The position numbers and the translations under genes are program-made. A DNA stretch of 64,000 nucleotides from Ignavibacteriales bacterium (GTDB lineage: Bacteria; Bacteroidota; Ignavibacteria; UBA10030): assembly GCA_026390585.1 (NCBI GenBank), contig JAPLFP010000365.1, positions 6,768 to 70,767 of the forward strand, written 5' to 3'. Positions 1 to 64,000 of this stretch are shown in pieces; positions within the stretch are counted from its first letter, which is position 1, and the number at the start of each line of letters is the position of its first letter. The notes below the pieces were generated by a model that saw nothing but the letters and a program-made list of their open reading frames with translations, was not told the origin of the DNA and did not search any database.

Positions 1-1
1 C

Positions 2-1702
2 TATTACAATGACGCGGCACGACAGTTTCTCGGCATCTGCTCGCTCAATGAAAACGGCGAGTTCTTGACACTGGAAAAGACCGCAGACGTCGATAAATAC
101 ATTTCCCGCTCAGGAATTGACCTCTACAAGTTCTTCCGGATCGGTGACGAAGCGGGCCCGAGCCAGATCACTCAGCCCATGACTATAGCCGGCAGGCAAG
201 TTCTGATTACCCGCCCGCAATTCGTTTATGAGAACACCACAAACTCGGTTCACACGTTGAAGTTTGATATCACCAGCCAGGTTGATTTCAACAATCAGCT
301 CAAGGCGGGTCTCTCATTCCAGTTCAATGACATCAACAGGGTCCAGAGGAACTCCGGTCTCGGTGCTGATGCGGCAGACGTACGGCGCCGGCTGCTTGTT
401 GAAAAGTGGGAAATGTACCCGACGATGTTTGGCGGCTATATTCAGGATAAGATGGAGTATGCCGGCCTTGTCATCAACCTCGGTGCCCGTATCGATCGAT
501 GGGATCCGAAAGCAGCAGACTTCGCGAACTACTACAACCTGTTTACCCTCAAAAACAATTACCCGGTCGACGATAGCTTACGGTCAGAGTGGATTCCGAC
601 TCGAGCCAACACCAATGTGTCGCCGTATTGGTTCTTCTCACCGCGCATCGGCGTGTCTCACCCGATTTCGGATGAGGCGGCGATGTATTTCTCGTATTCG
701 CGCAACTCTATTCCGCCTCCGTTCTCACGCGTCTATGCGAGCTACAACGCGCTTCTGGGGAATGCTGGTTCATACCCTGGTTTTGCCAGCCTGCGGCAAG
801 AGCCGACCAAATCTTCAAATTACGAACTCGGTGCTCAGTGGGAATTCATCCCGAAGAAGTTTGGCTTGTCGTTCGCCGCATACATGCGAGACATTCAGAA
901 CTACACCCAAGTGCAGATTAATGAGCAACTTGCGAACGGAGCAAACATCATGTGGATCACAGCCCAGTATGCCGATGCCCGCGGTGTTGAGTTCGGCCTG
1001 CAGGCGCTGAGACAGACGTACTTCGATTTCGTCAAACTCTATGGACGCCTGAATTACACATACAGCTACATCAAGGCGACTGGCTGGACGAGCAACGATG
1101 GACTCCAGCAAACCACCTTCTCGCGTCCCGACACAATGAAGTACGGAAACCTGTTACCGTTCAATGATTTCTGGTCCTACAACAAGGTCGAGACGAATGT
1201 CACCGGAGGAACCAGCACACTGCCAGGATCCTATGGCACCGGCGGCAACGACCGCGCACATCGGATCTCGTACGTTCTGTTCCTCGAATTCCCGTACCAA
1301 ATCATGCTCTCGTCGGTCGGCACGTTCTCGAGCGGGTTCTACTACCCGTTGAGCTACACGGCAGATGCTCGTGTTGCCGGGCGTAATTTCGGGCAGGCGC
1401 CGTGGAACAAGCAGGTTGACGTACGGCTTGAAAAAGGGTTCACAGTCGAAAACATCCGCTTTGCGGTGTACTTCGATATGAAGAACGTATTTAACTGGGT
1501 CAACATCCTCAGCTATGACAACACAAGTTCAGGCGCGCCGCTTTGGGAATATTCCAACGCCGGTAGGAACGTGGCCGGGGTCGCCGACCCATCAGCTGCC
1601 CCTGATCCGACGGGCACCTACAAGCGCGCAGTAGGCTTAGACGGAACCCTCTTCTACGACATTCCGCGTGAGTACTACTTTGGCGTAAGAATTGATTTCT
1701 AA
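2..1702 (+). CDS. TonB-dependent outer-membrane receptor, 5'-truncated by the window edge (C-terminal barrel)
   Basis: Frame is open from base 2. Barrel motifs YIQDKMEY..LVINLGARID, FSPRIGVSHPIS and YADARGVEF are present, and the protein ends in an aromatic residue (GVRIDF). Confidence 0.9.
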   Translation, partial: YYNDAARQFLGICSLNENGEFLTLEKTADVDKYISRSGIDLYKFFRIGDEAGPSQITQPMTIAGRQVLITRPQFVYENTTNSVHTLKFDITSQVDFNNQLKAGLSFQFNDINRVQRNSGLGADAADVRRRLLVEKWEMYPTMFGGYIQDKMEYAGLVINLGARIDRWDPKAADFANYYNLFTLKNNYPVDDSLRSEWIPTRANTNVSPYWFFSPRIGVSHPISDEAAMYFSYSRNSIPPPFSRVYASYNALLGNAGSYPGFASLRQEPTKSSNYELGAQWEFIPKKFGLSFAAYMRDIQNYTQVQINEQLANGANIMWITAQYADARGVEFGLQALRQTYFDFVKLYGRLNYTYSYIKATGWTSNDGLQQTTFSRPDTMKYGNLLPFNDFWSYNKVETNVTGGTSTLPGSYGTGGNDRAHRISYVLFLEFPYQIMLSSVGTFSSGFYYPLSYTADARVAGRNFGQAPWNKQVDVRLEKGFTVENIRFAVYFDMKNVFNWVNILSYDNTSSGAPLWEYSNAGRNVAGVADPSAAPDPTGTYKRAVGLDGTLFYDIPREYYFGVRIDF

Positions 1703-1748
1703 GAGAACGACACAGACTGTGAACTATACTATGAATGGGAGTAACATT

Positions 1749-4319
1749 ATGAACATGACAAGACAAAGAGGGTTGCTCTTAGCGACCCTTGCTCTATTGC
1801 TCGTTGTCGTTCCGGCGTCATTGTTCGCCCAGACTGCACCCGCTACCTCGACAGTAAACTACCCGGGGGGCGGTGCGATTATTGCGGGCGATTTGTGGGA
1901 TTCATACCTGCCGATGAGCTTTACGCCGGCCGCACAAGGGGGCGATGCCGCAACGTACCTGACGCTGGGCTATCGCGTCTTTATCCGCTCGGGCAACTTC
2001 GATCGCGGTTGGTCAACCCCGATGTCACACTGGCCTGCTGCGTGGTGGTATACGAACTACTGGTACAAAAGCGCCTGGGTCGGAGCGTTTGATCCAGATA
2101 CAACGTTCAATCCGACAACAATTGGAGGTAAAGTAAATCCAAGCTACATCTCCCCCACCACCACCGGTAATAACTACGCGGAGGTGCAGTATATGCCCAC
2201 GCTGCTTGGTGGAACAGATCCCACCCGCCATTATACTGTCGAGCCATACTGGGTGGATGGTACACGGCGGCAACATGCGGTGTACGAGGCGGCAATGCCC
2301 ACAAACCTGGGAATCGACGTGAAGATACGCGCCCACGGTTTCCAGGGACCAAACTGGAATAACCTGAACGACTTCGTCACGCTGGAGATCGAGTTGAAGA
2401 ACACCGGAAACCTTGACATGAATATGGATGGTGTCCCGGAGAAGGTAAACAACACGATCAAGGCGCTTGCGTTTGAGTGGTCGTCAGAGAGATATATGTC
2501 GGTTGGTAGCTACAACGGTGGTGGCCGCAACAGGAATGATATTGCACCCGTCATACTCACCGATCAGGCGGCATGGGTCGATGATGCGGATGCCAACGGT
2601 GCACCGTGGGCATTTTCCACGATGTACCCCGATGTATGGGCATTGAACCCCACACCCGGGAATGTCAATATGGGCTTCCAAACCTCTACCCTGTATCAGT
2701 ATACAGACATCTGGTCCGGATATGTTATGATCGACGCAAAGCAGGGAGGCTTACCGACGGATCGATCGAAGACGGTCGTAAACAGCCCAACTAAAAAAAC
2801 GATCTTCGGAACAGATCCCATTGGTGTTGGCGCACAGCGCGGGTGGTATGTCTCCGCTGGAAGCCAGGCCCAGGTTGCCAGTTATGCCAACCCGAAGGCA
2901 CAGTTCGTGACAGCGGTCGGAACATGGTTCCTGGATGGCGGCAAGAGTCGACAGACAGACGTACAAAACTTCAATCTCAATCCGAATCCAAACTTCTTCG
3001 CCAGCGGCACGGCGGGCGACATTACGACGTTTGTTCCGAAAGCGAGCCCCGGACGCCCGGATGGAGACTTCAAAACCTCGAACGTTTTTGACAATCCATC
3101 GTACGAGGATGGCAAGGCAGATGCCACGACGAACTATCCAACCGGCTGGGGAAAATTCTCCAAAGGAGGCAGTAACACGGAGAACTTTAATGGCGATCAA
3201 TTCGTCGGTGTTGGCCCATTCAGCCTCGCCCCGGGCGAGTCCATGACAATCGTCATGGCGAACGTTGCGGGATTCCGCCTCGAAGGCATCCAGAAAGCTG
3301 TGCGGGCAGCACGGTGGGCATATCAACAGAACTATGTTCTTCCTGTGTTGCCGCCTCTGCCCGACATGAAGGTCACAAACACCCTGACAAAATCTGTCGC
3401 GGTGGAATGGGACAAGCGAGCGGAAACGGACGCTGAATTTGCCGGATACAAAATCTATAAATCCTCAGGGTACTTGAAGAAGTATTTCCTGGAAGAAGGT
3501 ATGCGTGTGGTCGACCGGTATCAGGAGAACATGACCCCCGGCCCGATTCCCGCAAGCCTGAAGAAACCCGTCAACCCGAAGTTTGACGCTTTTGGTCTCG
3601 TGAATTCTACAACACTCCAGGGATCATATAATCCTGATGTATGGGGCACATGGGATCTGATTGCAGTCATACCAAAAACTCAGCTCTCGAGCCTACCGGC
3701 TTCCACATATTTTACATCTGGATACAAATATGATGACAAGGACGTTGTCCTCGGGTTCTCGTACTGGTACTATGTTGCTGCGTACAAGGAAGGTACCTAC
3801 ACAGGTCCCGATGGCGAGACAATAAACCGCATCGAGACTCACAGTACGAATAGAAACGGCTCCTCGGGGCTATGGCAGCTCACATTCCCGTTTGCATACC
3901 AGAACGCCAACTACGGAAAGATCGCTACGACGGATGCAGCTGCAAGCGCGGCTGGCTTGAAGAACATTGGCGCTGTGCAGATCGTCTACTCGGCGCTCGC
4001 TCCGACAGGCGTTGTTTCCACCGTTGGAGTACGCCCGAATCCGTACAAGAAGGCTGCGCTCCACGACAACAGGACGAACGTCTATGATCATAAGCTGTTG
4101 TTCTATAATCTTCCCCCGCAGTGCAAGATTACGATCACCGACGTTGCGGGACAGATCATCGACGTCATTAATTTCAGCTCTGCCGACGCGAACAAAGGGA
4201 GCACATTCTGGGATATGTTCTCCAAGGATGGCCTTGAGTGCGCAAGCGGACTGTACCTCTATATCGTCGAGTCGCCAACCGGTGACAAGAAGATCGGTCA
4301 ATTCTCGATATTACGCTAA
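1749..4319 (+). CDS. Large secreted protein with an FN3-like domain and a C-terminal T9SS-CTD/FlgD-like Ig domain
   Basis: GGGAG lies 7 nt before ATG 1749. Sec signal ends ASLFA/QTA. FN3-like PPLPDMKV..VEWD..FAGYKIYKS..YWYYVAAY. C-tail VRPNPY..LFYNLP..ITITDVAGQII..WDMFSKDG..ASGLYLYIV. Confidence 0.8.
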   Translation: MNMTRQRGLLLATLALLLVVVPASLFAQTAPATSTVNYPGGGAIIAGDLWDSYLPMSFTPAAQGGDAATYLTLGYRVFIRSGNFDRGWSTPMSHWPAAWWYTNYWYKSAWVGAFDPDTTFNPTTIGGKVNPSYISPTTTGNNYAEVQYMPTLLGGTDPTRHYTVEPYWVDGTRRQHAVYEAAMPTNLGIDVKIRAHGFQGPNWNNLNDFVTLEIELKNTGNLDMNMDGVPEKVNNTIKALAFEWSSERYMSVGSYNGGGRNRNDIAPVILTDQAAWVDDADANGAPWAFSTMYPDVWALNPTPGNVNMGFQTSTLYQYTDIWSGYVMIDAKQGGLPTDRSKTVVNSPTKKTIFGTDPIGVGAQRGWYVSAGSQAQVASYANPKAQFVTAVGTWFLDGGKSRQTDVQNFNLNPNPNFFASGTAGDITTFVPKASPGRPDGDFKTSNVFDNPSYEDGKADATTNYPTGWGKFSKGGSNTENFNGDQFVGVGPFSLAPGESMTIVMANVAGFRLEGIQKAVRAARWAYQQNYVLPVLPPLPDMKVTNTLTKSVAVEWDKRAETDAEFAGYKIYKSSGYLKKYFLEEGMRVVDRYQENMTPGPIPASLKKPVNPKFDAFGLVNSTTLQGSYNPDVWGTWDLIAVIPKTQLSSLPASTYFTSGYKYDDKDVVLGFSYWYYVAAYKEGTYTGPDGETINRIETHSTNRNGSSGLWQLTFPFAYQNANYGKIATTDAAASAAGLKNIGAVQIVYSALAPTGVVSTVGVRPNPYKKAALHDNRTNVYDHKLLFYNLPPQCKITITDVAGQIIDVINFSSADANKGSTFWDMFSKDGLECASGLYLYIVESPTGDKKIGQFSILR

Positions 4320-4344
4320 TCAAATAACTATGAGGGCAAGATCT

Positions 4345-5385
4345 ATGAAAAAGATCTCTTCAATATCTATTGCGGCTTTGCTCCTCGTGGTTTTTGCCAC
4401 CGGGATCGTGACCGCTCAGACACGCAAGGCGGGTATTAACGCCGCTGCGTTTCTGAAGGTCGGCGTGGGAGCGCGACAAGTCGGAATGGGATCGGCTGTC
4501 ACATCCCTGAATGGGGACGTGACGAACATATTCTGGAATCCCGCCGGTGTTGCGCTCCGCGATGAGAAAGCCCAGGTATCATTTACGTACAACTCGTGGA
4601 TCGGCGGCCTCAAACAGAATGCCGTTGCTGCGAGCTATAACATGGAAGGAATCGGAACGATCGGCCTTGGTGTCATGACGTTAGGGATCAGTGGTATCAT
4701 AGCCGACCGTGATATCTATCCAGGGAACGCCGCGTTGACGGCACTCCAGATCGACCAGGCAACGGCCGACACATACGATTACATGGACATGGTCGCGCAG
4801 CTTACGTATTCGACCTATGTGATGGACCGCCTTACCCTTGGTGCGTCGTTCAAATTCATCAATGAGAAAATCGACGATCAAAATGCGACGGCCATTGGGT
4901 TCGACCTGGGTTCGGTCTACAATATCGGAATCTCCAACTGGAACATCGGAGCCCGCATCAGCAATCTGGGAGGCGATATGAAGTTCTACGATTACGCTTC
5001 CCCGATCCCGTTGACGTTCAGCGTAGGAACTTCGCTGGTTCCGGTCCGCATCGGATCGAATTCGGTACTGCTCGCGGTCGATCTTGTGAAACCCCAAGAC
5101 GGTCAGCAATATTATTACACCGGCTTTGAGTACAACTACAACAACACGGTGTTCCTCCGTGGCGGCTGGAAAATGAACTACAGCTACATGGGCCTTGCCG
5201 GCGACGGCATTGACGAAGGAACGACGCTGCGTCAGGGTGTCCAAACGAGCTTGGAAAAGGGGTCGTTGGGTGCCGGTGTACGCGTTCCCATGGCGGAGTA
5301 TACGATCGCCCTGGACTATTCGTACACGGTGTTCACATCTTTCTCCGATGTGCACCGCTTAACGCTTCACCTTTCCATGAAGTAA
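4345..5385 (+). CDS. PorV/PorQ-like (UPF0164) outer-membrane beta-barrel
   Basis: The signal peptide starts at ATG 4345 (the ORF-track start at 3967 overlaps the previous gene). Motif AAFLKVGVGARQVGMGSA..IFWNPAG is present, followed by amphipathic strands. Confidence 0.85.
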   Translation: MKKISSISIAALLLVVFATGIVTAQTRKAGINAAAFLKVGVGARQVGMGSAVTSLNGDVTNIFWNPAGVALRDEKAQVSFTYNSWIGGLKQNAVAASYNMEGIGTIGLGVMTLGISGIIADRDIYPGNAALTALQIDQATADTYDYMDMVAQLTYSTYVMDRLTLGASFKFINEKIDDQNATAIGFDLGSVYNIGISNWNIGARISNLGGDMKFYDYASPIPLTFSVGTSLVPVRIGSNSVLLAVDLVKPQDGQQYYYTGFEYNYNNTVFLRGGWKMNYSYMGLAGDGIDEGTTLRQGVQTSLEKGSLGAGVRVPMAEYTIALDYSYTVFTSFSDVHRLTLHLSMK

Positions 5386-5390
5386 GAGGA

Positions 5391-5436
5391 GTCTGCTTTG
5401 TCGCCCATCCCGCACCGCGGGATGGGCGGGGCAGGC
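5391..5436. terminator. Strong hairpin just after the PorV-like gene (terminator or mRNA-stabilising stem)
   Basis: Perfect 12-bp stem CGCCCATCCCGC (5402-5413) / GCGGGATGGGCG (5417-5428), extendable with G-U pairs to 5391-5436. There is no clear U-tract. Confidence 0.45.
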
Positions 5437-5507
5437 GAATCGAAAAGAGGGCACACCCTCACCGCGTTCTCCTTTGCGGTGCGAGCGTGAACCGAAACGG
5501 AAAGAAT

Positions 5508-5575
5508 TGGGGTAATCTCCTCTTCAGGGTCTCCCCCGATGGTCGGGGGCGGTCGCCCGAATAGCGATTACCCCA
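5508..5575. other. Long imperfect hairpin of unknown function
   Basis: TGGGGTAATC (5508-5517) pairs with GATTACCCCA (5566-5575). Inner TTC-A-GGG/CCC-GAA, apical CCCCCGA-TGG-TCGGGGG, followed by TCTTTATTT. Confidence 0.55.
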
Positions 5576-5584
5576 TCTTTATTT

Positions 5585-5756
5585 CTAGAAGCCATCTCAA
5601 AAATGCCTATTCTGTCCTACAATGACTTCAGGCAAAAGTGTCATTGCGAGCGCTGTTTGCGAAGCAATCTGTACATGCATAGATTGCTTCGTCGTCCCGA
5701 AGAGGAGAAGCGGGACTCCTCGCAATGACACTAAAGGTTTTTGAGATGAGTTCTAG
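5585..5756. mobile_element. MITE-like / REP-like nested palindromic element (172 bp)
   Basis: Terminal inverted repeats match at 17/19 nt (CTAGAAGCCATCTCAAAAA 5585-5603; TTTTTGAGATGAGTTCTAG 5738-5756), with CTAG at both ends. Inner perfect IRs are AGTGTCATTGCGAG/CTCGCAATGACACT (14 bp) and CGAAGCAATCT/AGATTGCTTCG (11 bp). Confidence 0.7.
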
Positions 5757-5836
5757 CTTGATTGAAATAGGATACGAGGGAAAATCCGATTTCGATATTG
5801 TCTAGAGTTTAGAATTTCGTGCTTTGAGTTTCTTAA

Positions 5837-5886
5837 TAGAAAATCATTCGGTTGTTGAACTGAACGAAATTCTGAAAGAGGGGTGA
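5837..5886 (+). pseudogene. Relic 3' end of a Gfo/Idh/MocA oxidoreductase gene
   Basis: Reads ENHSVVELNEILKEG*, versus ENHSVIELNDILKAE* at the end of the 27686-28702 gene. 46/52 nt are identical over 5837-5888 vs 28653-28704. Confidence 0.8.
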
Positions 5887-5990
5887 CCATGAGACCATCT
5901 CGGAGGAAGTTCCTCAACACGGCCGCCTTGACAATGGCGGGCGTTGCACTTGCCCCAAGGGAAACACTCGCGGAATATGTGCCTGATGAC
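5837..5990 (+). repeat. Copy 1 of a 154-nt dispersed direct repeat (oxidoreductase tail plus Tat leader)
   Basis: Manual ungapped alignment to 28653-28806 gives 129/154 identical nt. Confidence 0.9.
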
Positions 5991-7862
5991 GCGAGTATCT
6001 TAAAAGGTACACCAATGTCAACATTCCCGTGGTTACGAAACCTCAGTGATTTCTTCGTCGGAAGCCTTCGGAATGCAAGACATTTCGACCGGGAAGCATA
6101 CATCCGTCAACTTGCAGATCAGGGATTTACACACGTCAGCATCAACGGCCTTGGCGCTGATCGACCGTTTGAGTCCGGCCCGCCGGGGGATGTGTACTCG
6201 TGGTTCTATGATTACAGTCCGGATCTTGACCAATTCGTGACGAGTAAACTAATCGATGGCTTCTACCCTGAGGAATACCTCAGGAAGAATCTCGAATTTC
6301 TGAAATCCGGAGCAGCCCTCGCAATGAAATACGGAGTTGTGCCGGGTTTGCACGTCAATTCTCCACGATCGATGCCAGAGAAGTTCTGGGAGAAGTGTCC
6401 CTTTCTTCGCGGCGCACGCATCGACCATCCGCGGGAAAGCTTCCGACCGCGCTATACGCTTGCGATGGCTCACCCAGTCGTTCAGCAACACTATCGGGAG
6501 CTTGTTCATAACCTCATGAAGGAAGTGCCGCAACTGGGCTTCATTCACGTTTGGACGAATGACAGCGGATCGGGATTCGAGTTTGTGGCATCGCTGTACG
6601 CCGGCCGAAACGGAGGGCCATATCTGATTCGCGAGTGGAAAAGTGACGATGAGATTGCGCGCAGAGCGGCGGAAAACGTTCTGACCTACTATCACCTGCT
6701 GCGCGACCAATCAAAGAAGCTGAACCCAGCGTTTCGCGTAATTTGCGATCTCGGACCATTCTACGCAGAACGGAAGTACATCGCACCCGGTCTTGGCGAT
6801 GGCCTCGATGCAGGAGAATTTGCCTCATTCGAAAAACCGGAGAGCAGAGAAGAACGCGAAATGCTGAACCGCGTGGGCGCGGTTGTCCACCAGAAGCTCG
6901 ATCTTGGGGACAACAATGTTCTGGGGGTGCCGTGTCCAAAGCTGGTATACGAGCGCCTGCAAGGGGCGGCAAAAGCCGGTGCCACGCATGTGATGGTGGG
7001 TGTGACCCCACGCTCGCTGGCTCCCTTTGATATCAACGGAGATGTCCTCCAGGCATTTCAACAGAATTCCCAGACACCCCTGGAAGATGTAATCAACGCA
7101 AGTGCTGAACGATGGGTCGGGTCGGCGCACGCACAGAGCTTGCGAGAACTCTGGGCTCTGTCAGATACCGCTGTACGATCATATCCTTTCGGCATTCCGT
7201 ATAGCACCTTTGCATTTCCATGGTTTCGGCTGTGGATTCGACCGTTCGTGCCGAATATTGATACCATCCCGGAATCGGACCGTTTGTACTACGAGCGCTA
7301 TCTTCTCGCAACGTTCAACAATCCAGCGCGCATCGATCTGAACAACGACATGATGTGGAACTTCCTGACGGTGGAGGAGGCTGGAGAAAAGAAACGCTCC
7401 ATCGACCGATCGGTAATTCCACCCCTCAGTCAAGCCGTTGCGCGCTCGACGGAACTGCTTCAACACATCGAACACGCATCTCCAGCAGGCAAAGTGTTTC
7501 AGGATCTCCATGATCGTCTTTGCGCCGCACAGTGCTACTATCGAACAATGAGAAACACTGTCGCCTGGACAGAATCGGTTCATGGATACATGGAGGCGAA
7601 GTCGCAGACGGAGAAACAGAAATTCCGAGAACTGTGTCGAGAGATGGTTGTCAATGAACTGGACAACGCACGAAACCTTCTGAAGCTCTGGACGGAGAGC
7701 CACGTTGACTGGATGCCGGTGACGACCGGTGAAGAATCACTCCATATCTATGCGGATAACTTCGGGGATCATGTTCGACGAAAAATTGAGTTGATGAACC
7801 GGCACGCGACAGATGAACCGTACATTGATCCCAACTATATGTGGAGGATGCCGAAAGAGTAA
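5889..7862 (+). CDS. Tat-exported uncharacterised glycoside-hydrolase-like (probable TIM-barrel) protein, paralog of 61201-63534
   Basis: Tat motif SRRKFL. Shares blocks with the 61201 protein: LDQFV.S, GAR.DHP..S..PR..L..AHPV, W.NDSG.GFE...SLY.GRNGG.Y.IREWK. Confidence 0.65.
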   Translation: MRPSRRKFLNTAALTMAGVALAPRETLAEYVPDDASILKGTPMSTFPWLRNLSDFFVGSLRNARHFDREAYIRQLADQGFTHVSINGLGADRPFESGPPGDVYSWFYDYSPDLDQFVTSKLIDGFYPEEYLRKNLEFLKSGAALAMKYGVVPGLHVNSPRSMPEKFWEKCPFLRGARIDHPRESFRPRYTLAMAHPVVQQHYRELVHNLMKEVPQLGFIHVWTNDSGSGFEFVASLYAGRNGGPYLIREWKSDDEIARRAAENVLTYYHLLRDQSKKLNPAFRVICDLGPFYAERKYIAPGLGDGLDAGEFASFEKPESREEREMLNRVGAVVHQKLDLGDNNVLGVPCPKLVYERLQGAAKAGATHVMVGVTPRSLAPFDINGDVLQAFQQNSQTPLEDVINASAERWVGSAHAQSLRELWALSDTAVRSYPFGIPYSTFAFPWFRLWIRPFVPNIDTIPESDRLYYERYLLATFNNPARIDLNNDMMWNFLTVEEAGEKKRSIDRSVIPPLSQAVARSTELLQHIEHASPAGKVFQDLHDRLCAAQCYYRTMRNTVAWTESVHGYMEAKSQTEKQKFRELCREMVVNELDNARNLLKLWTESHVDWMPVTTGEESLHIYADNFGDHVRRKIELMNRHATDEPYIDPNYMWRMPKE

Positions 7863-7913
7863 GTTTCAAGTTCAAAGGTCTCGAGTTCAACGTCCATCAA
7901 TTGAGATATAGCG

Positions 7914-9065
7914 ATGCTACATGAGGTGAACATACGGTATCCGATTAACGAGATGGAGCTCAGCAGGAGGAGGTGGGAAGCGGCGTACAGATTTGGGTGG
8001 ATTGACAGAGCGCCAGTGTTTCTTGGCATTGAGGCCCGCTACCTGCTCCATGAACGCCGTGTGACGTTCGCCGAATATTTCAGCGGCCCAAAGACGCAGC
8101 TTATTCATCAACTTGAGAATCTCAAGTGGCGCATTGAGAATATTCCTGACGATTGGTTTCGTGAACCAATCCTCACGATTTCACCCGATTTTCAGAATGT
8201 CGCCAATGCCAGTGGGTGCGGCTGCGAGATTCTTTGGCAGGAGAATGAAACGCCTCAAGCGATCGACCGGATCTTTACGATCGATGAGATGATTCGTCAC
8301 GAGCTCCCTGATTGGCATGACACGCTGTGGGGAAAGCGGCTGGTGTGGTATCGGGAGATGAAGAGGCTCGCGGAGGAAGTCGACGTGCGGCTGAACGGTG
8401 AGAGAATCCCCGTCACCGTAACACTTGGGATCAATGCCGATAGTCCGTTCATGACAGCTGTAGACCTAGCTGGGGCGAATTTCTATAATTGGCTCCTTGA
8501 AGCTCCTGAGGAATGTAAAGCATTTCTACAGAAGATCACGAATCGCTATATTGAAGTCGAGACGGAATTTCGCCGGGTATCGGGAAGGTCGCTTGATAAT
8601 GGGCTGATGTACTCGGACGACTCGGCGCAGATTATTTCACCCGAACAATATCGGGAGTTTTGTGTCCCTGTTGGCCGCCAGCTCTATGGCTTGTTTGGCA
8701 ACAGCAGGCACGACGGCAGGATGATGCATCTCTGCGGAAGAAATGTCCATCTCCACGAATCTCTTCTCAATGATCTGCACATCACGATGCTGACGGGCTA
8801 TGGTTCCGAGAATGCGCCGGACGAAATGTATCTCCTGGCAGGCAAAATGCTCCTTCACGGAAATATCGGTCCCATGACGCTGTTGAGAGGGACGCCCAAC
8901 GATGTTGCAAAGGAAACCATGATCCTCCTGAACACCCTCGCGCCGTTTGGCGGTATCATTGTTGGAGATGGGTACAATGTTGCGCCGGGCTCGCCGCTCG
9001 GGAACCTGGAGAGCGTCCGGAAAACGTGCGAACAGTATGGAGTGCCGCCGACGGCCCCTCAATGA
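7914..9065 (+). CDS. Uroporphyrinogen decarboxylase (URO-D)/MtaA-like superfamily protein
   Basis: DRAPVF, DSPFMTAVDLAG, SDDSAQIISPEQYREF..P, MHLCG, LHGNIGP..L..GTP..V..E motifs. No signal peptide. Confidence 0.8.
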   Translation: MLHEVNIRYPINEMELSRRRWEAAYRFGWIDRAPVFLGIEARYLLHERRVTFAEYFSGPKTQLIHQLENLKWRIENIPDDWFREPILTISPDFQNVANASGCGCEILWQENETPQAIDRIFTIDEMIRHELPDWHDTLWGKRLVWYREMKRLAEEVDVRLNGERIPVTVTLGINADSPFMTAVDLAGANFYNWLLEAPEECKAFLQKITNRYIEVETEFRRVSGRSLDNGLMYSDDSAQIISPEQYREFCVPVGRQLYGLFGNSRHDGRMMHLCGRNVHLHESLLNDLHITMLTGYGSENAPDEMYLLAGKMLLHGNIGPMTLLRGTPNDVAKETMILLNTLAPFGGIIVGDGYNVAPGSPLGNLESVRKTCEQYGVPPTAPQ

Positions 9066-9092
9066 AAACTCGATGTTTGAAGAAATAATTTG

Positions 9093-10673
9093 ATGAAAGA
9101 AACCTTCATTCGCTCCGGTCACCCCCAACTCGATGCACTCTATCCCCGCATCAAGAACTTTCTCATGAGCGATGTCACCGAATATAACATGTTTGGCGCG
9201 AAAGTCCGCGGCTACCGCACACCGGACACACCGAGTCTGTGGATTCGCGATTACTCGGATATGATGCGGGGCTTCAGATATTGGGAAAGTGACATGAAGA
9301 GTCTCGTCGACCACTTTGCTGAAATGCAGTCAGCGAAAGGGTGGTTGTTTGACTATTTTACGATGACCCCGGAAAAAGTCCCCTGTGAAAAAGAAAACTG
9401 GGCGAAATATGTGAGGGTTCCAGTCGAAGCGGATGTCGAGTTTCGGTTCATCAAGGCGATCTACCTGGCGTGGCAGGCAACGGGAGACGACCGGTGGGTA
9501 AAGAAACTGCTACCGAGGATGGAAAAGGCACTCAACTATATTCTGACGGACGAGTGGAGATGGGATAAGAAAACGAAGCTCGTCAAGCGTGGCTATACCA
9601 TCGACACGTGGGACTTTGACTACACGGCCGGACGCCATTCGTGGCTCAACTTCCAGGTGAATGATGATACCTATTGGGGTATCATGCATGGAGACAACTC
9701 GGGGTACTATGAGGCGTTCAACCAGATGGCGACGTTGTATGCTCATCTCGGTCTGAGAGCTCGGGCCCGACATTGGGGTTCGTACGCGGAAGCATTTCGG
9801 ACCCGTGCGAACAAAATCTGTTTCAACGGAGCATTCTACACGCACCACGTTCATCTTGTGCCGGTTTCGATCGAAGGAGTCGATGAAGCTAAGCAACTAA
9901 GCCTCAGCAATCCGATGAATATCAACCGCGGTCTTGCAACGCATGCAATGGCCGTGAAGATTCTTCGAGAATATCAGCGGCGAGGCAAAGCAAAGGGGGC
10001 GTTTGCTGACTGGTTTAGCCTTGATCCCCCGATGCCGGATGGAATTTACGGGGATGAAAAGCTCGTTGCTGGAGCCTACTGTAACGGTGGCCTCTTGCCT
10101 CTCGTGGGCGGCGAATTGTCGCGAGCGGCGTTCGACCACGGATTCGAAGAATATGGAGTTGAGCAACTCCTGAAGTACGAACGGCTCACAAATAATAACG
10201 AAACGTACCTCTGGTATTTTCCCAACGGGAGAAAATCCACCGTTGAAACCAGCACGAGTCCTGATGCATCACCGACAGACGGTTGGGGCTCATCGGCAAT
10301 GCTCTATGCCCTGATCGAGGGGCTGGCGGGAATTGTCGATGAGGGCAAACTCTTTCAGCGCGTGCGTCTCTCTCCGCGATGGCTGGCTGCAGGAAGAAGC
10401 GAAGCATCCGTTTGTGCAGCGTATGGAGCGTCTGGAGCATCGTTTGAGTATTCCTTCGGGCACAACGTGTCTGCCAAAACTATTGAGATGAAGTTGACAG
10501 GAAAGGCCATGACGCGTCTTCACGTTCTTCTCCCCCGGGAAACGAAAGCGACAAAGGTGAGCATTGGCGCGAAGAAACTGAGTTTTCGTAACACAAAGGT
10601 CGAAGAAAGTTCTTATGTTGATGCAGATGTCGACGTGAAGAAGAACGCGGTTGTTCTCATTCGATACCAATAG
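9093..10673 (+). CDS. Six-hairpin (a/a)6 glycosidase-like protein, cytoplasmic
   Basis: LWIRD and EADVE...AIY.AWQATGD..W.K..LP.MEKALNY motifs, plus a C-terminal beta domain. No signal peptide. Confidence 0.65.
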   Translation: MKETFIRSGHPQLDALYPRIKNFLMSDVTEYNMFGAKVRGYRTPDTPSLWIRDYSDMMRGFRYWESDMKSLVDHFAEMQSAKGWLFDYFTMTPEKVPCEKENWAKYVRVPVEADVEFRFIKAIYLAWQATGDDRWVKKLLPRMEKALNYILTDEWRWDKKTKLVKRGYTIDTWDFDYTAGRHSWLNFQVNDDTYWGIMHGDNSGYYEAFNQMATLYAHLGLRARARHWGSYAEAFRTRANKICFNGAFYTHHVHLVPVSIEGVDEAKQLSLSNPMNINRGLATHAMAVKILREYQRRGKAKGAFADWFSLDPPMPDGIYGDEKLVAGAYCNGGLLPLVGGELSRAAFDHGFEEYGVEQLLKYERLTNNNETYLWYFPNGRKSTVETSTSPDASPTDGWGSSAMLYALIEGLAGIVDEGKLFQRVRLSPRWLAAGRSEASVCAAYGASGASFEYSFGHNVSAKTIEMKLTGKAMTRLHVLLPRETKATKVSIGAKKLSFRNTKVEESSYVDADVDVKKNAVVLIRYQ

Positions 10674-10683
10674 GAAATCAACA

Positions 10684-12960
10684 ATGAAACGAAGAGATTT
10701 TCTGAAAGCACCGGCTGCCGGACTCCTCCTCGCGCCGGGATTCAGTGTTGCGGATGGATCTCCCCGAGAGAACGAACCGGGCGGCCAGCCAGATGTTGTG
10801 CGGCAAGATATTCAACAGCGAATGCATCCGGATTTCATTACTTGTCTGCCCGGAGTAGAGTATTTCTTCTTCGGGAACGGCGACATCGCGGGCGTGGTGC
10901 AGCATTGCCCGAAGGATACAAGCGGAACGTTCCTCGGCTTCACCTTCATGAATCCGGGACTCTTCAGTAGAAAGTGGAGCACCTATCTCTATCATCCTGA
11001 ACGGGGATTCACCAATACGCGTCTTGGCGTCACACTTGAAGAGGACAACCCTGGATTGACCAAGGAAAGCGGGATGTATCATGGGGTAAAAGGGTATGCG
11101 GTCACGCCAGAGAACTTCGTGTCCATTCAATGGAAATACATGGATACCGTTCCAGTCGTCTCGCTTCTGTGGAAAGCTGGAGAGTGTGAGGTCGAGGAGG
11201 AATTCTTCGCTCCCAGCGAAGGATCAGTCCTCTTCAGGCGGGCAACGGTAAAGAACTCCTCCGGCAGGCCGCTTCATGTTCGTCTTGGCCTGTCCCTGTA
11301 TGCGAATTTTGGTCTCTTCGACCAAATCTACGTAGATGAGAAAGAGAAAGCGGCCTTCGCGCGCGGTCTGGCGAAGATGAAACTGTTCACACTGGAAAAA
11401 GAGGCGACGGTGGCGGGGCGCTATGACGTTCGTGTCGACGTCGGGACAATTCCACCGGGCGAGTCACGTCAGTCAACGTACGTGTACTGCTTGAACGATG
11501 GAGAGAAGATCTTTAAGAGAAAAAGCTTTGCGGTTCTTTGGAAAAATACGGTGCAGTATTGGAATGGGAAAGGAATTCTTGAAACCGGCAACAAAGAGTT
11601 TGACGATCTCTGGAAGGTATCCAAGACGAGTCTCCGGGCGGTGATGGGCAATAATGCTCGGATGGACGCCGGTGTCTGGGAATACAACATGGAGTGGGTG
11701 ATCGACCACCTGTGGGCGGCGATCGGATTTCTGAGGTCCGGATTTGTGGACGAAGCGCGCCTGCTTGTTGAAAACAATCTCAAGCACGCAATTGGTTTCG
11801 ACGGACGCACGATTGAATCCAGCCGCTGGTTTGGCTATGACTATACCGAGCTGAACCAAAATGGCAGTCTCGTTCACAGCATATGGGAATACCTTTGCTG
11901 GACGGGAGATTTCGCCCTGGTGAAGAAATACTGGGACAAAATTAAACTCTGTGCTGAGTTTCCGCTGCAGGAGGTCTTTTTCGACAAGCGGGCACACATG
12001 GTGCATAACAAAAGAGAGTTCTGGGAGCGGAGCGATTCCCATGGCATCGAGGATGGATTTGAGATGGCGTACCAGTTCTGGATCATCATGGGGCTCGAGA
12101 AGGGGGCGGAAATTGCCCAGGCACTCGATGATCGTACCACCGCCCGCAAATGGCGACAAACCGCACGTGAGATGAGAGAATCATTTCTCTCTGATCCTAC
12201 CTTCAAGATGATTGAGAACGGACGCATCATTAAGCGAAGAAAAAGGAATGGGGAATGGCAGAAGTTGAGCGTTCCTCCCAATCGGAGCGCAATGCCTCCC
12301 GGTTCGCCGCTTGCAACGGACGAGAATCCCGCATTGGATCCGGACACCGTTGTGGCGTTCCCGATCATTTTCGGATTGATCGACCCGAAAAGCGACCTCT
12401 CACTCAAGACGCTCGAGTGGGTTGATACGTTATGGGGTCAACAGTGGGAAGGAGGAGGGTATTCACGCTATAACACACACAGCGAACCCGATCCCCCTGC
12501 ACCCTGGCCATTCAACTCCGTTATGGTTGCCCGCGCACACGCCGACGCAGGCAATGACGACAAGGTTTGGCGTGTGCTGGATTGGCTCACGAACCTGCCG
12601 ACCGGAAAATCGGGTTCCTGGTTCGAACATTTGGGTCCCAGCATAACGCCGCCCGCTCCGCCGGTTGGAATTGTCGGATGGATCTGGTACGAGATCATGG
12701 CGCTGTATGTTCATCATATTGTGGGACTCAGGCCGGAGCTGGACAGATTGGTTGTTCGTCCACGACTGATCAAAGGGCTTGACAACATCCGCTCGACGCA
12801 CATCATACGAAAGAAGCAGGTGTCGATACACATCCAACGATCAGCGGACAAAAGCGTTGCCACCGTCAATGGAAAAAAGGTAGCAGTCAACAATGGGGCC
12901 ATTTCGATCCCGTATCCCACCAAGGGAATAACAACGATTGAGTTCACTATTGCAGGATAA
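10684..12960 (+). CDS. Tat-exported GH15-like (a/a)6 glycoside hydrolase
   Basis: Tat motif MKRRDFLK. GH15-like motifs YNMEWVID, ELNQNG, EFWER, GGYSRY..PWP, WFEH. Paralog of 24615-26598. Confidence 0.7.
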   Translation: MKRRDFLKAPAAGLLLAPGFSVADGSPRENEPGGQPDVVRQDIQQRMHPDFITCLPGVEYFFFGNGDIAGVVQHCPKDTSGTFLGFTFMNPGLFSRKWSTYLYHPERGFTNTRLGVTLEEDNPGLTKESGMYHGVKGYAVTPENFVSIQWKYMDTVPVVSLLWKAGECEVEEEFFAPSEGSVLFRRATVKNSSGRPLHVRLGLSLYANFGLFDQIYVDEKEKAAFARGLAKMKLFTLEKEATVAGRYDVRVDVGTIPPGESRQSTYVYCLNDGEKIFKRKSFAVLWKNTVQYWNGKGILETGNKEFDDLWKVSKTSLRAVMGNNARMDAGVWEYNMEWVIDHLWAAIGFLRSGFVDEARLLVENNLKHAIGFDGRTIESSRWFGYDYTELNQNGSLVHSIWEYLCWTGDFALVKKYWDKIKLCAEFPLQEVFFDKRAHMVHNKREFWERSDSHGIEDGFEMAYQFWIIMGLEKGAEIAQALDDRTTARKWRQTAREMRESFLSDPTFKMIENGRIIKRRKRNGEWQKLSVPPNRSAMPPGSPLATDENPALDPDTVVAFPIIFGLIDPKSDLSLKTLEWVDTLWGQQWEGGGYSRYNTHSEPDPPAPWPFNSVMVARAHADAGNDDKVWRVLDWLTNLPTGKSGSWFEHLGPSITPPAPPVGIVGWIWYEIMALYVHHIVGLRPELDRLVVRPRLIKGLDNIRSTHIIRKKQVSIHIQRSADKSVATVNGKKVAVNNGAISIPYPTKGITTIEFTIAG

Positions 12961-12963
12961 CCG

Positions 12964-14238
12964 ATGAGAAGAAGCGATTTCTTCAAGACAGCGTTTGGCG
13001 CTGCCGCCGTCGCGGGCCTTTCGGGGTTTAGGTGGAAGGGCGATAAAGCAATTCGCCCGACGGAAGCCTGGCCGGCAATCGATCCAGAGGACGAGCAGTT
13101 CTGGAGATTTGTACGGACGCAATTTCCGCTCACCGATGAGCGCGCCTACCTGAACACTGGCGGACTTGGCGCGTCTCCCTACGCCGTCATTGACGCGGTG
13201 AAAGCGAAGATGGACGAGTTGGAAAAAATCGCAGAAACTGGCCATTCAGATGAGCTCTGGAAAGAGGTCAAGACTGCCGCTGCGCAGCTGCTTGGATGTG
13301 ATGCAACGGAGTTGGCGTTCACCCGAAACGCCACCGAGGGTATCAATATCGTTTGTAATGGGTTGCCGCTCAAACGCGGCGATGAGATGATCACAACAAC
13401 GCATGAGCATGTCGGAAATACGGTTCCATGGTTGGGGTTGCTGAAGCGGGAAGGGATTGTCGTTAAGCTGTTTGAGCCGTCGACGGTGTCGGCACAGGAA
13501 AATGTGGATCGGATTGAACAGTTACTCACGAAAAAAACCCGCCTCATCAGTGTTCCCCATGCAACGACAACGACGGGGCAGATTCTCCCGATCAAAGTCC
13601 TCTCTGCGCTCGCGAAGCCAAAGGGAATCTGGTTGTTCGTTGACGGGGCCCAGACGGCAGGAATGTTCCCGTTCAATCTTCATGAACTCGGATGTGATGC
13701 CTACGCGACGAGTGGACACAAGTGGATGCTTGGACCAAAAGAAACTGGCCTGCTGTATGTTCGCAAGGAGATGCTGGATGTCATTCAGCCCAAAATTGTC
13801 GGTGCATACTCGGCCGCCGAGTTTGACCTGGCGAAAGGAACGCTGGATTTTGTTCCGAGTGCACAACGCTATGAGTACGGGACAGTGAGCATTCCGCTTC
13901 GGTTTGGTCTTGGCGCTGCAATAAGCTTCCTGCAGAAGATTGGAATGGAGAATATCTGGAAGCGGGATCAGTCACTCTCCACGAGATTGTTTATGGGCCT
14001 GAAGTCGATTCCATACGTGAGCGTCCTTTCTCCAGAAAGCAGTACGGAGAGAAGCGCGCTTGTGACGTTCAAGCACGAAAAGATCCCATTTGGCGATCTC
14101 CAGCGTCATCTTGACACATACAAGCTCCGAACGCGTGGTGTTGGCGAAGGCGGAGTGAACGCTCTTCGAATCTCGACGCATCTCTATAATAGTCACGATG
14201 AGGTTGACCGCGCGTTAGAAGCAGTGAAGACTGCCTAG
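12964..14238 (+). CDS. Tat-exported class V PLP-dependent enzyme (aminotransferase V fold)
   Basis: Leader MRRSDFFK. YLNTGGLG, FTRNATEG, DGAQTAG, SGHKW (PLP Lys), RYEYGT, LRISTHLYN. No catalytic Cys loop. Confidence 0.85.
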   Translation: MRRSDFFKTAFGAAAVAGLSGFRWKGDKAIRPTEAWPAIDPEDEQFWRFVRTQFPLTDERAYLNTGGLGASPYAVIDAVKAKMDELEKIAETGHSDELWKEVKTAAAQLLGCDATELAFTRNATEGINIVCNGLPLKRGDEMITTTHEHVGNTVPWLGLLKREGIVVKLFEPSTVSAQENVDRIEQLLTKKTRLISVPHATTTTGQILPIKVLSALAKPKGIWLFVDGAQTAGMFPFNLHELGCDAYATSGHKWMLGPKETGLLYVRKEMLDVIQPKIVGAYSAAEFDLAKGTLDFVPSAQRYEYGTVSIPLRFGLGAAISFLQKIGMENIWKRDQSLSTRLFMGLKSIPYVSVLSPESSTERSALVTFKHEKIPFGDLQRHLDTYKLRTRGVGEGGVNALRISTHLYNSHDEVDRALEAVKTA

Positions 14239-14251
14239 AAAGGACAAGATT

Positions 14252-15739
14252 ATGTATACGATAGGTTATGATGTGGGAAGCTCTTTTGTGAAAGCCGCGC
14301 TCGTGGATGTTGAACGTGGTACCGTGGTTGCCAAGGCAAGCTACCCGGACAAAGAAATGCTCATCAACGCTCCTGTGCCCGGTTGGGCAGAACAGGATCC
14401 CGCAACATGGTGGAAAGCCGTGAAAGGTGTGACCGGCATTCTGGCCGCCCAGGCGTCGGTGTCGCTGAAAGATGTGAAAGCGATTGGTATCTCATATCAG
14501 ATGCACGGTCTTGTGCTCGTCGGCAAAGATGGCACACCCTTGCGGCCGTCCATTATCTGGTGTGATAGCCGTGCGACAGAAATTGGCAGAGCAGCGTTTT
14601 CGGCGATCGGTGAAACTGTGTGCCTCAATGAAATGCTCAACTCTCCAGGCAACTTCACGGCATCAAAACTTTGCTGGGTCAGGCAGAACGAGCCTTCAGT
14701 CTATGAAAAGGCTTACAAGATGCTTCTCCCAGGCGACTACATAGCGCTCCGTTTGACGGGGGAATGCAGAACTACGATCTCCGGGTTGTCGGAAGGTATC
14801 CTCTGGGACTTTCCCGGATCACGGGTAGCAGAAAGGCTGCTGAGCCACTACCAACTGCGGAAAGACTTGCTGGCTGATTTGGTTCCATCCATTGGGCTTC
14901 AAGGGTACGTCTCTGCTGCGGCCGCACTTGAGCTTGGCCTGAAAGCCGGGATCCCCGTTTCGTACCGTGCCGGTGACCAACCGAACAATGCACTCTCCTT
15001 GAATGTGCTGGAGCCGGGGGAAATTGCTGCCACCGCAGGAACATCGGGAGTTGTCTATACTGTCAGCGGCAACCTGAACTGTGACCCACAATCACGCATC
15101 AACGCATTTGCTCATGTGAATCATCGGCCTGAGGCCCCACGCGTTGGAATTCTTCTGTGTATCAACGGAACGGGAATCTCGAACAGCTGGACACGAAAGC
15201 TGATTGGCGAATCAGACCTCACGTACGATCAGATGAATCAGACAGCAGCCCTGTCTCCGGTTGGTTCCAAGGGACTTTCCATCCTTCCATTCGGCAACGG
15301 AGCAGAGCGGATGCTGGGTGACAGGGACATCGGAGCGCAGCTGCATCACCTGAACTTCAATATCCATGGAAAACCAGAGGTTCTGCGGGCTGTTCAAGAA
15401 GGGGTGGTATTCTCCTTCAAGTATGGTATCGACATCATGCGATCTTTGAAGATTCAACCAACCGTTCTGAAAGCTGGAGCGGCAAACATGTTTCTGAGTC
15501 CCGTCTTCTGCAAGACACTGGCATCTGTGGCAGGAGTGACGATTGAACTGTATAACACCGACGGAGCTCAGGGTGCCGCGCGCGCCGCTGCCGTCGGAGC
15601 GGGAATCGTCCCGCATCTGCACGATGCATTCAAAGGACTTGCGGCCTTGCGAAGTATTGAACCTGAGACGAATAAAGACGATTATCTCGAAGCGTACAGC
15701 CGCTGGCTTGCGCCGCTGAAACGCAGCCTTCAGTCTTGA
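14252..15739 (+). CDS. xylB: Xylulokinase (FGGY family)
   Basis: GYDVGSS, GWAEQDP, GISYQMHG, LNSPGNFTASKL, AGDQPNNA, AGTSGV. Closely resembles Bacteroides-type xylulokinase. Confidence 0.85.
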   Translation: MYTIGYDVGSSFVKAALVDVERGTVVAKASYPDKEMLINAPVPGWAEQDPATWWKAVKGVTGILAAQASVSLKDVKAIGISYQMHGLVLVGKDGTPLRPSIIWCDSRATEIGRAAFSAIGETVCLNEMLNSPGNFTASKLCWVRQNEPSVYEKAYKMLLPGDYIALRLTGECRTTISGLSEGILWDFPGSRVAERLLSHYQLRKDLLADLVPSIGLQGYVSAAAALELGLKAGIPVSYRAGDQPNNALSLNVLEPGEIAATAGTSGVVYTVSGNLNCDPQSRINAFAHVNHRPEAPRVGILLCINGTGISNSWTRKLIGESDLTYDQMNQTAALSPVGSKGLSILPFGNGAERMLGDRDIGAQLHHLNFNIHGKPEVLRAVQEGVVFSFKYGIDIMRSLKIQPTVLKAGAANMFLSPVFCKTLASVAGVTIELYNTDGAQGAARAAAVGAGIVPHLHDAFKGLAALRSIEPETNKDDYLEAYSRWLAPLKRSLQS

Positions 15740-15762
15740 GAAACCTCTTCTGTGAGGGGCAT

Positions 15763-16860
15763 ATGAACAGACTCTTTCTCCTGTCGATCTCTGCTGTAGT
15801 ACTTCTGTCGGTCTTTGGATGTCGCGGAAAGGACCAGAAAGAAGCATCGTCAACAAATGGCGCTGCGTATACCGCCGGCTTCCTCATGGAGACATACGAT
15901 CTTGATCGCTGGAAACGCGACGAAGAATTCTTCAGAGAAAAAGCCAATTCCCTCGGTGTGACGGTACTGCGGGCTGTCGCAGACGGTGACCAGGATCGTC
16001 AGAACAAACAGGCTGAAACATTCCTGACGCAGGGCGTCAATGTTCTCGTCGTTGTGCCAAAGAACCTCAACACCGCTGCCCGCATTGTCAAGAGCGCACA
16101 CGAGAAAGACGTTCCCGTGCTTGCCTACGACAGGCTGATGCTCGATTGCGATCTGGATATCTACATCACCTTTGATAATGAAAAGGTCGGCTATCTCCAG
16201 GCGTATGGCATCCTCCAGAAGGTGCCCGAAGGGAACTTCATTCTTCTCGGAGGGGCTGCATCAGATAATAACGCAAAACTGCTGCGCACCGGCCAGCTTC
16301 GGGCGATCAAGGAGCACGAGCTGCAGACAAAAAAGAAGGTCACGGTTCTTGCAGATCCCTTTCTCGACGATTGGGATCGTGAGGAAGCACGAAGGCGAAT
16401 TGGAAATCTCATCACCAAATTCAACGCAGAAGGAAAGAAGATCGACGCGATCATTGCTTCGAATGATGCAACTGCTGGCGGTGTCATCGCCGCGCTGCAA
16501 GCGGAAAAGATGGCGGGGAAAATCGCCGTCTCAGGCCAGGACGCGGAATTGCAGGCATGCCAGCGTATCGTTGAAGGAACTCAGGCAATCACTATCTACA
16601 AACCAGTTCGGCTTCTAGCCGAGGTGTCGGCACAAGTCGCTCAGCGTCTTGCGAAAAAGGAAAAACCAGAAGAGATCATCAAGGCGCTTGGATTCACCGT
16701 CAACTATCTCGACAATGGTTTCAAGAAGGTACCGTCGATTTTCCTCGAACCGCTCTTTGTTACAAAAGAAAACATGGCGAAAACGGTCATTGCAGACAAT
16801 TGGCATCCTCTGGAAAAAGTCTTCGCCAACGTACCAAGAGAATTCTGGCCAAAACAATAA
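15763..16860 (+). CDS. xylF: D-xylose-type ABC transporter substrate-binding lipoprotein
   Basis: Lipobox VFG/C. DRWKRD, VLAYDRL, YITFDNEKVG.LQA, ASND.TAGG, VSGQDA, IYKP. Confidence 0.85.
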   Translation: MNRLFLLSISAVVLLSVFGCRGKDQKEASSTNGAAYTAGFLMETYDLDRWKRDEEFFREKANSLGVTVLRAVADGDQDRQNKQAETFLTQGVNVLVVVPKNLNTAARIVKSAHEKDVPVLAYDRLMLDCDLDIYITFDNEKVGYLQAYGILQKVPEGNFILLGGAASDNNAKLLRTGQLRAIKEHELQTKKKVTVLADPFLDDWDREEARRRIGNLITKFNAEGKKIDAIIASNDATAGGVIAALQAEKMAGKIAVSGQDAELQACQRIVEGTQAITIYKPVRLLAEVSAQVAQRLAKKEKPEEIIKALGFTVNYLDNGFKKVPSIFLEPLFVTKENMAKTVIADNWHPLEKVFANVPREFWPKQ

Positions 16861-16902
16861 TCTTCGAACACCTGTAGGACCACTTCGCTTGTTGAATATC
16901 CG

Positions 16903-18102
16903 ATGAACGAACCCAGATTTGGCATACGAGTGAACTTCCGTGTCATGTCGATGATTCTCATCCTCGTCGTGATGTGGATCTTCTTTCGTCTTCAGGTGGG
17001 AGACTTCTACTTCAGCGGAGAGAGCATAGCGAAGTTGAGCCGGGACATGGTCAGCTGGACGATCCTTGCTGCGGGGATGACGCTTGTGATCATCTCGGGT
17101 AACATCGATCTTTCAGTCGGTTCGCTTCTCTCTGTCGTTGCGGCATCCGCTGCGTTGATGATGAATCCGGAATATGGCCCCGGATGGTCCGCAAATGTCG
17201 CGGTTCCTATAGCGCTGGCAATCGGCACCTCTCTTGGTCTCCTTCAGGGGACGCTTGTTGCGTACTTTCGAATCCCCTCATTCATCGTTACCCTTGGCGG
17301 TCTCTTCGTTTTCCGTGGAATCACGCAAAAGATCAGCGAATTTGATCCAAGGGTTCCCGCGGATAATTGGGTTGTGTCGTTGGGATTTGACTACGTCCCG
17401 CACGAAACGGGTTATGCCATGATTGCAGCGTTTGTGCTCCTTCTGGCCGGTGTTCTGATCGTCAGCCGAAGAAATCGCCTCCACATGAATCTGCCTTCAT
17501 GGAATATTCCGGCACTCGCCGGCATACTCTTTATCGTCGCCGCTCTGCTCGCGTTACTCGTGATGAAGATGAATGAGTACAAGGGCATCCCCAACCAGAC
17601 GGTGGTGATGGCAATTGTTCTCATTATGCTTCATGTGATCTCGAAGCAGACAACCTTTGGCAGACACCTGTACGCGATCGGAGGGAACACCGAAGCGGCG
17701 CGGATTTCAGGTATCAAAGTTGAACGCAAGATTGTCGCCGTCTTCGCTCTGATGGGGTTCCTCGCCGGCGTCGCTGGCATCGTTTGGATGGCGCAGAATC
17801 AGGGATCAACAAAGAACGGCGGTCAATACTATGAATTGTATGCCATCGCAGCGGCCATCATCGGCGGTACAAGCCTGATGGGGGGGCGCGGAACGATCTT
17901 TGGAACATTCCTCGGAGGACTCGTGATGGCGACTGTGATCCAAGGAATGGACTACACAAATCTAGAAAACTGGCTACAGCTTGTTGTGCGCGGCAGCGTT
18001 CTCGTGTTGGCTGTTGGGCTGGATATCATGGCGAAGAATCCCCCACTCTGGGCACGCCGTCTCCAAAGCAAAGTGTGGAAGCGATCGCGCTCAGCGTCAT
18101 GA
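16903..18102 (+). CDS. xylH: Sugar ABC transporter permease (XylH-like)
   Basis: VIISGNIDLSVGS, IPSFIVTL.G, FGRHLYAIGGN.EAA.ISG, YELYAIAAAIIGGTSL.GGRG. Confidence 0.88.
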   Translation: MNEPRFGIRVNFRVMSMILILVVMWIFFRLQVGDFYFSGESIAKLSRDMVSWTILAAGMTLVIISGNIDLSVGSLLSVVAASAALMMNPEYGPGWSANVAVPIALAIGTSLGLLQGTLVAYFRIPSFIVTLGGLFVFRGITQKISEFDPRVPADNWVVSLGFDYVPHETGYAMIAAFVLLLAGVLIVSRRNRLHMNLPSWNIPALAGILFIVAALLALLVMKMNEYKGIPNQTVVMAIVLIMLHVISKQTTFGRHLYAIGGNTEAARISGIKVERKIVAVFALMGFLAGVAGIVWMAQNQGSTKNGGQYYELYAIAAAIIGGTSLMGGRGTIFGTFLGGLVMATVIQGMDYTNLENWLQLVVRGSVLVLAVGLDIMAKNPPLWARRLQSKVWKRSRSAS

Positions 18103-18122
18103 GCGTCTGAGAGACATCTATC

Positions 18123-19640
18123 ATGGCTGAAATCGTACAATTTGAGAGTGTTACAAAGCGGTTTGGCGGGACCGTTGCCCTGGACGGCGTCAGTTTCTCC
18201 ATTCGGGAAGGAGAAGTGCATGCCCTGATAGGAGAGAATGGCGCCGGCAAATCGACACTGATGAGAATTCTCTCGGGAGTTTTGCCGAAAGATTCCGGGA
18301 GGGTGTTCGTCGGTGGCTCGGAGAAAGTGTTTCGCTCGGCAGTTGATGCACAGCGAGAAGGGATCAGTACGGTGTATCAGGAACCCCACCTCGTCCCGCA
18401 CATGACGGTCGCGGAAAACGTTTTTCTGGGACGTGAACCTCTCAAGAGATTTGGATGGGTGGACTTCAACACTCTGAACGCCCGAACCCAAGGAATTCTG
18501 GCCCAACTGGAGCTGACGATATCGCCAACAACAACGCTTGCAGACCTGAGCTCCGCCGAGGTGCAACTCGTTCAAATCGCGAGAGCGATTGCGTTCTCGA
18601 CGAAGATTCTCATTCTGGATGAGCCAACCGCATCGATCACCGGCCGTGAAACGGAAATCCTCTTTAGCCTCCTCAAGAAGCTGAACGCCAAAGGATTGAC
18701 GATCGTCTATGTCTCCCACCGTCTCAAGGAGATTTTCGAACTCTGCCATCGGGCGACAGTTCTCCGAGATGGCAAGCATGTTGCGACAGTCGACGTTGAA
18801 AAGACAAACGAGCGAGAGATCATCAGTATGATGGTAGGACGGGCAGTTGAAGAAACACCCTCTGTTCGCAACGAGAGAGGAACAGGCGAGGTGAGCCTTG
18901 AACTCCGTGATGTGAGTGTCTCAGAGTCGCCTGTTCCCGTGCGCAATGTCTCTCTGAATGTCCGAAAGGGCGAAATCGTCGCTCTTGCAGGGTTGGTTGG
19001 TTCTGGTCGTAGCGATGTAGCGAAAGCGGTGTTCGGCCTGAACCGAATCAGTGCAGGTAGCATCCATGTTCACGGCAAGCGTGTTGACATCAAGAGTCCG
19101 GGAGATGCAATCCAGCGGGGAATCTCTTTCGTACCAGAGGACCGAAAAAGCGAGGGTCTGATCCCCATTCAATCGATCAAGCACAATATCTCGCTCACAG
19201 GATTGAAGCTGCTGGCGCGGTTGGGATTCATCAGGGGGTCTTCGGAAACCAGCCTCGCTCGGACAAGTTCCGCACAACTCTCCATCAAGTCATCATCTGA
19301 AGAGGCAGAGGTCTCGACGCTGAGCGGCGGTAACCAACAGAAAGTCGTCCTGGCGAAATGGTTGTGGTTGAAGCCGACGATCTTGATTCTGGATGAGCCG
19401 ACACGGGGAATTGATGTCGGGGCAAAAGCCGAAATCCACAGTTTGATTACGAACCTTGCGAAAAACGATGTTGCTGTTCTTCTCATTTCCTCTGAATTGC
19501 CGGAAGTTCTCCGGCTCGCGGACCGAATCTATGTTATGCGCGATGGAACAATCACCGGAGAGCTTCAGCGATCCGAAGCAAGCCAGGAATCCATTATGCA
19601 CCTGGCAGCACTTGGTAAACAAGAAACGGGAGGTCTATGA
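18123..19640 (+). CDS. xylG: Sugar ABC transporter ATP-binding protein (tandem NBD, XylG/RbsA-like)
   Basis: Walker A GENGAGKST, ILILDEPT, LSGGNQQKV, DEPTRGIDVGAK. Confidence 0.9.
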   Translation: MAEIVQFESVTKRFGGTVALDGVSFSIREGEVHALIGENGAGKSTLMRILSGVLPKDSGRVFVGGSEKVFRSAVDAQREGISTVYQEPHLVPHMTVAENVFLGREPLKRFGWVDFNTLNARTQGILAQLELTISPTTTLADLSSAEVQLVQIARAIAFSTKILILDEPTASITGRETEILFSLLKKLNAKGLTIVYVSHRLKEIFELCHRATVLRDGKHVATVDVEKTNEREIISMMVGRAVEETPSVRNERGTGEVSLELRDVSVSESPVPVRNVSLNVRKGEIVALAGLVGSGRSDVAKAVFGLNRISAGSIHVHGKRVDIKSPGDAIQRGISFVPEDRKSEGLIPIQSIKHNISLTGLKLLARLGFIRGSSETSLARTSSAQLSIKSSSEEAEVSTLSGGNQQKVVLAKWLWLKPTILILDEPTRGIDVGAKAEIHSLITNLAKNDVAVLLISSELPEVLRLADRIYVMRDGTITGELQRSEASQESIMHLAALGKQETGGL

Positions 19641-21467
19641 AATCGGTTAATACGTTTGATCTCGTTGTCGTCTTCACCTATTTCCTTATTATTATGGGCA
19701 TTGGCCTCTTCTTCATGCGCGTCAACAAGGGGGGTAAGGAATTCTTTACCGGGGGCAGCATGATTCCGTGGTGGATGTCCGGCATCTCTCTCTACATGGG
19801 AAACTTCAGCGCATGGTTATTCACCGGTGCTGCCGGCTTCGCCTATACCACCGGTTGGTTTACAACGCTTTATTTCGCGTCCAGCCCGATAGCGTATCTT
19901 ATCGGCTCCAGTCTTACAGCGGCGAAATGGCGCAGAACGCGGTCAATCTCTCCACTCGAATACACTGTGACGCGTTTCAATATTACGACGCAACAATTCA
20001 TGAGCTGGGTAATCGCCACAAACTTCACGCTCTCTGCCGGAGTACAACTGGCGTCGACCTGTAAATTGTTTGCGCCCATTATCGGCATCGACCTGACGGC
20101 CATCGTGCTCCTGATCGGCTTCATTGTGATGCTTCATAATTTTCTGGGCGGACTCTGGGGTGACATGGCGATGGATGTTGTTCAGGGAGTGATCCTCGTG
20201 GCAATTACCTTTATCGTAATGCCCCTGAGCCTGAATCTTATCGGCGGTGTCGGGAATCTTGTCGACAAGTTGCCCGCACTGTCGTTCGATCACACCTACA
20301 ACAACGTGCACTACACAGAACACTGGCTCCTGTCGATCCTTGTTATTTCGTCGATAGGATTTGCTGCCGGTGGGGCGCAGAGATTCTACTCGGTCAAGGA
20401 CGAAAAGAGCGCCAAACGTGTCGGTAAGATGGCGGCAGCGCTTGCCCTCTGTACGCCGCTGGTCTTTGGAATTCCCCCGTTGGTCGCTAAAATCTATTGG
20501 CCAGATCTGAGTCAGGTTGAGTTTTTCAAGCCGTATCTTGCCACGAACCCGCAAGACCTCGTCATGGTCGGTCTTGTGATGAAGCTTCTTCCTCACGGAT
20601 TGATCGGCATTTTCATTGCGGCAATGCTGGCGGCGACAATGACGACTCTGAGCACGGTCTACAATATGGTCTCCTCCATCGTTTCGCACGACATCTACAA
20701 AGGCGTGTTCCGACCAAACCTTACAGATAAGCAGTTGCTAAAGGCCGGTCGAATCACCGCAATGACCATCGGTATCATTGTGATGATGCTGGCGGTCTTC
20801 TTCGTCAAGAGCAAATTTGGAATTTTCAATCTCATGCAGGTATTTTTCACGCTGTTCTATATTCCGGTAACGGTACCGCTTGCGTTCGGGGGATATCGGT
20901 CCGCAGGTGTATTTGGCATTCGCTATGACATTCGGGATCTTCAGCACGTCGCATTGGACAGGAAGATTGTATCGTGAGAACAAAACCGCCCTTGCGTCCA
21001 TCGCGGCATTCATTTCGATCGCAACGGCAGTTCTCTTCTACTATACGCCCGTTGGGCAGATTGAGGACTGGCAGATGGTTCTTTCGTTCGTGAGCGCTGT
21101 TGCTTTGGGTGCGAGCCTCTATGGCTTTGCGAGATTGTTCGCAATGGAGAAAGAAGAGGAGAGGACAGTCATTGGGAATTTCTTTAAGAAGATTGATACG
21201 CCGATCGACGTGGCGAAAGAGGTCTATGCTGGCGGGCGACGGCAAGTGTCAACAATGCCTCTCGTCGGCCGGACGGTTATCTTCCTTGGCATTCTTGTTT
21301 CGATGTCGTACTTCACCAAACTTGAGGATCTTGAGGTCGTCGCAGTGACCGCCATGGTGGCGATCTTGTTGACTTTTGGTGGGACACTCTGGATTCTCGG
21401 AAAGCGCGCAGACCGAAAAGAAGAACAAGAACTAGCAAGGCTTGCTCAGTCCACAGAAGGCACCTGA
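19637..21467 (+). pseudogene. Sodium:solute symporter (SSS) split by a frameshift near 20888-20892
   Basis: SSS motifs EFFTGG..IPWW..GISLY, AQRFYS, AAMLAATM.T.S. Membrane-protein sequence continues in another frame (GPQVYLAF...) after a G5 run. Confidence 0.8.
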
Positions 21468-21514
21468 TACAACGGCGGAAACGGCAACCGTGGAGAATTC
21501 ATGACAGAGGTCAT

Positions 21515-22795
21515 ATGAAGATTCATCTGGCATATGGAAAAGAAGGACTTGAGGTGGAGGTGCCGGAGAAGAATCTGGCCAAGATCCTGACGATGAAATC
21601 AACACCACCGCTTCCTGCTCCGCCGGTTGCGGTCAAAGACTCGCTGCTTCATCCGATAGGCTGCCCACCGCTTGGGGAGATTGCCCGTGGAAGGAAAAGG
21701 GTCTGCATTGTTGTGTGCGACTTCACTCGGCCCGTGCCGAACAAAATACTCTTGCCGCCAATGCTCGATCTCCTTGAGATGAGCGGTGTCGAGAAGCAGA
21801 ACATCACGATACTTGTCGCAACGGGGCTTCATCGACCGAGCACGCCGGTTGAGCTGGACATGATGTTCGGTGCGGACATTCAGCACCGCTACACTATTGT
21901 TGATCATCGAGCATCGGTTCTTGAGGAACAGCGATTTGTTGGTCGGACCAGAAGAAACACGCCGGTCTTTATTGACGAGCGGTATTGTTCGGCAGATCTT
22001 AAGATCACCGTCGGGTTCATTGAACCCCACCTGATGGCAGGATTCTCTGGCGCGCGCAAAATTGTCGCAATTGGATGTGCTGGAGAAAAAACCATCAAAA
22101 CATTACACAGCCCTGCGTTTCTGGATGAGCCATTGTGTTGCGAGGGATCGGTTGACAAGAATCCGCTGCACCACGAATTGCTGGAAATCGCCCACATGGC
22201 AGGACACGATTTCACCATCGACGTCGCTCTTGATGCGAACAAAGCAATCACGGGAGTGTTCGCGGGCCATCCGCAACTCGCTCATGCGGCGGGAATTGAG
22301 GCCGTGCGAAGGTCTGTGGGGGCGACACTGCCAGAACCTGCCGACATTGTACTTACGACGTGTGCCGGGTTTCCGTTGGATTTGACGTATTATCAGGCGA
22401 TCAAGGGAATGACCGCAGCGCTTCCTGTTTTGAAAAAGGGGGGTGTGCTCATTCTCGCAGCAGAATGTGCAGAAGGATTGGGGAGCGAGCGGTTTGTTTC
22501 AATGGCGACCCGTTTTCGTACGGCGGAAGAATTTGAACAATGGATTCACACCCATCCTGTCGAGGTCGATCAATGGCAACTTCAGGAGTGTGCGAAGGCT
22601 ACGCAGCGCGGGGAGGTGGTGGTGGTGTCCAGCGGTATTCGGCCCGAGCAACAAAAGAAGCTGTTCGTCCAGACGGCGGCCAGTGTTGAAGAAGCTTTGC
22701 AGCGCGCGCTGCACATCATCGGTCCAAACGCATCCATTGCTGTTATTCCCAAAGGCCCATATACACTCGTTGACGTTGATACCGGTGCCCTGTAG
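21515..22795 (+). CDS. larA: Nickel-pincer-dependent lactate racemase family protein
   Basis: CDFTRP, ATGLHR, EPHLMAGFSGARK, TLH and YQAIKG match the LarA catalytic residues. Confidence 0.88.
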   Translation: MKIHLAYGKEGLEVEVPEKNLAKILTMKSTPPLPAPPVAVKDSLLHPIGCPPLGEIARGRKRVCIVVCDFTRPVPNKILLPPMLDLLEMSGVEKQNITILVATGLHRPSTPVELDMMFGADIQHRYTIVDHRASVLEEQRFVGRTRRNTPVFIDERYCSADLKITVGFIEPHLMAGFSGARKIVAIGCAGEKTIKTLHSPAFLDEPLCCEGSVDKNPLHHELLEIAHMAGHDFTIDVALDANKAITGVFAGHPQLAHAAGIEAVRRSVGATLPEPADIVLTTCAGFPLDLTYYQAIKGMTAALPVLKKGGVLILAAECAEGLGSERFVSMATRFRTAEEFEQWIHTHPVEVDQWQLQECAKATQRGEVVVVSSGIRPEQQKKLFVQTAASVEEALQRALHIIGPNASIAVIPKGPYTLVDVDTGAL

Positions 22796-22826
22796 CATGT
22801 ACCGGCGGGGCTTTCAAAAATAAGAA

Positions 22827-22860
22827 ACCAGCAACACCCTTCCAACTCACCAGCAACACC
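22827..22860. repeat. 12-bp direct repeat with 22-bp period (possible regulator site)
   Basis: ACCAGCAACACC at 22827-22838 and 22849-22860. Confidence 0.6.
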
Positions 22861-22888
22861 GAACAGAGCGGTGAGAGAGCCGCAATTC

Positions 22889-22917
22889 TTGACATCCGAT
22901 TCATTAACCGTTATACT
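22889..22917 (+). promoter_or_regulatory. Sigma70-type promoter upstream of the IclR gene
   Basis: TTGACA (22889-22894), 17-nt spacer, TATACT (22912-22917), in an AT-rich intergenic region. Confidence 0.8.
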
Positions 22918-22964
22918 CAGTTATACCTTAATTAAACGTCATTCAATTAGCAAAACAATACCCT

Positions 22965-23753
22965 ATGGCACTCAACTATACGGTACCCGCTGTCGATCGT
23001 GCGATCAGGGTCCTCGAACTTCTTTCCGTCGCACCGCACGGTATGTCACTCGCACAACTGGCTTCACAAACAAAAGTCCCCAAGAGCACCATGTTCCGCA
23101 TTCTCCACACGCTTCATCAGCATCAGATCATTCTGGAAGATAACGAACGCAAGCTATTTACCCTTGGCATGAAGGTTCTTGGGTGGGGAAACGCAGCGCT
23201 GGAGCGGATCGACTACAAAGCGATCGCGCATCCGCATCTCGTAAAACTCGCGGAGGAAACCCGTGAGAGCTTCTACCTAGCTCTGCTGGATCACGACGAA
23301 GTTATCCTGGTTGACCGCGTAGACACGCCGGAAGTGTGGAAGATGGTAACGCGGCTCGGTCAGCGTTCGCCATTTCACTGCACGGCGACCGGCCTGGTCA
23401 TTGCCGCCGCTATGAGCGACGACGCAATTGATGAAATGATCGTTCGTCACGGACTCAGGAAGTTCACGCCGAAAACCATCACGAACATTGTGCGACTCAA
23501 GCGTCGGTTAAAAGAGGTCGTTCAACTCGGCTACGCTGTGGCCGATGGAGAATACAAGCCCGACCTTTGCGCGGTGGCCGTCCCGATCTGGGACCATTCC
23601 GGCGCTGTCGTGGCATCGCTGATGACCGCCATTCCGTCTGCTCGCAGCCACAAGGACAAAAAGCTTGTTGGCAATCTCATTTCGGTTCTGAAACGTGAGG
23701 CAGCCCAGATTTCAAAGCGAGTCGGATATGAGAAAGTGTCGTTCGGCAACTGA
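22965..23753 (+). CDS. IclR-family transcriptional regulator
   Basis: VPAVDRAIRVLE HTH start, PKSTMFRIL, HCTATG, GYAV.DGEY...L.AVAVPI. Confidence 0.92.
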   Translation: MALNYTVPAVDRAIRVLELLSVAPHGMSLAQLASQTKVPKSTMFRILHTLHQHQIILEDNERKLFTLGMKVLGWGNAALERIDYKAIAHPHLVKLAEETRESFYLALLDHDEVILVDRVDTPEVWKMVTRLGQRSPFHCTATGLVIAAAMSDDAIDEMIVRHGLRKFTPKTITNIVRLKRRLKEVVQLGYAVADGEYKPDLCAVAVPIWDHSGAVVASLMTAIPSARSHKDKKLVGNLISVLKREAAQISKRVGYEKVSFGN

Positions 23754-23790
23754 GATACCTCCCCGGCCACGAAAACAGTAAGGAAATCCT

Positions 23791-24618
23791 ATGCATCGTC
23801 TTGAATTTGGTATGGTGAGCGATGAAGTCTCGCCCGATTTCAATGAAGCTGCGCGATACTGCGCCGAGTGGGGCATCTCGATCTTCGAGCTGCGTGTTCT
23901 CAAAACCGGACGCATCCCAGCGGTTGAGCTGAGTGAACTGCGGGAAGTCCAGGCGATAGTGAAGAACAATGGGCTGAGGGTCACGGCGTTGTCGCCCGGA
24001 ATCTTCAAGTTGCCCCTATCGCAGACAGCGAAACTCGAAGAGGAACTTACAACCACGTTGCCCAAGACACTCGCTTTGGCACGCGAGTTTGGAGCATCAC
24101 TTGTCATAGTGTTCGGGTTTCAAAGAGAACAGAACGAAAAGCCTGAGATGTTCTCGCGGGCAGTGGATTTCATGTGTCGTGCCGCTGAGAAAGCGGGGAA
24201 GGAAGGAATAAGAATCATCATCGAAAATGAGCCTGGCTTCTGGTGTGATTCTGGCGTCAACACAGCGAAATTGATTCAGAAAGTGGACTCTCCGTACCTG
24301 AGAGCCAATTGGGATCCGTGCAACGGCTACGGCACGGCGGAGCGCCCCTTTCCGGAAGGGTATGAAGCGGTCAAGCAATACATTGCCAACGTGCACGTGA
24401 AAGACACAAAAGAAGGATCGTTGATTCGCTGCGTTCCCGTCGGTGAAGGTGCGGTGGACTGGAAGGGACAGCTCGCGGCTTTAGTGCGGGATCAACTGGT
24501 ACGACACGTAACAATCGAAACGCACTGCCTGCCGTTGGTGGAGAAATCGAAACAGAACGTGGAGACACTGAAAAACTATCTCGCTGAAATCTATCGCCAA
24601 CAGGAGACTGTAGTATGA
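23791..24618 (+). CDS. Sugar phosphate isomerase/epimerase (AP_endonuc_2, xylose-isomerase-like TIM barrel)
   Basis: IENE, WDPCN, HVKD, VPVGEGAVDW, TIETH metal-binding motifs. Confidence 0.85.
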   Translation: MHRLEFGMVSDEVSPDFNEAARYCAEWGISIFELRVLKTGRIPAVELSELREVQAIVKNNGLRVTALSPGIFKLPLSQTAKLEEELTTTLPKTLALAREFGASLVIVFGFQREQNEKPEMFSRAVDFMCRAAEKAGKEGIRIIIENEPGFWCDSGVNTAKLIQKVDSPYLRANWDPCNGYGTAERPFPEGYEAVKQYIANVHVKDTKEGSLIRCVPVGEGAVDWKGQLAALVRDQLVRHVTIETHCLPLVEKSKQNVETLKNYLAEIYRQQETVV

Positions 24619-26598
24619 GCCTTGAACGACGAGACTTCTTGAAATATGTCGGCGTAGGAGCCATTGCGACAACCATCCGTCCTCACCTCGATTCCCCGCA
24701 GGATGCCCCTCTTGTGAACGAACAGAATATCCATCCGGATTTTCGTTCGAACAACCCAGGGTTAGAATATTACATACTTGGTAACGGCCTGATCCTCACG
24801 GCCCTTCAGGTTTCGCCGAAGCCCGAGTCCGGCACGCATTGTGGACTGCTCGTAAGTTCCTCGGAACACTTTTGTCGAAAACTCAGCACGTACCTTTTTC
24901 ATCCCGAGCGTGGACTTCAGAACACGCGATTCACTGTCAATATCGATGGAAAAGGATACAGTCCGGAGTATGACAAGACCAGCATCCGGTGGGAATATCC
25001 CGACAACGTACCGACTATTGTCGTAGAGTGGACTGCGGGGGAATGCGCTATTCGAGAAGAACTGTTGTGTCCCATCAATGACTCTGCTCTCGTTCGGACA
25101 GTGACGGTACAAAACAAGTCATCCGTTGCCGTGAAAGTGACCGGCACAATCCTTCTTTATCCTAACCTCATGTTCTTCGACGAATATCATGTCGATCGTG
25201 AGAGAGGAACCCTGGCAGCAACAGGATATGCTGCGATGGAGTTGTTCTGCCTCAACGAAGCGACGCCGGGTGACAGGCACTTGAATGTTCTGTTCGGAGA
25301 AATCCCCGCCGGAGGCAAGAAAACCTCAACTGTCGTTCTGACAGTCAACCATCCGCGGGCGAAATTCGAAAAGAAGGGTCTGCCCGCGATGCTGAAGGAA
25401 AGCCAAAAGTACTGGAGCCAGCGTGCAACGTGTGAGACGAACCACGGCGGACTCAATCACCTTTTCCACAGTGCGGTGGCAGGGATCCGCTCGGCCGTGG
25501 CACATTCAGGGAAGATGGACGCGGGAATCTGGCAGTACAATTTCGAATGGGTGCGCGACCAGAGCATGATGGCGGCCGCAAGTTCTGTGTGCGGGCATTC
25601 CGACATCGCCGAGGCATCGCTGCTTCGAATGCTCGATCGTTCCATCGATGATGAGGGGCGGGCCCGGGACGCAAGCCGCCACAGGCCGCCGGAGACAATT
25701 GAGCTCGATCAAAACGGGGAATTTCTCTATGCAGTCTGGACGCACTGGGTGTGGACCGGCAACGATGCAATCATCAAACGGTATTGGCCGAAGATCAAAG
25801 CTGCTGCAAATTTTGTACTCCGACCTGAGTTTCTGAATCCTGCAACCGGGCTCGTAAAAAACTCCCGTGAATTCTGGGAGCGCGATACGGGGTTTGGGGT
25901 CAAAGAAGGATATGAGCACACCTATCAGGTATGGAACATCGTCGGCCTCGAACTTGCGGCGGATCTGGCGCATCATATGAAGGAACCAGCCAGTGCGCAA
26001 AAATGGGTGGAGGCTTCGAGGAAGATGAAGAACTCCTTTCTCAATCGCAATCAAAACACTCGAGTCGATGGAATTGTTGTGGAATCAACGATGGACAACA
26101 GGTGGATATGCCCGCTACAACGTGACATCGGAGCCTGATTCACCGGGATCGTGGCCATTTGCGACGATGTTCCTGGCCCGAGCATACTTCGAAGCGGGCA
26201 ATGACGAAAAGGTCTGGCGCGCGCTCAATTGGCTCTTGAACTGCCCCGGAGGCAAGGCTGGAGCGTGGTTCGAATGTCACGCTGACAGGCCTGTGCCGCC
26301 GTTGCCGCCACTGGGGATTGTGCCGTGGACATGGGCAGAATTGGCCGTTTTCTTTGTTCATCACCTCCTCGGCGTGCGCCCGAACAAGAACGAACTTGTG
26401 ATTCGGCCGAGGCTATTAAGTGGGCTCGACAAAGCAAGAGCATCATTGACTCTTCGCGGTCAGCGAATCGACCTGACTGTTACCCGCGCTGAGAAGGAAG
26501 CGCTGGCTATGGTGAACGGAAAACGGGTCCCACTGGTGAACGGTGAACTCAAGCTGGCGATTCCGGCGAAGGGGCAAACCATCGAAATGAAAATCTAG
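24615..26598 (+). pseudogene. Tat-exported GH15-like hydrolase disrupted by a frameshifting internal deletion at about 26046
   Basis: Leader ERRDFLK; YNFEWVRD, ELDQNG, EFWER. After SFLN the homology to the 10684 paralog resumes in another frame at AIKTLESM (26047), skipping about 69 residues. Confidence 0.85.
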
Positions 26599-26618
26599 AA
26601 GCACTGTCTGGGCGAACC

Positions 26619-27689
26619 ATGGCAATACTGTTTGGTAAGAACTATAGCCGCGGTGAATTGGAGCGACACATTGGTCACCTTTCGCAGATTGCAGGCGTGA
26701 GGTTGATGGAGTTGCAGGATGGACAGGAATCCTGTGTCCGCATCGCGGATGTCCGGAGTGGATCGGGATTGCGATTTCAGATTTCGCTCAATCGTGGAAT
26801 GGACATTTCTCTTGCTGAATACAAAGGGATGTCGCTGGCATGGCGCTCCCCGCAGGGGGATGTCCACCCAAGTTACTTTGATCCCAAAGGAATGGGGTGG
26901 TTGAAATCGTTCCCTGGAGGATTGATGACCGGATGCGGGTTGACGACTGCAGGGGCTCCCAGCATAGATGCCGGAGAAGAATTGGGGATCCACGGCCGCT
27001 TGTCGAATCTCCCGGCCTCCAACACTAAGGCAGAAACAGAATGGGCTGGAGATCGATGCGTGTTCAAGGTCAGTGGTGTCATCAGAGAAAATGTCATCTT
27101 CAAAGAGAACCTGGCCCTCTACAGGACAATCGAAGTTGAGCTCGGGAAATCAACTATTACTCTGCGTGATAAGGTTGTGAATGAAGGATTCCGCCGATCG
27201 CCACTGATGATGCTTTATCACATCAATTTAGGATGGCCGCTGCTTGATGAAGGATCTGATGTGCACTTGAATGCGCGATCAATGAAGCCAAGAGATGACG
27301 AGGCTGACAAAGGCGCCGCTTCAGCGATGAGGATACCGGCTCCAATTTCCGGGTACAAGGAACAGGTCTTCTACCATGACTTGATCGCAGACAGCGGCGG
27401 ATTCGCTTCGGCGGTACTCGCAAACAGGAAGCTCGGGCTGGGTCTGTTTGCCCGCTACAGGCAGAAGGAGCTGTTGAGGTTCATTCAGTGGAAAATGGTG
27501 GCGGAAGGAGAGTATGTCCTCGGGTTCGAGCCTGCGAATTGCCTGGTTGAGGGACGAGCCAAAGAACGCGGGCGAGAAACGCTGCAGTTTCTTGAGCCCG
27601 GAGAAACGCGTGAGTTTCTCGTTCACATCGGCGTTCTTGATGGCAACGCTGCGATTGATCAATTCGAAAGTGAGAACAACCTATCATGA
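26619..27689 (+). CDS. Aldose 1-epimerase-like protein (DUF4432-type)
   Basis: RGMDISLA.YKG..LAW, GL.TGCGL...G.P, HGRLSN, YHINLG.PLL, VLGFEP. Confidence 0.8.
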   Translation: MAILFGKNYSRGELERHIGHLSQIAGVRLMELQDGQESCVRIADVRSGSGLRFQISLNRGMDISLAEYKGMSLAWRSPQGDVHPSYFDPKGMGWLKSFPGGLMTGCGLTTAGAPSIDAGEELGIHGRLSNLPASNTKAETEWAGDRCVFKVSGVIRENVIFKENLALYRTIEVELGKSTITLRDKVVNEGFRRSPLMMLYHINLGWPLLDEGSDVHLNARSMKPRDDEADKGAASAMRIPAPISGYKEQVFYHDLIADSGGFASAVLANRKLGLGLFARYRQKELLRFIQWKMVAEGEYVLGFEPANCLVEGRAKERGRETLQFLEPGETREFLVHIGVLDGNAAIDQFESENNLS

Positions 27690-28702
27690 CAGAAAAGAAA
27701 GTGCGAATTGCACAAGCCGGCATTGCAAATCATGGCCGGACGATTGTGAACGCAACGCGTGATTCCGGAAATCTTCAGCTCGTCTCGTGCTTTGACATCA
27801 ACACGGCAGCGAACGAGCAAGTGGCGAAGGAGTTCGGAGCGACGGCGGCCGCGGGGTATGATCAACTCGTCAACGACCCGAACGTCGACGCAGTTTCGCT
27901 GGTGACCCCTAATCATCTTCACCTTTATCAAATCCAAAAAGCCGTCGAAGCGAAGAAGCATATCTTCGTGGATAAGCCGATCACGAACACCGTTAGAGAG
28001 GCGCGTGAGGCCATCGGGATGGCAGAACAAGCAGGCCTGATTCTGATGGTGGGCCACAACACTCGAAGACGCCAGGTGTTCCGTCGCGCGAAAGCGCTTC
28101 TGGCCGAGCAACGAATCGGCGAAATCGTGGCGGTTGAGGCAAATCTCTCCCGTCCTGCCGGCTTGCAGGCGGGACTCCCGGCGTGGAAAGCAGATCGGCG
28201 CACATGCGCCCTCCTGCCGATGATGCAGCTTGGAATCCATTTCGTCGATACCGTGGAATACCTGATCGGCCCCATCGAACGTATAAGCTGTTTTGCCGGC
28301 AACATCGCAATGCCCAACCGGGTCCTTGACTCGACAGCGGCAATTCTCCAGCTGAAATCGGGCATTCCCGTCTCCCTCACATCGTACTACGTCTCCGCTG
28401 ATGCGTATTTTCTCCGCATCTATGGTACACAAGGGACAATTCATTGCTTTCCACTGAAACTTCGTCTGGACCTTCTGCAGAATGGAGAACCGAAAGAGAC
28501 GATCGAGGAAGATTTCAGTTCAGAAGGAGCGGGTAGCTATATCCTGCAGATGCGGGAATTCGGGGACTGCGTTTTACGAGGAGTACAGCCAGAAACAGGA
28601 GGCGGCCAGGGCCTGAGAGCATTGGCGGTCATTGAGGCGATGGTGAAGTCTGTAGAGAATCATTCGGTTATTGAACTAAACGACATTCTGAAAGCGGAGT
28701 GA
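27686..28702 (+). CDS. Gfo/Idh/MocA-family oxidoreductase
   Basis: DAV.LVTPNHLH, HIFVDKP, VGHNTRR, GIHFVD. Confidence 0.9.
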   Translation: MTEKKVRIAQAGIANHGRTIVNATRDSGNLQLVSCFDINTAANEQVAKEFGATAAAGYDQLVNDPNVDAVSLVTPNHLHLYQIQKAVEAKKHIFVDKPITNTVREAREAIGMAEQAGLILMVGHNTRRRQVFRRAKALLAEQRIGEIVAVEANLSRPAGLQAGLPAWKADRRTCALLPMMQLGIHFVDTVEYLIGPIERISCFAGNIAMPNRVLDSTAAILQLKSGIPVSLTSYYVSADAYFLRIYGTQGTIHCFPLKLRLDLLQNGEPKETIEEDFSSEGAGSYILQMREFGDCVLRGVQPETGGGQGLRALAVIEAMVKSVENHSVIELNDILKAE

Positions 28703-28806
28703 CCATGAGACCATCTCGAAGGAAATTTCTCAATACGGCTGCGCTGACAATGGCGGGCGTTGCACTTGCCCCACGAAAGACATTTGCGGCGTACGTTCCA
28801 GACGAC
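28653..28806 (+). repeat. Copy 2 of the 154-nt repeat (oxidoreductase tail plus Tat leader)
   Basis: 129/154 identical to 5837-5990 by manual alignment. Confidence 0.9.
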
Positions 28807-30729
28807 CCAATACAGAAGAAATCACATACACTCCTCTTCGATCAGAGCGACCTCGCGCGCATACAAGCGACACAAAGGCTTCCGCGTTTTGCCTCGTACT
28901 GGAAAACGATGACTGAGGCAGATCTAGCAGCTGACACAAAGTTCCTCCGCACCGAGCTGAGACTGAACAATCACGTTGCTGATTTGCTCAGGGCACGGCA
29001 GATCCTTGAGAGGTCTTCATTTGTCCATGCGATCAGTGGCGACAAGAATCATCTTGAAATCTCAAAGCTTGCCATTGACCGCATCCTGGAATACAAGAAG
29101 TGGGATTACTTTTTGGAAGGGGGAGAATATACGTTTGGTCTTCAACGCGCTCCGGAGACGACCATTGCCATGTGCTTTGCGCTGGAGTGGCTTGGCGATG
29201 CGTTGAGCGACGGTACGAAAAAGGAGATCGAGAAGCAGATCGGAGAAAAGGGAGCACCGGCGTGTTATCGCTCACTGTACGGAATGAAATATCCGGACCG
29301 CGTTCGAGGATGGGGATTTGACCCAGAGAGCGACTATGCGTTTAAGGTCGTCGATATGAGCCGTTGGCCGTTGATCCTGAACTCGACAAATCTCAAGGTC
29401 ATACCCATCGCCGGACTTGGCGTTGCCGCTTGTCTGCTGTACAACAAGCATCCGCAAGCGGAACAATGGCTCAACCTTGCGCGACAGAGCGCCCGAGCCT
29501 TTGCGCCGATGTTCGGTTCTGACGGCTGCTATGACGAAGGGGTCAGCTATTGGGGATACACAGCGCTCTATTATACGCTGTTCCTGGAGGTGATGTATCG
29601 CACCCTGGGAATTGATGAGCGAAACCTCATCAACTACCCTGGGACCGTGCGCTATGGACTTCAAATGTCGATGCCAACCGAAGGCAAGCCGGATGACTGT
29701 GTAAATTTCGGTGATGCGAGCACAGTGGGCGATGTCTCGGTCGCCGCTTGGGTGGCTCGACGGCACCGCGATCCAATAGCTCAATATGTTGCGACGTCAA
29801 TCAGTGAAGTAAAGACCCATTACGGAATGGTGTGGTACGATCCGACGGTGGAGGCGAAGAAACCTGGCCCAGAGTTGTACGATGTGCGTTTCGACAACGA
29901 TGTAGTTGTGTCTAGAACGGGATGGGACGAAAAGGACTCGGTGGTTGGTCTGCGCAGTGGGGGGCCAGCCAACCACGAGCATGCAGATCGGAACAGCATA
30001 GTTTTCAAGGCGTATGGTGAGCGATTGCTTCACGATCCTTTGCACGCCGCCTATCTGTATACGCTTCCGCACTGGATATTGCGACTGACGGCGGCACACA
30101 CATCTGTCCTGATTAATGGCAAAGGTCATCAATATCATGATGGTCATGAAGGGACCAACGCTTCGTGGGCGGAGGCAAAAGTTGTTCGTTATCAGCCGTC
30201 GGAGAAACAGCTCCTTGTCACGAGCGACGCAACGGAAGCATATCGATTGGTGAATCCTGACGTCAAGTCGGTGAGGCGCACATTGGTTTTCCTGAAACCT
30301 GACATCCTACTTGTTTTCGATAGGGTGACGCTGAAGTCAGTGAAGTCAAAAGTCCAGCTCCGCTTTCAGGTCTACAACGGCGACGGAAAGGGAGGGTCGG
30401 ATTTGAAAAAGGATGGATTTCTGATCAAGCGCCCATTGGCTTCTCTCCATGGAACGATTGTGACTCCAGCACCGGTTGAGGTCAAATCAGGTGAACATGC
30501 TGTACCGAAGGATATCGGTGTCTATCCGTTCGTTGAAGTGGAAGCAGGCGAGTCTCTTGATCACCATATCCTGAGCGTGTTTACAGCACAGCAAGCTGGC
30601 AAGGAGCATGGAAAAGTGACCTCGACATCCAAAGGTTCTCTGTGGACTGCGAGAATTGAGCACAACGGCCAGTCAAAGAACGTGAGCATCAACGTTGACG
30701 AAGATGTTCCGACGATCAGCATCACATAG
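28705..30729 (+). CDS. Tat-exported heparinase II/III-like polysaccharide lyase
   Basis: Tat motif SRRKFL. DG.Y.EGVSYWGY, VNFGD, HEHADRNS..F.AYGE.L..D, AHTSVLING. Confidence 0.8.
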   Translation: MRPSRRKFLNTAALTMAGVALAPRKTFAAYVPDDPIQKKSHTLLFDQSDLARIQATQRLPRFASYWKTMTEADLAADTKFLRTELRLNNHVADLLRARQILERSSFVHAISGDKNHLEISKLAIDRILEYKKWDYFLEGGEYTFGLQRAPETTIAMCFALEWLGDALSDGTKKEIEKQIGEKGAPACYRSLYGMKYPDRVRGWGFDPESDYAFKVVDMSRWPLILNSTNLKVIPIAGLGVAACLLYNKHPQAEQWLNLARQSARAFAPMFGSDGCYDEGVSYWGYTALYYTLFLEVMYRTLGIDERNLINYPGTVRYGLQMSMPTEGKPDDCVNFGDASTVGDVSVAAWVARRHRDPIAQYVATSISEVKTHYGMVWYDPTVEAKKPGPELYDVRFDNDVVVSRTGWDEKDSVVGLRSGGPANHEHADRNSIVFKAYGERLLHDPLHAAYLYTLPHWILRLTAAHTSVLINGKGHQYHDGHEGTNASWAEAKVVRYQPSEKQLLVTSDATEAYRLVNPDVKSVRRTLVFLKPDILLVFDRVTLKSVKSKVQLRFQVYNGDGKGGSDLKKDGFLIKRPLASLHGTIVTPAPVEVKSGEHAVPKDIGVYPFVEVEAGESLDHHILSVFTAQQAGKEHGKVTSTSKGSLWTARIEHNGQSKNVSINVDEDVPTISIT

Positions 30730-30749
30730 TTGAAAAGAGAAGTGATATT

Positions 30750-31997
30750 ATGAGAACTTCTGACAGACATTTTCAGGAAGCCCTGAAGCTGATTCCATGG
30801 GGGACGCAAACGAACGCCAAGCGTCCGTTTCCTCAGTTTGAAGGCATTATGCCGAAATTCATCGAACGCGGAAAGGGATGTCGCATCTGGGACATGGAGG
30901 GAAAAGAGTATATCGATTTCCGGTTGGCGCTCGGGCCCATCACACTAGGGTATTGTTATGATGAGGTGGATGACGCTGTCCGCGCGCAGATGAAGAAGGG
31001 CGTGCTCTTTAGTATGGCGAGTCCGTTGGAGCTCGAGTTGGCGCAATTGCTGCATGAGATTGTCCCAAATGCAGAAATGGTCCGGTTCATGAAAACCGGG
31101 GAAGACGCCAATCTCTGTAATGTACGCTTGGCAAGGGCATACACGCAGCGTGATATGGTTCTCACGAGTGGTTACCATGGCTATCCGGATTGGTTTGCTG
31201 TCGACGACAGTCCAAAGAACGGCGTGCCGGCGATTTTGAAAGACTATGTCAAAATCATCCCGTGGGGAGATTGTGAGGCCGCAGAAAAACTCATTCGCCA
31301 GTACAATGAACGCATCGCGTGCGTTGTATCGATCCCGTACGACATGAATGAAGATGTCAATGGAACGTACATCAAGTACCTGCGGAAGTTAACAAAGGAG
31401 TACGGAATCCTTCTTGTGCTTGATGAGGTGTGGACCGGATTCCGCCTGGCGCTTGGTGGAGCACAGGAGTTATTCAGTGTCGACGCCGATCTGGCAAGCT
31501 ACGCAAAGGCAATGGCGAATGGATATCCGATTTCAACATATTTGGGAAAACAACAGTATTTGGAAACACTCAACACGTTTCGGATGACAACAACCTATGC
31601 CGGTGAGACTCTTTCGATTGCGGCAGCAATTGCGACGTTGAAAATCATGAAGCGTGAAAAAGTCCACGACCACCTCTACACTATGGGCCGCAGGTTGATG
31701 GAAGGATTCAATCGGATTGCATCCGAGTGCGGCGTTGATGCGTATGCAGCCGGTTTGCCGCCGTCGTCATACCTCAAATTCAACACTCGGGACAAAGCAT
31801 ACAACGAGCGACTGGAGTATCTCTGGTTTAGAGAACTTTTCCGGGAAGGAATCTTCGTTGTTCTTCGCTGGTTCATCTGTTATTCCCACAAGGCAGCGGA
31901 TATTGATGAAACATTGGAGAAAGCAAAAACTGCTTTGAAAAGAGCTCTGGAGGTGGAGCCAAAAGAGCGATCGAGCATCAAACCATTCTACTGGTGA
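30750..31997 (+). CDS. Class III aminotransferase (GSA-aminomutase-like, not HemL proper)
   Basis: IWDMEGKEYID, VRF.KTG.DA, GYHG, DEV.TGFR, AKAMANG.P. Confidence 0.85.
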   Translation: MRTSDRHFQEALKLIPWGTQTNAKRPFPQFEGIMPKFIERGKGCRIWDMEGKEYIDFRLALGPITLGYCYDEVDDAVRAQMKKGVLFSMASPLELELAQLLHEIVPNAEMVRFMKTGEDANLCNVRLARAYTQRDMVLTSGYHGYPDWFAVDDSPKNGVPAILKDYVKIIPWGDCEAAEKLIRQYNERIACVVSIPYDMNEDVNGTYIKYLRKLTKEYGILLVLDEVWTGFRLALGGAQELFSVDADLASYAKAMANGYPISTYLGKQQYLETLNTFRMTTTYAGETLSIAAAIATLKIMKREKVHDHLYTMGRRLMEGFNRIASECGVDAYAAGLPPSSYLKFNTRDKAYNERLEYLWFRELFREGIFVVLRWFICYSHKAADIDETLEKAKTALKRALEVEPKERSSIKPFYW

Positions 31998-32031
31998 TAT
32001 GCGCACACCCACCCCTAAGGAAAGTAACGCT

Positions 32032-33654
32032 ATGAACAATCGCCTTTACATTGATTCTTACGCGATGATTGGACGGCGCGGCGCAAAGGACATCGAAACG
32101 CGCTACGAGACAGAAGATTTGCTTGAGGAAATGGAGTGGTGTGGCATCCATGGGGCGTTTGTTGCGCACTCGACAGCCAAAGAGTACGATCCGGCGTTTG
32201 GAAACAAACTTCTCCTACGAGAGTTGAAGAAAAGCCCGCGCCTGTACGGTGTCTGGACTGTCATGCCGCATCACACGGGAGAAATGGCAGAGCCGAAAGA
32301 GGTGGTGAAGGAGATGCGCGACCACGGCATACGCGTCGCAAAAATGCATCCGCGCATTCACCGATACCCGTTTACCATGGATTTTTGTGGCGCCCTCCTA
32401 AAGGAGTTGGAGCGAAACGAAATTCTCCTCATGGTTGAAGGCGGACACTTCTACAATCTTGATGTCTTCGAGCCAAGTAATCAAGTTCTACTCTCAGAAC
32501 TTGACACTATTCTCTCGAACTTTCCAAATCTGAAAGTCCTTCTGCAGGGATCGCGCTGGGAATCCACCCGATATACACAGCCGTTGATGAGAAAGCACAA
32601 GAATCTCCATCTCGAGTTGTCGAGCCACCAGGGGAACCGGGCCATGGAGGTTTTTGCTGAATGGTACGGCGCGGACCGCATCCTCTTTGGCACGGGAGCG
32701 TTGGATAAATCACCGGGGGCGGCGAAAGCATTTGTCGATTACTGCACGCTCAACGATGTGGACAAGCAATTAATTGCGGCCGGGAATGTTTCGCGGCTTG
32801 CGAAGCTCGAAACACCGCCGTTTCCTTACAGGGGGCAGAAAAATACCGATTGGATCGTCGAGCGTGCAAAGGAGGGGAAGCCGCTGAAAGAGATCCTCGT
32901 GATCGATTCGCATGCTCACATTGCGCACGACGGTGCTGCCGGTGTTGGATTTATCCATATGCCCTACGGGGACGCAAAAAGCATGGTTGAGCGCGCGAAA
33001 TTGATGGGCATCCGACAAATGTGCGTCAGCAGTTTTCTGGCGATCTGGGCGGATTACGAAGAAGGGAACGAAATTGTCCGGGAAGCCATGAAACGCTACC
33101 CGCAATTCTATCACGGCTACGCGTCCTTTCAGCCGCAGTACGTGAAGAACTGGAAAAAAGATCTGCAGAAAGTGCACGGCAAATGGAAAATGGGGGGATT
33201 GAAACCGTATCATCCTCGCACGAACATTCCTTATAACGACAAACTTTGGGATCCGTGGTACGAATATGGCAATCGTATCAACGCCTATGCGCTCATTCAT
33301 CCCTCACCCAATGTTGTTGAAGAAGTTAATGATATCGCTGCCCGGTATCCAAACATCGCTTTCATCATAGCGCACTGCGGCGGCTCATACCCCGATGCTC
33401 GCAAAGGCATCGAAATCGCCAAGAAGAATCCGAACGTTTATCTGGAAATAACGCTCACCGCAGTGACGTACCGCATTATCGAGTTTATGGTACAGCATGT
33501 CGGTGCCGATCGCGTTTTGTTCGGAACGGATCAGCCGATGCGAGACCCCATACCGCAGTTTGGCTGGATGGCGTATTCCCACTGCACGCCGGAGGAAAAA
33601 GCGAAGATGTTCGGAGCTAATATGCAGAAAATCCTGAAGAGGGTGAAACTCTAG
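32032..33654 (+). CDS. Amidohydrolase with two tandem Amidohydro_2 domains
   Basis: Two repeats ending DRILFGT and DRVLFGTD. IDSHAH in the second domain, IDSYAM in the first. AAGGAAAG lies upstream of ATG 32032. Confidence 0.82.
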   Translation: MNNRLYIDSYAMIGRRGAKDIETRYETEDLLEEMEWCGIHGAFVAHSTAKEYDPAFGNKLLLRELKKSPRLYGVWTVMPHHTGEMAEPKEVVKEMRDHGIRVAKMHPRIHRYPFTMDFCGALLKELERNEILLMVEGGHFYNLDVFEPSNQVLLSELDTILSNFPNLKVLLQGSRWESTRYTQPLMRKHKNLHLELSSHQGNRAMEVFAEWYGADRILFGTGALDKSPGAAKAFVDYCTLNDVDKQLIAAGNVSRLAKLETPPFPYRGQKNTDWIVERAKEGKPLKEILVIDSHAHIAHDGAAGVGFIHMPYGDAKSMVERAKLMGIRQMCVSSFLAIWADYEEGNEIVREAMKRYPQFYHGYASFQPQYVKNWKKDLQKVHGKWKMGGLKPYHPRTNIPYNDKLWDPWYEYGNRINAYALIHPSPNVVEEVNDIAARYPNIAFIIAHCGGSYPDARKGIEIAKKNPNVYLEITLTAVTYRIIEFMVQHVGADRVLFGTDQPMRDPIPQFGWMAYSHCTPEEKAKMFGANMQKILKRVKL

Positions 33655-33663
33655 TTTCTTCGA

Positions 33664-36054
33664 ATGAAATCATCTATTCTGCTCATATTGTTCGCGACGT
33701 TCGGTGTGCCAACACTCTCTATGGGCACCGGGCAAGATCCCAATCGGGTTGAAATCCAGAACGAGTCAATCAAGATCGTGATCGAGAAACTGAACGACGC
33801 CTATCGGGAGACGTACTACGCGCTGAAGGACGCTTCCTGGCGCACAATACTCGAAAGTGGCAGCGATCAGAGGCCAGAACCAGCTGTGAGGCAGAATGGG
33901 TCAAGCATTCCTTTCGTGTATCGGAGCGTGGTGATAGAACGGAAAACTGATGGCGTTCAGAGAGTAATACTCAGTGGATCGCACGAGGATGCCACGCTGG
34001 TGAAATCCATCAGTCTTGTCCCGGGCAAACCGTACGCTAGGGTTGATGTGACGTATCGAATCCCGACAAAAGTTCAGCTGCAGGCGCTCTGGTCAACATA
34101 TTCATTTGCCCCTGACAACAGACTCTATCGAGAGTATAAACCAATCGATTTTGTATTCACTCCGCAGCTTCGGCCAGAAAAAGAACAGGTGATCGCCGAT
34201 CACGTGTTTCGCTCGCCGGCGCTGATGTTGCAGAAAGGTCAGGACTTCGCAGCCCTGGTTCCACTTTTGGCGAATGTCGACGGCAAAAACCGAGCGGTCA
34301 GAACAGTTGCAGATTTGCAGGTTGAGACAGCCGACAAGCCGTTTTTCTCCATCGGACTTCAGAATTGGATGCCTGAACCGTACGCGCTTCGCAACACACA
34401 CGTTTTCTACACGGCGCCCGATTCTTTGGCTGCGACTCTGAAAGACACAACAGTGTCGCTCGGGTACCTTCTGTTCTTGCGTGCCGACGCTCCTGCAAAA
34501 GAAGGTTTTCGAGACGTGGTAAGGTATCATTGGGCGACATCGGGCACGGAGTATATGCAACGGACAGTCGGACCGCAAGCTGAACCATTTTCAGGATATA
34601 TACAAAAAGCATGGTATCAATTTCTTCCGCAGGTTGCGCTAGATACGCAGTACGAGAGACACCCGGTGACGCTTCTCCGTCAGGAGCGACTGGCCTGGAG
34701 CAACAAGTTGCACAAAGCTGCAGATAACGACAGCTGGTTCAATGTATGGTTCAATGCTCTTCGGACCGCATACGGAATGTATCTCTACGGAAACAAGATT
34801 GGTGACACAAAACTCATGCGTGAGGCCGAGAATGTTCTGAACCTCGCGCTTCTTGCACCTCAGAAAGAGGGAATCGCCCCCACGATTTTCTATATAGACA
34901 GTGTCAGCGGTCATTGGGTGGCTGACCACGCATGGGGGGGCATCGACGGGGGCAAAGATCTTCCGATGTTCCATAATTCATGGACCTGCTACTGGCTCCT
35001 GCAGTGGATCGACCTTGTGCCGGAACGAAAAGCAGAGATTCTCCGCTTCACGGGGGCGTTCGCGGGCTTTCTTCTTTCGCACCAGCAAGCGAGCGGCGTG
35101 ATTCCCTCATGGTATGATCCGACGACTCTTGCGCCCGTTGAAGTTTTCCGCGATGAGAATGCAGAAACCTCCGGGGCGGCGCTGTTTCTGGCAGAATTCT
35201 ATGCCCGGACAAAAAAAGAAAGATATTTGGCGGCGGCTGAGCAGGCTATGCAATATGTTTTTACATCCATTGTACCACAGCGAAAATGGTACGATTTTGA
35301 AACATATTTCTCGTGCTCCCGCAAGCCGATAGGTTTTTACGATACGTACACCCAGCAAAATCCACAAAACACATTATCCATGCACCAGGCTGCTGAGGCG
35401 TGTTACGAATTGTACAGGCTGACGGGGAACGAACAATACAAGGGTCGTGGGCTTGAGATCATGGACTACCTCTGTTTGTACCAGCAGGTGTGGAGCCCGC
35501 GCTGGTTGTCTTGCGAACTCTTCGGCGGCTTCGGGGTCCAGAACACTGACGCGGAGTGGAGTGATTCAAGGCAAGGATACTTTGCTGTGACATTGATGAA
35601 CTACTACGAGTTGACGGGAGAAAAAGAGTATTTCGAACGAGGTGTGGCTGCACTTCGCGCAATGTTTTCGCTGTTTGAGTCTCCGACATCTCCCCGAACG
35701 GCTGAGAACTATGGTCACTCGGGCATGGACAGGCCAGCAGGCGTAACGGGTCTGCATTGGGGAACCGGCAGCTCCGTCGTGTCCATACACCTCATTACAA
35801 ACAGATATGGAGATGCCTTTGTCGATGCAACGGGAGGTTGGGGCGTTGGGATCGATGGTTGCAGAATTCCTGCAGTGAAAATTTCGGCTACGGCGATCAG
35901 CGTTGATGTTGTAGACAACCTGTCAACCCCCCGAACAATCAATCTGAGATTTGGCAGATTGGCTGGGAGAGAGTATGAAATCACGGTCAACAAGAAATGG
36001 TTGGGTCGATTTCTATCGGCACAGTTGACGAAGGGAATCGAAGTTGCGATATAG
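33664..36054 (+). CDS. Uncharacterised secreted protein with a probable C-terminal (a/a)-barrel
   Basis: Sec signal. Helical repeats YL.AAE.A..Y, YELY.LTG..QY, GGFGVQNTD.EW, YY.LTG..EYFERG. Confidence 0.6.
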   Translation: MKSSILLILFATFGVPTLSMGTGQDPNRVEIQNESIKIVIEKLNDAYRETYYALKDASWRTILESGSDQRPEPAVRQNGSSIPFVYRSVVIERKTDGVQRVILSGSHEDATLVKSISLVPGKPYARVDVTYRIPTKVQLQALWSTYSFAPDNRLYREYKPIDFVFTPQLRPEKEQVIADHVFRSPALMLQKGQDFAALVPLLANVDGKNRAVRTVADLQVETADKPFFSIGLQNWMPEPYALRNTHVFYTAPDSLAATLKDTTVSLGYLLFLRADAPAKEGFRDVVRYHWATSGTEYMQRTVGPQAEPFSGYIQKAWYQFLPQVALDTQYERHPVTLLRQERLAWSNKLHKAADNDSWFNVWFNALRTAYGMYLYGNKIGDTKLMREAENVLNLALLAPQKEGIAPTIFYIDSVSGHWVADHAWGGIDGGKDLPMFHNSWTCYWLLQWIDLVPERKAEILRFTGAFAGFLLSHQQASGVIPSWYDPTTLAPVEVFRDENAETSGAALFLAEFYARTKKERYLAAAEQAMQYVFTSIVPQRKWYDFETYFSCSRKPIGFYDTYTQQNPQNTLSMHQAAEACYELYRLTGNEQYKGRGLEIMDYLCLYQQVWSPRWLSCELFGGFGVQNTDAEWSDSRQGYFAVTLMNYYELTGEKEYFERGVAALRAMFSLFESPTSPRTAENYGHSGMDRPAGVTGLHWGTGSSVVSIHLITNRYGDAFVDATGGWGVGIDGCRIPAVKISATAISVDVVDNLSTPRTINLRFGRLAGREYEITVNKKWLGRFLSAQLTKGIEVAI

Positions 36055-37036
36055 AGCGCTCGTGATGTGTCTACTGGTGGCATCTGCCGGCGTCGAGCTC
36101 TTGCAGGCCCGACAGGATACCATCTACATGTCTGTGCTGAACTCCCACAAGCATCGGCTGGGTGCCTTGGACAACCCAACCGTTGGATTGTTCGTGACTA
36201 CGGACGCTGGAGCAACATGGAACCATAAAGGTTGGCGGGGCTATATCCGGACGTTCTATACGGAAGCGGGCTCAGACGGAACTCTCTGGTCGGCGTGCGG
36301 TAATGGAGTCCTGCGTTCGACAGACAGAGGAAACTCATGGAGAGTCACGACGGGCTGGCAAATCACCGAAGCGTTGAAGATTAAGATCGAGGCGCTGAAG
36401 CCGGCCGTTGCATATGCTGCCACCGCATACGGAGTGTTCAAGACAGAGAATGGCGGGGAGACATGGAAAGAGGAGAACAAAGGATTTCTGAAACCGTTTG
36501 TATCGGACATCGTGATTGACAGGTTACATCCCAACAGACTTTTCGCGGCCAGCGAGGATGGTGTGTATCTGAGCACAAATGGGGGCACGGGCTGGCTCCG
36601 AGTGGGCATCGATGGCAAGGGAGTGCGGACGATCGCCCAGCATCCGGTCATCAAGGATCTGTTCTTTGCCGGTACGGAGGACGAGGGAATCTTCGTCTCT
36701 CGAGACGGAGGAAAGAGCTGGAATGCAACGAACAGCGGTCTTATCCATCTCACCGTTTATTGTATCGCGTGTGATCGATCGAATCCTGATATTCTGTATG
36801 TGGGAACACACGGCGGCGGGGTGTATCGTTCCTCCGACGGAGGAAAAAGCTGGAGTCCGAGGGTAAAGGGCCTGAGCAATCTGGTTGTCCATTCTCTTGT
36901 GGTGCTTCCCTCGAATTCCTCTGTCCTTTTTGCCGGCACCCTGAACGGGGGGCTATTCAAGAGTTCTGATGGCGGTGAACACTGGAGTTTCAACAGTCAG
37001 GAAGAAGCACAAGTGTGGGGCTTATGGGCGAAGTGA
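36044..37036 (+). CDS. Secreted BNR/Asp-box beta-propeller (paralog A)
   Basis: TTG start with AAGGGA RBS, Sec signal, repeated S.D.G.[ST]W boxes. Confidence 0.8.
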   Translation: MRYRALVMCLLVASAGVELLQARQDTIYMSVLNSHKHRLGALDNPTVGLFVTTDAGATWNHKGWRGYIRTFYTEAGSDGTLWSACGNGVLRSTDRGNSWRVTTGWQITEALKIKIEALKPAVAYAATAYGVFKTENGGETWKEENKGFLKPFVSDIVIDRLHPNRLFAASEDGVYLSTNGGTGWLRVGIDGKGVRTIAQHPVIKDLFFAGTEDEGIFVSRDGGKSWNATNSGLIHLTVYCIACDRSNPDILYVGTHGGGVYRSSDGGKSWSPRVKGLSNLVVHSLVVLPSNSSVLFAGTLNGGLFKSSDGGEHWSFNSQEEAQVWGLWAK

Positions 37037-38859
37037 AAACATCGATGGTGGGAAGAGCTTTCTTGTTGCTGATCGTGATGGCGGGCTCAGTCTCTGACCA
37101 TTCGATGGCGCAAACATCTTTAACCACCGAAAGCCGGTTCGAACAACGCCGCCAGCGCCTCATCGATGTCGTCAGTCAGGAACGCGACAGAGGATTCTTC
37201 ACGGTCGCTGCAAAGCTGTCGGCTGGCAGGGATAAAGATTTTGCTCTCGCGATGCTCGATTCCCTGACGACCGATGAAAGTATCGGAGGCATGTTCTACG
37301 CGTACTCGGCGATTGGGACATATCTCAGGTTGTGGAATCAATTGCCGGACTCGCTTGTGCGCAAGCTCCGGCAGGCGTATCGCGAACGTACGATGTACCG
37401 TGGGGACACTGAAAATCATTGGGTGGCGTACTATACGGGCCTCTATCTCGCCGCTCAAACGTGGCCCAACGAGGATCGCTCACAATGGTTCAATGGCAAG
37501 AGTTCCATGGAGAATTTCAAAGAGTCGGAGGAGTGGCTCAATCGCTGGATGAGCACGACGGCAACAATCGGACAGGGAGAGTTTGATTCGCCGACGTACT
37601 TCATTGTGTTCATGACCCCGATGCTTACGCTCTTTGACTTCGCCAAGGATCCTGTCATGAAGAGAAAGGCTCAGATGACGGCGGACCTGTTGTTCGCGGA
37701 CTTTGCGGCGGAACACCTCAATGGGAACTACTGCGGCGGACACAGCAGGGACTATCCGGACGATATCGTCAATCCGCTCTCTGCGCCAGCGGCTTTGTGG
37801 GCTTGGCTGTACTTTGGCGAGCCAAACATGGAACTCTGGCAAGAGAGCCGGTACCGCCCACGATATCGCGGCGGATGGGAAACGGTGTTTGGAGCAATGA
37901 GCTCTTATCGCTTGCCTGATGTTATCCATACCATGGCAACCGACCGCTCGAAGGCATATGTCCACACCGAGACAAAGCGTACCCGAAACGTTATCCGCTT
38001 CGGGCAGGAAAAGAATCCGCCAGTGTACAAGTACACGTATATGACTCACGACTATGCTCTTGGCTCACTTCAAGGAGGCATTCTTCAACCGATACAGCAA
38101 CACACGTGGGATGTGACGTATCGATCCGACAAACCGAACAATACGATTTTTACACTTCATCCGTTCTATTCAGGCAGAGAACTGGCGATGTTCTTTCCCG
38201 AAGAGCAGAAGTTTCTTGCCGATGAGGTGGATCGATATCACCTGGTATACACCGATCCCAACAAATGGAACTCCAGCTCTCCGTACGAGCAAACGTTTCA
38301 GCACAAGAATGCGATTATCGTTCTCTATAGTATAGACAAGAATGCGAATCACCAGCACATCGACGGATTCTTCCCGAAAAACCTCGATGAACGCATCGAA
38401 CACTCGTCAGGTTGGATCTTTTGCCGTGCTGGATCGGTGTATGTTGCATTTTTCCCCTTGCGGCCGTACCAATGGATTGAGGAAAAGGTGGACTGGCGCT
38501 GGCGGAGCACAGCTTTGAAGAACGGAATCGTGCTTGAGGTTGGCTCCTCTGATGAAGACGGTACATTCGAGGCGTTCAGAAACCATGTGATGCAATCGAA
38601 ACCGGCGATGAACAGTTCAGGGAACGACCTCATCGTGAACTATGAAACCCGGAGAGGTGATGTGATGAAGTTTACCTTCGATGGAAAAAGGCGGTTGAAT
38701 GGAAAGGCGATCGACTTCAAAACCTATAAGTTTTTCAATGGACCATTCATTCAGAGTGAACGCGGAAGCGGAATCATCAGAATGACAGATGGGAAAAAAG
38801 TCCGGGAGCTCAACTTCAAGAAAGCGACTATTAAAGAATGGCAGCGATCACAAAACTAG
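37033..38859 (+). CDS. Uncharacterised secreted lyase-like (helical toroid plus beta-sandwich) protein, paralog of 40941-42761
   Basis: GTGA overlap with the previous stop. YRGDTENHW, TIGQGEFDSP.YF, GSLQGGILQPIQQHTW, IDGFFP. Confidence 0.6.
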   Translation: MKTSMVGRAFLLLIVMAGSVSDHSMAQTSLTTESRFEQRRQRLIDVVSQERDRGFFTVAAKLSAGRDKDFALAMLDSLTTDESIGGMFYAYSAIGTYLRLWNQLPDSLVRKLRQAYRERTMYRGDTENHWVAYYTGLYLAAQTWPNEDRSQWFNGKSSMENFKESEEWLNRWMSTTATIGQGEFDSPTYFIVFMTPMLTLFDFAKDPVMKRKAQMTADLLFADFAAEHLNGNYCGGHSRDYPDDIVNPLSAPAALWAWLYFGEPNMELWQESRYRPRYRGGWETVFGAMSSYRLPDVIHTMATDRSKAYVHTETKRTRNVIRFGQEKNPPVYKYTYMTHDYALGSLQGGILQPIQQHTWDVTYRSDKPNNTIFTLHPFYSGRELAMFFPEEQKFLADEVDRYHLVYTDPNKWNSSSPYEQTFQHKNAIIVLYSIDKNANHQHIDGFFPKNLDERIEHSSGWIFCRAGSVYVAFFPLRPYQWIEEKVDWRWRSTALKNGIVLEVGSSDEDGTFEAFRNHVMQSKPAMNSSGNDLIVNYETRRGDVMKFTFDGKRRLNGKAIDFKTYKFFNGPFIQSERGSGIIRMTDGKKVRELNFKKATIKEWQRSQN

Positions 38860-39860
38860 TACTTGTTGCCGCGTTAGTTCTTCTCGCGGGTATGCCTTCG
38901 GCAGCTTTTCAGCAGGAACATCAGGAGAAAGATCAAGGGAAGAACTACTATGCCGTTGTGTTTCTCAATCGGGGGAGCCTTACAGGGGGAACTCAAAGAA
39001 ACGTTGGGCTCTTCAAACGTCCCTTGGGAGACACGATTTGGACGAATATCTATGGCCGAAACCTTCTCAGCTTTGGCCTTGGCATCTGGGAGGGAAAATC
39101 CAGCAGGCGGCACTACATGGCGGTGGGAAATGGTCTTCACCAATCCGTTGATGGAACGAAGTCGTGGCGTATTCTCACAGATTGGCATACCGAAGAGATC
39201 CTCTCTGTAGCGCCGGATCCAATCGATTCTGCGGTGATCTACGTCTCGACGCCGTTCGGCGTCTTCAAATCTATTGATGAGGGACGCCACTGGGAAAAGA
39301 AAATGAGCGGGATGAAGAAGTGGTTTGTGAAGAAGGTTGTCATCGATGTGAACAATCGACAAAAGCTCTTTGCGGTTGCAGAAGAAGATGTGTATCGATC
39401 GACCGATTCCGGTGAACACTGGGAACCGTTGCACGCGGGACTCACGGATGTTCAGTCTTTTGCTCAGGATCCCGCGTTTCCGCAACACCTGCTGACTGGC
39501 GGTGAAGACAATGGCATTCGTTTGAGTCTCGATGGAGGCGGCACATGGCAGGCTGCCCGGGGTGTCCCGAAAGCATCGTTCTACGCGATAGCCATTTCGC
39601 CCGATGGGCATACAGCCTACGCGGGCGGCTTCAAGACCGGGCTATGGACGAGCACAGACGACGGGGTGTCGTGGAAGCTATTGTGGCAAAACCCCGATAT
39701 TGAAGCTATTTCAACGATTTATGTACACAAAAACGACTCAAGCCACCTGATGATAGGAACAAGCGGCCAGGGGATCTACGAATCGCTGGATGCCGGCAAG
39801 ACATGGCGCTCTGCAGGATTGCAGGGCTGTCAGGTGAGACAAATCGAACTCTATCCTTAG
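38838..39860 (+). CDS. Secreted BNR/Asp-box beta-propeller (paralog B)
   Basis: Sec signal; SIDEGRHW, STDSGEHW, SLDGGGTW, STDDGVSW, SLDAGKTW. Confidence 0.8.
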   Translation: MAAITKLVLVAALVLLAGMPSAAFQQEHQEKDQGKNYYAVVFLNRGSLTGGTQRNVGLFKRPLGDTIWTNIYGRNLLSFGLGIWEGKSSRRHYMAVGNGLHQSVDGTKSWRILTDWHTEEILSVAPDPIDSAVIYVSTPFGVFKSIDEGRHWEKKMSGMKKWFVKKVVIDVNNRQKLFAVAEEDVYRSTDSGEHWEPLHAGLTDVQSFAQDPAFPQHLLTGGEDNGIRLSLDGGGTWQAARGVPKASFYAIAISPDGHTAYAGGFKTGLWTSTDDGVSWKLLWQNPDIEAISTIYVHKNDSSHLMIGTSGQGIYESLDAGKTWRSAGLQGCQVRQIELYP

Positions 39861-39874
39861 AGAAGGTATCTCCT

Positions 39875-40924
39875 ATGATTGAAGAATACAAAAAGGTGAG
39901 GCATCGCTGGAATGCTGCATGGTCTTCGTTGATTCCAATTTCGGTCTTTGTCCTGGTCGTGATGCTTCCGGCAAATCTCCTGTCGCAAGAGTCAACGGTC
40001 TACGCCTCAGTTCTGTCGACGAAACTGTTTGTCGTAGGGGCTGCAAATCCCGAGACCGGAGTCTTCTATAAAAAGACCACAGATGACACCGTATGGCAAC
40101 ACACAGGGCCGAAAAACATCCGTGATTTCGGACTTGCGGTCCATGCGCCATCACGAGGTCAGCTGATTTGCATTGCCGCCGGCAATGGAGTTCACAAGAC
40201 AACCGATGGTGGCAAAACATGGAAGACGACAACGGGATGGCAGGTTACCGAAGTTCTGAGCGCGGCAATTGACAAGGCGAATCCCGACTTCATTCTCTGC
40301 ACAACCCCCTACGGTGTTTTCAGGACAATGGACGGCGGAGCAACGTGGGCGGAGTGCAACAACGGAATCAAACATGTCTTCGCGTCATCCGTTCTTATCG
40401 ATCACTCAGACTCAAACACGCTGTATTGTTCCACAGAGGACGGCGTGTATAGAAGCGGAGATCAGGGAAATTCCTGGAAGCGCACCGGGTTGAGCGTAGA
40501 TGGCGTCAGAGTGGTTGTGCAGCATCCAAAGGATCCGAATACTCTGTTTGCCGGGACCGACAATTACGGTATCTACATGACCCGAAATGGCGGTAGGTAC
40601 TGGGAGAAATGTGCGGCTGGCCTGGATCATCAAACGTTCTACGCGATCGCATTTGACCCCAACAATCCGCAGGTACTCTATGCCGGCGGGTATGTCACCG
40701 GAGTGTATAAATCAATCGATGGCGGACAAAGCTGGAGGCGAATGAATGAGGGGTTGACGAATCTGAACATTCATTCTCTGGCTGTCGATCCGACGAATAG
40801 CAATCGTGTCTACGCAGGAACGCTCTGGAGCGGTGTGTTTTGTTCGCTCGATGGCGGTGCCAGTTGGCGCTCTGCGGGATTAACCGGTTCACAGGTATGG
40901 ACAATTACGGTACAACCATTCTAA
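39875..40924 (+). CDS. Secreted BNR/Asp-box beta-propeller (paralog C)
   Basis: AGAAGG RBS before ATG 39875; TTDGGKTW, TMDGGATW, SIDGGQSW, SLDGGASW. Confidence 0.8.
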   Translation: MIEEYKKVRHRWNAAWSSLIPISVFVLVVMLPANLLSQESTVYASVLSTKLFVVGAANPETGVFYKKTTDDTVWQHTGPKNIRDFGLAVHAPSRGQLICIAAGNGVHKTTDGGKTWKTTTGWQVTEVLSAAIDKANPDFILCTTPYGVFRTMDGGATWAECNNGIKHVFASSVLIDHSDSNTLYCSTEDGVYRSGDQGNSWKRTGLSVDGVRVVVQHPKDPNTLFAGTDNYGIYMTRNGGRYWEKCAAGLDHQTFYAIAFDPNNPQVLYAGGYVTGVYKSIDGGQSWRRMNEGLTNLNIHSLAVDPTNSNRVYAGTLWSGVFCSLDGGASWRSAGLTGSQVWTITVQPF

Positions 40925-40940
40925 CGAGGAAGTGCTGACC

Positions 40941-42761
40941 ATGAACGTCAAGAAGTTCTTTCTGATTCTGACTCTGTTTGCTCTTCAGAGCGCGAACGCA
41001 CAATTGGTCTCCCGGGAGACATACCTCAAGGAGTTTGAGAAACGTGCTTCGTTTGTCACCTCCATCTACGACACCGCTCAGTCGTCGGGTTATTACCAGG
41101 CTGCGGTGCGGTATGCGCACGGAAAAGACATTGCTACCGCGGACAAAATGGTAATCGAGCTGCTTCGCGATCCCCGCGGTGACATGTTCTGGATGATCCC
41201 GGCGATCGGAACGTATCTTCAGGGTAAAGACAGGATGTCACCCGAAGCGCGTGCAGCGATGCGCAATGCGTGGAAAACCTACGCTCCGTACCGCGGTGAC
41301 ACGGAAAATCATTGGTGCATGTACCACGCGTCCCTCTTTCTCGCAGCTGAGCAATGGCCAAACCTTCCCGGTTCAGAGTGGTATAACGGAAAGAGTTCAG
41401 AGGAAAATCTCCGAGACGCGAAAGAATATCTCATTCACTGGATGAATATCACCACCACGATTGGCCAGGGCGAGTTCGATTCCCCGGACTATTTCCCCGA
41501 GTACGCAATGCCGATGATCCTGCTGAGTCAGTTCGCCAAGGATCCGGAGATGAAAACCCGAGGCGCGATGATGGCGGATTACATTTTTGCGGATTTCGCG
41601 GTCGAGCACCTGGAGGGCCAATACATCGGTGGATACAGCAGAATCTATCAACCGGCGGTGTACAAGCCGCTGCTCTCGGGAGCCTCAGCGTTTGCCTACC
41701 TGTATTTTGGCACTGGTGAACCGACGAACTCGGGCTGGATTGTCCTTCCCGCCCTTTCGAACTACCGTCTTCCTGAAATTATCTACTCCATTGCTCTGGA
41801 CCGAAGCAAGACCTATGTCCATCAGGAACGAAAGCGTGTCCGCAATGTCATTCGTTTCGGTGCAGAAAAAAATCCCCCCGTCTACAAGTATTCCTATATC
41901 ACAAAAAACTATGGTATTGGCTCTCTTCAGGGGGGTATCCTTCAGCCTATTCAACAGCACACCTGGGGAGTTCGCTATACATATGGCCGTCCCTACACGA
42001 CGATTTTCGGGCTTCATCCCTATTGGTCGGCATTAGAAGTGGGCATGTTTTTCCCCGAAGAGGTGAAAACGCTTATCGCCGATGTCGTGGCATCCAAAGG
42101 GACCTACAACAATCCCGACAAATGGACTGGCGGCTCGCCATATGAGAGGACCTTTCAGCATAAAAACGCGCTGATTGTTCTCTATGATATTACCCCAGGC
42201 ACGACGACGGAGCACATTGACGGTTTCTTCCCGCGAAACCTCGAAGAGAGGATCGTTGAACCCTCTGGCTGGATTGCCTGCAAAGCCGGCGATGTGTATA
42301 TAGGGTGGTATCCGCTGCAGGAATATGAATGGAAAGAAGAATCAGATGCGAGCATCAACACGCTGAATGATATCGGAAGGCCGCAACTGGAACGGGTAAA
42401 GGAAACCGGGAACTGGCGCCTGAGAAGCTACAAGCCTCAGAATGGATATGTCATTGAAGTGAGGTCGAAGGATGAAATCGGATCGTTCGCGCAATTCCAA
42501 TCAGCATTGAACACGCATACTCCAACCGCCAAACTTCAGCCGGGAGCAGTTTCACTGCAATATGTCACTTTGAGCGGTGACAAAATGGAATTCGCGTTCC
42601 CTGAGAAGCGAACGCTCAATGGAAGCGCGATCGATCTCTCCAAGACGAAACTCTTTGAAGGACCGTTTATCAACGCTGAAGTTGGCAGCGAGAAGATGAC
42701 GATGACCTACAAGAACAAGAAGCTTGTGCTCGACTTCAAAGCAGTCAAGATCAGCGAATAG
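40941..42761 (+). CDS. Uncharacterised secreted lyase-like protein, paralog of 37033-38859
   Basis: Signal peptide ends SANA/Q. Carries the same YRGDTENHW, GQGEFDSP, RNVIRFG.EKNPPVYKY and QPIQQHTW blocks. Confidence 0.6.
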   Translation: MNVKKFFLILTLFALQSANAQLVSRETYLKEFEKRASFVTSIYDTAQSSGYYQAAVRYAHGKDIATADKMVIELLRDPRGDMFWMIPAIGTYLQGKDRMSPEARAAMRNAWKTYAPYRGDTENHWCMYHASLFLAAEQWPNLPGSEWYNGKSSEENLRDAKEYLIHWMNITTTIGQGEFDSPDYFPEYAMPMILLSQFAKDPEMKTRGAMMADYIFADFAVEHLEGQYIGGYSRIYQPAVYKPLLSGASAFAYLYFGTGEPTNSGWIVLPALSNYRLPEIIYSIALDRSKTYVHQERKRVRNVIRFGAEKNPPVYKYSYITKNYGIGSLQGGILQPIQQHTWGVRYTYGRPYTTIFGLHPYWSALEVGMFFPEEVKTLIADVVASKGTYNNPDKWTGGSPYERTFQHKNALIVLYDITPGTTTEHIDGFFPRNLEERIVEPSGWIACKAGDVYIGWYPLQEYEWKEESDASINTLNDIGRPQLERVKETGNWRLRSYKPQNGYVIEVRSKDEIGSFAQFQSALNTHTPTAKLQPGAVSLQYVTLSGDKMEFAFPEKRTLNGSAIDLSKTKLFEGPFINAEVGSEKMTMTYKNKKLVLDFKAVKISE

Positions 42762-42779
42762 AGAAGTAAAGAGAAAGTC

Positions 42780-43721
42780 ATGAGTCGCCACAAACATCTT
42801 GACGTGATTGTAGCAGGTCTTGCGTTGACAGATATCATCGGTCGTCCGGTGGACCTCAACAATCCTCCAAAACGAGGCGCACTGAAGCTTATCGACTCGA
42901 TCACGCTGACCACTGGCGGAAATGTTTCGAACGTTGGAATTGACCTCGCAAAGCTGGGCTTCAGCGTTGGAGCGATCACGCGCGTCGGCCACGATTCGCT
43001 TGGGAGATATGTGACGCAGCATTATCGGACGTTTGGCATCGACACAGAAGGAGTGATTATTGACGCAAGAGCCCAGACATCTGCCACAATGGTGAGTGTC
43101 GATAAGACGGGGGAGCGTACATTTCTCCACACGCGTGGATGCATGAAGAATTTCCGCGCAGCTGATGTGCTCTCGCGCCTTGCGCTTCTTCAGAAGGCGC
43201 GCATCCTCGCTGTCGGGTATTTAGGGCTCCTGCCAGAAACCGAAAAAGAATTTGAGCGATTGTTTCGAACGGTGAAAGAGAAAACATCCCTCAAGATTCT
43301 TCTGGATAGTGCAGCCTCTCCGCGGGTTACACCGCGGGCGTTGCGCGGCTTCTTGCCATACGTCGACTACTTCATCCCAAGCTACGAAGAAGCAATGCTC
43401 ATCACGAGCTGCACAACACCAGAATCGATTGTCAAATTCCTCAGACAGGCGGGGGCACCCCACGTTGTCGGAGTAAAGCTGGGAGCACAGGGCTGCTACC
43501 TGTCTGATGGTGACCGTGCGGACTATGTGAAGGGGCGGAAGGTGAGAAGGGTCGTCGATGCAACAGGCGCGGGTGATGCATTTGTTGCTGGTTTCATCGC
43601 GGGGATGCTCAAAGGAATGGATGCATTCGAATCAGCTCGTGTGGCGAATGCTGTTGCGGCAAGCTGTGTCTCGGCGGTCGGGGCGTCGACGGCTATTAAG
43701 GCATTGCGGCACTATCTCTAG
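42780..43721 (+). CDS. PfkB-family carbohydrate kinase
   Basis: GGNVSNVGIDLAKLG, VGHDSLG, VDATGAGDAF.AGF. Confidence 0.9.
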   Translation: MSRHKHLDVIVAGLALTDIIGRPVDLNNPPKRGALKLIDSITLTTGGNVSNVGIDLAKLGFSVGAITRVGHDSLGRYVTQHYRTFGIDTEGVIIDARAQTSATMVSVDKTGERTFLHTRGCMKNFRAADVLSRLALLQKARILAVGYLGLLPETEKEFERLFRTVKEKTSLKILLDSAASPRVTPRALRGFLPYVDYFIPSYEEAMLITSCTTPESIVKFLRQAGAPHVVGVKLGAQGCYLSDGDRADYVKGRKVRRVVDATGAGDAFVAGFIAGMLKGMDAFESARVANAVAASCVSAVGASTAIKALRHYL

Positions 43722-43756
43722 CGGCACAATGAAAGATTGTTTTCTGTCGCCATCCG

Positions 43757-43855
43757 ATAAATCACCAGCCCGCCCGCCGACGTCCGAAGGACTTAGGCGG
43801 ACCCGCCGAGCGGTCCGGCGGGGACGGCTCAGTTTATGCAAAACCCGAAGGGTTT
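43757..43855. other. Cluster of GC-rich hairpins (REP-like or leader structure) upstream of GH38
   Basis: CCGCC..GTCC-GAA-GGAC..GGCGG (43774-43800), CCCGCCG-N7-CGGCGGG (43802-43822), AAACCC-GAA-GGGTTT (43841-43855). Confidence 0.5.
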
Positions 43856-43923
43856 CGCCTTTTCATAGTTGTTGACTTGAGTCGATGACTTCTTCTGCGA
43901 TCTAGGAGAAAATTGTCGCGAGC

Positions 43924-46608
43924 ATGACAAAGTTAACCTATCATATTGTTTCACATTCACACTGGGATCGGGAATGGTATTTCCCGTTTGATCGCTTTCG
44001 GGCGATGCTTGTCGATATGGTTGAAGATCTCATCGAACTCTTCTCGAGAGACCCGGAATTCAAATCGTATACACTCGATGGCCAAATGGCCGCGGTGATG
44101 GACTATCTGGAGACTCGGCCGGATCGCGTGGGGACAATTCGAGATCTCGTGAACGAAGGAAAGCTCTTCATCGGACCGTGGTACATTCTCAACGACGAAT
44201 TTCTCTCGAGTGGGGAATCGCATATCCGTAATCTGTCATTCGGATTGCGACTGGGAAAAACACTTGGCGGTGTCATGCCGGTGGGCTATATCCCCGATCA
44301 ATTCGGACACATTGCTCAAATGCCCCAGATACTCAGGGGATTTGGCATTGACACTGCCCTCATTTACCGGGGTTTCGGTGGCGAGGCTGGACAAGAAAAA
44401 TCCGAGTACTGGTGGGTCAGTCCCAACGGCACACGGGTTCTGATGCACCATCTGCCGAAAGATGGTTACAGCGCCGGCTATTTTGGAACGACGGACAAAG
44501 AGATCATCGTTCAGAAATTTGAACGACTGAAAAAGGAACTTGATGCACGGGCAACAACCTCCCAGCGATTGTTCTTCAACGGAGGCGATCATCACTGGCC
44601 CGACAGAGAGGTGACGACAGCTATTGCTGTGCTGCGGGAGCGTTATGACGCTAACATCAAGCACAGCAATTTTCCCGACTTTCTTGCAGCGGTGAAGAAG
44701 GAAATTGGGACCGGCGACGCCCTTCGACGACTGGAGGGAGAAACGCGCTTCGGTTACCGACATGCATTTGCCGTCCTCGGCGGCGTCTTTTCGAGCCGGA
44801 TGTACACAAAGCAACTCAACGCGGAGTGTGAAGCGCTCCTGGAACGTTACCTTGAACCGTTGAATGTGCTTGCGACACATGAAGGGATGAGAAGCAGGAC
44901 ACCCCAGATCGAGCAAGCATGGAAATATGTTCTGCAAAATCAGGATCACGATGCCATCTGCGGCACCAGTGTGGACGAAGTGCATCGCGAGATGGTTGTT
45001 CGCTATGGCAAAACGAGGCAGATCGGTGAACATGTCAAAGCTGAGTGTTTTGCCCGCCTGCTTCCGTACGATGAACGAGAGCACAAAGATGAGCGGTACG
45101 CTTTTGTCTTCAACCCGTCACCATGGCGGCGGAGTGAAATCATCGAAACGGACTTCGAATTCTTTCTTCAGGATGTCGTCGTGGGCTTGAACCCCGAGGT
45201 GAAAGTCGATGAGAAAAAGCCACCGACGAAAGGATTCAAGTTCCTTGACCCGCATGGTAGGGAAGTGCCGTACCAAATTGTGCATCGGGAAGAGGCTTTT
45301 GGCGTCACGTATTCGAAGCGGGACTATCCTCATCAAACACTGGTTGATCGACTTTCAATTCTGCTTTCAGCGAATGACATTCCTGCAATGGGGTGGAAAG
45401 GGCTCACGGTTTCGAAGGTCGACGACATGCCACTCTATCCGTCTGAAATAACAATGGGAAACCGCTCAATCGAAAACGAGTCTCTGAAAGTTGAAGCAAA
45501 CGACCGCGGCAAAGTCACGCTGACCGACAAACGCACCGGCCTCGTCTACGAAGACATCAACTCTTTTGAAGATTCGGGCGATGTCGGTGATGAATACAAT
45601 TACTCCTATCCCGATCGTGATAGTTGGTACACGTCGAATCAGTTTGTCCCGCGCATCACCATTGAGGAGAAAGGTCCGTTGCGAGCTTCCCTCAAGCTTG
45701 AGCATCGGATGGTGGTGCCGAAGGAAGCATCGAAAGACGCCAAATCACGATCAGCGGAAATGGTGGAATTGCTCATCGTGACAACATTCTCGTTGACGCG
45801 CCTGTCAAAGCGAGTTGACATCAAAACGACTGTGAACAATGTGTGCAAAGACCATCGGCTGCGAGCTTTGTTCTCAACCGGCATTGATACCGTCGATTCG
45901 TACGCAGAGACGCCGTTTGCGGTTGTGAAACGCGAGCATCGGACATATGACACTTCCCAATTTCCTTTTGAGCATCCGGCCATGGTTGCCCCGATGCAGC
46001 GATTCGTCACGATATGTGATAAGATCAAAGGCCTTACACTGATCAGCAAAGGACTCCCGGAATATGAACTCAAGGTCGATAAGCGAGGCGAGCTTGCACT
46101 GACGCTTCTGCGATGTGTTGGAAAGCTCTCAGGGAGGGACCTGACGACGCGTCCCGGCGGTGCCGCCGGCTGGTGGAACGAAACTCCGGAGGCGCAATGT
46201 CTTGGCAGCCACACGCTTGAATACTCTGTGTATCCGCACAAGGCGATTGGCGACGGGGTCTGGACTTCAATATTGGAACAAGTTGAGGCTTTTACTGTGC
46301 CATTGCTCGCTGTGAAGCGAAAGAACGAACAAACAGTGTTCGAGAAATCATTTCTGTCGGTTCAGCCCACGTCTCTTCTTCTAACAGCGCTGAAGAAAGC
46401 TGATGATGAATCAGGCATCATTATCCGATTGAATAGTCCGGTTGATGCAGAGGTGCGGGGCACCGTTCACGTGGAAGCGAAGATAAGGGAAGCCTACCGT
46501 GCAACGATGAATGAAGTGATTGTCGAACCCGTGGAAATCATCAATGGACACGATATTCCGGTTACGGTGAAAGCGTATGAAGTGATGACGCTCGTTGTGA
46601 GATTCTGA
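43924..46608 (+). CDS. GH38 alpha-mannosidase family protein (MngB-like, cytoplasmic)
   Basis: HSHWDREWY, TLDGQ, IGPWY.L.DEFL.SGES, YIPDQFGH, NQDHDAICGTSVD. No signal peptide. Confidence 0.9.
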   Translation: MTKLTYHIVSHSHWDREWYFPFDRFRAMLVDMVEDLIELFSRDPEFKSYTLDGQMAAVMDYLETRPDRVGTIRDLVNEGKLFIGPWYILNDEFLSSGESHIRNLSFGLRLGKTLGGVMPVGYIPDQFGHIAQMPQILRGFGIDTALIYRGFGGEAGQEKSEYWWVSPNGTRVLMHHLPKDGYSAGYFGTTDKEIIVQKFERLKKELDARATTSQRLFFNGGDHHWPDREVTTAIAVLRERYDANIKHSNFPDFLAAVKKEIGTGDALRRLEGETRFGYRHAFAVLGGVFSSRMYTKQLNAECEALLERYLEPLNVLATHEGMRSRTPQIEQAWKYVLQNQDHDAICGTSVDEVHREMVVRYGKTRQIGEHVKAECFARLLPYDEREHKDERYAFVFNPSPWRRSEIIETDFEFFLQDVVVGLNPEVKVDEKKPPTKGFKFLDPHGREVPYQIVHREEAFGVTYSKRDYPHQTLVDRLSILLSANDIPAMGWKGLTVSKVDDMPLYPSEITMGNRSIENESLKVEANDRGKVTLTDKRTGLVYEDINSFEDSGDVGDEYNYSYPDRDSWYTSNQFVPRITIEEKGPLRASLKLEHRMVVPKEASKDAKSRSAEMVELLIVTTFSLTRLSKRVDIKTTVNNVCKDHRLRALFSTGIDTVDSYAETPFAVVKREHRTYDTSQFPFEHPAMVAPMQRFVTICDKIKGLTLISKGLPEYELKVDKRGELALTLLRCVGKLSGRDLTTRPGGAAGWWNETPEAQCLGSHTLEYSVYPHKAIGDGVWTSILEQVEAFTVPLLAVKRKNEQTVFEKSFLSVQPTSLLLTALKKADDESGIIIRLNSPVDAEVRGTVHVEAKIREAYRATMNEVIVEPVEIINGHDIPVTVKAYEVMTLVVRF

Positions 46609-46612
46609 GTAA

Positions 46613-46877
46613 CGGCCGGATCCACTGGAGCGGCTGGCGCTGTCCGACATGACATTTGAGAGCGAAAGCAAAAAAGACCGGCGACACTCGTTCGCTGCAA
46701 CTTGTCGAGTTCCTTCTCGCTGATGAGATCAATCACGTGTTGTACGGAGTGCACTGGATTGACGAGCTGACAAAGGAAGATCCTGAACGGCGAAAACGAG
46801 TTCTGGCGTATCCCGATCAGATGCCTGCGGGTCAGCATCCGGTTGGAGTCTATTTCAAAGGAACAAAAAATGCGTAA
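46613..46877 (+). pseudogene. C-terminal remnant of a DUF455-like ferritin-fold protein, internally frameshifted
   Basis: DPLERLALSDMTFE in one frame, then LRAKAKKTGD..L..ADEINHV.YG.HW in another. The 5' part is absent. Confidence 0.6.
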
Positions 46878-46904
46878 GGTCAACACACCACAAGGAGTAC
46901 TTCA

Positions 46905-47801
46905 ATGAAGGTTGCTCAGTTTGAAGACTCGCAGGGGTATTGCATCGGCCTCTCAACAAACAGCGGATGGATCAACTATTCTGACGCAGAAGCTGCGTAT
47001 ACTGCCATCACACAGAATGTTATCGTTGAGCCAACAACCACAATTCTCCGGTTGATTGAAGACGGAAGGTTTGATCCTGCCGAGTTCAAAGTTGTTCTGG
47101 GGTTCCTGAAGCAACACAAACTTGAGGCGCACTACTCCATCAGCAAGGAAGCGATTCTCAAGGCCCCCATTCTCCGCCCGCCAAAGATCGTTGCGCTGGG
47201 CCTTAATTACGCGCTTCACGCTAAAGAAGGAAACGCTGCAGTGCCGGCGGAACCAATCATTTTCATGAAAGCGGGTTCATCGGTCATTGGTCCCGGCGAG
47301 GCGATTCTGCTCCCCGGAGGCCTGGGACGCATGGATCACGAAGTGGAATTGGCGGTCATTTTTGGGCGTCGCGCAACAGCGGTGAAGAAAAAAGAGGCGA
47401 TGAAATTTGTCGCCGGCTTCACCATCCTCAACGACGTCACAGCCCGCGAGCTACAGACAAAGGATCTGGAACAAAAGCATCCCTGGTTCAGGTCGAAGAG
47501 TTTTGACACGTTCACTCCCATGGGGCCGTGGATTGTCACTGTGGACGAGATCACTTCACCCATTCGTCTAAGTCTCGAATGCCGCGTCAATGGCAACGTA
47601 CGCCAGAAAGCAAATACGAGTTCGATGGTGTTCGACGTTCCAACGCAGATCGAGTTTATTTCAAAAAACATAACGTTGGAACCCGGCGATGTTCTTTCAA
47701 CCGGTACGCCACAGGGCATTGGACCGATTAAAGATGGAGACGAAGTGCTGTGTCGCATTGAAAAAATCGGTGAATTGAAGAACCCCGTTCGAGATCGATG
47801 A
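46905..47801 (+). CDS. Fumarylacetoacetate hydrolase family protein
   Basis: KIVALGLNY, EPIIFMK, DHEVEL, NDVTAR, KSFDTF.P.GPW, GD.L.TGTP.GIG. Confidence 0.9.
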   Translation: MKVAQFEDSQGYCIGLSTNSGWINYSDAEAAYTAITQNVIVEPTTTILRLIEDGRFDPAEFKVVLGFLKQHKLEAHYSISKEAILKAPILRPPKIVALGLNYALHAKEGNAAVPAEPIIFMKAGSSVIGPGEAILLPGGLGRMDHEVELAVIFGRRATAVKKKEAMKFVAGFTILNDVTARELQTKDLEQKHPWFRSKSFDTFTPMGPWIVTVDEITSPIRLSLECRVNGNVRQKANTSSMVFDVPTQIEFISKNITLEPGDVLSTGTPQGIGPIKDGDEVLCRIEKIGELKNPVRDR

Positions 47802-48901
47802 AGATTGACCAGATTATACTGACGCATGTCCGCATTCCGCTGACCGAGCCGTTCAAAATCAGCAACGGCGAAATCACGGAAAAGGATGCAATTCTCGTGG
47901 GGGTGCACAGCGAAGGCCTCATTGGGTACGGAGAATCCTCGCCAATGTCGGGGTCATTCTATTCTGAAGAGACGCCGGAAAGCGCGTGGGATTGTCTTGT
48001 CGGTGAACTGATCCCCAGATTTCTCCAGTCCCATCCTGCGGGTATCGTGGACGTGAACAATCTCATGAGTCCCATCCCTGGCAATGCATTCGCGAAAGCG
48101 GGGATCGAAACGGCCTTCTGGGATCTTGCCGCACAACAAGAAAACGTTCCGCTAAGCAAGTATCTCGGAGGCAAGCGTAGCCAGGTGGAATCCGGATTGG
48201 CTGTGGGAATCTTTCCTTCGATCAAGGAACTTCTGCTGTCAATCGAAAAGCATCTCATTGAAGGATACAAACGAGTCAAGATCAAGATCCAGCCGGGTTG
48301 GGATGTCAAACCACTTGCGGAGGTCAGATGCATGTTCGGATCGATCCAACTTATGGTGGACGCGAACTGTGCCTACACGCGAGAGGATCTTCCTCATCTC
48401 AGATCATTGGACGATTTTGATTTGATGATGATCGAACAACCGCTTCCGAAGGATGATCTCGAGGGCCATGCACGACTACGGGCCATGAGCCGGACGCCGA
48501 TTTGTCTTGATGAAAGCGCCAAAGATATCCCGACGGTCCAAAGAGCTATCGAACTCAAGAGCTGTGACATTATCAACATCAAGATCCAACGTGTAGGCGG
48601 GCTGCTGAATGCAAAGCGAATGAACGATGTTTGTGCGCAGGCGAGAGTTTCGGTGTGGGGAGGAACAATGCCAGAACTGGGCATTGGCGGTGTGCAGACC
48701 CTTCACCTTTCTACATTGGCCAATTTCAGTTACCCAACGGATGTTGAATCATCGAAACGATGGTTTGTCGATGATATCATCGACCCGTTCATCGAAGTTC
48801 ACGACGGAGTTATTACTCTGCCTGAAGGAAAAGGCAACGGGTATTCGCTGAACACCCGTGCGATCGAGCGGTATAAGGTCCGTGAGCAACAATTCCGGTA
48901 G
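47798..48901 (+). CDS. OSBS/N-acylamino acid racemase-like enolase-superfamily enzyme
   Basis: KIKI, VDAN, IEQP, LDES, NIK..RVGG, G.M.E.GIG (Firmicute-type OSBS/NAAAR pattern). Confidence 0.8.
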   Translation: MKIDQIILTHVRIPLTEPFKISNGEITEKDAILVGVHSEGLIGYGESSPMSGSFYSEETPESAWDCLVGELIPRFLQSHPAGIVDVNNLMSPIPGNAFAKAGIETAFWDLAAQQENVPLSKYLGGKRSQVESGLAVGIFPSIKELLLSIEKHLIEGYKRVKIKIQPGWDVKPLAEVRCMFGSIQLMVDANCAYTREDLPHLRSLDDFDLMMIEQPLPKDDLEGHARLRAMSRTPICLDESAKDIPTVQRAIELKSCDIINIKIQRVGGLLNAKRMNDVCAQARVSVWGGTMPELGIGGVQTLHLSTLANFSYPTDVESSKRWFVDDIIDPFIEVHDGVITLPEGKGNGYSLNTRAIERYKVREQQFR

Positions 48902-48940
48902 CATGCTCTGATCGTGTCAGAGGAGCGGAGAAACGGAAAC

Positions 48941-50725
48941 ATGAAATTAGTGAAATTCAGAAGAATCGTAACGCTCACATGTGCATTGGTGCTGGTGGGA
49001 ATCATGAATACACGCGGACAACAAAGTACATGGGTTGACTCGACACTTGCCTCCATGACGCTCGAAGAGAAGGTCGGGCAACTCTTCGTTGCGGACCTCG
49101 TTGCAGTCTTTTCAAACAGGGAAAGTCCAAACTTCCAGCTGGCGCTTGAGTGGGTTCGCAAGTACCACGTAGGAGGTTTTGTTCTCGCCGGCGGAATTGT
49201 GACAGATATTGCTTTGATGACAAACGCTCTTCAGCGTGAATCCAAAATACCACTTCTCATCAACGGCGACTTGGAGGGAGGACTTTGGTTCAATCACCCG
49301 TACCGCTGGCAGAGGGGGAGAGCCCCGGAGTTGCCGAAGTTCATAGGCGGTGGAGGCACATCGCTACCATCCCTGATGGCCATCGGTGCGACTGGAAATC
49401 CCCGATATGCCTACGAATTTGGCAGAATAACGGGCGAAGAAGCTCGTGCGGTTGGCATTCATTGGACGAACTCCCCGGTTGCCGACGTAAACATCAATCC
49501 CAACAATCCCATTATCAACACAAGATCATTTGGCGAGGATCCGACTGAAGTCGCGAGAATGGTCGAGGCATACGTACGGGGGGTGCAGTCAGCCGGACTG
49601 ATGGCGACGGTGAAACACTTCCCGGGACATGGGGACACGCAAGAAGACACCCACATGAAGTTGCCGTTGCTGCCGTTCGACCGCGCGAGGCTTGATTCGG
49701 TAGAATTTGTTCCGTTCGAAGCCGGCATCAAAGCGGGAGTAAAATCAGTGATGACAGCCCACATAGCGCTGCCGAAGGTTGATCCGGTGAAACGCCCTTC
49801 CACGCTCTCACCTGTGATAATAACGGAGATTCTCCGCGGATCATTGGGCTTCAATGGTATTGTTGTCACCGATGGAATGACCATGCAGGGGGTGACGGAC
49901 AACAATACACCCGATGAAGCGGCGGTCAAAGCGATTGAGGCAGGTGTCGATGTGGTTCTGGTTCCGGAAGATTTTGCCAAAGCGTACGATGGTGTGCTTC
50001 GCGCAGTGAAGTCGGGTCGCATTTCGTCGCAACGTCTGGATCAATCGGTGCGTCATCTCCTTGAGGCAAAGATGTGGGTCGGACTCGGACAGCAACGGTT
50101 GGTAAATATTGAGGAAATATCGAACATCGTTGCCTCACCAAAGGCAGAAGTGATCGCGGACTCCATGTTCAGAGATGCTGTTACCCTTTTGAGAAACGAG
50201 GGGCACGTCGTGCCTCTCAAGAAAAAAGCACGAGTACACATCGTGTCAATCACGGATGAACCCGATTTCATTGTCGGTGAGGCGTTGGGCGAGGTGGTAC
50301 AAAGTGGTATACAGTCTGCAACGATTTCGCGACTTTGGAACGGCTCGAGCAAAGAAACGATTGATCAGATCACAACGCAGCTTCGGAATGCGGATATGGT
50401 TGTGTTGGGAGTGTACGTCTCCATTGGTGCCTGGAAAGGTGAAAACAAGTTCTCCGCGGATTTGCAGGCTTTCTTCAAAAAACTCTCCCGCAGCAAGAAA
50501 CCTGTCATCACGATCGCGTTTGGCGATCCCTATGTATTGGGCAGGATGCCTTTGGGCGATGGCATGATCGCAGCCTACGCAGGCTTGCGCAAATCTGAAG
50601 AAGCTGTCGGCAGAGCACTTATTGGTACGGCGGAGGTGCTTGGGAGACTGCCGGTGACGATTCCCGGAAAGTTCAAACGCGGCGATGGAATTCATCTGAT
50701 GCCGGCACAGAGATCAGGGAAATAA
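48941..50725 (+). CDS. GH3 beta-N-acetylhexosaminidase (NagZ-like), secreted
   Basis: Signal peptide; NTRSFG.DP, KHFPGHGDTQEDTH, VVTDGM.M. Confidence 0.87.
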   Translation: MKLVKFRRIVTLTCALVLVGIMNTRGQQSTWVDSTLASMTLEEKVGQLFVADLVAVFSNRESPNFQLALEWVRKYHVGGFVLAGGIVTDIALMTNALQRESKIPLLINGDLEGGLWFNHPYRWQRGRAPELPKFIGGGGTSLPSLMAIGATGNPRYAYEFGRITGEEARAVGIHWTNSPVADVNINPNNPIINTRSFGEDPTEVARMVEAYVRGVQSAGLMATVKHFPGHGDTQEDTHMKLPLLPFDRARLDSVEFVPFEAGIKAGVKSVMTAHIALPKVDPVKRPSTLSPVIITEILRGSLGFNGIVVTDGMTMQGVTDNNTPDEAAVKAIEAGVDVVLVPEDFAKAYDGVLRAVKSGRISSQRLDQSVRHLLEAKMWVGLGQQRLVNIEEISNIVASPKAEVIADSMFRDAVTLLRNEGHVVPLKKKARVHIVSITDEPDFIVGEALGEVVQSGIQSATISRLWNGSSKETIDQITTQLRNADMVVLGVYVSIGAWKGENKFSADLQAFFKKLSRSKKPVITIAFGDPYVLGRMPLGDGMIAAYAGLRKSEEAVGRALIGTAEVLGRLPVTIPGKFKRGDGIHLMPAQRSGK

Positions 50726-50727
50726 TC

Positions 50728-51750
50728 ATGTCGCTAACAACCACATTTGTTGGTTTGACGTTGCAGAGCCCTGTGATTGTTGCCTCCGGCCCGGCGAGCC
50801 ACGACGTGAACCAGATTCGACTCGCCCAGGAGCAGAAAGCAGGAGCTGTCGTACTCAAGACGGCGTGTTCGGACAAGTACATCCACATGCGCTCCTGGCC
50901 GCGGCCCCGGTACAAACTGCTCGATTGGGATAAACAAATCGCTGGTCGCTCCAAGGCATTCAGCCTGTATGCATACGAGCAAGGATACAGTGGAACGCTT
51001 GAAGATTATTGGCAATTCATCAAGGTCTGCAAAAAGCACGCTTCAGTCCCGATCATCGGAAGTATTTTCGCGGACGAAGCTCACGAGTGGAAAGAAATGG
51101 CGGTGAAGGTTGAACAAAGCGGCGCAGATGCGATCGAACTCGACATTTCTTCACCGCATCGCCCGGGGAGTCTGGGATTTGAGAAAACGTTTGTTGCGGC
51201 GATCAAGGCAGTCGTTTCTGCGGTGAAGTTTCCAGTGCTCGTCAAACTCTCTCCCGGACCGGACGTCGTCCAGCAGTCCATCAGTGCGCAGGAATGCGGG
51301 GCAAAGGCTGTAACGCTTTGTAATCGACTTCGCGGCGTCGATGTGGATATTGAAAACCAACGACCAATTCTCCATGGCTACTTTGGAGGTATTGGTGGAC
51401 CCTGGGCGAAGTACTACACATTTCGACACGTGGCTGAAGCGGCACAGGCTGTCTCGATCCCCATTAGTGGGACAGGGGGAACGATGAGCGGGGAGGATGT
51501 CATAAAGTATATCATGCTTGGGGCAACAACAGTGCAGATCCTCTCCGTCATCATGATCAACGGGTGGGAATCGATCGGGCGAATCAACGGGGAGATCGAG
51601 CAGCACATGAAACAGAAGGGGATTTCTTCGCTCGATCAGATTCGGGGCAAAGCGCTTGAGTCTATGACCTACCCCGATGAAATTATCCGCTGGTCAGGGG
51701 AGTCGAAAAAAGGCCCCAGGAACACATGGAACGAGGAAAAGAGCGAGTAG
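50728..51750 (+). CDS. Dihydroorotate/dihydropyrimidine dehydrogenase-like FMN protein with an atypical active site
   Basis: PVIVASGP, GAVVLKT, IIGSI, ELDISSPH, LVKLSP, ISGTGG, GATTVQI. Confidence 0.8.
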   Translation: MSLTTTFVGLTLQSPVIVASGPASHDVNQIRLAQEQKAGAVVLKTACSDKYIHMRSWPRPRYKLLDWDKQIAGRSKAFSLYAYEQGYSGTLEDYWQFIKVCKKHASVPIIGSIFADEAHEWKEMAVKVEQSGADAIELDISSPHRPGSLGFEKTFVAAIKAVVSAVKFPVLVKLSPGPDVVQQSISAQECGAKAVTLCNRLRGVDVDIENQRPILHGYFGGIGGPWAKYYTFRHVAEAAQAVSIPISGTGGTMSGEDVIKYIMLGATTVQILSVIMINGWESIGRINGEIEQHMKQKGISSLDQIRGKALESMTYPDEIIRWSGESKKGPRNTWNEEKSE

Positions 51751-51767
51751 TGCGTAGGCTGAGAGCA

Positions 51768-52097
51768 ATGGACAACGAACAAGCAAAATACCCGGGACTG
51801 CCTCCGCTTCCACCTCCATTTGTCAAGGATTTCCCGCCGGTTGCGGTGGTCGTAGAGGAGAAGTGTATCGCCTGTGACCGATGTCCGCCTCTCTGCTTCT
51901 TCGATGCAATCGTGATGGAACTCCGTCCCGCGCACAAATACAAGAGGACAGCAGTTGTCATCACCGAAAATTGCACCGGTTGCGGGTTGTGTTTTGAAGC
52001 TTGTCCTGTTGACGCATTTGTATGGGTTCCCGATAAGAAGCCGGGCGCCAGGCCCTCGAAGGCAACAGGCGAATCTGAAAGAGACCTGAGTGCATGA
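51768..52097 (+). CDS. 2x[4Fe-4S] dicluster ferredoxin-like protein
   Basis: CIACDRCPPLC and CTGCGLCFEACP. Confidence 0.88.
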   Translation: MDNEQAKYPGLPPLPPPFVKDFPPVAVVVEEKCIACDRCPPLCFFDAIVMELRPAHKYKRTAVVITENCTGCGLCFEACPVDAFVWVPDKKPGARPSKATGESERDLSA

Positions 52098-52711
52098 GAG
52101 TCGTTGATCTGACACATCCGATTACATCTGAAATCCCGGTTTATTTTCCATGGCATCCACCGACTGTGCTGGAACGTACGGCGACCTATAAGGAAAATCG
52201 GTGCGAAGTACGCAGGCTGAGTATCGGCACACACAGTGGGACGCACATCGACGCTCCGAGTCATGTCCTCGAGGGGAAACCAACACTCGACGAATATGAT
52301 CCGGGGCTTTGGTACATCGATGCGCAGGTTCTTGATTTCACTCCGCGGGATCCGGGGAAAGAAATTTTGCGGGAGGAGGTGGCGGCGAAGCTCAAAACGA
52401 AAGGCGTTGGAGTGGTCATAAAAACAGGCTGGGATGCGGAGTTCGGAAAGAAAGACTACTACAAGAGCTATCCTCCGCTGAGCACATATGCCGCAGAATT
52501 TCTTGTCGAGATGAATGTCCCCGTCGTTGCCGCCGATACACCGTACACACTTGATGTGCACTATGTGCTTCTGAACCACGGTATTCCCCTGGTGACGAAC
52601 CTGAACAATACCGGGCAACTGAAAGAAGGAATGATCAAACTCATCGCGGCGCCATTGCTCATTAAAGGTAGCGACGGAGCTCCGGCACGCGTCTTGGCGG
52701 TCATCGAATAG
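52094..52711 (+). CDS. Cyclase-family (KynB-like) metal hydrolase
   Basis: VDLTHP, HSGTHIDAPSH, GSDGAPARV.A. Confidence 0.85.
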   Translation: MRVVDLTHPITSEIPVYFPWHPPTVLERTATYKENRCEVRRLSIGTHSGTHIDAPSHVLEGKPTLDEYDPGLWYIDAQVLDFTPRDPGKEILREEVAAKLKTKGVGVVIKTGWDAEFGKKDYYKSYPPLSTYAAEFLVEMNVPVVAADTPYTLDVHYVLLNHGIPLVTNLNNTGQLKEGMIKLIAAPLLIKGSDGAPARVLAVIE

Positions 52712-52719
52712 AAGATCCA

Positions 52720-53847
52720 ATGGAAGCGGCCACAAAACTCCTTTCTGATCTTGTAGCGATTCCCAGCATGAACCCCATGGGGCGCGGCCGCATGGGGAAG
52801 GAATATTGTGAGCAGTCGATTGCAGAGTTTGTCGCAGAGTTCTTGAGGAAAGCATCGATCGATGCTGAGTTACAGCAAGTCTCTCCCGGCAGGCCGAACG
52901 TCATTGGCTCTGTTTCCGTTGGTGCTCAGGAAACGCTCATGCTGGAGGCACACCTTGATACCGTCTTTGCGGATTCAATGTTGATTGATCCCTTTGACCC
53001 CATCATTCGCGATGGGAAACTCTACGGACGAGGAGCGTGCGACACGAAAGGCTCAATTGCAGCTTTCCTGCAAGCTGTGGTCAATTCGCTAAAGGCTGTA
53101 AAGAACATGCGCTATAACGTTCTTTTGCTCTTTGTCTCTGATGAAGAGTACCGTTTTGCGGGTGCCCAATATGCTGTTCGCCATGGTCTGAAAACCGACT
53201 TTGGTATTGCTGGCGAACCTACACAGCTCAGAATTGTGCGAGCCCACAAGGGAGTGACGCGTTGGAAGATCCTCACGCAAGGAGTCGCTGCTCACTCTGC
53301 CTATCCGGAGAGAGGAAAAAATGCAATTTATGCCATGGCGAAAGTCATTGAAAAGCTGCAACAGTATGCAGAAGAACTAAGCACTGGACCCCTTCATCAG
53401 TTGTTGGGAACCCCATCGCTGAGTGTTGGCGTCATCGAAGGTGGGCAGGCGGTAAATGTCGTTCCCGATCATTGCTGGATTGAAATCGACCGACGCACAC
53501 TTCCCGGTGAAACAACACAAAGTGTTCTTGAGCCGATCCATTCCCTTCTCAATGATCTTGAAGGATGCGAAATACGAGAACCGCATCTCTCTGTGGCAGG
53601 AATGGAAGTTGCCGACTACGCTCCCATTGTTCAAGACTTGGCTCAAGCGGTACGATCGGTATGCGGAGATGCTATCGTGGAAGCGGCACACTATGCGACG
53701 GATGCCGGCATCTACAATTCAGTTGGCGTGCCGACGGTGGTATTTGGGCCTGGGAACATCGCCCAGGCACACACAGAGTCTGAGTATATCGAGCTTCAGC
53801 AACTTCACCAGGCAACTACAATTATCGAAAGGTTCCTAACATCGTGA
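52720..53847 (+). CDS. M20 (ArgE/DapE-like) N-acyl amino acid hydrolase
   Basis: HLDTV, YGRGACDTKG, DEE, GEPT, HKG, AHS, GPG.I.QAH...E. Confidence 0.88.
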   Translation: MEAATKLLSDLVAIPSMNPMGRGRMGKEYCEQSIAEFVAEFLRKASIDAELQQVSPGRPNVIGSVSVGAQETLMLEAHLDTVFADSMLIDPFDPIIRDGKLYGRGACDTKGSIAAFLQAVVNSLKAVKNMRYNVLLLFVSDEEYRFAGAQYAVRHGLKTDFGIAGEPTQLRIVRAHKGVTRWKILTQGVAAHSAYPERGKNAIYAMAKVIEKLQQYAEELSTGPLHQLLGTPSLSVGVIEGGQAVNVVPDHCWIEIDRRTLPGETTQSVLEPIHSLLNDLEGCEIREPHLSVAGMEVADYAPIVQDLAQAVRSVCGDAIVEAAHYATDAGIYNSVGVPTVVFGPGNIAQAHTESEYIELQQLHQATTIIERFLTS

Positions 53848-54755
53848 TTCTCGGCCTGGACATCGGCGGTACAAAAACAGCGGTTGTTGTCGGAACAACG
53901 CGCGGGCAGATTCGCTGGCGAAAGCAATTTCCCACAATGCCTGAGCGTGGATTTCCACCAGTCTTTGCAGAGTTATCTGCATCGATACGGGAAGCTCTTT
54001 CTGGTTCACCCGAGCGAGTCGAAGCTATAAGCGTCTCGATTGGCGGTCCGCTAAACGTGCTGGAGGGGATTGTTCAATCCCCCCCGAATCTGCCTGGATG
54101 GGACAACATTCCGTTGAAGCGTCTCCTCAAAGAACAATTCGCCCTTCCCGTGTACGTGGAGCACGATGGAAATGCAGGTGCGCTTGCGGAGTTCTATTTT
54201 GGGGCTGGGAAAGGACATCGAAATATCGTTTTCCTCACGATGGGAACGGGATTTGGGGCGGGTCTGATACTCGATGGAAAACTCTATCGCGGGACAAGTG
54301 ATACGGCAGGAGAGATCGGCCACATCCGCATTGCAGAGGATGGACCGCTTTGCTATGGAAAGGCAGGATCATTGGAGGGATTTGGCAGCGGAACCGGAAT
54401 GGCAAAGCTCGCCCATACGATGTTCCCGAGGGTTTGGGGAGAAGCGACCACCATCTTGGAAGTGTACACATCGTTCACCCAGGGCTCATCAGAAGCACGT
54501 CAGGTATTCGAGCGCGTGGGATTCTCGTTGGGGCGTGCGTTTGCGATGCTTGCCGACCTGCTAAATCCGGAGCAGATTATTCTTGGAGGACTTGGAATGA
54601 GGATTGGCGACGCATTCCTTCCAAAGGCCGAAGAGATCTTTCAATTGGAAGCTCTTCCGCAGACGAGGCACGCATGCAAGATTGTCCCGGCACAACTGGG
54701 CGAGCACATCGGAGATGTCGCTGCTCTCTGTGCTGCCCTCAATCAGGGAGCATGA
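53844..54755 (+). CDS. ROK-family sugar kinase
   Basis: GLDIGGTK, EHDGNAGALAE, TMGTGFGAG, AGEIGH, GSLE. Confidence 0.9.
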   Translation: MILGLDIGGTKTAVVVGTTRGQIRWRKQFPTMPERGFPPVFAELSASIREALSGSPERVEAISVSIGGPLNVLEGIVQSPPNLPGWDNIPLKRLLKEQFALPVYVEHDGNAGALAEFYFGAGKGHRNIVFLTMGTGFGAGLILDGKLYRGTSDTAGEIGHIRIAEDGPLCYGKAGSLEGFGSGTGMAKLAHTMFPRVWGEATTILEVYTSFTQGSSEARQVFERVGFSLGRAFAMLADLLNPEQIILGGLGMRIGDAFLPKAEEIFQLEALPQTRHACKIVPAQLGEHIGDVAALCAALNQGA

Positions 54756-54826
54756 GAAGAAGGCTAGTATCAGAAAATGGATCTGCGGGCTAAGAGACTT
54801 GAACAACAAATGAAGGAGTTGATGGT

Positions 54827-57070
54827 ATGACCAAAATCAGCAGAGTGATCTTCCTCAGTCTTGTTTGCATTGGTTCGGCGTTGTCCCAGAAGGCTCTCTA
54901 TCTGGAACAAATAAAGAACGCAGCAGAACAAGGATGGCGTGACAATCCCCGCATCATTGAACAATGGAAACGCGACTACAAACCAAGCATTCTCTGGGGA
55001 TACAACTCTCCAGGCTATCCGGTCTATCTTGCTGGAACCCTGGGATTTCTGTATGAAGTAACAAAGGATGAAGCATACGCACGGCGAACGGCGGAATTGC
55101 TGTTGTCGTATGGTGAGCTCCGAAACTCGTATCCGAAAGATTACTGGAAAACACGCGCGGAGTATGTCAATGGTATTCCCGCGATTTCAAATTTCTTCTT
55201 CATGCCGCCGTACATTCGGGCATATCTCAGAATCCGGACTAGCAATGTTTTGAATGAGCAGTCGCGTCGAACAATCGAAGAAGACATTGCAGGAAGCGCG
55301 GACTTCGTCTTCTTCTTTCCGGAATGGGGGACGCACAACAGAGCCATGCTTCGAGCCGAGGCCTTGATCTACGCAGCGCAAGCTCTTCCTCATCATCCGC
55401 ACGCCACAAAGTGGAAACAGATGGCCAAGGTTTTGGCGGACGACAGCATGAAGCAGTGGGAAATTGAAGATGCGACGGTGTACCATCCGGTGTGGCTTAC
55501 AGCCCTCTATTCATATGCTGATGCATCCGCTCAACCCGAATTGTTCGATTCACCGTTGACGAAATATTATCAGCAATACTTTCTAAAACTCATTGGTCCT
55601 CATGGCATCGTGCCGGAATTTGGTGATGCACGGTGGACCTCAGCCCTTGAAGGCTTGCGGTTTGTGGCAATCTTCGAAAAGGGAGCCGCAGTCTACAAAG
55701 ATCCGGAACTCAAGTGGGCAGCCAAGAGCACATTCGAAGCCGCGAGAAAAAATAATTCCCCGCTCGGTGTCGGTGAGGCGTACTATCTCTCTGACGCATA
55801 TCGTTGGGCGGACGAATCTGTTCAACCGAAACAACCAAAGAGCTTGTCGCAGGAAGTTCTGGAAGATGTTGTCGGCAAGAAAATCGTCTTCCGCAACGGA
55901 TGGGAACCTTCGAGTACCTATATGCTCCTCAACTACCGGGATGAAGGGGATGGAGGGTGGACGCACCGTGAGTTTCTTCGACAGACGATCTCTGTCGAGG
56001 AGGAGAAAATGACCCACGGGCATGCGGACGAGAACAGTATCCCCCTGCTCATGAGCGAGGGTTCCGTCCTTCTGCATGACGCTGACTACCGGAGCGATTT
56101 GCCGAGCGGCCCCTACGGTGCCTGGCGGCAGGACTACTTCCACAACCGGCTTGTTGCGCGATCAGGCAAGCGGGATAGCCATCAGGGACTTCTGGAGTTC
56201 GTTCAAAACTCCGGTGCATATCGTGCGGTCAGAACCCAGAAGATCGATTTCCTGAACCTCAAGGAAGTCGACATGAGCCGGACGAGGGTCATCGACGAAG
56301 ATCTCGGGTATCAATCCGATCGGGTTATCACCTATGTCAAGGAAGAGAACTGGTTTGTGGTTGTCGATGCCGTGAAGATCCTTCGGTCTGGCTACTACAC
56401 ATTCTCGACTATGTGGCATGCGCTGAATCTGCTGGCAAAAGGGAAAGACTACTTCGATGTTGCAACAGACTCCATCCCGGGATCTAAATTCCCCACAAAC
56501 TGTTCGCTTCTCATGGTTTTTCCGGAAACGTATGCGAAAACCATCGGTGTCGAACCGATATCGCGAAGCAACCAGAAAGAAAACGCAATCTATCAAACGA
56601 TTTCGAGTCAATACAAAGCAGGTGATACAGAATTGTTTGTGACCGTGCTCATTCCCCATCGACGTGGAGTGAAGATCGAGAATTTGAAATCCAGAATCAA
56701 ACTCGTGGACGTTACCGCTCCGTATCGGGCTCTTGGGCTTCAACTCGACCGCGGAGACCGCACATCCTCTCTCTGTGTAAAAATCGATCAGACCATGGAT
56801 ATTGCGAGGGAGAACATACGTCCTCGGTATCTTTATGCTCTCGGCAAGGTCGGTTACGGTGACTTTGAAACAGACGCGCATTACATGTTCGCGACTGTCA
56901 GTAAGAATAGTGTCACGTACTCTGCCTCCAATGTTCTTAAGGTTCTTTACAAAGGAAAGCCTCTGATGGAGGCGTTGGCGAACGCGCACGGTTTACAGCT
57001 TGATGGATCACCAGATCGGGTCGGTTATGTTAAGTGGAGATATTGGGAAGACACTGTTGAACAGAAATAG
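54827..57070 (+). CDS. Secreted heparinase II/III-like (lyase-fold) protein
   Basis: Signal peptide ends SALS/Q; PEFGD, IVFRNGW, HGHADENS..L...G..LL.D. Confidence 0.6.
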   Translation: MTKISRVIFLSLVCIGSALSQKALYLEQIKNAAEQGWRDNPRIIEQWKRDYKPSILWGYNSPGYPVYLAGTLGFLYEVTKDEAYARRTAELLLSYGELRNSYPKDYWKTRAEYVNGIPAISNFFFMPPYIRAYLRIRTSNVLNEQSRRTIEEDIAGSADFVFFFPEWGTHNRAMLRAEALIYAAQALPHHPHATKWKQMAKVLADDSMKQWEIEDATVYHPVWLTALYSYADASAQPELFDSPLTKYYQQYFLKLIGPHGIVPEFGDARWTSALEGLRFVAIFEKGAAVYKDPELKWAAKSTFEAARKNNSPLGVGEAYYLSDAYRWADESVQPKQPKSLSQEVLEDVVGKKIVFRNGWEPSSTYMLLNYRDEGDGGWTHREFLRQTISVEEEKMTHGHADENSIPLLMSEGSVLLHDADYRSDLPSGPYGAWRQDYFHNRLVARSGKRDSHQGLLEFVQNSGAYRAVRTQKIDFLNLKEVDMSRTRVIDEDLGYQSDRVITYVKEENWFVVVDAVKILRSGYYTFSTMWHALNLLAKGKDYFDVATDSIPGSKFPTNCSLLMVFPETYAKTIGVEPISRSNQKENAIYQTISSQYKAGDTELFVTVLIPHRRGVKIENLKSRIKLVDVTAPYRALGLQLDRGDRTSSLCVKIDQTMDIARENIRPRYLYALGKVGYGDFETDAHYMFATVSKNSVTYSASNVLKVLYKGKPLMEALANAHGLQLDGSPDRVGYVKWRYWEDTVEQK

Positions 57071-57091
57071 GCGTACGGTCGAGGGCTGGAA

Positions 57092-58030
57092 ATGGTAACG
57101 ACGATAACATTGAATCCCATGCTTGACAAAACGATCTACGTTGATCGGTTGGAGCGCGGGACGATTCATCGTGCGTTGAAAATGGAAATGGTCGCCGGAG
57201 GGAAGGGGATCAATGTGTCGCGCCAGCTCAAGCGCCTGGGAATCAATACCATAGCAACGGGGTTCCTGGGAGGAGAAGTTGGCTCCATCGTGTTACGATT
57301 GTTGACGGAGGAATCGATGGAACACGACTTCGTTCGCACACAAGCGGCGACACGCGAAGGGCTCACCTATCTCGAGCCTGATGGGGCATGGACGGCAATG
57401 TTTGAGCCTCCGCTCCGCGTTGAGCAGTCGTCTGCTCACGAACTAAGCAGAAAGATTGGTGAACTTGCCTCGAAGAGCACCTGGATTGTGTGTGGTGGAA
57501 GCTCACCGGGCGATGAGGCCGATGAAATTTTTTATGAGGCCATTGTTCTTGCCCATCGTAACGGAATTTCGAGTGTGCTCGATTCTTACGGTCGTGCGTT
57601 TGAGCTTGGACTGAAAGCAAAACCTACGATGGTCAAGCCAAACAAGCGCGAATTCGAAATGACGTTTCACCAATCTCTGACAACAGAATCGGACCATGTC
57701 CGCGCGGTCCAATTCCTACTGGAACAAGGCGCCCAGTACAGTATCCTCACCAATGGCGGTCATATGTTCTACGCCGGAATCCAGGGACACTTCTGGAAAG
57801 TAACGCCGCCCCCGACGAAAGCGGTGAACCCCACCGGCTCGGGAGATGCTCTCGTGGCCGGGATTCTGTATGGATTTCATCAGGGTTGGAAGTTCGAACG
57901 GTGTCTTGCATTCGGCGCAGCGGCGGGAGCGGCAAACGCCCGCGTATGGGAAGTCGCGAACACAAATCTTCAGGAAATCTTGTCACTTGAATCGAGTGTC
58001 AAAATTCAACGAGTGAGTGTTAAGAAATGA
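57092..58030 (+). CDS. 1-phosphofructokinase-type (FruK/LacC) PfkB hexose kinase
   Basis: TITLNP.LD, GGKGINVS, VKPNKRE, NPTGSGDA. Confidence 0.88.
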   Translation: MVTTITLNPMLDKTIYVDRLERGTIHRALKMEMVAGGKGINVSRQLKRLGINTIATGFLGGEVGSIVLRLLTEESMEHDFVRTQAATREGLTYLEPDGAWTAMFEPPLRVEQSSAHELSRKIGELASKSTWIVCGGSSPGDEADEIFYEAIVLAHRNGISSVLDSYGRAFELGLKAKPTMVKPNKREFEMTFHQSLTTESDHVRAVQFLLEQGAQYSILTNGGHMFYAGIQGHFWKVTPPPTKAVNPTGSGDALVAGILYGFHQGWKFERCLAFGAAAGAANARVWEVANTNLQEILSLESSVKIQRVSVKK

Positions 58031-59058
58031 ACAGAAGATTTGAGCAGGCCTTGAATTGCGAAGCTCCGGATCGGATACCATTCCTGCCGGCGATCTATGA
58101 ACACAAGGCATGGTTTGTCGGAGAAACTCCATCGAAAGTATGCCAAGACTCTCAGCTCTTCACAACCGCACTTCTGGCCGAGTATGAGCGCGTGCATCCG
58201 GACGCGCTGACAATCGGAATTGATGTCTACAATGTGGAGGCGGAGGCGATCGGATGCAAGGTGATCTACTATGAGGGGAACGATACGTCGGTTCCCGCGA
58301 TAGCACCTGAGGGCGTGGTTTTTCGAGGCTCGAAAGAGGTTGCATCGCTCAAAATGCCTGATCCCCGAAAAGACGGCAGAATGCCCCTGAACCTCGAGGT
58401 CGCCGGCAACATCATGAAAGTTCTCGGCAAAGAAGTGCCGATTCGAGCGGCCCTTTCAGGACCACTCTCACTTGCGGCACACTTGGCCGGACTGGAGAAT
58501 CTCTTCATGCTTATGTTTACCCAGCCCGATCTTGCACGCGAGCTTCTCGGTTTTGCCTGCGAAGTGATCAAGCGATATGGTCAAGCCTTTATTGAACTCG
58601 GCTGCGGTGTTGTGCTTTTTGATTCTCAAGCTTCCCCCGATTTACTCTCGCCACTTTTGTACCGTGAGTTTGTTCTCCCGAGGACGCGCGCTCTGATTGA
58701 ACACTTCCACCAGCAGGGAGTCAGGAACGTCCCTCTGATTATCGGGGGGAATACGACGAAAATGCTGGATGAATACCTCGAAACCGGTGCGAATAACGTG
58801 TTGTGTGACAAGAAAGCAGATGTAAAGGAGTTTTTGCACAAGTGTTCCGCTGCCCGTAGAGCATTCAGGCGCAATATGGATTCCACTGACTTTGCGACGA
58901 TCTCTTCTGAAGATGTTTATCGCCGCACAGTAGATTGTCTGAAGGAATCAAACGGCTATCCTGGATTCATCCTTGGCACGATCATACTACCGTACGGAAC
59001 ACCGCTCTCGGCTCTCGCTGCAATCCGGAGCGCACTTCAGGAATACAAACATTCGTAA
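58027..59058 (+). CDS. URO-D/MtaA-CmuA-like methyltransferase-superfamily protein
   Basis: DRIPFLP, EAEAIG, DGRMP..LE, GP.SLAA.L.G.E, DS.AS..LLSP..YREF..P. ATGA overlap with the kinase gene. Confidence 0.8.
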   Translation: MNRRFEQALNCEAPDRIPFLPAIYEHKAWFVGETPSKVCQDSQLFTTALLAEYERVHPDALTIGIDVYNVEAEAIGCKVIYYEGNDTSVPAIAPEGVVFRGSKEVASLKMPDPRKDGRMPLNLEVAGNIMKVLGKEVPIRAALSGPLSLAAHLAGLENLFMLMFTQPDLARELLGFACEVIKRYGQAFIELGCGVVLFDSQASPDLLSPLLYREFVLPRTRALIEHFHQQGVRNVPLIIGGNTTKMLDEYLETGANNVLCDKKADVKEFLHKCSAARRAFRRNMDSTDFATISSEDVYRRTVDCLKESNGYPGFILGTIILPYGTPLSALAAIRSALQEYKHS

Positions 59059-59074
59059 GTCGGACTAGGGCCCT

Positions 59075-59719
59075 ATGAAAGAATTGCTTGATCTTGCGCA
59101 GCTTCTGGAGCAAGGACAGTCACAGAAGGTGTTGACGTTGACGCAGCAGCTCGTAGACTCAGGGCTCTCTCCGCAGACCATTCTCAATGAAGGATTGATT
59201 GCCGGGATGGCAGTGGTCGGGGAAAAGATGCGGAACGGAGAAATGTACTTGCCTGAAGTTCTGCAATCTGCCGGTGCGATGAAGGCTTCATTGGCGATAC
59301 TGAAGCCGCATCTTGCCCGGGAAGGGACGGCATCGCGTGGGAAAATTCTGATCGGAACAGTGAAAGGTGACATGCACGATATTGGAAAGAACCTGGTCAC
59401 CATCATGCTGCAGGGAGCGGGCTTCGAGGTCATCGATATCGGTCTCAACGTGGAGCCGCAGAGATTTGTTACGGCGATCACCGAACACACACCGGCAGTC
59501 CTCGGCTTATCGGCGATGTTGACAACGACAATGTTGAACATGAAAACCACGATCGAGGCCATTGCGAGCGCGGGGCTTCGGTCTCAGGTAAAGATCATCA
59601 TTGGAGGTGCGCCTGTCAGTCAGAAATTTGCAGATGAGATCGGTGCCGACGGTTATTCACGTGATGCAGTCCTTGCTGTTAACAAAGTAAGACAATTGAT
59701 GGGCCATACCTCTTATTAG
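59075..59719 (+). CDS. mtaC: Corrinoid (B12-binding) protein, MtaC-like
   Basis: GEMYLPEVL cap domain, GTVKGDMHDIGKNLV (DxHxxG), SAMLTTT, IIGGAP. Confidence 0.85.
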   Translation: MKELLDLAQLLEQGQSQKVLTLTQQLVDSGLSPQTILNEGLIAGMAVVGEKMRNGEMYLPEVLQSAGAMKASLAILKPHLAREGTASRGKILIGTVKGDMHDIGKNLVTIMLQGAGFEVIDIGLNVEPQRFVTAITEHTPAVLGLSAMLTTTMLNMKTTIEAIASAGLRSQVKIIIGGAPVSQKFADEIGADGYSRDAVLAVNKVRQLMGHTSY

Positions 59720-59738
59720 CGCGGATAGAACACTTCAA

Positions 59739-61112
59739 ATGCAAAAGACGTTCAAGACGCTCGCGATTCCTGATCCACAACAACTCATGTTTGGTCGTAC
59801 GCCGAAACCGCTGATCTGCGGCTTCGGGCTCAAACTAGGGAACGGCCAGGTCTATCCAGAACTCAATTTCACACTTCCCACCATGGCGTTGGAAGAAACA
59901 AACTGGGCAGCCGTTGTCGCTCAATATGAAGAAATTGGATCGATCATTGAACGGGCAGCGGCGAGACTGAAACCACCAGGGCTGATGGCAGAGTTCGAGC
60001 TCTTGCCTCCGATGACCGAACATCCATCGTGGGGAGCCGAACTGACTTCGGTGCTGCTGCGGCACCTCGACCAGCTGCATAAGGATACTGGTATTCCGTG
60101 TGCCTTGCGCGTTACTCCAACGGATATCAGGGATGTGACGAAACCTCCCGAGCTCAGGTCTGGAAAACCGCTCGAGTTGCTGCTGCAGTCGTTTGAACAG
60201 TGTGCAGCAGCGGGTGCCCATGTGCTCTCGATAGAATCGGTCGGCGGCAAGGAAGTCCATGATGAAGCGCTGCTCTACGGAGACATTGAAGGGGTGATCT
60301 TTGCGCTCGGCGTCCTTGCGTCGAGGGATATGGAATTCCTCTGGGAAAGAATCGTCGCCACATGTTCAAAATACAACGTTGTGCCGGGTGGCGATTCAGC
60401 GTGTGGCTTTGCTAACACGGCAATGCAACTGGCGGGACAGGGAATGCTCCCGGAAGTACTCGCGTCTGTCGTGCGGGCTGCAAGTTCTGTTCGCAGCCTT
60501 GTGGCGTATGAATGTGGGGCATATGGACCGTCGAAAGACTGTGCCTATGAAGGTCCGGTGATCAAGGCAATTACGGGGGCACCGATTGCCATGGAGGGAA
60601 AATCAGCAAGCTGTGCGCATTTTAGTCCCGTGGGGAACGTCGCAGCGGCAATGTGCGATCTGTGGAGTAATGAATCGGTACAGAATGTGAGATTGCTTTC
60701 GGGTCCCGCCCCCGAGGCCTATTTTGAACTACTCGTCTATGACTGCCGACTCTTCAATCAGGCCCTTGAGACAAAAACAGAAAACGTGTATCAGAATCTT
60801 CTTGTCTCGTCCGATATCCATTTGAGCCCTCAAGCATATGTGTTGTCGCCCGAATCGACGATACGAATTGCATCGACCGTTGTGCGTGAGACGGGCCACT
60901 ATGCACAAACGCTTGCGGCAGCCAGAGAGGCTGCGTCTCTCTTGCGTGAAGGAGTGCAACAGGAAGAGCTTCAGTTAAACTCACGCGAAACCGAATGGTT
61001 GGAAAGAATCACGCGGGAATTGAATGCCCTTCCTGCGGACGAGCATCAAATGATTATTACCATGCAGGAGCGATATGGACATCTTTTCACAGCCAACAGT
61101 TACGGTTTGTGA
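59739..61112 (+). CDS. mtaB: Methanol:corrinoid methyltransferase MtaB family
   Basis: SIESVGGKEVHD, GVLASRDM.FLW, GDSACGFANTA, GPSKDCAYEG, EGKSA.CAH.S, DLWSNESV. Confidence 0.9.
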   Translation: MQKTFKTLAIPDPQQLMFGRTPKPLICGFGLKLGNGQVYPELNFTLPTMALEETNWAAVVAQYEEIGSIIERAAARLKPPGLMAEFELLPPMTEHPSWGAELTSVLLRHLDQLHKDTGIPCALRVTPTDIRDVTKPPELRSGKPLELLLQSFEQCAAAGAHVLSIESVGGKEVHDEALLYGDIEGVIFALGVLASRDMEFLWERIVATCSKYNVVPGGDSACGFANTAMQLAGQGMLPEVLASVVRAASSVRSLVAYECGAYGPSKDCAYEGPVIKAITGAPIAMEGKSASCAHFSPVGNVAAAMCDLWSNESVQNVRLLSGPAPEAYFELLVYDCRLFNQALETKTENVYQNLLVSSDIHLSPQAYVLSPESTIRIASTVVRETGHYAQTLAAAREAASLLREGVQQEELQLNSRETEWLERITRELNALPADEHQMIITMQERYGHLFTANSYGL

Positions 61113-61200
61113 AGAGAAATCCGTTGGGCCGTAAACGGCTGTTTCCACACGCATCGAAGCGAATTCTTCTACCTCTGAACTCATAGCACAAAGGAGTACC

Positions 61201-63534
61201 ATGCCAACGATTCTTGATCATCTGACGCAAACAAAGGCCATCCACACCACCTCCTCGTCCGTCAAGGTGGAGCAAACCGTCGCTCATGAACTGAAGATCC
61301 TGATCGGAGGCCGGGTGGAGATCAAACAAGCTCCTGGATTAAATGCACCCGCCGGCACAGTGCGACTTGGTGTAGTCCAGGAAAAGTCCAGGTGGCGATC
61401 AATCCATCCCTCTCTGGATGGAACCCAGGATTGGATGATAGCGAGAGTGAAAAACGGAGGGGGAGTAGAGCTCCTGTCCTCTCGCCCGCATCTCCTCTAC
61501 TATCTGTTCGCGCAATTGACCGAGAATTGGAAGGGAGAAGATGTCCTGCAATTTGCGGACGGCAGGATTCTTCATCCATCGTTCCGTAATCTTCGTCCGG
61601 TCTATGATCTTTTCCTTACGCAACATGCGCGCACGGTGCGTAATTTCGATCGCGAAGAACACGTCCGAAATCTTGCCCGTATGGGATTCTCGCATGCAGA
61701 AGTCAATGGGTTGGCATTCGCTGTTCCGTTTGAGCGTGGTCCCCAGGGAGAACTGCTTCACCGATTTTATACGTACTGCCCCTCTCTCGATCAATTCGTC
61801 TCCAGCCGTCTGAACAAAGGCACCTATGACGACGACTATTTGCAGGCAAATCTAAATCTTCTGAAAACAAATGCCGCCCTTGCAGAGAGATATGGCCTCG
61901 AGCCCGGAATGGTATGCTTTGAGCCGCGGTCCGTGCCCGATAACCTGCTCCAGAAGTATCCGATGCTCCGCGGCGCGCGGGTTGATCATCCGATTCGAAG
62001 CTGGCATCCGCGATTCAATCTCTCGATTGCACATCCGGTCGTACGGGAGCACTATGCGGAAATGATGGAGAAGATTCTCCGGGAGGTACCAAGCCTCGGT
62101 TACATCTCTGTTTGGTCAAATGACAGCGGTGCCGGATTTGAGTACACAAGTTCGTTATATGTGGGGCGCAACGGCGGTGGCTACGTCATCCGCGAATGGA
62201 AAGGCGATACCGAAATTGCCGAATCGGCTGCCAACAACCTGATGCGATTCCAACGACTCCTTCGGGACGCTGGCCGAAAGGTCAATCCGAAATTCCGCAG
62301 CCTGATTCGTTTGGAACCCTTCTGGGCAGAACACGAGTACATTTGGAAGCAGCTCGGCGACGGACTCGATGTTGAAGTCTCATCATTGTTGACCAAGGGG
62401 TGGGGACTGGCGTACAAACACCCCAAATACAAAGAAGCTCGTGAAATTCATGGGACGGCGCTTCATAACAAGTTTGTCGATGCGGAGAAGCCGGTGATCG
62501 AAGAGCTTCGGCAGAAGAAATCAGATGCCGATGTGTACTTCAACCCCGGCATCATCTGGAACCATGAGCCACTCATTGGAATTCCATTCCCGCATCTTGT
62601 ATGCGACAAGTTGACGGATATGCACAAACAGGGGGTTACAACGCCCTGCTACAATGGAAGCGCGACGCCTCCATCGTTCGCACCGTACAATATTAACCAG
62701 GAAGTGGTGCGAGCGTATCAGGGCGATAGCGCTCTGGACCTCGAGGCCTTCCTGCAGAAAAAGGCAGGAGAATGGATTGGCGAACACCTTGCTGCAGACC
62801 TGGTGAAAGTCTGGAACCACTCGGATGAGGCATACCGGTCATTTCCCATTCCCATCTGGATCTATTCGTCCTGGGGAAACTGGTACAGGCTTTCGACGCG
62901 ACCCATCATTCCGAATGTCGAGGCTATTTCGGAAGCGGACCGCGAATACTATGAACAGTTCCTGCTGGCAACATCCCACAACAGGTGTCGTGTGGACTTT
63001 AGGTATGATGTAGGATTCGACCTTGTTGACCCGGCTCACGCACTGCACTGTGTGCAACTGATCGATCGGGATCTTTTCCCGCATATGGAAGCAGCATTGA
63101 AACTGCTTCGTCACATGAAAGACCGCGCCACGACAGATGCAGCACACGCTTGCATTACAGACGTGACAGACAGAATGCGAGGATTGTACTGCTGGTACCG
63201 AACGCAACGCAACGTGGCGGCCTGGGTGGCAGGAGTGCACGGCTATCTTGAATCGAAAGAGAAGAAGGTCAGAAAAGAATGCCGCAAGCTTCTGAAAGAC
63301 ATGGTGCTGGATGAAATTGAAAACACGAAACGATTGCTCGAACTCTGGGAAACCTCCAAAACCAACTGGATGATTCTTTCCGCGGTCGGGGAGACGACAT
63401 TCATTTACTATGACAACTTTGGCGAGCAGTTGAAGCGAAAGATCGCACTGATGAAGGGGCATGAGAACGATGAACCATATGTGGATCCGAACTTCCAGTG
63501 GCGTGTACCAGGATTCACTGATGTGAAACGATAG
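61201..63534 (+). CDS. Uncharacterised cytoplasmic GH-like protein with an extra N-terminal domain, paralog of 5889-7862
   Basis: AAGGAG RBS, no signal peptide. Shared blocks begin at about residue 125 and run to the C-terminal EPY.DPN..WR.P. Confidence 0.65.
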   Translation: MPTILDHLTQTKAIHTTSSSVKVEQTVAHELKILIGGRVEIKQAPGLNAPAGTVRLGVVQEKSRWRSIHPSLDGTQDWMIARVKNGGGVELLSSRPHLLYYLFAQLTENWKGEDVLQFADGRILHPSFRNLRPVYDLFLTQHARTVRNFDREEHVRNLARMGFSHAEVNGLAFAVPFERGPQGELLHRFYTYCPSLDQFVSSRLNKGTYDDDYLQANLNLLKTNAALAERYGLEPGMVCFEPRSVPDNLLQKYPMLRGARVDHPIRSWHPRFNLSIAHPVVREHYAEMMEKILREVPSLGYISVWSNDSGAGFEYTSSLYVGRNGGGYVIREWKGDTEIAESAANNLMRFQRLLRDAGRKVNPKFRSLIRLEPFWAEHEYIWKQLGDGLDVEVSSLLTKGWGLAYKHPKYKEAREIHGTALHNKFVDAEKPVIEELRQKKSDADVYFNPGIIWNHEPLIGIPFPHLVCDKLTDMHKQGVTTPCYNGSATPPSFAPYNINQEVVRAYQGDSALDLEAFLQKKAGEWIGEHLAADLVKVWNHSDEAYRSFPIPIWIYSSWGNWYRLSTRPIIPNVEAISEADREYYEQFLLATSHNRCRVDFRYDVGFDLVDPAHALHCVQLIDRDLFPHMEAALKLLRHMKDRATTDAAHACITDVTDRMRGLYCWYRTQRNVAAWVAGVHGYLESKEKKVRKECRKLLKDMVLDEIENTKRLLELWETSKTNWMILSAVGETTFIYYDNFGEQLKRKIALMKGHENDEPYVDPNFQWRVPGFTDVKR

Positions 63535-64000
63535 TGCCGACGAAGATTGTTATAGCGCCAGATTCATTCAAGGGTTCACTGACCGCTCACGAGGCAGCCT
63601 CTGCGATGGAGCAGGGGGTGTTGCAGTTACTCCCGGATGCTCATATCCTCAAGCATCCTGTCTCCGACGGTGGTGAGGGCCTGGTTGGTGTTGTCACTTC
63701 GGCACTGGGGGGATGTATTGTGACAACGAACGTCAGCGGACCGCTACCGGGCCAGCGTGTCGATGCCCGGTGGGGTCTCTCCTCAGATGGCTCGTTCGCA
63801 ATTATCGAGATGGCAGAGGCAGCAGGGTTGACTCTTGTTCCCGCTGATCGACGAGATCCAAAAATCACGACGACGTACGGAGTCGGAGAACTCATCCGGG
63901 CTGCCCTCGATGCCGGCGTTTCTTCCATTGTGATTGGAATCGGTGGAAGTGCCACCAATGATGGCGGCGCTGGGATGGCGGAGGCGCTTGGGGTCAGATT
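63534..64000 (+). CDS. glxK: Glycerate kinase (GlxK/GarK family), 3'-truncated by the window edge; not in the ORF track
   Basis: GTG overlaps the previous TAG. Translates KIVIAPDSFKGSL..SDGGEG..IIEMAEAAGL..TTYGVGE..GIGGSATNDGGAGM. Confidence 0.9.
   Translation, partial: MPTKIVIAPDSFKGSLTAHEAASAMEQGVLQLLPDAHILKHPVSDGGEGLVGVVTSALGGCIVTTNVSGPLPGQRVDARWGLSSDGSFAIIEMAEAAGLTLVPADRRDPKITTTYGVGELIRAALDAGVSSIVIGIGGSATNDGGAGMAEALGVR

Follow-up and report, generated by a model that had tools for sequence, protein, structure and literature searches.

A conserved 73-kb single-strand gene array in Ignavibacteriales that probably serves the use of a complex acidic glycan

In SusC/SusD-type PULs, a TonB receptor leads co-directional genes for exported glycan cutters, transporters and kinases, with one local regulator; the RG-II PULs of B. 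thetaiotaomicron include the GH138 enzyme BT0997. Loci for xanthan-type EPS, found in Bacillus sp. GL1 and in gut Ruminococcaceae and Bacteroides, combine a PL8 xanthan lyase with GH88, GH38 and GH3 enzymes. Methyl groups are handled by the MtaABC systems of methanogens and acetogens, and by the corrinoid O-demethylase systems of Acetobacterium, Desulfitobacterium and Archaeoglobus. The latter consist of a URO-D-family methyltransferase I, a corrinoid protein, a methyltransferase II and an activase, and their known substrates are methoxylated aromatics. Here we describe a long gene array that shares features with all of these systems.

The host is an uncultured Ignavibacteria-type wetland bacterium, with MAGs of fen and peat origin. 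The window, that is, the whole 64-kb stretch of DNA analysed, is tiled by 47 plus-strand ORFs. Two frameshift-split pairs, one encoding an SSF symporter (19637+20880) and one a GH15-like protein (24615+26068), are unbroken ORFs in three related genomes (G006, G004 and G024), so that the 47 ORFs represent 45 genes. When all minus-strand ORFs of at least 100 aa were examined, no credible minus-strand gene was found in the window: each is nested inside a Pfam-supported plus-strand gene, and the longest (51683-52855, minus strand, 390 aa), which overlaps the ferredoxin and cyclase genes, has no Pfam match. About 17 of 43 gene junctions overlap, nine of them by 4 nt, and only six gaps exceed 60 nt (5386-5882, 22796-22964, 43722-43923, 46609-46904, 54756-54826 and 61113-61200). 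A sequence-only reading of this DNA had described a large all-plus array with many stop/start overlaps, and both observations are confirmed. Its family calls (two PLP enzymes, Amidohydro_2, M20, cyclase, OSBS/NSAR, LarA, glycerate kinase, and URO-D with B12-binding and MtaB) were all reproduced by Pfam or NCBIfam. The features are as follows, in window coordinates.

2-1702, plus strand: TonB-dependent receptor, C-terminal 566 of 976 aa (Pfam TonB_dep_Rec_b-barrel, 2.6e-17)
1692-4319, plus strand: 875-aa secreted protein with a visible signal peptide (weak PorZ C-terminal match only)
4380-5385, plus strand: PorV/PorQ-family outer-membrane protein (NCBIfam PorV_fam, 8.8e-48, above cut-off)
5883-7862, plus strand: X1t, Tat-exported, of unannotated family X1 (41% identity to the paralogue at 61201)
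7914-9065, plus strand: URO-D-like protein 1 (Pfam URO-D, 3.9e-22; weak MtaA/CmuA NCBIfam match)
9090-10673, plus strand: U527, cytoplasmic 527-aa core protein (63-90% identity in all arrays)
10651-12960, plus strand: GH15-like (alpha/alpha)6 protein a, Tat-exported (weak TIGR01577 and trehalase matches)
12964-14238, plus strand: class V PLP enzyme, Tat-exported, SufS/PvdN-like fold (Pfam Aminotran_5, 8e-66)
14252-19640, plus strand: XylB-like FGGY kinase and XylF-like sugar ABC transporter (binding protein, permease, ATPase)
19637-21467, plus strand: SSF sodium:solute symporter a, frameshift-split in this assembly (Pfam SSF, 2e-41)
21515-22795, plus strand: LarA-family nickel-pincer 2-hydroxyacid racemase/epimerase (Pfam Lar_N and LarA_C)
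22889-22917, plus strand: promoter-like site TTGACA-17-TATACT, about 75 nt before the IclR gene
22965-23753, plus strand: IclR-family regulator (PcaR/BhcR/KdgR-like)
23791-24618, plus strand: xylose-isomerase-like TIM-barrel enzyme (Pfam AP_endonuc_2, 1e-31)
24615-26598, plus strand: GH15-like protein b, Tat-exported, frameshift-split
26619-28702, plus strand: DUF4432 (mutarotase-like) protein and Gfo/Idh/MocA oxidoreductase
28699-30729, plus strand: heparinase II/III-like protein, Tat-exported (Pfam Hepar_II_III_C, 3e-10)
30750-33654, plus strand: class III PLP aminotransferase/aminomutase-like enzyme and 551-aa Amidohydro_2 protein
33664-36054, plus strand: 796-aa secreted protein, weakly GH76/(alpha/alpha)6-like (Pfam GH76, 4e-4 only)
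36044-42761, plus strand: BNRa, X2a, BNRb, BNRc and X2b (BNR and F510_1955-type matches)
42780-43721, plus strand: PfkB sugar kinase 1 (ribokinase/IolC/KdgK-like)
43924-46608, plus strand: cytoplasmic GH38 alpha-mannosidase of MngB-like architecture (five GH38 Pfam domains)
46905-48901, plus strand: FAH-family hydrolase and OSBS/NSAR-subgroup enolase-superfamily enzyme
48914-50725, plus strand: secreted GH3, best match NagZ-type
50728-53847, plus strand: DHODH/PreA-like flavoprotein, 2x[4Fe-4S] ferredoxin, cyclase-family hydrolase and ArgE/DapE M20 deacylase
53844-54755, plus strand: ROK sugar kinase, 303 aa, without HTH
54827-57070, plus strand: U747, secreted, 747 aa (HepC, 0.0035 only)
57092-58030, plus strand: PfkB kinase 2, 1-PFK/hexose-phosphate kinase subfamily (TIGR03168, 257 bits, above cut-off)
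58027-59058, plus strand: URO-D-fold methyltransferase, 'MtaA-like' (Pfam URO-D, 7e-46)
59075-59719, plus strand: corrinoid protein (Pfam B12-binding and B12-binding_2)
59739-61112, plus strand: MtaB methanol:corrinoid methyltransferase (Pfam MtaB, 8e-156)
61201-63534, plus strand: X1c, cytoplasmic, family X1 (more than 1254 homologues)
63534-64000, plus strand: glycerate kinase gene, 5' part
Beyond the window: EamA, GFO-like, NTP-transferase, GalK-type GHMP kinase, SSF b and C-N hydrolase genes

The array had been thought to run off both window ends. At the right it does so, with seven more array genes reaching C56:78483 on the contig, 8.5 kb beyond the window; at the left only 1.2 kb is added, as the first gene, the TonB receptor gene, starts at C56:5539. 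Its left border is formed by two minus-strand genes and a gap of 937 nt, its right border by minus-strand ychF followed by the arg operon. The complete co-directional run measures 73 kb and holds about 52 genes. By a crude in-house ORF caller it is the longest in the genome, where the runner-up has 23 genes over 34 kb and runs have a median of 2 genes.

The array as a whole is collinear, at 45-95% amino-acid identity, in nine other Ignavibacteriota genomes, which represent several genera and two or more families. Gene order is full or near-full in G006, G005 and G024 and is also kept in G039, G011, G041, G043, G044 and G051, which include another family of the order; G004 has the same order with internal deletions, having lost a dozen genes and left remnants. 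Among 80 X1 loci compared, a string running from the FAH-family hydrolase through M20, ROK, U747, PfkB kinase 2, X1c and glycerate kinase to SSF and C-N hydrolase recurs throughout Ignavibacteriota. The X2 pair is always co-oriented with X1c and 3-30 kb upstream of it. Contig C5 carries a second X1-X2-BNR trio. The conserved core comprises, for uptake, the receptor, the 875-aa protein and the PorV-like protein; among glycan-active proteins, X1, X2, the BNR propellers, GH38 and the GH15-like and GH76-like proteins; and, in addition, two PLP enzymes, several kinases, glycerate kinase and C-N hydrolase. GH3, the NSAR/DHODH set, the EamA-GFO2-NTP-GHMP block and the Mta genes vary between arrays. 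Since blocks come and go between genomes, as the losses in G004 also illustrate, the locus is modular. Its sub-blocks nevertheless stay linked across genera and families, which supports the proposal of one conserved catabolic locus for a complex glycan. We conclude that the array is probably a glycan-utilisation mega-locus of ~73 kb and 52 genes on a single strand, and that part of the order Ignavibacteriales has conserved it as a trait.

How such an array might be expressed is suggested by its promoter-like sites. When positions 1-60000 were scanned, the site before IclR was the sole 11/12 match; it is conserved at -73 to -79 in G006, G051 and G024, and a second TTGACA-17-TATACT site precedes the receptor and is likewise conserved in relatives. 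Terminator-like matches occurred at chance level only. IclR is the sole DNA-binding regulator in the array, as initially proposed: the ROK protein aligns to NagC/Mlc models no earlier than position ~135 of the model, and thus lacks the HTH. The genes do share one strand, as the idea of a single co-directional unit demands, but the array is more likely divided into two or more transcription units, probably four to six. From the sites, there are probably two or more long expression units, one from the receptor to LarA and one from IclR onwards, with IclR as a predicted local regulator.

The six gaps (71-497 nt) and the two or more promoter-like sites would also suit a catabolic 'shelf', on which independent operons for different substrates stand head to tail, their order held by inheritance or shared regulation. 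Candidate substrates would be pentoses (uptake), mannosides or mannosylglycerate, uronates or lyase products, N-acyl amino acids or heterocycles, and methanol. Modules have indeed been gained and lost independently (the ABC genes, FGGY, GH3, the NSAR/DHODH set, EamA-GFO2-NTP-GHMP and Mta), G004 dropped blocks while keeping the remainder, and the MngB-like GH38 together with glycerate kinase could by themselves serve a glycosyl-glycerate solute. However, order and single-strand layout have been held over at least two families at 45-65% protein identity, and such long joint survival is rare for unrelated operons. Moreover, X1, X2, BNR, GH76-like, GH38 and the receptor-875-PorV trio, which come from different 'blocks', also occur together in other phyla, differently arranged, as seen in Kryptoniota, Chromatiales and Opitutales loci, and a single regulator stands for ~52 genes. 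We therefore regard a shelf of unrelated operons as unlikely, though a serious contender, and our best reading is a multi-operon mega-locus whose substrate is a complex acidic glycan that contains mannose and uronate and bears non-sugar substituents. Gene content, export signals, fold classes, collinearity and the two conserved promoter-like sites are observed, whereas the steps proposed below are inferred.

The uptake front end would consist of the TonB-dependent receptor, the 875-aa surface protein and the PorV/PorQ-type partner, which may together capture and import acidic heteropolysaccharide fragments, standing in for the SusC/SusD pair of classical PULs. The receptor gene is collinear in G024, G039, G041, G043 and G044; its full-length 976-aa product has no NCBIfam match at E<1e-4, SusC/RagA included, and only a generic Pfam beta-barrel. 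No Pfam match, and no SusD Pfam match, was obtained for the 875-aa protein. Its gene always lies between the receptor and PorV-like genes, and this trio is retained even in the Kryptoniota loci L078 and L081; the protein is a candidate surface glycan binder. The PorV_fam match covers residues 159-470 of a long ORF (3967-5385), and the true start is probably near 4380. Products would then enter the cell by the SSF symporters and, in this genus, also by the XylF-type ABC system. The ABC binding protein and permease are genus-specific and missing in G024, where the FGGY kinase and ABC ATPase are found (67-68%); all four lack orthologues in more distant arrays.

The exported cutters can be assigned mainly by fold. 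For X1t, no sequence match was found in Pfam, NCBIfam or the PDB, and its Tat leader is duplicated in the heparinase II/III-like gene at 28699; the homologues of X1c are all unnamed and without Pfam domains. A model of X1c (pTM 0.85) has an N-terminal alpha/beta domain, a TIM barrel and a C-terminal helical bundle, with the invariant WSNDSGxGFE block in a low-confidence loop. Foldseek gave GH138 (6hzg) as the best match to X1 (E 1.2e-14, TM 0.55/0.61), besides GH20, GH67, GH89 and GH115. By sequence, no Pfam, NCBIfam or PDB match links X1 to GH138, GH67 or GH115, and identity in the structural alignments is ~10%. Fold searches thus place X1, by its model, in an alpha-uronidase/hexosaminidase-type hydrolase fold. 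X2, of which two copies alternate with three BNR propellers, is modelled (pTM 0.86) as an alpha/alpha domain plus a beta-sandwich. Its secondary-structure layout suits such lyases, and its Foldseek matches to PL33/35, PL15, PL17 and PL8 lyases, with probability 1.0 but TM of only 0.3-0.43 and ~10% identity, place the modelled X2 tentatively in a polysaccharide-lyase-like fold; no profile links X2 to the heparinase-like protein or U747. Together, the uronidase/hexosaminidase-type and lyase-type folds argue that the substrate is an acidic heteroglycan and not simply cellulose, xylan or starch.

Searches of Pfam, NCBIfam and the PDB returned no match for U527, and the PDB none for U747 or the 796-aa GH76-like protein, the latter a core gene that Kryptoniota have too. 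GH15-like protein a carries an RRDFLK leader and is a paralogue of protein b. No characterised close relative was found for any enzyme of the locus, and several of its enzyme families are uncharacterised by anyone. In the periplasm, X2a/b with the BNR propellers and the heparinase II/III-like protein would act as lyase-fold cutters, X1t, GH15-like a/b, the GH76-like protein and GH3 as hydrolase-fold cutters, and possibly U747 as a further cutter, all exported by Sec or Tat; the Tat-exported PLP enzyme may act on a nitrogen-bearing substituent. X1c, GH38 and U527 would complete depolymerisation in the cytoplasm. GH38, with N-terminal, middle and C-terminal GH38 domains, aligns full length to the NCBIfam MngB model at 528 bits against a cut-off of 1138, and this score of about half the cut-off does not imply mannosylglycerate specificity.

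Sugars and detached side groups may be converted by a large cytoplasmic set: Gfo/Idh/MocA oxidoreductases, the TIM-barrel enzyme, DUF4432, the class III PLP enzyme, Amidohydro_2, LarA, FAH and OSBS/NSAR, along with the DHODH-like/ferredoxin/cyclase/M20 set and the C-N hydrolase. Entry into central metabolism would then be by way of glycerate kinase and five sugar kinases. The TIM-barrel gene also adjoins X1 in Opitutales and Puniceicoccaceae loci, the class III PLP/Amidohydro_2 pair is retained in all arrays and in L082 and L083, and the DHODH-like/ferredoxin/cyclase/M20 genes stay together in most Ignavibacteriota arrays. The class V PLP enzyme, a core gene, scores under the NCBIfam cut-offs for SufS and PvdN, and LarA reaches 408 bits against a cut-off of 460, with similar scores from malate-racemase models. 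OSBS/NSAR exceeds its cut-off (TIGR01928, 271.8 bits against 200.65), which assigns a subgroup that spans putative racemase and OSBS activities. The usual genes for the later steps of uronate use (KduI/KduD/Eda, GH88/GH105) were not recognised in the locus. Some modules seem complete in themselves and might act on other substrates, namely the XylF/XylB-like one, the OSBS-NSAR/M20/DHODH-like set and the Mta genes.

Because the core or near-core includes two PLP enzymes, M20, C-N hydrolase, LarA and glycerate kinase, the substrate very probably has non-sugar or nitrogen-containing parts, in keeping with the substituent-bearing substrate first suggested. That suggestion went further, to a microbial envelope glycan (EPS, O-antigen or S-layer) or an aminoglycoside-like compound with amino, N-acyl and O-methyl groups. 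Besides the core enzymes just named, such a source could account for the pairing of OSBS/NSAR with M20, a known N-acyl-amino-acid racemase/deacylase logic, for GH38, GH3 and PL8-like folds that recall xanthan-type EPS loci, and for a sugar-acting SnoK/SnoN/EvdO-like Fe/2OG dioxygenase in the locus of other families. But we found neither NagA/NagB nor a deacetylase, sulfatase or esterase of the kind typical for amino-sugar glycans, and Amidohydro_2 is equally likely to be a lactonase as an amidase; proteins of its family often act as decarboxylases or sugar lactonases instead of amidases. The methyl genes are accessory. The best fold match of X1 (GH138) and the neighbours of the genome's other URO-D genes (GH78, PL10, GH141-like) speak no less for pectic, RG-II-like glycans of plants or mosses, a source that fits MAGs from fens and peat. 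We thus consider an envelope or aminoglycoside-like source very unlikely; the lactoyl, glyceroyl and aminoacyl groups and the O-antigen, S-layer and aminoglycoside sources had family names as their sole basis.

Within the preferred reading of an acidic-glycan locus, the methyl-transfer genes stand apart. The trio is absent, partial or differently placed in many relatives, and URO-D-like gene 1 is lineage-specific, being absent from G039, G041, G043 and G044; in other families its slot holds the PhyH-type Fe/2OG dioxygenase. These four genes are lineage-specific add-ons, not core. The 58027 product lacks the H-x-C zinc motif, having LIIGGN where MtaA (4ay7) has LHICGN, to which it matches at only 1.4e-14. 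The corrinoid protein has MtgC/pyl_corrinoid as its best NCBIfam match, below cut-off, with MtaC models lower still. MtaB is ~45% identical to M. barkeri MtaB (2i2x) and conserves E164, C220 and C269, which we take to be the Glu/Cys/Cys zinc ligands. MtaB thus looks like a true methanol enzyme and by itself gives no evidence for O-methyl groups on the glycan. The additions may couple methyl-group or methanol salvage to the locus. Elsewhere the genome encodes a reductive activase (RamA/RACo; PF14574, 227 bits, C139:6351-7028, minus strand), a pterin-binding methyltransferase, MTHFR and a further corrinoid protein; acetyl-CoA synthase and formyl-THF synthetase are absent, so the host is neither an acetogen nor a methanogen.

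As a hypothesis for testing, and one we think quite unlikely to hold, Ignavibacteriales might couple glycan breakdown to corrinoid-dependent methyl removal. The products of 7914 (after X1t) and 58027 (before X1c) would strip O-methyl from a sugar or uronic acid released by X1, passing methyl to the corrinoid protein and on to tetrahydrofolate, and MtaB would capture methanol from methyl esters. GH67 and GH115, which the X1 fold resembles, release 4-O-methyl-glucuronic acid, and a P450 route is known for 6-O-methyl-galactose. The Fe/2OG dioxygenase in the 7914 slot could be an oxygen-dependent solution to the same step, consistent with this hypothesis, as is the position of URO-D paralogues beside GH78, PL10 and GH141-like genes. 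No sugar O-demethylase of the corrinoid-dependent type was found in the literature searched. If true, methyl removal here would be an oxygen-free counterpart of the P450 route, and new families of CAZymes or binding proteins would be represented by X1, X2, U527, U747, the 875-aa protein and the GH76-like protein. Overall, the linked complex-glycan locus of the sequence-only reading is supported, whereas its named substituents and sources, its use of the methyl trio and its single unit are not.

The array resembles SusC/SusD PULs in its receptor-led, co-directional layout, with cutters, transporters, kinases and one local regulator; it resembles the RG-II PULs in that the X1 fold is nearest GH138, and Bacteroidota PULs in general in that the host belongs to the same superphylum. 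Unlike SusC/SusD PULs, it has no SusD: the 875-aa and PorV/PorQ-family genes follow the receptor, and the genome's single weak SusD_RagB match lies on another contig (C212), not beside the receptor. It is also two to three times larger than typical PULs, has a long cytoplasmic pathway, and its main enzymes belong to no CAZy-linked Pfam or NCBIfam family. With xanthan loci it shares lyase-fold enzymes, a cytoplasmic GH38 alpha-mannosidase and GH3, and xanthan lyase (1x1h) is among the weak X2 fold matches. In contrast to those loci, no PL8, GH88, GH5 or GH9 is recognisable by sequence, and the array is rich in extra nitrogen-handling enzymes.

As in the MtaABC systems, MtaB adjoins a B12-binding corrinoid protein and a URO-D-fold methyltransferase, but the array's 'MtaA' is without the zinc motif and its Mta genes are embedded in a glycan locus. 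A likeness in layout to O-demethylase systems lies in the genome as a whole, which has at least 12 URO-D paralogues, a few corrinoid proteins and one activase, that is, one kit with many substrate methyltransferases. Unlike in those systems, the host's URO-D genes adjoin GH78, PL10, GH141-like and X1 genes and sugar transporters.

The window lies at C56:6768-70767 of a 4.7-Mb MAG (379 contigs, 52% GC), and its closest public contigs come from metagenomes of fen, peat, lake and soil; fen_1268 (PMZI01000023) is nearest. In the ORF listing, 47 plus-strand ORFs tile the window, and every minus-strand ORF falls inside plus-strand genes having family support. The longest of these, 51683-52855(-), was rejected as a gene: it has no Pfam match and overlaps two supported genes. 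On the contig, the array begins after two minus-strand genes with a 976-aa TonB-dependent receptor at C56:5539 and ends at C56:78483, beyond which lie a minus-strand ychF and then arg genes. The full run spans 73 kb and about 52 genes. No other co-directional run in the genome exceeds 34 kb, and runs have a median of 2 genes (statistics from a simple ORF caller), so the observation is real and exceptional; the same median led us to reject genome-wide strand bias as the cause. The co-directional plus-strand locus described by the sequence-only reading is thus confirmed, and both its many overlapping junctions and its single regulator hold: genes overlap at ~17 of the 43 junctions, there are only six gaps of more than 60 nt, and an IclR protein is the sole regulator of the array. 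The genes fall into four groups.

Gene inventory of the array (all plus strand; start or range given for selected genes)
Front end: TonB-dependent receptor
Front end: 875-aa secreted protein, no known family
Front end: PorV/PorQ-family outer-membrane protein
Exported, Tat: X1t (5883), unannotated family X1
Exported, Tat: two GH15-like proteins
Exported, Tat: class V PLP enzyme
Exported, Tat: heparinase II/III-like protein, leader identical to that of X1t
Exported: 796-aa GH76-like protein
Exported: three BNR propellers, interleaved with X2a and X2b of unannotated family X2
Exported: GH3
Exported: U747, no clear family
Transport: two SSF symporters
Transport: XylF-type ABC system
Transport: EamA transporter
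Cytoplasmic: URO-D-like protein 1 (7914-9065) and U527, the latter of no clear family
Cytoplasmic: XylB-like kinase and LarA
Cytoplasmic: xylose-isomerase-like TIM-barrel enzyme
Cytoplasmic: DUF4432 and GFO (Gfo/Idh/MocA) oxidoreductase
Cytoplasmic: class III PLP enzyme and Amidohydro_2
Cytoplasmic: PfkB kinase 1
Cytoplasmic: GH38, MngB-like architecture
Cytoplasmic: FAH
Cytoplasmic: OSBS/NSAR, score above cut-off
Cytoplasmic: DHODH-like protein with ferredoxin, and cyclase-family hydrolase
Cytoplasmic: ArgE/DapE M20 deacylase, score above cut-off
Cytoplasmic: ROK kinase
Cytoplasmic: PfkB kinase 2, 1-PFK type, score above cut-off
Cytoplasmic: URO-D-like protein 2 (58027), corrinoid protein (59075) and MtaB
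Cytoplasmic: X1c (61201), second X1 copy, and glycerate kinase
Cytoplasmic: GFO-like protein, NTP-transferase, GalK-type kinase and C-N hydrolase

Two genes are frameshift-split here and are single intact ORFs in G006, G004 and G024, three relatives: an SSF symporter (19637+20880, 19637-21467) and the second GH15-like gene (24615+26068, 24615-26598). These frameshifts are either assembly errors or very recent pseudogenes. A ~154-nt duplication (5837-5990 and 28653-28806) carries a GFO gene tail and an identical Tat leader that is now the start of two enzymes unrelated to each other, X1t and the heparinase-like protein. The copies show 85% identity over the ~210-nt aligned stretches around them.

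Promoter and terminator consensus scans gave totals at chance level, and only the site before IclR stands out. This site, TTGACA-17-TATACT, lies 75 nt before the gene and is the only 11/12 promoter match over the scanned positions, 1-60000. It is conserved in G006, G051 and G024, and the same promoter-like motif also precedes the receptor, both here and, at -300, in G043 and G044. From the sequence, we infer that the array would be transcribed as at least two long units, with further starts possible in the gaps that flank GH38 (202 and 296 nt). No shared operator words of 9-12 nt were detected among ten intergenic gaps, and an Rfam scan of the window returned no riboswitch or RNA family. The 497-nt gap before X1t (5386-5882) contains GC-rich palindromic, REP-like hairpins and a long inverted repeat (TGTCATTGCGAG...CTCGCAATGACA), and a ~70-nt element (CCCGCCGAGCG...GGGTTTCGC) is common to the pre-GH38 gap (43722-43923) and to C56:4603-5538, upstream of the receptor.

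The main rival to a single locus is a shelf of separate operons, and gene order in relatives bears on both readings. G006, G005 and G024 have the complete array in collinear order; G024 is from another genus and shows 55-77% identity. Order is also kept in G039 (another family of the order), G011, G041, G043, G044 and G051, running as receptor-875-PorV-X1t-U527-GH15-PLP-SSF-LarA-IclR-...-X2/BNR-PfkB-GH38 and on through FAH-...-M20-ROK-U747-PfkB-X1c-glycerate kinase-SSF-C-N hydrolase. The X1 profile retrieved 80 loci, among which the right half is seen repeatedly across Ignavibacteriota, and in loci from Kryptoniota, Chromatiales and Opitutales X1 occurs together with X2, BNR, GH38, the GH76-like gene and the receptor trio. 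In each of the 12 genomes examined the X2 pair is no more than ~12 kb from X1c, and in 8 of them it lies 3-30 kb upstream of X1c on the same strand. Of 301 genomes sampled from the GTDB phylum, 14 carry X1, and 10 of those 14 belong to the window's order. The parts that vary are URO-D-like 1, the FGGY/ABC module, the second GH15-like gene, DUF4432/GFO, the heparinase-like gene, GH3, the NSAR/DHODH set, the Mta genes and EamA-GFO2-NTP-GHMP. Given this collinearity, the synteny check proposed by the sequence-only reading finds the sub-blocks linked, not unlinked, in relatives. We consider the shelf of separate operons the less likely reading.

In G004, of the same genus, order is kept and about a dozen genes are deleted: the heparinase-like-to-GH76-like block, one BNR/X2 pair, GH38, FAH, NSAR, GH3, the DHODH/ferredoxin/cyclase set and M20 (L005-L008). 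Short remnants of 45-88 aa are left, and this array looks like a case of ongoing decay or streamlining. Between GH38 and FAH, G006, G005, G011 and G051 carry 2-3.4 kb of extra genes including a GFO-like gene, against a 296-nt gap here (46609-46904), which indicates a deletion in the window's lineage.

Several conserved members belong to families without annotation. The two X1 copies are 41% identical; by sequence, X1 matches nothing in Pfam, NCBIfam or PDB, and none of its >1254 homologues is named. Its AlphaFold model (pTM 0.85) resembles three-domain hydrolases, with GH138 the best match (E 1e-14, TM 0.55-0.61), followed by GH20, GH67, GH89, GH115 and GH84, all at ~10% identity. The X2 copies (37015 and 40932) are 45% identical, and the X2 model (pTM 0.86) combines an alpha/alpha domain with a beta-sandwich, matching PL33/35, PL15, PL17 and PL8 lyases with modest TM-scores. 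PDB sequence searches returned nothing for X1t, X2a, U527, U747 or the GH76-like protein, and only uncharacterised structures for Amidohydro_2. Profile-profile comparison found no relationship between X2 and U747, X2 and the heparinase-like protein, or X1 and U527. The genome has another X1-X2-BNR trio at C5:13766-19067, near a 1207-aa GH38-like gene; it is smaller and shares 45-54% identity with the window copies.

The sequence-only reading had also listed a methyl-transfer trio among the enzymes that act on substituents. MtaB itself is canonical (Pfam 8e-156, about 45% identical to 2i2x), and alignment to 2i2x shows its Glu/Cys/Cys zinc ligands conserved; the adjoining URO-D-fold protein is without the H-x-C zinc motif of MtaA. 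MtaB is present in 10/10 genomes of the genus and 4/15 other genera of the family. Among relatives, some lack the Mta genes, with PfkB2 directly before X1c, some have just the URO-D gene, and some have MtaB between M20 and ROK. URO-D-like 1, in the X1t-U527 slot, is confined to the window's family. Because of these absences, reductions and displacements, the methyl-transfer genes are accessory, and the trio should carry no weight as core evidence for the glycan. In G039, G041, G043 and G044 the X1t-U527 slot holds a PhyH-type Fe/2OG dioxygenase (L128, L120, L116 and L112 regions), whose closest structures are SnoK, SnoN and EvdO2; an orthologue with 66% identity lies elsewhere in the window's own genome (C319:9092-9871).

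The repeated recruitment of methyl-transfer genes next to X1 nonetheless motivates a hypothesis, corrinoid-dependent sugar demethylation. The genome encodes a RamA-type activase and MetH, and a cluster of pterin-binding methyltransferase, MTHFR and corrinoid protein (C131:20101-23498) is a module from methyl-corrinoid via methyl-THF to methylene-THF. Neither acetyl-CoA synthase (CdhC/ACS) nor FTHFS was found in the genome, so that an acetogenic host with MtaB feeding the Wood-Ljungdahl pathway was rejected. Two CE8 pectin methylesterases make methanol from methyl esters available to the cell. At least 12 URO-D paralogues occur in the genome, several beside GH78 and rhamnose isomerase, PL10, a GH141-like protein or sugar transporters. 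C139:6327-16013 holds a GH78 rhamnosidase, URO-D, RhaA and a kinase beside the genome's only RamA-type activase; C206:8396-17011 a corrinoid protein, kinase, lyxose-isomerase-like protein, URO-D, Tat-exported GH78-like protein and second URO-D; C295:28393-38106 two URO-D genes, a sugar ABC system and a GH141-like beta-helix protein; and C230:1127-11636 a TonB receptor, PL10 and URO-D. No precedent for MtaB in Ignavibacteria or for corrinoid-dependent sugar demethylation turned up in the literature searched. If these add-ons act on glycan-derived methyl groups, they would constitute a new anaerobic route, one that would divert methanol and methyl groups from wetland methanogens.

Synteny and fold evidence together back the proposal of one locus for a decorated, non-plain glycan. 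The particular substituents and glycan sources named in the sequence-only reading are candidates. We favor, with some reserve, a conserved multi-operon mega-locus whose substrate is probably an acidic heteroglycan bearing nitrogen-containing side groups, either of a pectic/RG-like kind or a microbial EPS. Fens, peat, lake sediments and soils are large carbon stores in which Ignavibacteriota commonly occur, yet little is known about the polymers they eat. An array of 50-plus genes, collinear across families, is a conserved and testable target for finding such a substrate, and it supplies six or more unannotated protein families whose folds or contexts are those of glycan enzymes, X1 alone having >1250 homologues. 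We found no description of this array in Ignavibacteria in the literature searched. Its front end shows an uptake architecture without SusD, made up of receptor, 875-aa protein and PorV-like partner. The array is a new form of the PUL concept, one that lacks SusD, is unusually long and has many unannotated enzyme families.

Follow-up and report, generated by a model that had tools for sequence, protein, structure and literature searches.

A GH-like enzyme gene in an Ignavibacteriales genome has very probably acquired its Tat leader by capture: a cassette of ~156 nt was copied from the boundary between a Gfo/Idh/MocA oxidoreductase gene and a heparinase-like gene onto a leaderless gene, would now direct Tat export of the enzyme, was kept by selection and has been lost or swapped in some lineages. 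Throughout, the window is the whole stretch of DNA that was analysed, 64,000 nt in length.

The evidence begins with a direct repeat. Positions 5837-5990 of the window match 28653-28806 at 129 of 154 nt in an ungapped pairwise alignment, the longest direct repeat returned for the window by a repeat finder. In 30-nt windows the identity is 23-29 within the match and drops to a background of 6-11 on both sides, and a search of the whole genome (4.7 Mb, 379 contigs) found these two copies of the 154-nt segment only. On the donor side the 52 nt 5' of the ATG comprise the final 15 codons of the oxidoreductase gene at 27686-28702 with its stop and 2 further nt, and the remaining 102 nt are 34 leader codons, with 31 of the 34 residues identical. 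Codons 1-23 of the captured and donor copies differ by exactly seven substitutions, all seven synonymous, residue 24 is identical too (AGG/CGA) and the similarity between the proteins stops after YVPDD. At the recipient site the gene tail is an orphan relic, its frame closed by an in-frame TAG at 5803-5805. The ungapped match, the orphan tail, the 23 identical residues with seven synonymous changes and the break after YVPDD had all been claimed in the original prediction and were all reproduced, the recount agreeing exactly and the break being confirmed by protein alignment. The features of the two loci and of a paralog of the recipient are as follows.

5826-5836, + strand: left copy of the duplicated target motif (GAGTTTCTTAA), present as a single copy (..TTTCTTAAGAGGT..) at the empty sites L004, L005 and L006; in this genome (G000), L034, L030 and L027 the motif stands on both sides of the insert.
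5837-5888, + strand: non-coding relic of the 3' end of a Gfo/Idh/MocA gene (its final 15 codons and stop), with the donor Shine-Dalgarno (SD) site AAAGAGGGG at 5875-5883; 46 of 52 nt identical to 28653-28704.
5889-5972, + strand: captured Tat signal peptide of 28 codons, MRPSRRKFLNTAALTMAGVALAPRETLA, without indels in eight lineages.
5973-5992, + strand: first 6-7 mature codons of the heparinase-like protein (EYVPDD.); homology to 28789-28806 stops here, and P0120/L034 retains YVPDDP.
5993-6003, + strand: right copy of the duplicated target motif (GAGTATCTTAA), 10 of 11 nt identical to 5826-5836, running on into native sequence common to the leaderless orthologs.
6002-6017, + strand: native SD site (AAAAGGT), still present, and the original start position, which has become codon 43 in frame (ATG, 6015-6017).
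5889-7862, + strand: recipient gene, a leader-fused GH-like enzyme of 657 aa modelled as a TIM barrel with a C-terminal helical bundle (AF2, pLDDT 79, pTM 0.83).
27686-28702, + strand: Gfo/Idh/MocA oxidoreductase gene (PF01408, PF22725, PF02894), the 3' tail of which was co-copied.
28653-28806, + strand: donor segment, comprising gene tail, SD site, leader and six mature codons (pairwise alignment, repeat finder and genome search).
28705-30729, + strand: donor gene, a Tat-leader heparinase-II/III-like lyase of 674 aa (PF07940, Hepar_II_III_C, 40.4 bits against a cut-off of 24).
61201-63534, + strand: leaderless paralog of the recipient with an extra N-terminal domain of ~120 aa; 41% identity over 652 columns, residue 45 of the query corresponding to residue 127 of the subject.

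Comparison of 81 Tat-like N-termini revealed no further captures in the genome, this being the sole pair with a common leader on unrelated bodies, and the other 'shared start' matches among the 64 two-copy short repeats of the genome were conserved paralog blocks only. Judged from these surveys, leader captures of the 5889/28705 type appear to be rare in this genome.

The direction of transfer was read from orthologs in 40 relatives, which are Ignavibacteriales by the names on homologous proteins. The heparinase-like orthologs align from residue 1-4 in 18 of the 18 relatives that have one, and most of those for which flanking DNA was read carry a Tat-type leader directly behind a conserved Gfo/Idh/MocA tail. 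Alignments to the GH-like orthologs of 18 genomes begin only at residue 31-45, the exception being a low-identity match from residue 14 in G039. Ten leaderless DNA sequences (L004-L011, L032 and L033), mostly from the same genus, with one from another genus of the family and with L032 and L033 being metagenome contigs, have a purine-rich SD-like motif (e.g. AGAGGT, TGAGGT) followed by 6-7 nt and then ATT at the position of 6015-6017. In L008 and L010 there is an in-frame stop 3-4 codons upstream of the ATT, which is the only codon able to start translation ahead of the conserved WLRN block, so that the native GH-like gene is leaderless and most likely initiated at ATT. Gene callers mis-start the leaderless orthologs in several ways (MWLRN, LRNLS, upstream extensions). 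The comparison indicates that the heparinase-like gene is the leader's native place and that the GH-like gene received a copy of it, in agreement with the earlier claim that a leader had moved onto a different catalytic body. GH-like orthologs do not routinely carry the leader behind an intact oxidoreductase; most are without it and lie behind a Meth_synt_2-like gene.

It is highly improbable that the leader was ancestral to the GH-like family and has been lost many times, or that it passed from the GH-like gene to the heparinase-like one. Such a history would be helped by the excess of signal-peptide losses over gains in Enterobacterales (PMC5952966) and by the interleaving of leaderless and leader-bearing sequences within a 14-member clade of the GH-like family, but the 52 nt before the leader are oxidoreductase coding sequence at the donor and non-coding at the GH-like gene, 33 orthologs outside that clade have no leader and the deeper relatives have the N-domain instead. 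The captured leaders, moreover, are nearest to one heparinase sub-lineage (17-28 differences) and far from the rest (31-49). The two genes show discordant similarities among relatives: the closest GH-like ortholog is that of G003 (88%), where the heparinase-like gene is distant (65-78%), and the closest heparinase-like gene is that of G006 (93%), where the GH-like gene is more distant (80%), which suggests recombination within the cluster among congeners.

The junctions of the insert can be read at both ends. It is ~156 nt long, in frame and immediately 5' of the native SD site of the GH-like gene, and a target motif of 9-11 bp, single-copy at empty sites, is duplicated around it as direct repeats. 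The empty sites (L004, L005, L006, L032, L033) read ...GTGCTTCGAATTTCTTAAGAGGT-N6-ATT, and the filled sites (this window, L034, L030, L027) read ...GAGTTTCTTA[A], then relic, leader and 6-7 mature codons, then GA(G/C/A)T(A/T)TCTTAAGAGGT-N6-(ATG/GTG/ATT). Homology at the junctions (TCT(G)TA and CGA) is slight or lacking. The relic of the Gfo/Idh/MocA tail is also present in L034, L030 and L027, being 2 nt longer in L027. A longer Gfo remnant that had seemed to be present at the left boundary in L030 and L027 (GGTCA/GATGG) disappeared in an ungapped alignment, which gave the same boundary within 2 nt. No convincing terminal inverted repeats were found when the ends of the insert were read directly from the sequence. 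With these lacking and with only two genomic copies the insert does not qualify as a transposable element or MITE, and is not regarded as mobile, though a target duplication is present. The donor and recipient genes are 22.8 kb apart here and 23.6 kb apart on one contig in G006, whose GH-like gene is of the empty type. A 13-nt inverted match (12/13) between native upstream sequence at 5808-5820 (TTTAGAATTTCGT) and the relic at 5864-5876 (ACGAAATTCTGAA) could be chance, or microhomology relevant to template switching. A sigma-70 scan upstream of the recipient gene gave nothing useful.

The neighbourhood upstream of the insert has features of its own. A MITE-like dispersed repeat of ~175 nt at 5582-5756, with 19-nt terminal inverted repeats (5585-5603 / 5738-5756) and nested palindromes (GTCATTGCGAG...CTCGCAATGAC), lies ~80 nt upstream of the leader insert and has at least 12 partial or full copies in the genome; it is absent from L027, L030 and L034 and is therefore unrelated to the capture. 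In all other lineages the GH-like gene lies behind the Meth_synt_2-like gene (~344 aa), no copy of which was detected anywhere in this genome by a search run without a positive control. Here what precedes the GH-like gene, at 5386-5800, is a TonB-dependent receptor / secreted protein / PorV-like block, and only ~50-60 nt of the native intergenic region survive; the region upstream has been rearranged next to the MITE. The native intergenic region of L004, L005, L027, L030 and L032 (150-290 nt) contains degenerate short repeats, e.g. AAATCCGAAAT / TTCGGATTTAGGATTT / AATTCTAAA, which may be regulator sites or a simple satellite.

The insertion is, by comparison with metagenome sequences, not private to this genome; it is old and common to at least seven sequenced lineages, with later loss or replacement in others. 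Leader-bearing metagenome proteins that are 80-87% identical to the 5889 product include P0004, P0005, P0010 and P0120, and also P0003 and P0009, for which the gene calls are truncated. Contigs L027, L030 (with a GTG start) and L034, from three different samples, agree with this genome in relic, reading frame and right boundary, and in left boundary to within 2 nt. Identical junctions in independent contigs point to one old ancestral event and exclude an assembly chimera, bearing out the earlier opinion that a fresh chimera was unlikely. There is practically no probability that misassembly across the repeat, or misbinning, joined the leader to the GH-like gene: the genome is indeed a fragmented MAG, but with 25 differences in 154 bases the two copies would not be collapsed by an assembler, the junctions recur in the three other samples and the same leader is found on four further proteins known from protein sequence. 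In L034 the leader-bearing gene (L034:3001-4974) is called as two ORFs of 450 and 170 aa; either the gene is a pseudogene with a frameshift or the assembly is wrong there.

Selection on the leader was assessed between the captured copies of this genome, L027 and L030. Over codons 1-23 (n and h regions) dN/dS was 0.09-0.15 (Fisher p = 1e-4, 1e-4 and 1e-2), in tests that rest on 23-28 codons; it was 0.10-0.11 for the mature domain and 0.35-1.2, i.e. near neutral, for the linker codons 29-44, which are old mature codons and old 5'UTR. The dS of the leader (0.4-1.4) matches that of the mature domain (0.6-1.1), which implies that the leader has travelled and diverged together with the gene. The distance from the start to WLRN is 47 codons in seven heparinase-type leader sequences (P0003 being counted from the GTG in L030 DNA, and the N-truncated P0009 being merely consistent with it), and the non-coding relic has a 2-nt indel. 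When the seven synonymous differences between the captured and donor leaders were polarised with G006, three fell on the recipient side and four on the donor side. As they are split between the copies they carry little information on their own, and the between-lineage dN/dS of ~0.1 is the stronger evidence. The original prediction of selection on the leaders is thus upheld for the captured leader by comparison across lineages, but the synonymous-only changes are not proof of it by themselves. A further caveat is that the captured copy of this genome differs from donor copies at 17-19 of 102 positions and from the captured copies of L027 and L030 at 22-26 of 102, so that part of the low dN/dS could be due to gene conversion from the donor. 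Captured and donor copies are identical over at most 29 nt in a row, which was not significant by a rough estimate from 84% identity.

The captured leader has the character of a Tat signal. Both copies have the motif S4-R-R-K-F-L9 in the n-region, and the twin arginines are retained in the captured heparinase-type leaders, five of them read from called proteins and that of P0003 from L030 DNA, the call for P0009 being N-truncated. The captured and donor leaders score 18.8 and 18.7 bits with TIGR01409 against a cut-off of 16.7, and the two copies reach 14.4 and 14.9 bits with Pfam PF10518 (TAT_signal) against a cut-off of 22.7. The captured h-region is uncharged (NTAALTMAGVALAP) and is followed by R-E-T-L-A|E, a predicted cleavage site with T at -3 and A at -1; the donor has T-F-A|A. 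The c-region TLA is unlike the textbook AxA. The genome encodes a Tat translocase, with TatC at 209.6 bits and two TatA/B/E-family proteins at 74.6 and 40 bits, and on these features the 5889 product is predicted to be exported to the periplasm by the Tat route. The gene cluster is unusually rich in predicted Tat substrates: three more of its genes (10651-12960, 12964-14238 and 24615-26138) have twin-arginine-type N-termini, encoding two GH15-like / six-hairpin proteins and one class-V PLP enzyme.

Codon 43, the native start position, is ATG in five of the leader-bearing lineages, GTG in one and ATT in two, and the native SD-like motif is retained in all. Some or all of the protein could therefore still start there, and a cytoplasmic isoform is possible. 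At the extreme the captured leader would be a passenger, with translation from the native SD site and codon 43, a cytoplasmic enzyme and an upstream ORF that is fortuitous or kept similar by gene conversion. The universal retention of this second start would fit, as would the closeness of this genome's captured copy to donor copies rather than to other captured copies, and five close relatives live without the leader. This explanation is nevertheless unlikely, since dN/dS between captured leaders is ~0.1, since the twin arginines, h-region, start codon (ATG/GTG) and upstream SD site are retained in seven lineages and since the 47 codons are free of frameshifts, whereas the adjacent relic has its 2-nt indel and more substitutions. 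More speculatively, and rather doubtfully, one gene may serve two localisations, the captured SD site and first ATG giving a Tat-exported periplasmic enzyme and the native SD site and codon 43 giving the ancestral cytoplasmic one. The cassette would then be a 'localisation switch' open to gain, loss and swapping, with direct repeats that permit clean excision, and templated copies of 'gene tail + Shine-Dalgarno site + leader' would perhaps be a general route to signal peptides.

The nature of the recipient enzyme rests largely on its predicted fold. Neither the single sequence nor a profile of 35 sequences gave a Pfam, NCBIfam or PDB sequence match for the GH-like protein, and by sequence the 5889 product could not be placed in a described CAZy family. 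The AlphaFold model has the (beta/alpha)8 barrel and helical bundle seen in GH138, GH20, GH84 and GH89, and a Foldseek search with it gave GH138 BT0997 as the best match (E = 1.7e-12, TM ~0.5), then GH20, GH84, GH89 and GH115, at sequence identities of 9-12%. The fold, which resembles those of GH138, GH20 and GH89, suggests an exo-glycosidase, and the invariant residues N224-D225-S226-G227..E231 and D179-H180 are candidate catalytic residues. Of the original assignments of the two bodies, the heparinase-like lyase is supported by PF07940 and the 'GH-like' body holds at the level of the fold only, with no sequence-family match; the description of the paralog at 61201 as lacking a signal and having an extra N-domain of ~120 aa was correct, the alignment starting at residues 45 and 127.

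The presence of the leader is labile within the GH-like family. A maximum-likelihood tree built from 53 mature domains places all eight leader-bearing sequences in the one 14-member clade (support 97/94), together with five leaderless members; the 33 sequences outside it are all without a leader. At least four state changes are required on the well-supported branches. The flanking direct repeats would permit clean excision, and this makes losses (or allele exchange) plausible, though indistinguishable from primary absence. A different Tat leader, MRRSDFFKTALGAVAVAGLSGF, is carried by P0007 (L028/L029), which is sister to a leader-bearing subclade (99/96), and its counterpart lies in the window.

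12951-13029, + strand: second leader cassette, comprising the 13-nt tail and stop of gene 10651-12960 and 22 leader codons of the class-V PLP enzyme gene 12964-14238; 70 of 79 nt identical to L029:1646-1724, including TGCA(G/T)GATAACCG before the ATG.

As the L029 leader comes with its donor's upstream gene tail and matches 12951-13029, a segment of the type 'gene tail + initiation region + leader' has been captured a second time at the same place, and on the sequence evidence it probably replaced the first leader. A DDE transposase gene (IS4/IS5-type, L028:953-2386) lies ~1.5 kb upstream of the GH-like gene with the second leader. The N-terminus of P0015 (MIHRRAFIRSS... / MIHRRAFIRSSLILWLLKLFTVSSFGFSYKG) was considered as a third leader and rejected, its distal part aligning with the in-frame non-coding upstream region of leaderless genes; known from a protein call only, it is probably a gene-caller extension, the alternative being a leader arisen de novo.

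The landing of a different second cassette at the same place in L029 might be taken to mean that the site is a hot spot at which each lineage acquired the heparinase leader separately, and the captured copy of this genome is relatively close to its own donor. Independent captures of this kind are very unlikely: four lineages have the same left boundary (within 2 nt), right boundary, frame and target duplication, and the dS of the leader equals that of the mature domain.

On the account preferred here, a single ancestral capture, which is probable, an ancestor copied ~156 nt from the boundary of the Gfo/Idh/MocA and heparinase-II/III-like genes, consisting of 52-54 nt of gene tail with its SD site, a 28-codon Tat signal and 6-7 mature codons. 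The segment landed ~23 kb away in the same cluster, in frame and just upstream of the SD site and ATT of the leaderless GH-like gene, with duplication of 9-11 bp of target. Insertion may have occurred by templated short-patch duplication, either through template switching in replication or through fill-in/repair at a staggered break. The recipient gene thereby gained a strong SD site and an ATG that opens a canonical twin-arginine signal (SRRKFL, hydrophobic core, TLA|E), and a 14-residue linker is formed by the former mature codons and former 5'UTR. The already-folding enzyme would be exported to the periplasm by TatABC and cleaved by signal peptidase I. Purifying selection has kept the leader in at least seven lineages; in at least three close relatives it was removed (or never fixed), and in one lineage it was swapped for a second cassette of like build from another gene of the cluster. 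Sequence comparison shows the duplication, with its direction, junctions and age, and the selection on the peptide, whereas the way in which the segment was inserted and the export are inferred.

Templated insertions are known to arise by FoSTeS/MMBIR-type template switching, or by fill-in at staggered breaks. The 5889 insert resembles such insertions in being a short, direct-orientation copy of a distant segment of the same replicon, with little or no junction homology and a short target duplication. Target duplications of 9-11 bp are also typical of DDE transposases, but convincing terminal inverted repeats are lacking from the insert, and in this genome no transposase lies next to it. Engineered fusions, in which the TorA signal is placed on folded cytoplasmic reporters, have established that the Tat signal is a portable module sufficient for the export of a protein folded in the cytoplasm. 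The 5889 gene differs from these in being a natural fusion, kept for a long time by selection (dS ~0.4-1.4), with a linker made from old mature codons and 5'UTR. As in the eukaryotic shuffling of exons or domains for transit and signal peptides, a targeting module has moved between unrelated catalytic bodies; in contrast to it there are no introns, and what moved with the module was a bacterial translation-initiation region together with part of the gene upstream. Shared upstream regions are also known for the leaders of some Gram-positive surface-protein genes.

The closest parallel is the survey of Honigschmid et al. 2018 (PMC5952966), which found 34 cases in Enterobacterales where a Sec signal peptide had been gained by insertion as a whole. 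As in those gains, whole leaders are present or absent among orthologs of the 5889 gene, the mature parts are highly similar and gains and losses are interleaved on the tree. That study found no transposable elements near the inserted leaders, did not identify the source of the segments, removed Tat groups from its survey and considered that a random N-terminal extension is unlikely to give a working leader (PMC5952966). At the 5889 locus, by contrast, the leader is of the Tat type, and the donor can be read along with the two junctions, the gene tail copied with the leader and the duplicated target. A 2026 review of the Tat system says only that enzymes 'acquired' Tat signals (PMC13673990). 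No description of a donor-traceable Tat-leader capture was found in the literature searched, which is no proof of novelty. The locus is a new and unusually well-documented instance of a known event, the gain of a signal peptide, and not a new system.

Surveys of whole-leader differences had left open where ready-made leaders come from, and the 5889 locus provides an example in which donor, recipient, junctions, a gene-tail 'fingerprint', the target duplication, empty and filled alleles, purifying selection and a second capture can all be read. It also supplies a search image for more cases, namely short repeats that span a gene boundary and a leader. Because the Tat system carries folded proteins, a single insertion of 156 nt can suffice to bring a cytoplasmic enzyme from a glycan-utilisation cluster into the periplasm; the locus is thus a natural model for one-step relocalisation, in which an export signal is gained in one step.

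Follow-up and report, generated by a model that had tools for sequence, protein, structure and literature searches.

A putative ferredoxin-linked flavoprotein of the dihydroorotate dehydrogenase fold, with serine at the catalytic-base position, in a conserved gene module of Ignavibacteria and Kryptonia

A flavoprotein gene of the dihydroorotate dehydrogenase (DHOD) fold lies on a contig of an Ignavibacteriales bacterium, followed by genes for a ferredoxin and two hydrolases. We analysed it within a window of 64,000 nucleotides, which is the whole stretch of DNA considered here. The genes of the locus, numbered by position in the window, are as follows.

46905..47801, forward strand: FAH-family hydrolase, decarboxylase or isomerase (PF01557, 239 bits), which opens the conserved core
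47798..48901, forward strand: NSAR/OSBS-family enzyme of the enolase superfamily, likely an N-acylamino acid racemase (TIGR01928, 271.8 bits)
48914..50725, forward strand: exported GH3 glycosidase with a NagZ-like N-terminal domain (PF00933 and PF01915; signal peptide)
50728..51750, forward strand: DHO_dh-fold FMN flavoprotein of the 'SSPH' clade (PF01180, 120.2 bits)
51768..52097, forward strand: stand-alone 2x[4Fe-4S] ferredoxin (Fer4_21 and Fer4 matches)
52094..52711, forward strand: cyclase-fold metal hydrolase, KynB/isatin-hydrolase-like (PF04199, 93.5 bits)
52720..53847, forward strand: M20 deacylase of the ArgE/DapE family (TIGR01910, 258.6 bits)
53844..54755, forward strand: ROK-family sugar kinase (PF00480, 190.8 bits)

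The stop of the FAH gene overlaps the start of the NSAR gene, and the same holds for ferredoxin and cyclase and for M20 and ROK; a scan for promoters and terminators gave signal at background level only. Synteny of related loci yields the conserved order FAH, NSAR, (GH3), flavoprotein, ferredoxin, cyclase, M20. The flavoprotein, ferredoxin, cyclase and M20 genes, which a sequence-only reading of this DNA had grouped as a module, are a conserved unit, but that grouping left out its two most constant partners, the NSAR/OSBS racemase and the FAH enzyme. It also passed over the nature of the GH3 gene, which is present in part of the Ignavibacteria loci only, is absent from the others and from Kryptonia, and is a lineage-specific late insertion into the core between the NSAR and flavoprotein genes. 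The ROK kinase gene is a frequent rather than constant neighbour, present in about half of the loci; its product matches the models of glucokinase and N-acetylmannosamine kinase in part, in every case below cut-off. Both the Ignavibacteria and the Kryptonia groups are known here only from metagenome-assembled genomes.

The flavoprotein translation contains AIELDISSPHRPG, with E137, D139, S142 and H144 in the translated frame. Its loop reads ELDISSPH where relatives have EL(N/D)xSCP(N/H), as had been noticed from the sequence, and it aligns with IELNISCPN of L. lactis DHODB, ELNLSCPN of DHODA and, from the same genome, EINVSCPN of pyrD and ECSFSCPQ of PreA. The protein belongs to the DHO_dh family (PF01180, gathering score 27, 1.3e-34), and an AlphaFold model with a pLDDT of 92 confirms the fold; a Foldseek search with this model returned DPD domain IV and DHODB/DHODA at TM 0.76-0.80. 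Residues K44, K173, G221-G224, G250-G251 and G265 of the FMN site align with DHODB, and most of the Lys and Gly residues at this site are invariant or nearly so in the alignments. As a member of the SSPH clade the protein carries D139, S142, H144, N199, R200 and R202.

The earlier statement that an Asn and the catalytic Cys are replaced stands insofar as both changes are present. Asp in place of Asn is, however, common to the Cys-bearing sister proteins, and only the change from Cys to Ser is specific to the clade. Nor is Ser142 a loss of the catalytic position, since Ser is the normal catalytic base in class 2 DHODs (PMC8520639). The Ser form is invariant in 54 Ignavibacteria and Kryptonia loci, and 131 of the 340 positions of the flavoprotein, S142 and R202 included, are at least 97% invariant among 121 sequences. 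Together, the fixed motif and these positions indicate purifying selection and rule out a pseudogene or a decayed active site. ELDISSPH(R/K)PG, LCNR and the cyclase Thr described below are invariant across the related loci examined. The SSPH clade is monophyletic at 100/99 and lies within a larger clade (100/98) whose members bear Cys and have the ferredoxin fused; by this tree it is one derived clade with a single origin.

In the profile search the flavoprotein fell below every NCBIfam cut-off, including those of all pyrD, PreA and PRK07565 models. Its class 1 DHOD scores were 171.3 against 269 (NF005574) and 161.7 against 270 (TIGR01037), and Ser142 and Asp139 occupy the ELNxSCPN loop that holds the catalytic Cys of that class. 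For PreA the score was 147.3 against 335 (NF006183), with Ser142 and N199-R200 in place of the DPD-type Cys and Asn-Thr pyrimidine contacts. It has the Ser of class 2 DHODs, but it begins at the first barrel strand and its class 2 matches were weak and partial, the best model reaching 47 against 366. The score for PRK07565 was 179.1 against 303 (NF005741), with the N-R motif alone in common.

The genome carries a class 1B pyrD on another contig (257 bits over half the model), and PyrK domains, a PreA (439 bits) with PreT, and a PRK07565 paralog (493.5 bits) likewise on other contigs. This inventory rules out that the flavoprotein is the only pyrD or preA of the genome and bears out the earlier expectation of a non-pyrimidine paralog with canonical pyrD/pyrK and PreA/PreT encoded elsewhere. 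Most genomes of the order lack the gene, which was found in 9 of the 301 genomes of a phylum sample. A variant dihydroorotate or dihydropyrimidine dehydrogenase, whose product ring the cyclase would open and the M20 enzyme would process as a carbamoyl-amino-acid hydrolase, is consistent with the fold, with the best PDB matches (DHODB and DPD) and with the competence of Ser as base in class 2 DHODs; M20 enzymes also include carbamoylases. It is nevertheless very improbable, as complete canonical systems are present, every equivalog cut-off is missed by a wide margin, the equivalent of Asn127/Asn668 is Asp, Arg takes the place of the Ser/Thr that follows the conserved Asn (N199-R200), and this rarely found gene sits within a glycan-degradation locus.

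The ferredoxin gene encodes the motifs CIACDRCPPLC and CTGCGLCFEAC; no other CxxCxxCxxxC motif occurs in the window, whatever the frame. The product of the gene matches positions 335-403 of the PreA model, that is, the equivalent of the PreA C-terminal domain. The gene most likely starts at 51768, which gives 109 aa and agrees with the calls in relatives, and not at 51726, from which the gene would overlap that of the flavoprotein. The dicluster that PreA and DPD carry as a fused domain is, as first described, a separate downstream gene, in 51 of the 54 loci; both Cys motifs are kept in all 51, and fusion to the barrel occurs only in one protein (P0125) and in the sister clade. The reported lack of a PreT or PyrK partner nearby also proved correct. 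No Fer4_20 (PreT/GltD) or PyrK Fe-S domain lies on the contig of the window, no adjacent PyrK subunit was found (PF10418 matches are confined to contigs C265 and C377), and no PreT/GltD-like gene was seen near the module or in related loci. The Fer4_20 matches of the genome are confined to contigs C184 and C72, and that on C184 adjoins the true PreA. Synteny, the Fer4_20 and PyrK domain search and the Cys-motif scan of the window thus gave no dedicated electron partner. More distant relatives of the DHOD family, at 36-40% identity and on a different branch of the tree, are fused to Fer4_20 and Pyr_redox_2 modules, which indicates that the barrel elsewhere in the family takes electrons through an Fe-S wire. 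The flavoprotein and ferredoxin together would form a split PreA-type enzyme, an FMN TIM barrel with a two-cluster [4Fe-4S] wire, and would pass electrons to or from a partner whose gene lies elsewhere, in the simplest case the ferredoxin/flavodoxin pool of the cell.

The NSAR-like gene lies directly upstream of the flavoprotein gene in 45 of the 54 loci. Its product exceeds the TIGR01928 cut-off of 200.65, aligns over its full length with the N-acylamino acid racemase 1R0M of D. radiodurans (264 bits), and has the catalytic KIK at 161-163 and NIKIQRVGG at 260-268, with K262 and R265; the latter corresponds to the second-shell Arg266 of the Amycolatopsis enzyme. A role as the MenC of the genome is unlikely, with three NSAR/OSBS paralogs present and no MenB above cut-off. 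By family membership, on which the assignment rests, the enzyme is likely an N-acylamino acid racemase, and it could act as a dehydratase. For the FAH protein the nearest solved structures are HpaG/HpcE, FAHD1 and L-2,4-diketo-3-deoxyrhamnonate hydrolase. The FAH gene is syntenic in most related loci, with a 51%-identical copy in a sister locus (L010).

The cyclase has H47-x3-H51-x-D53 and His156, and Thr168 (PLVTNL) at a position that is Glu in KynB and in two further homologues of solved structure, so that the Thr noted earlier at the Glu-ligand position is confirmed by alignment. The two-metal site of KynB is accordingly incomplete: the Thr is invariant in all 45 orthologous loci, and the cyclases paired with Cys-type flavoproteins keep Glu. 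The protein scored 56.9 against a cut-off of 223 for arylformamidase (TIGR03035) and is the only PF04199 member in the genome. The loss of the Glu ligand and the change from Cys to Ser in the flavoprotein fall in the same lineage; as one event on one branch, this co-change carries no statistical weight. The M20 protein exceeds the ArgE/DapE cut-off of 217.6 (TIGR01910), its nearest solved structure is E. coli ArgE 7RSF, and its metal-binding and catalytic residues H78, D108, E142, E143, E166 and H351 are invariant in 41 loci. The Kryptonia loci hold only DHDPS, IclR, NSAR, flavoprotein and ferredoxin genes, with cyclase, M20 and FAH genes absent nearby, which indicates that the amide-hydrolysis steps are not universal.

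The Kryptonia arrangement bears on a reading in which the module serves a cyclic imino-acid pathway of the hydroxyproline type, with the MR_MLE protein as 2-epimerase or dehydratase, the flavoprotein and ferredoxin as D-imino-acid dehydrogenase or dehydro-imino-acid reductase, and the DHDPS-family protein as pyrroline-hydroxy-carboxylate deaminase. The hydroxyproline pathway of bacteria is likewise built of these three parts, and the carbon from which DHOD takes hydride bears both N and a carboxylate. The trio of MR_MLE, flavin/Fe-S dehydrogenase and DHDPS-family genes recurs in Kryptonia (L066) and in two other loci (L088 and L089), with 54% identity between the DHDPS proteins of L066 and L089, and the transporters are of the LivJ-type ABC and PutP-like SSF kinds. 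We nonetheless regard this pathway as quite improbable. The MR_MLE protein is a close NSAR/OSBS member, neither a hydroxyproline-betaine epimerase nor a 3-hydroxyproline dehydratase (113 bits, cut-off 500), the Ignavibacteria version carries FAH, cyclase and M20 in place of DHDPS, and no gene for an alpha-ketoglutarate semialdehyde dehydrogenase came to light. In Kryptonia, moreover, the DHDPS partner is nearest to DapA, though below all cut-offs, and fits no deaminase model.

The sister-clade proteins adjoin genes for MR_MLE, a cyclase with Glu, FAH or DHDPS proteins, and LivJ-type ABC transporters. An SSF symporter gene lies directly upstream of the module or is inserted in it, and the module-linked transporters are PutP/PanF-like SSF proteins (weak similarity) or LivJ-like ABC types, which favours an acid resembling an amino acid over a neutral sugar. 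The glycan context, with exported lyase-like and GH genes interleaved, fits a sugar-derived as well as an amino-acid-like substrate. In a rival reading the flavoprotein is an ene-reductase for a 4,5-unsaturated uronate made by a lyase, or for a 3-keto or amidated derivative of it, and reduces the C4=C5 bond. Such a compound is the O-analogue of orotate N1-C6(COO-)=C5, an exported heparinase II/III-like protein of 747 aa (Atlas score 0.99) is interleaved in the operon, PfkB kinases that could be KDG kinases are present, and in one locus (L050) a GFO_IDH_MocA-like gene is inserted between ferredoxin and cyclase. This reading is unlikely, however, as it leaves the NSAR-type racemase and the ArgE/DapE deacylase without a role, the linked transporters are not of the sugar type, and the sister-clade genes of an archaeon and of L088 lie outside glycan loci. 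GH88/GH105 and KduI for the standard route are encoded elsewhere in the genome, which leaves an unsaturated-uronate reductase no evident gap to fill, and a missing step in unsaturated-uronate use is unsupported.

The explanation we prefer, at a probability of roughly 0.5, is that the flavoprotein is an FMN oxidoreductase which works with ferredoxin on the alpha-carbon of an N-substituted carboxylate, in a module that racemises, hydrolyses and cleaves. By analogy with DHOD and DPD chemistry, hydride would pass between FMN N5 and the carbon bearing the carboxylate and an N (or O) substituent, and Ser142 would relay the proton like the Ser of class 2 DHODs. The substrate may be an N-acylated or cyclic-amide alpha-carboxylate with an extra negative charge, which is suggested by the conserved R200, R202 and R/K145. 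The NSAR-type enolase would bring about inversion or elimination at that same carbon. One amide bond each would be hydrolysed by the cyclase with its Thr substitution and by the M20 enzyme, and the FAH enzyme would cleave, decarboxylate or tautomerise the resulting oxo-acid to pyruvate-type products. The whole module is placed in the cytoplasm. While folds, motifs, cofactor-binding residues, synteny, clade structure and the paralog inventory are observed directly, we infer the reaction direction, order of steps, substrate and electron partner. The sequence-only proposal of reduction, ring opening and deacylation in that order, with a heterocycle or unsaturated acid from the glycan as substrate, is likewise conjectural.

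To our knowledge, enzymes of the DHOD/DPD family act only in pyrimidine chemistry, save for the fumarate acceptor in class 1A. As a more tentative proposal, the DHOD/DPD fold may have been recruited here for a non-pyrimidine substrate. The ferredoxin-dependent oxidoreductase, the NSAR-type enolase, the cyclase-fold amidase that is one ligand short, the M20 enzyme and the FAH enzyme would then process, in the cytoplasm and by a route not yet described, an N-acylated or cyclic-amide acid that is released from a complex acidic glycan, with an N-acetylhexosaminate-derived enamide and an amino-acid-amidated uronate as candidates. A literature search found no paper on the SSPH clade and no characterised member, and yielded nothing usable on 6-hydroxynicotinate reductase, the cyclase-family relatives (8HMO) or DPD C671S. 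The clade is strongly conserved and always encoded alongside an N-acylamino acid racemase; its catalytic base and substrate contacts have changed, and its Fe-S module is encoded apart from the barrel. A reaction new to both the DHOD and the NSAR families is therefore likely, and within the large loci for glycan degradation in Ignavibacteria and Kryptonia the module stands for a cytoplasmic step that lacks an explanation. In the wider 'N-R / YSxEQ' branch, which has many architectures, no member appears to be characterised, so that one solved function would annotate many proteins.

Among known systems, PreA and DPD domains IV-V (E. coli PreTA; pig DPD 1H7W) share the FMN TIM barrel followed by a 2x[4Fe-4S] module and the His after the loop Pro (SCPH or SSPH), and DPD is the best structural match of the flavoprotein. 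Here, in contrast, barrel and ferredoxin are separate genes with no PreT partner, and Cys671, Asn668 and Thr737 of pig DPD are Ser, Asp and Arg. L. lactis DHODB 1EP3 and DHODA 2DOR are the nearest PDB sequences (88 bits), and the FMN Lys, the Gly motifs and the xPxPR loop are kept. Unlike class 1A and 1B DHODs, the flavoprotein has Ser for the catalytic Cys, an altered set of substrate-binding Asn residues, no PyrK and a 20-residue insert with the motif LYSYEQGYSG. It resembles class 2 DHODs in the Ser at the catalytic-base position, but it lacks their N-terminal membrane/quinone domain and lies on a different branch of the family. The cyclase retains the fold, the HxGTHxDxPxH motif and the second His of KynB and isatin hydrolase (PF04199), whereas Thr stands at the position of the second-zinc Glu ligand of KynB and no tryptophan-pathway genes are nearby. 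NSAR and M20 desuccinylase are a known natural pair (bioRxiv 10.1101/2022.03.03.481873), and in the Geobacillus kaustophilus operon for conversion of D- to L-amino acids (GNAT succinyltransferase, NSAR and M20 L-desuccinylase) an NSAR/OSBS racemase and an M20 enzyme likewise occur together. No acetyltransferase domain, and hence no GNAT gene, was found among the annotated genes of the present operon or its relatives. Here the NSAR and M20 genes are separated by those of the flavoprotein, the ferredoxin and the cyclase-fold hydrolase, FAH precedes them, and the module sits in a glycan-degradation locus.

The genes between 46905 and 54755 of the window all lie on the + strand and are tightly packed, with stops and starts that overlap or nearly abut. 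Their order is as follows:

46905-47801, + strand, FAH-family protein
47798-48901, + strand, MR_MLE protein of the enolase superfamily (NSAR/OSBS family)
48914-50725, + strand, GH3 glycosidase
50728-51750, + strand, P0001, DHO_dh-fold flavoprotein (DHOD)
51768-52097, + strand, P0002, ferredoxin (Fd)
52094-52711, + strand, P0003, cyclase-fold hydrolase
52720-53847, + strand, P0004, M20 deacylase
53844-54755, + strand, ROK kinase

P0001 is 340 aa long and its loop, AIELDISSPHRPG, aligns with IELNISCPN of L. lactis DHODB, with ELNLSCPN of DHODA and with the equivalent loops of the genome's own pyrD and PreA. Two CxxCxxCxxxC motifs are found in P0002, and the 64-kb window has no others in any frame; P0002 probably starts at 51768, since the resulting 109 aa is the length called in relatives. 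P0003 keeps H47/H51/D53 and His156 and has Thr168 at the Glu position of KynB and two other solved homologues, and in P0004 the ArgE/DapE metal and catalytic residues are all kept. What the sequence-only reading had stated of the loop, the ferredoxin motifs, the cyclase Thr and the M20 protein was correct on translation and alignment.

The DHO_dh fold of P0001 is secure: the AlphaFold prediction (62-sequence alignment) had a pLDDT of 92.2 and a pTM of 0.90, Foldseek matched it to pig DPD domain IV and DHODB/DHODA at TM 0.76-0.80, and the FMN-site lysines and glycine loops align with known family members. The best PDB sequence match scored 88 bits, and no characterised member or solved structure was found for the clade of P0001-like proteins with Ser142 in place of the catalytic Cys (Ser clade).

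PF01180 matches occurred at five places in the assembly. The possibility, raised by the sequence-only reading against itself, that P0001 is the genome's only pyrD does not apply, as a class 1B pyrD lies on another contig (C363), where it is cut by the contig end and scores 257 bits over half of the model. Contig C184 encodes a true PreA (439 bits) with fused ferredoxin and with a GltD/PreT-like gene and ygeW beside it, C301 a full PRK07565 "DHOD-like" protein (L004:1228-2238; 493 bits), and C265 and C377 PyrK-type Fe-S domains. P0001 itself stays under every NCBIfam cut-off (PRK07565, 179 vs 303; pyrD, 171 vs 269; PreA, 147 vs 335). P0001 is not this genome's pyrimidine enzyme, and a true pyrimidine function for it is very unlikely. 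The C301 protein, another uncharacterised DHOD-family member, carries the N-R motif; its gene has pyruvate:ferredoxin oxidoreductase directly upstream and malic enzyme downstream. The C184 row (GltD/PreT-like, PreA and the knotted carbamoyltransferase YgeW, with an M20 homologue ~3 kb further) resembles an anaerobic purine/urate-type set.

A word-indexed search with P0001 returned 439 relatives; the best 120 of these were all at least 70% identical, and those with a taxon name were Ignavibacteria/Bacteroidota MAGs. Besides distant matches, a scan of the genome collection gave 54 loci (57-95% identity) in Ignavibacteria/Ignavibacteriota and Kryptonia/Kryptoniota. In the phylum sample the gene was present in 9 of 301 genomes, all of one order. 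The loop ELD(I/F)SSPH(R/K)PG was found in 54/54 loci, LCNR was invariant, and LYSYEQGYSG was kept, with minor variants only, wherever the stretch is intact; across 121 sequences, 131 of 340 positions were at least 97% invariant. The loop Cys is present in every homologue at 42% identity to P0001 or less. A maximum-likelihood tree placed the Ser proteins in a single group (support 100/99) within a larger clade (100/98); the remaining proteins of that clade (P0126, P0127, P0128, P0135 and one from an archaeon) carry the Cys, and their ferredoxin is fused. The relative P0125 (56% identity) has the Ser yet retains the fusion, and therefore the Cys-to-Ser change preceded the split of barrel and ferredoxin. 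S142 and R202 are among the residues that set the Ser clade apart; Asp139 is common to part of the sister clade, and N199-R200 to a far wider "N-R" branch with PRK07565 among its members. Ser142 is no defect: Ser at this position is the catalytic base of class 2 DHODs (PMC8520639). One relative has an in-frame TGA within the DHOD-like gene (L037/G037:C16) and another a garbled stretch in place of the LYSYEQ motif (L070), either of which may reflect a sequencing error or local decay in the MAG concerned.

To assess synteny, the window's proteins were compared with the 54 loci by tblastn. The recurring order is FAH, MR_MLE, (GH3), DHOD, Fd, cyclase, M20, (ROK), usually followed by a 747-aa protein, PfkB and URO-D. 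MR_MLE lies directly upstream of DHOD in 45 of the 54 loci, 8 of the remaining 9 being contigs cut short; the ferredoxin occurs in 51, the cyclase in 45 and M20 in 41. GH3, which has a signal peptide, is found in a subset of loci only and is therefore a late insert. Loci of Kryptonia proper contain the 747-aa homologue, a DHDPS-family gene, IclR, MR_MLE, DHOD and Fd, with no cyclase, M20 or FAH nearby. An SSF symporter, with PutP and PanF as best specific but weak matches, lies directly upstream of FAH in Kryptoniota-type loci and, in a single lineage, between the DHOD and ferredoxin genes (L028:2115-3908). In another single lineage a GFO_IDH_MocA-like oxidoreductase is inserted between the ferredoxin and cyclase genes (L050:1212-2249).

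The Cys-bearing sister proteins repeat this partnership. Locus L010 comprises ABC permeases, DegT aminotransferase, cyclase, FAH (51% identical to the window's), MR_MLE, ADH and DHOD-Fd; on an archaeal contig DHOD-Fd adjoins a cyclase and a LivJ-type ABC system; L088 combines a LivJ-type ABC system, DHOD-Fd, DHDPS and an MR_MLE protein 40% identical to the window's with the same NIK(V/I)QRVGG motif; and L089 holds DHOD-Fd, a cupin and a DHDPS 54% identical to that of Kryptonia. The Glu is retained in the cyclases from L010 and the archaeal contig, and those of the Ser clade all have Thr; the loss of this Glu and the Cys-to-Ser change fall on the same lineage, a single event that carries no statistic, and fit a flavoprotein and cyclase that handle related compounds.

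The trio of MR_MLE, dehydrogenase and DHDPS, together with the transporters, suggested a hydroxyproline-like imino-acid route, but the assignment of the MR_MLE protein to the NSAR type makes this less likely. Judged by its sequence, this protein is a close NSAR/OSBS-subfamily member: its TIGR01928 score lies above the cut-off, its match to D. radiodurans N-acylamino acid racemase reaches 264 bits, and it keeps the KxK motif, the second Lys and the second-shell Arg, a residue discussed as important for racemase activity (bioRxiv 10.1101/2022.03.03.481873). The genome has three NSAR/OSBS paralogs in all, the others being C51:3204-4304 and C8:31928-33031 (L087 and L086; 371 and 351 bits), and nothing in it passes the MenB cut-off. 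Directly after one of these two come an Amidohydro_3 protein, of the Pfam family to which D-aminoacylases belong, and an amidase. Racemase roles are favoured over menaquinone synthesis because of the TIGR01928 and racemase scores, the kept residues, the lack of MenB and the Amidohydro_3/amidase neighbours. The other paralog is preceded by large BNR/T9SS-tailed proteins and followed by a GntR/LacI-type regulator.

Alternatively, the flavoprotein could be an unsaturated-uronate reductase, as the 747-aa neighbour is exported and heparinase II/III-like and further lyase-like genes lie close by; against this, GH88 and KduI are encoded elsewhere in the genome, and the racemase and deacylase would be left without a role. 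The 747-aa protein (54827-57070) has no Pfam match and was assigned to heparinase II/III-like lyases by the protein atlas (0.99); its gene directly follows M20/ROK in most loci and is present in Kryptonia too. At 58027-61112, within the glycan-degradation operon of a non-methanogen and syntenic with the module in many relatives, are URO-D-like (MtaA-type), B12-binding corrinoid and MtaB-family methyltransferase (520 bits) genes, which may serve to demethylate a methylated sugar, or another methyl ether, in a corrinoid-dependent reaction. Upstream are LarA-like (lactate racemase family), IclR, xylose-isomerase-like TIM barrel, DUF4432 and GFO_IDH_MocA genes (21515-28702), and genes for a heparinase II/III-like protein, a class III aminotransferase and an Amidohydro_2 protein (28699-33654).

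At no locus does the operon contain a gene for PreT, PyrK or any other Fe-S/flavin reductase. DHOD-Fer4_20-Pyr_redox_2-Fer4 fusions occur among distant relatives (36-40% identity) on a different tree branch from P0001, and therefore the barrel is served via an Fe-S wire elsewhere in the family; the simplest partner of the two-domain forms, whether split or fused, would be the general ferredoxin pool. By the established chemistry of the family, DHOD and DPD exchange a hydride between FMN N5 and the carbon that carries N1 and the carboxylate (or uracil C6), and a proton between the Cys/Ser of the loop and the adjacent carbon. NSAR-type enolases generate an alpha-carbanion from an N-acyl carboxylate and can racemise or eliminate. 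Because the two genes are constantly adjacent, we propose that flavoprotein and NSAR-type enolase work at one and the same alpha-carbon in an N-substituted acid. Conserved R200, R202 and R/K145 suggest an extra negative charge on the flavoprotein's putative substrate. In the steps that follow, the two amidohydrolases together with the FAH enzyme would strip off acyl or amide groups and split the oxo-acid.

What is new here is a variant inside a known enzyme family, and to our knowledge the composition of the surrounding module has not been described. It differs by the absence of a GNAT gene from the pairing of NSAR with an M20 desuccinylase, which is a known natural pair (bioRxiv 10.1101/2022.03.03.481873).
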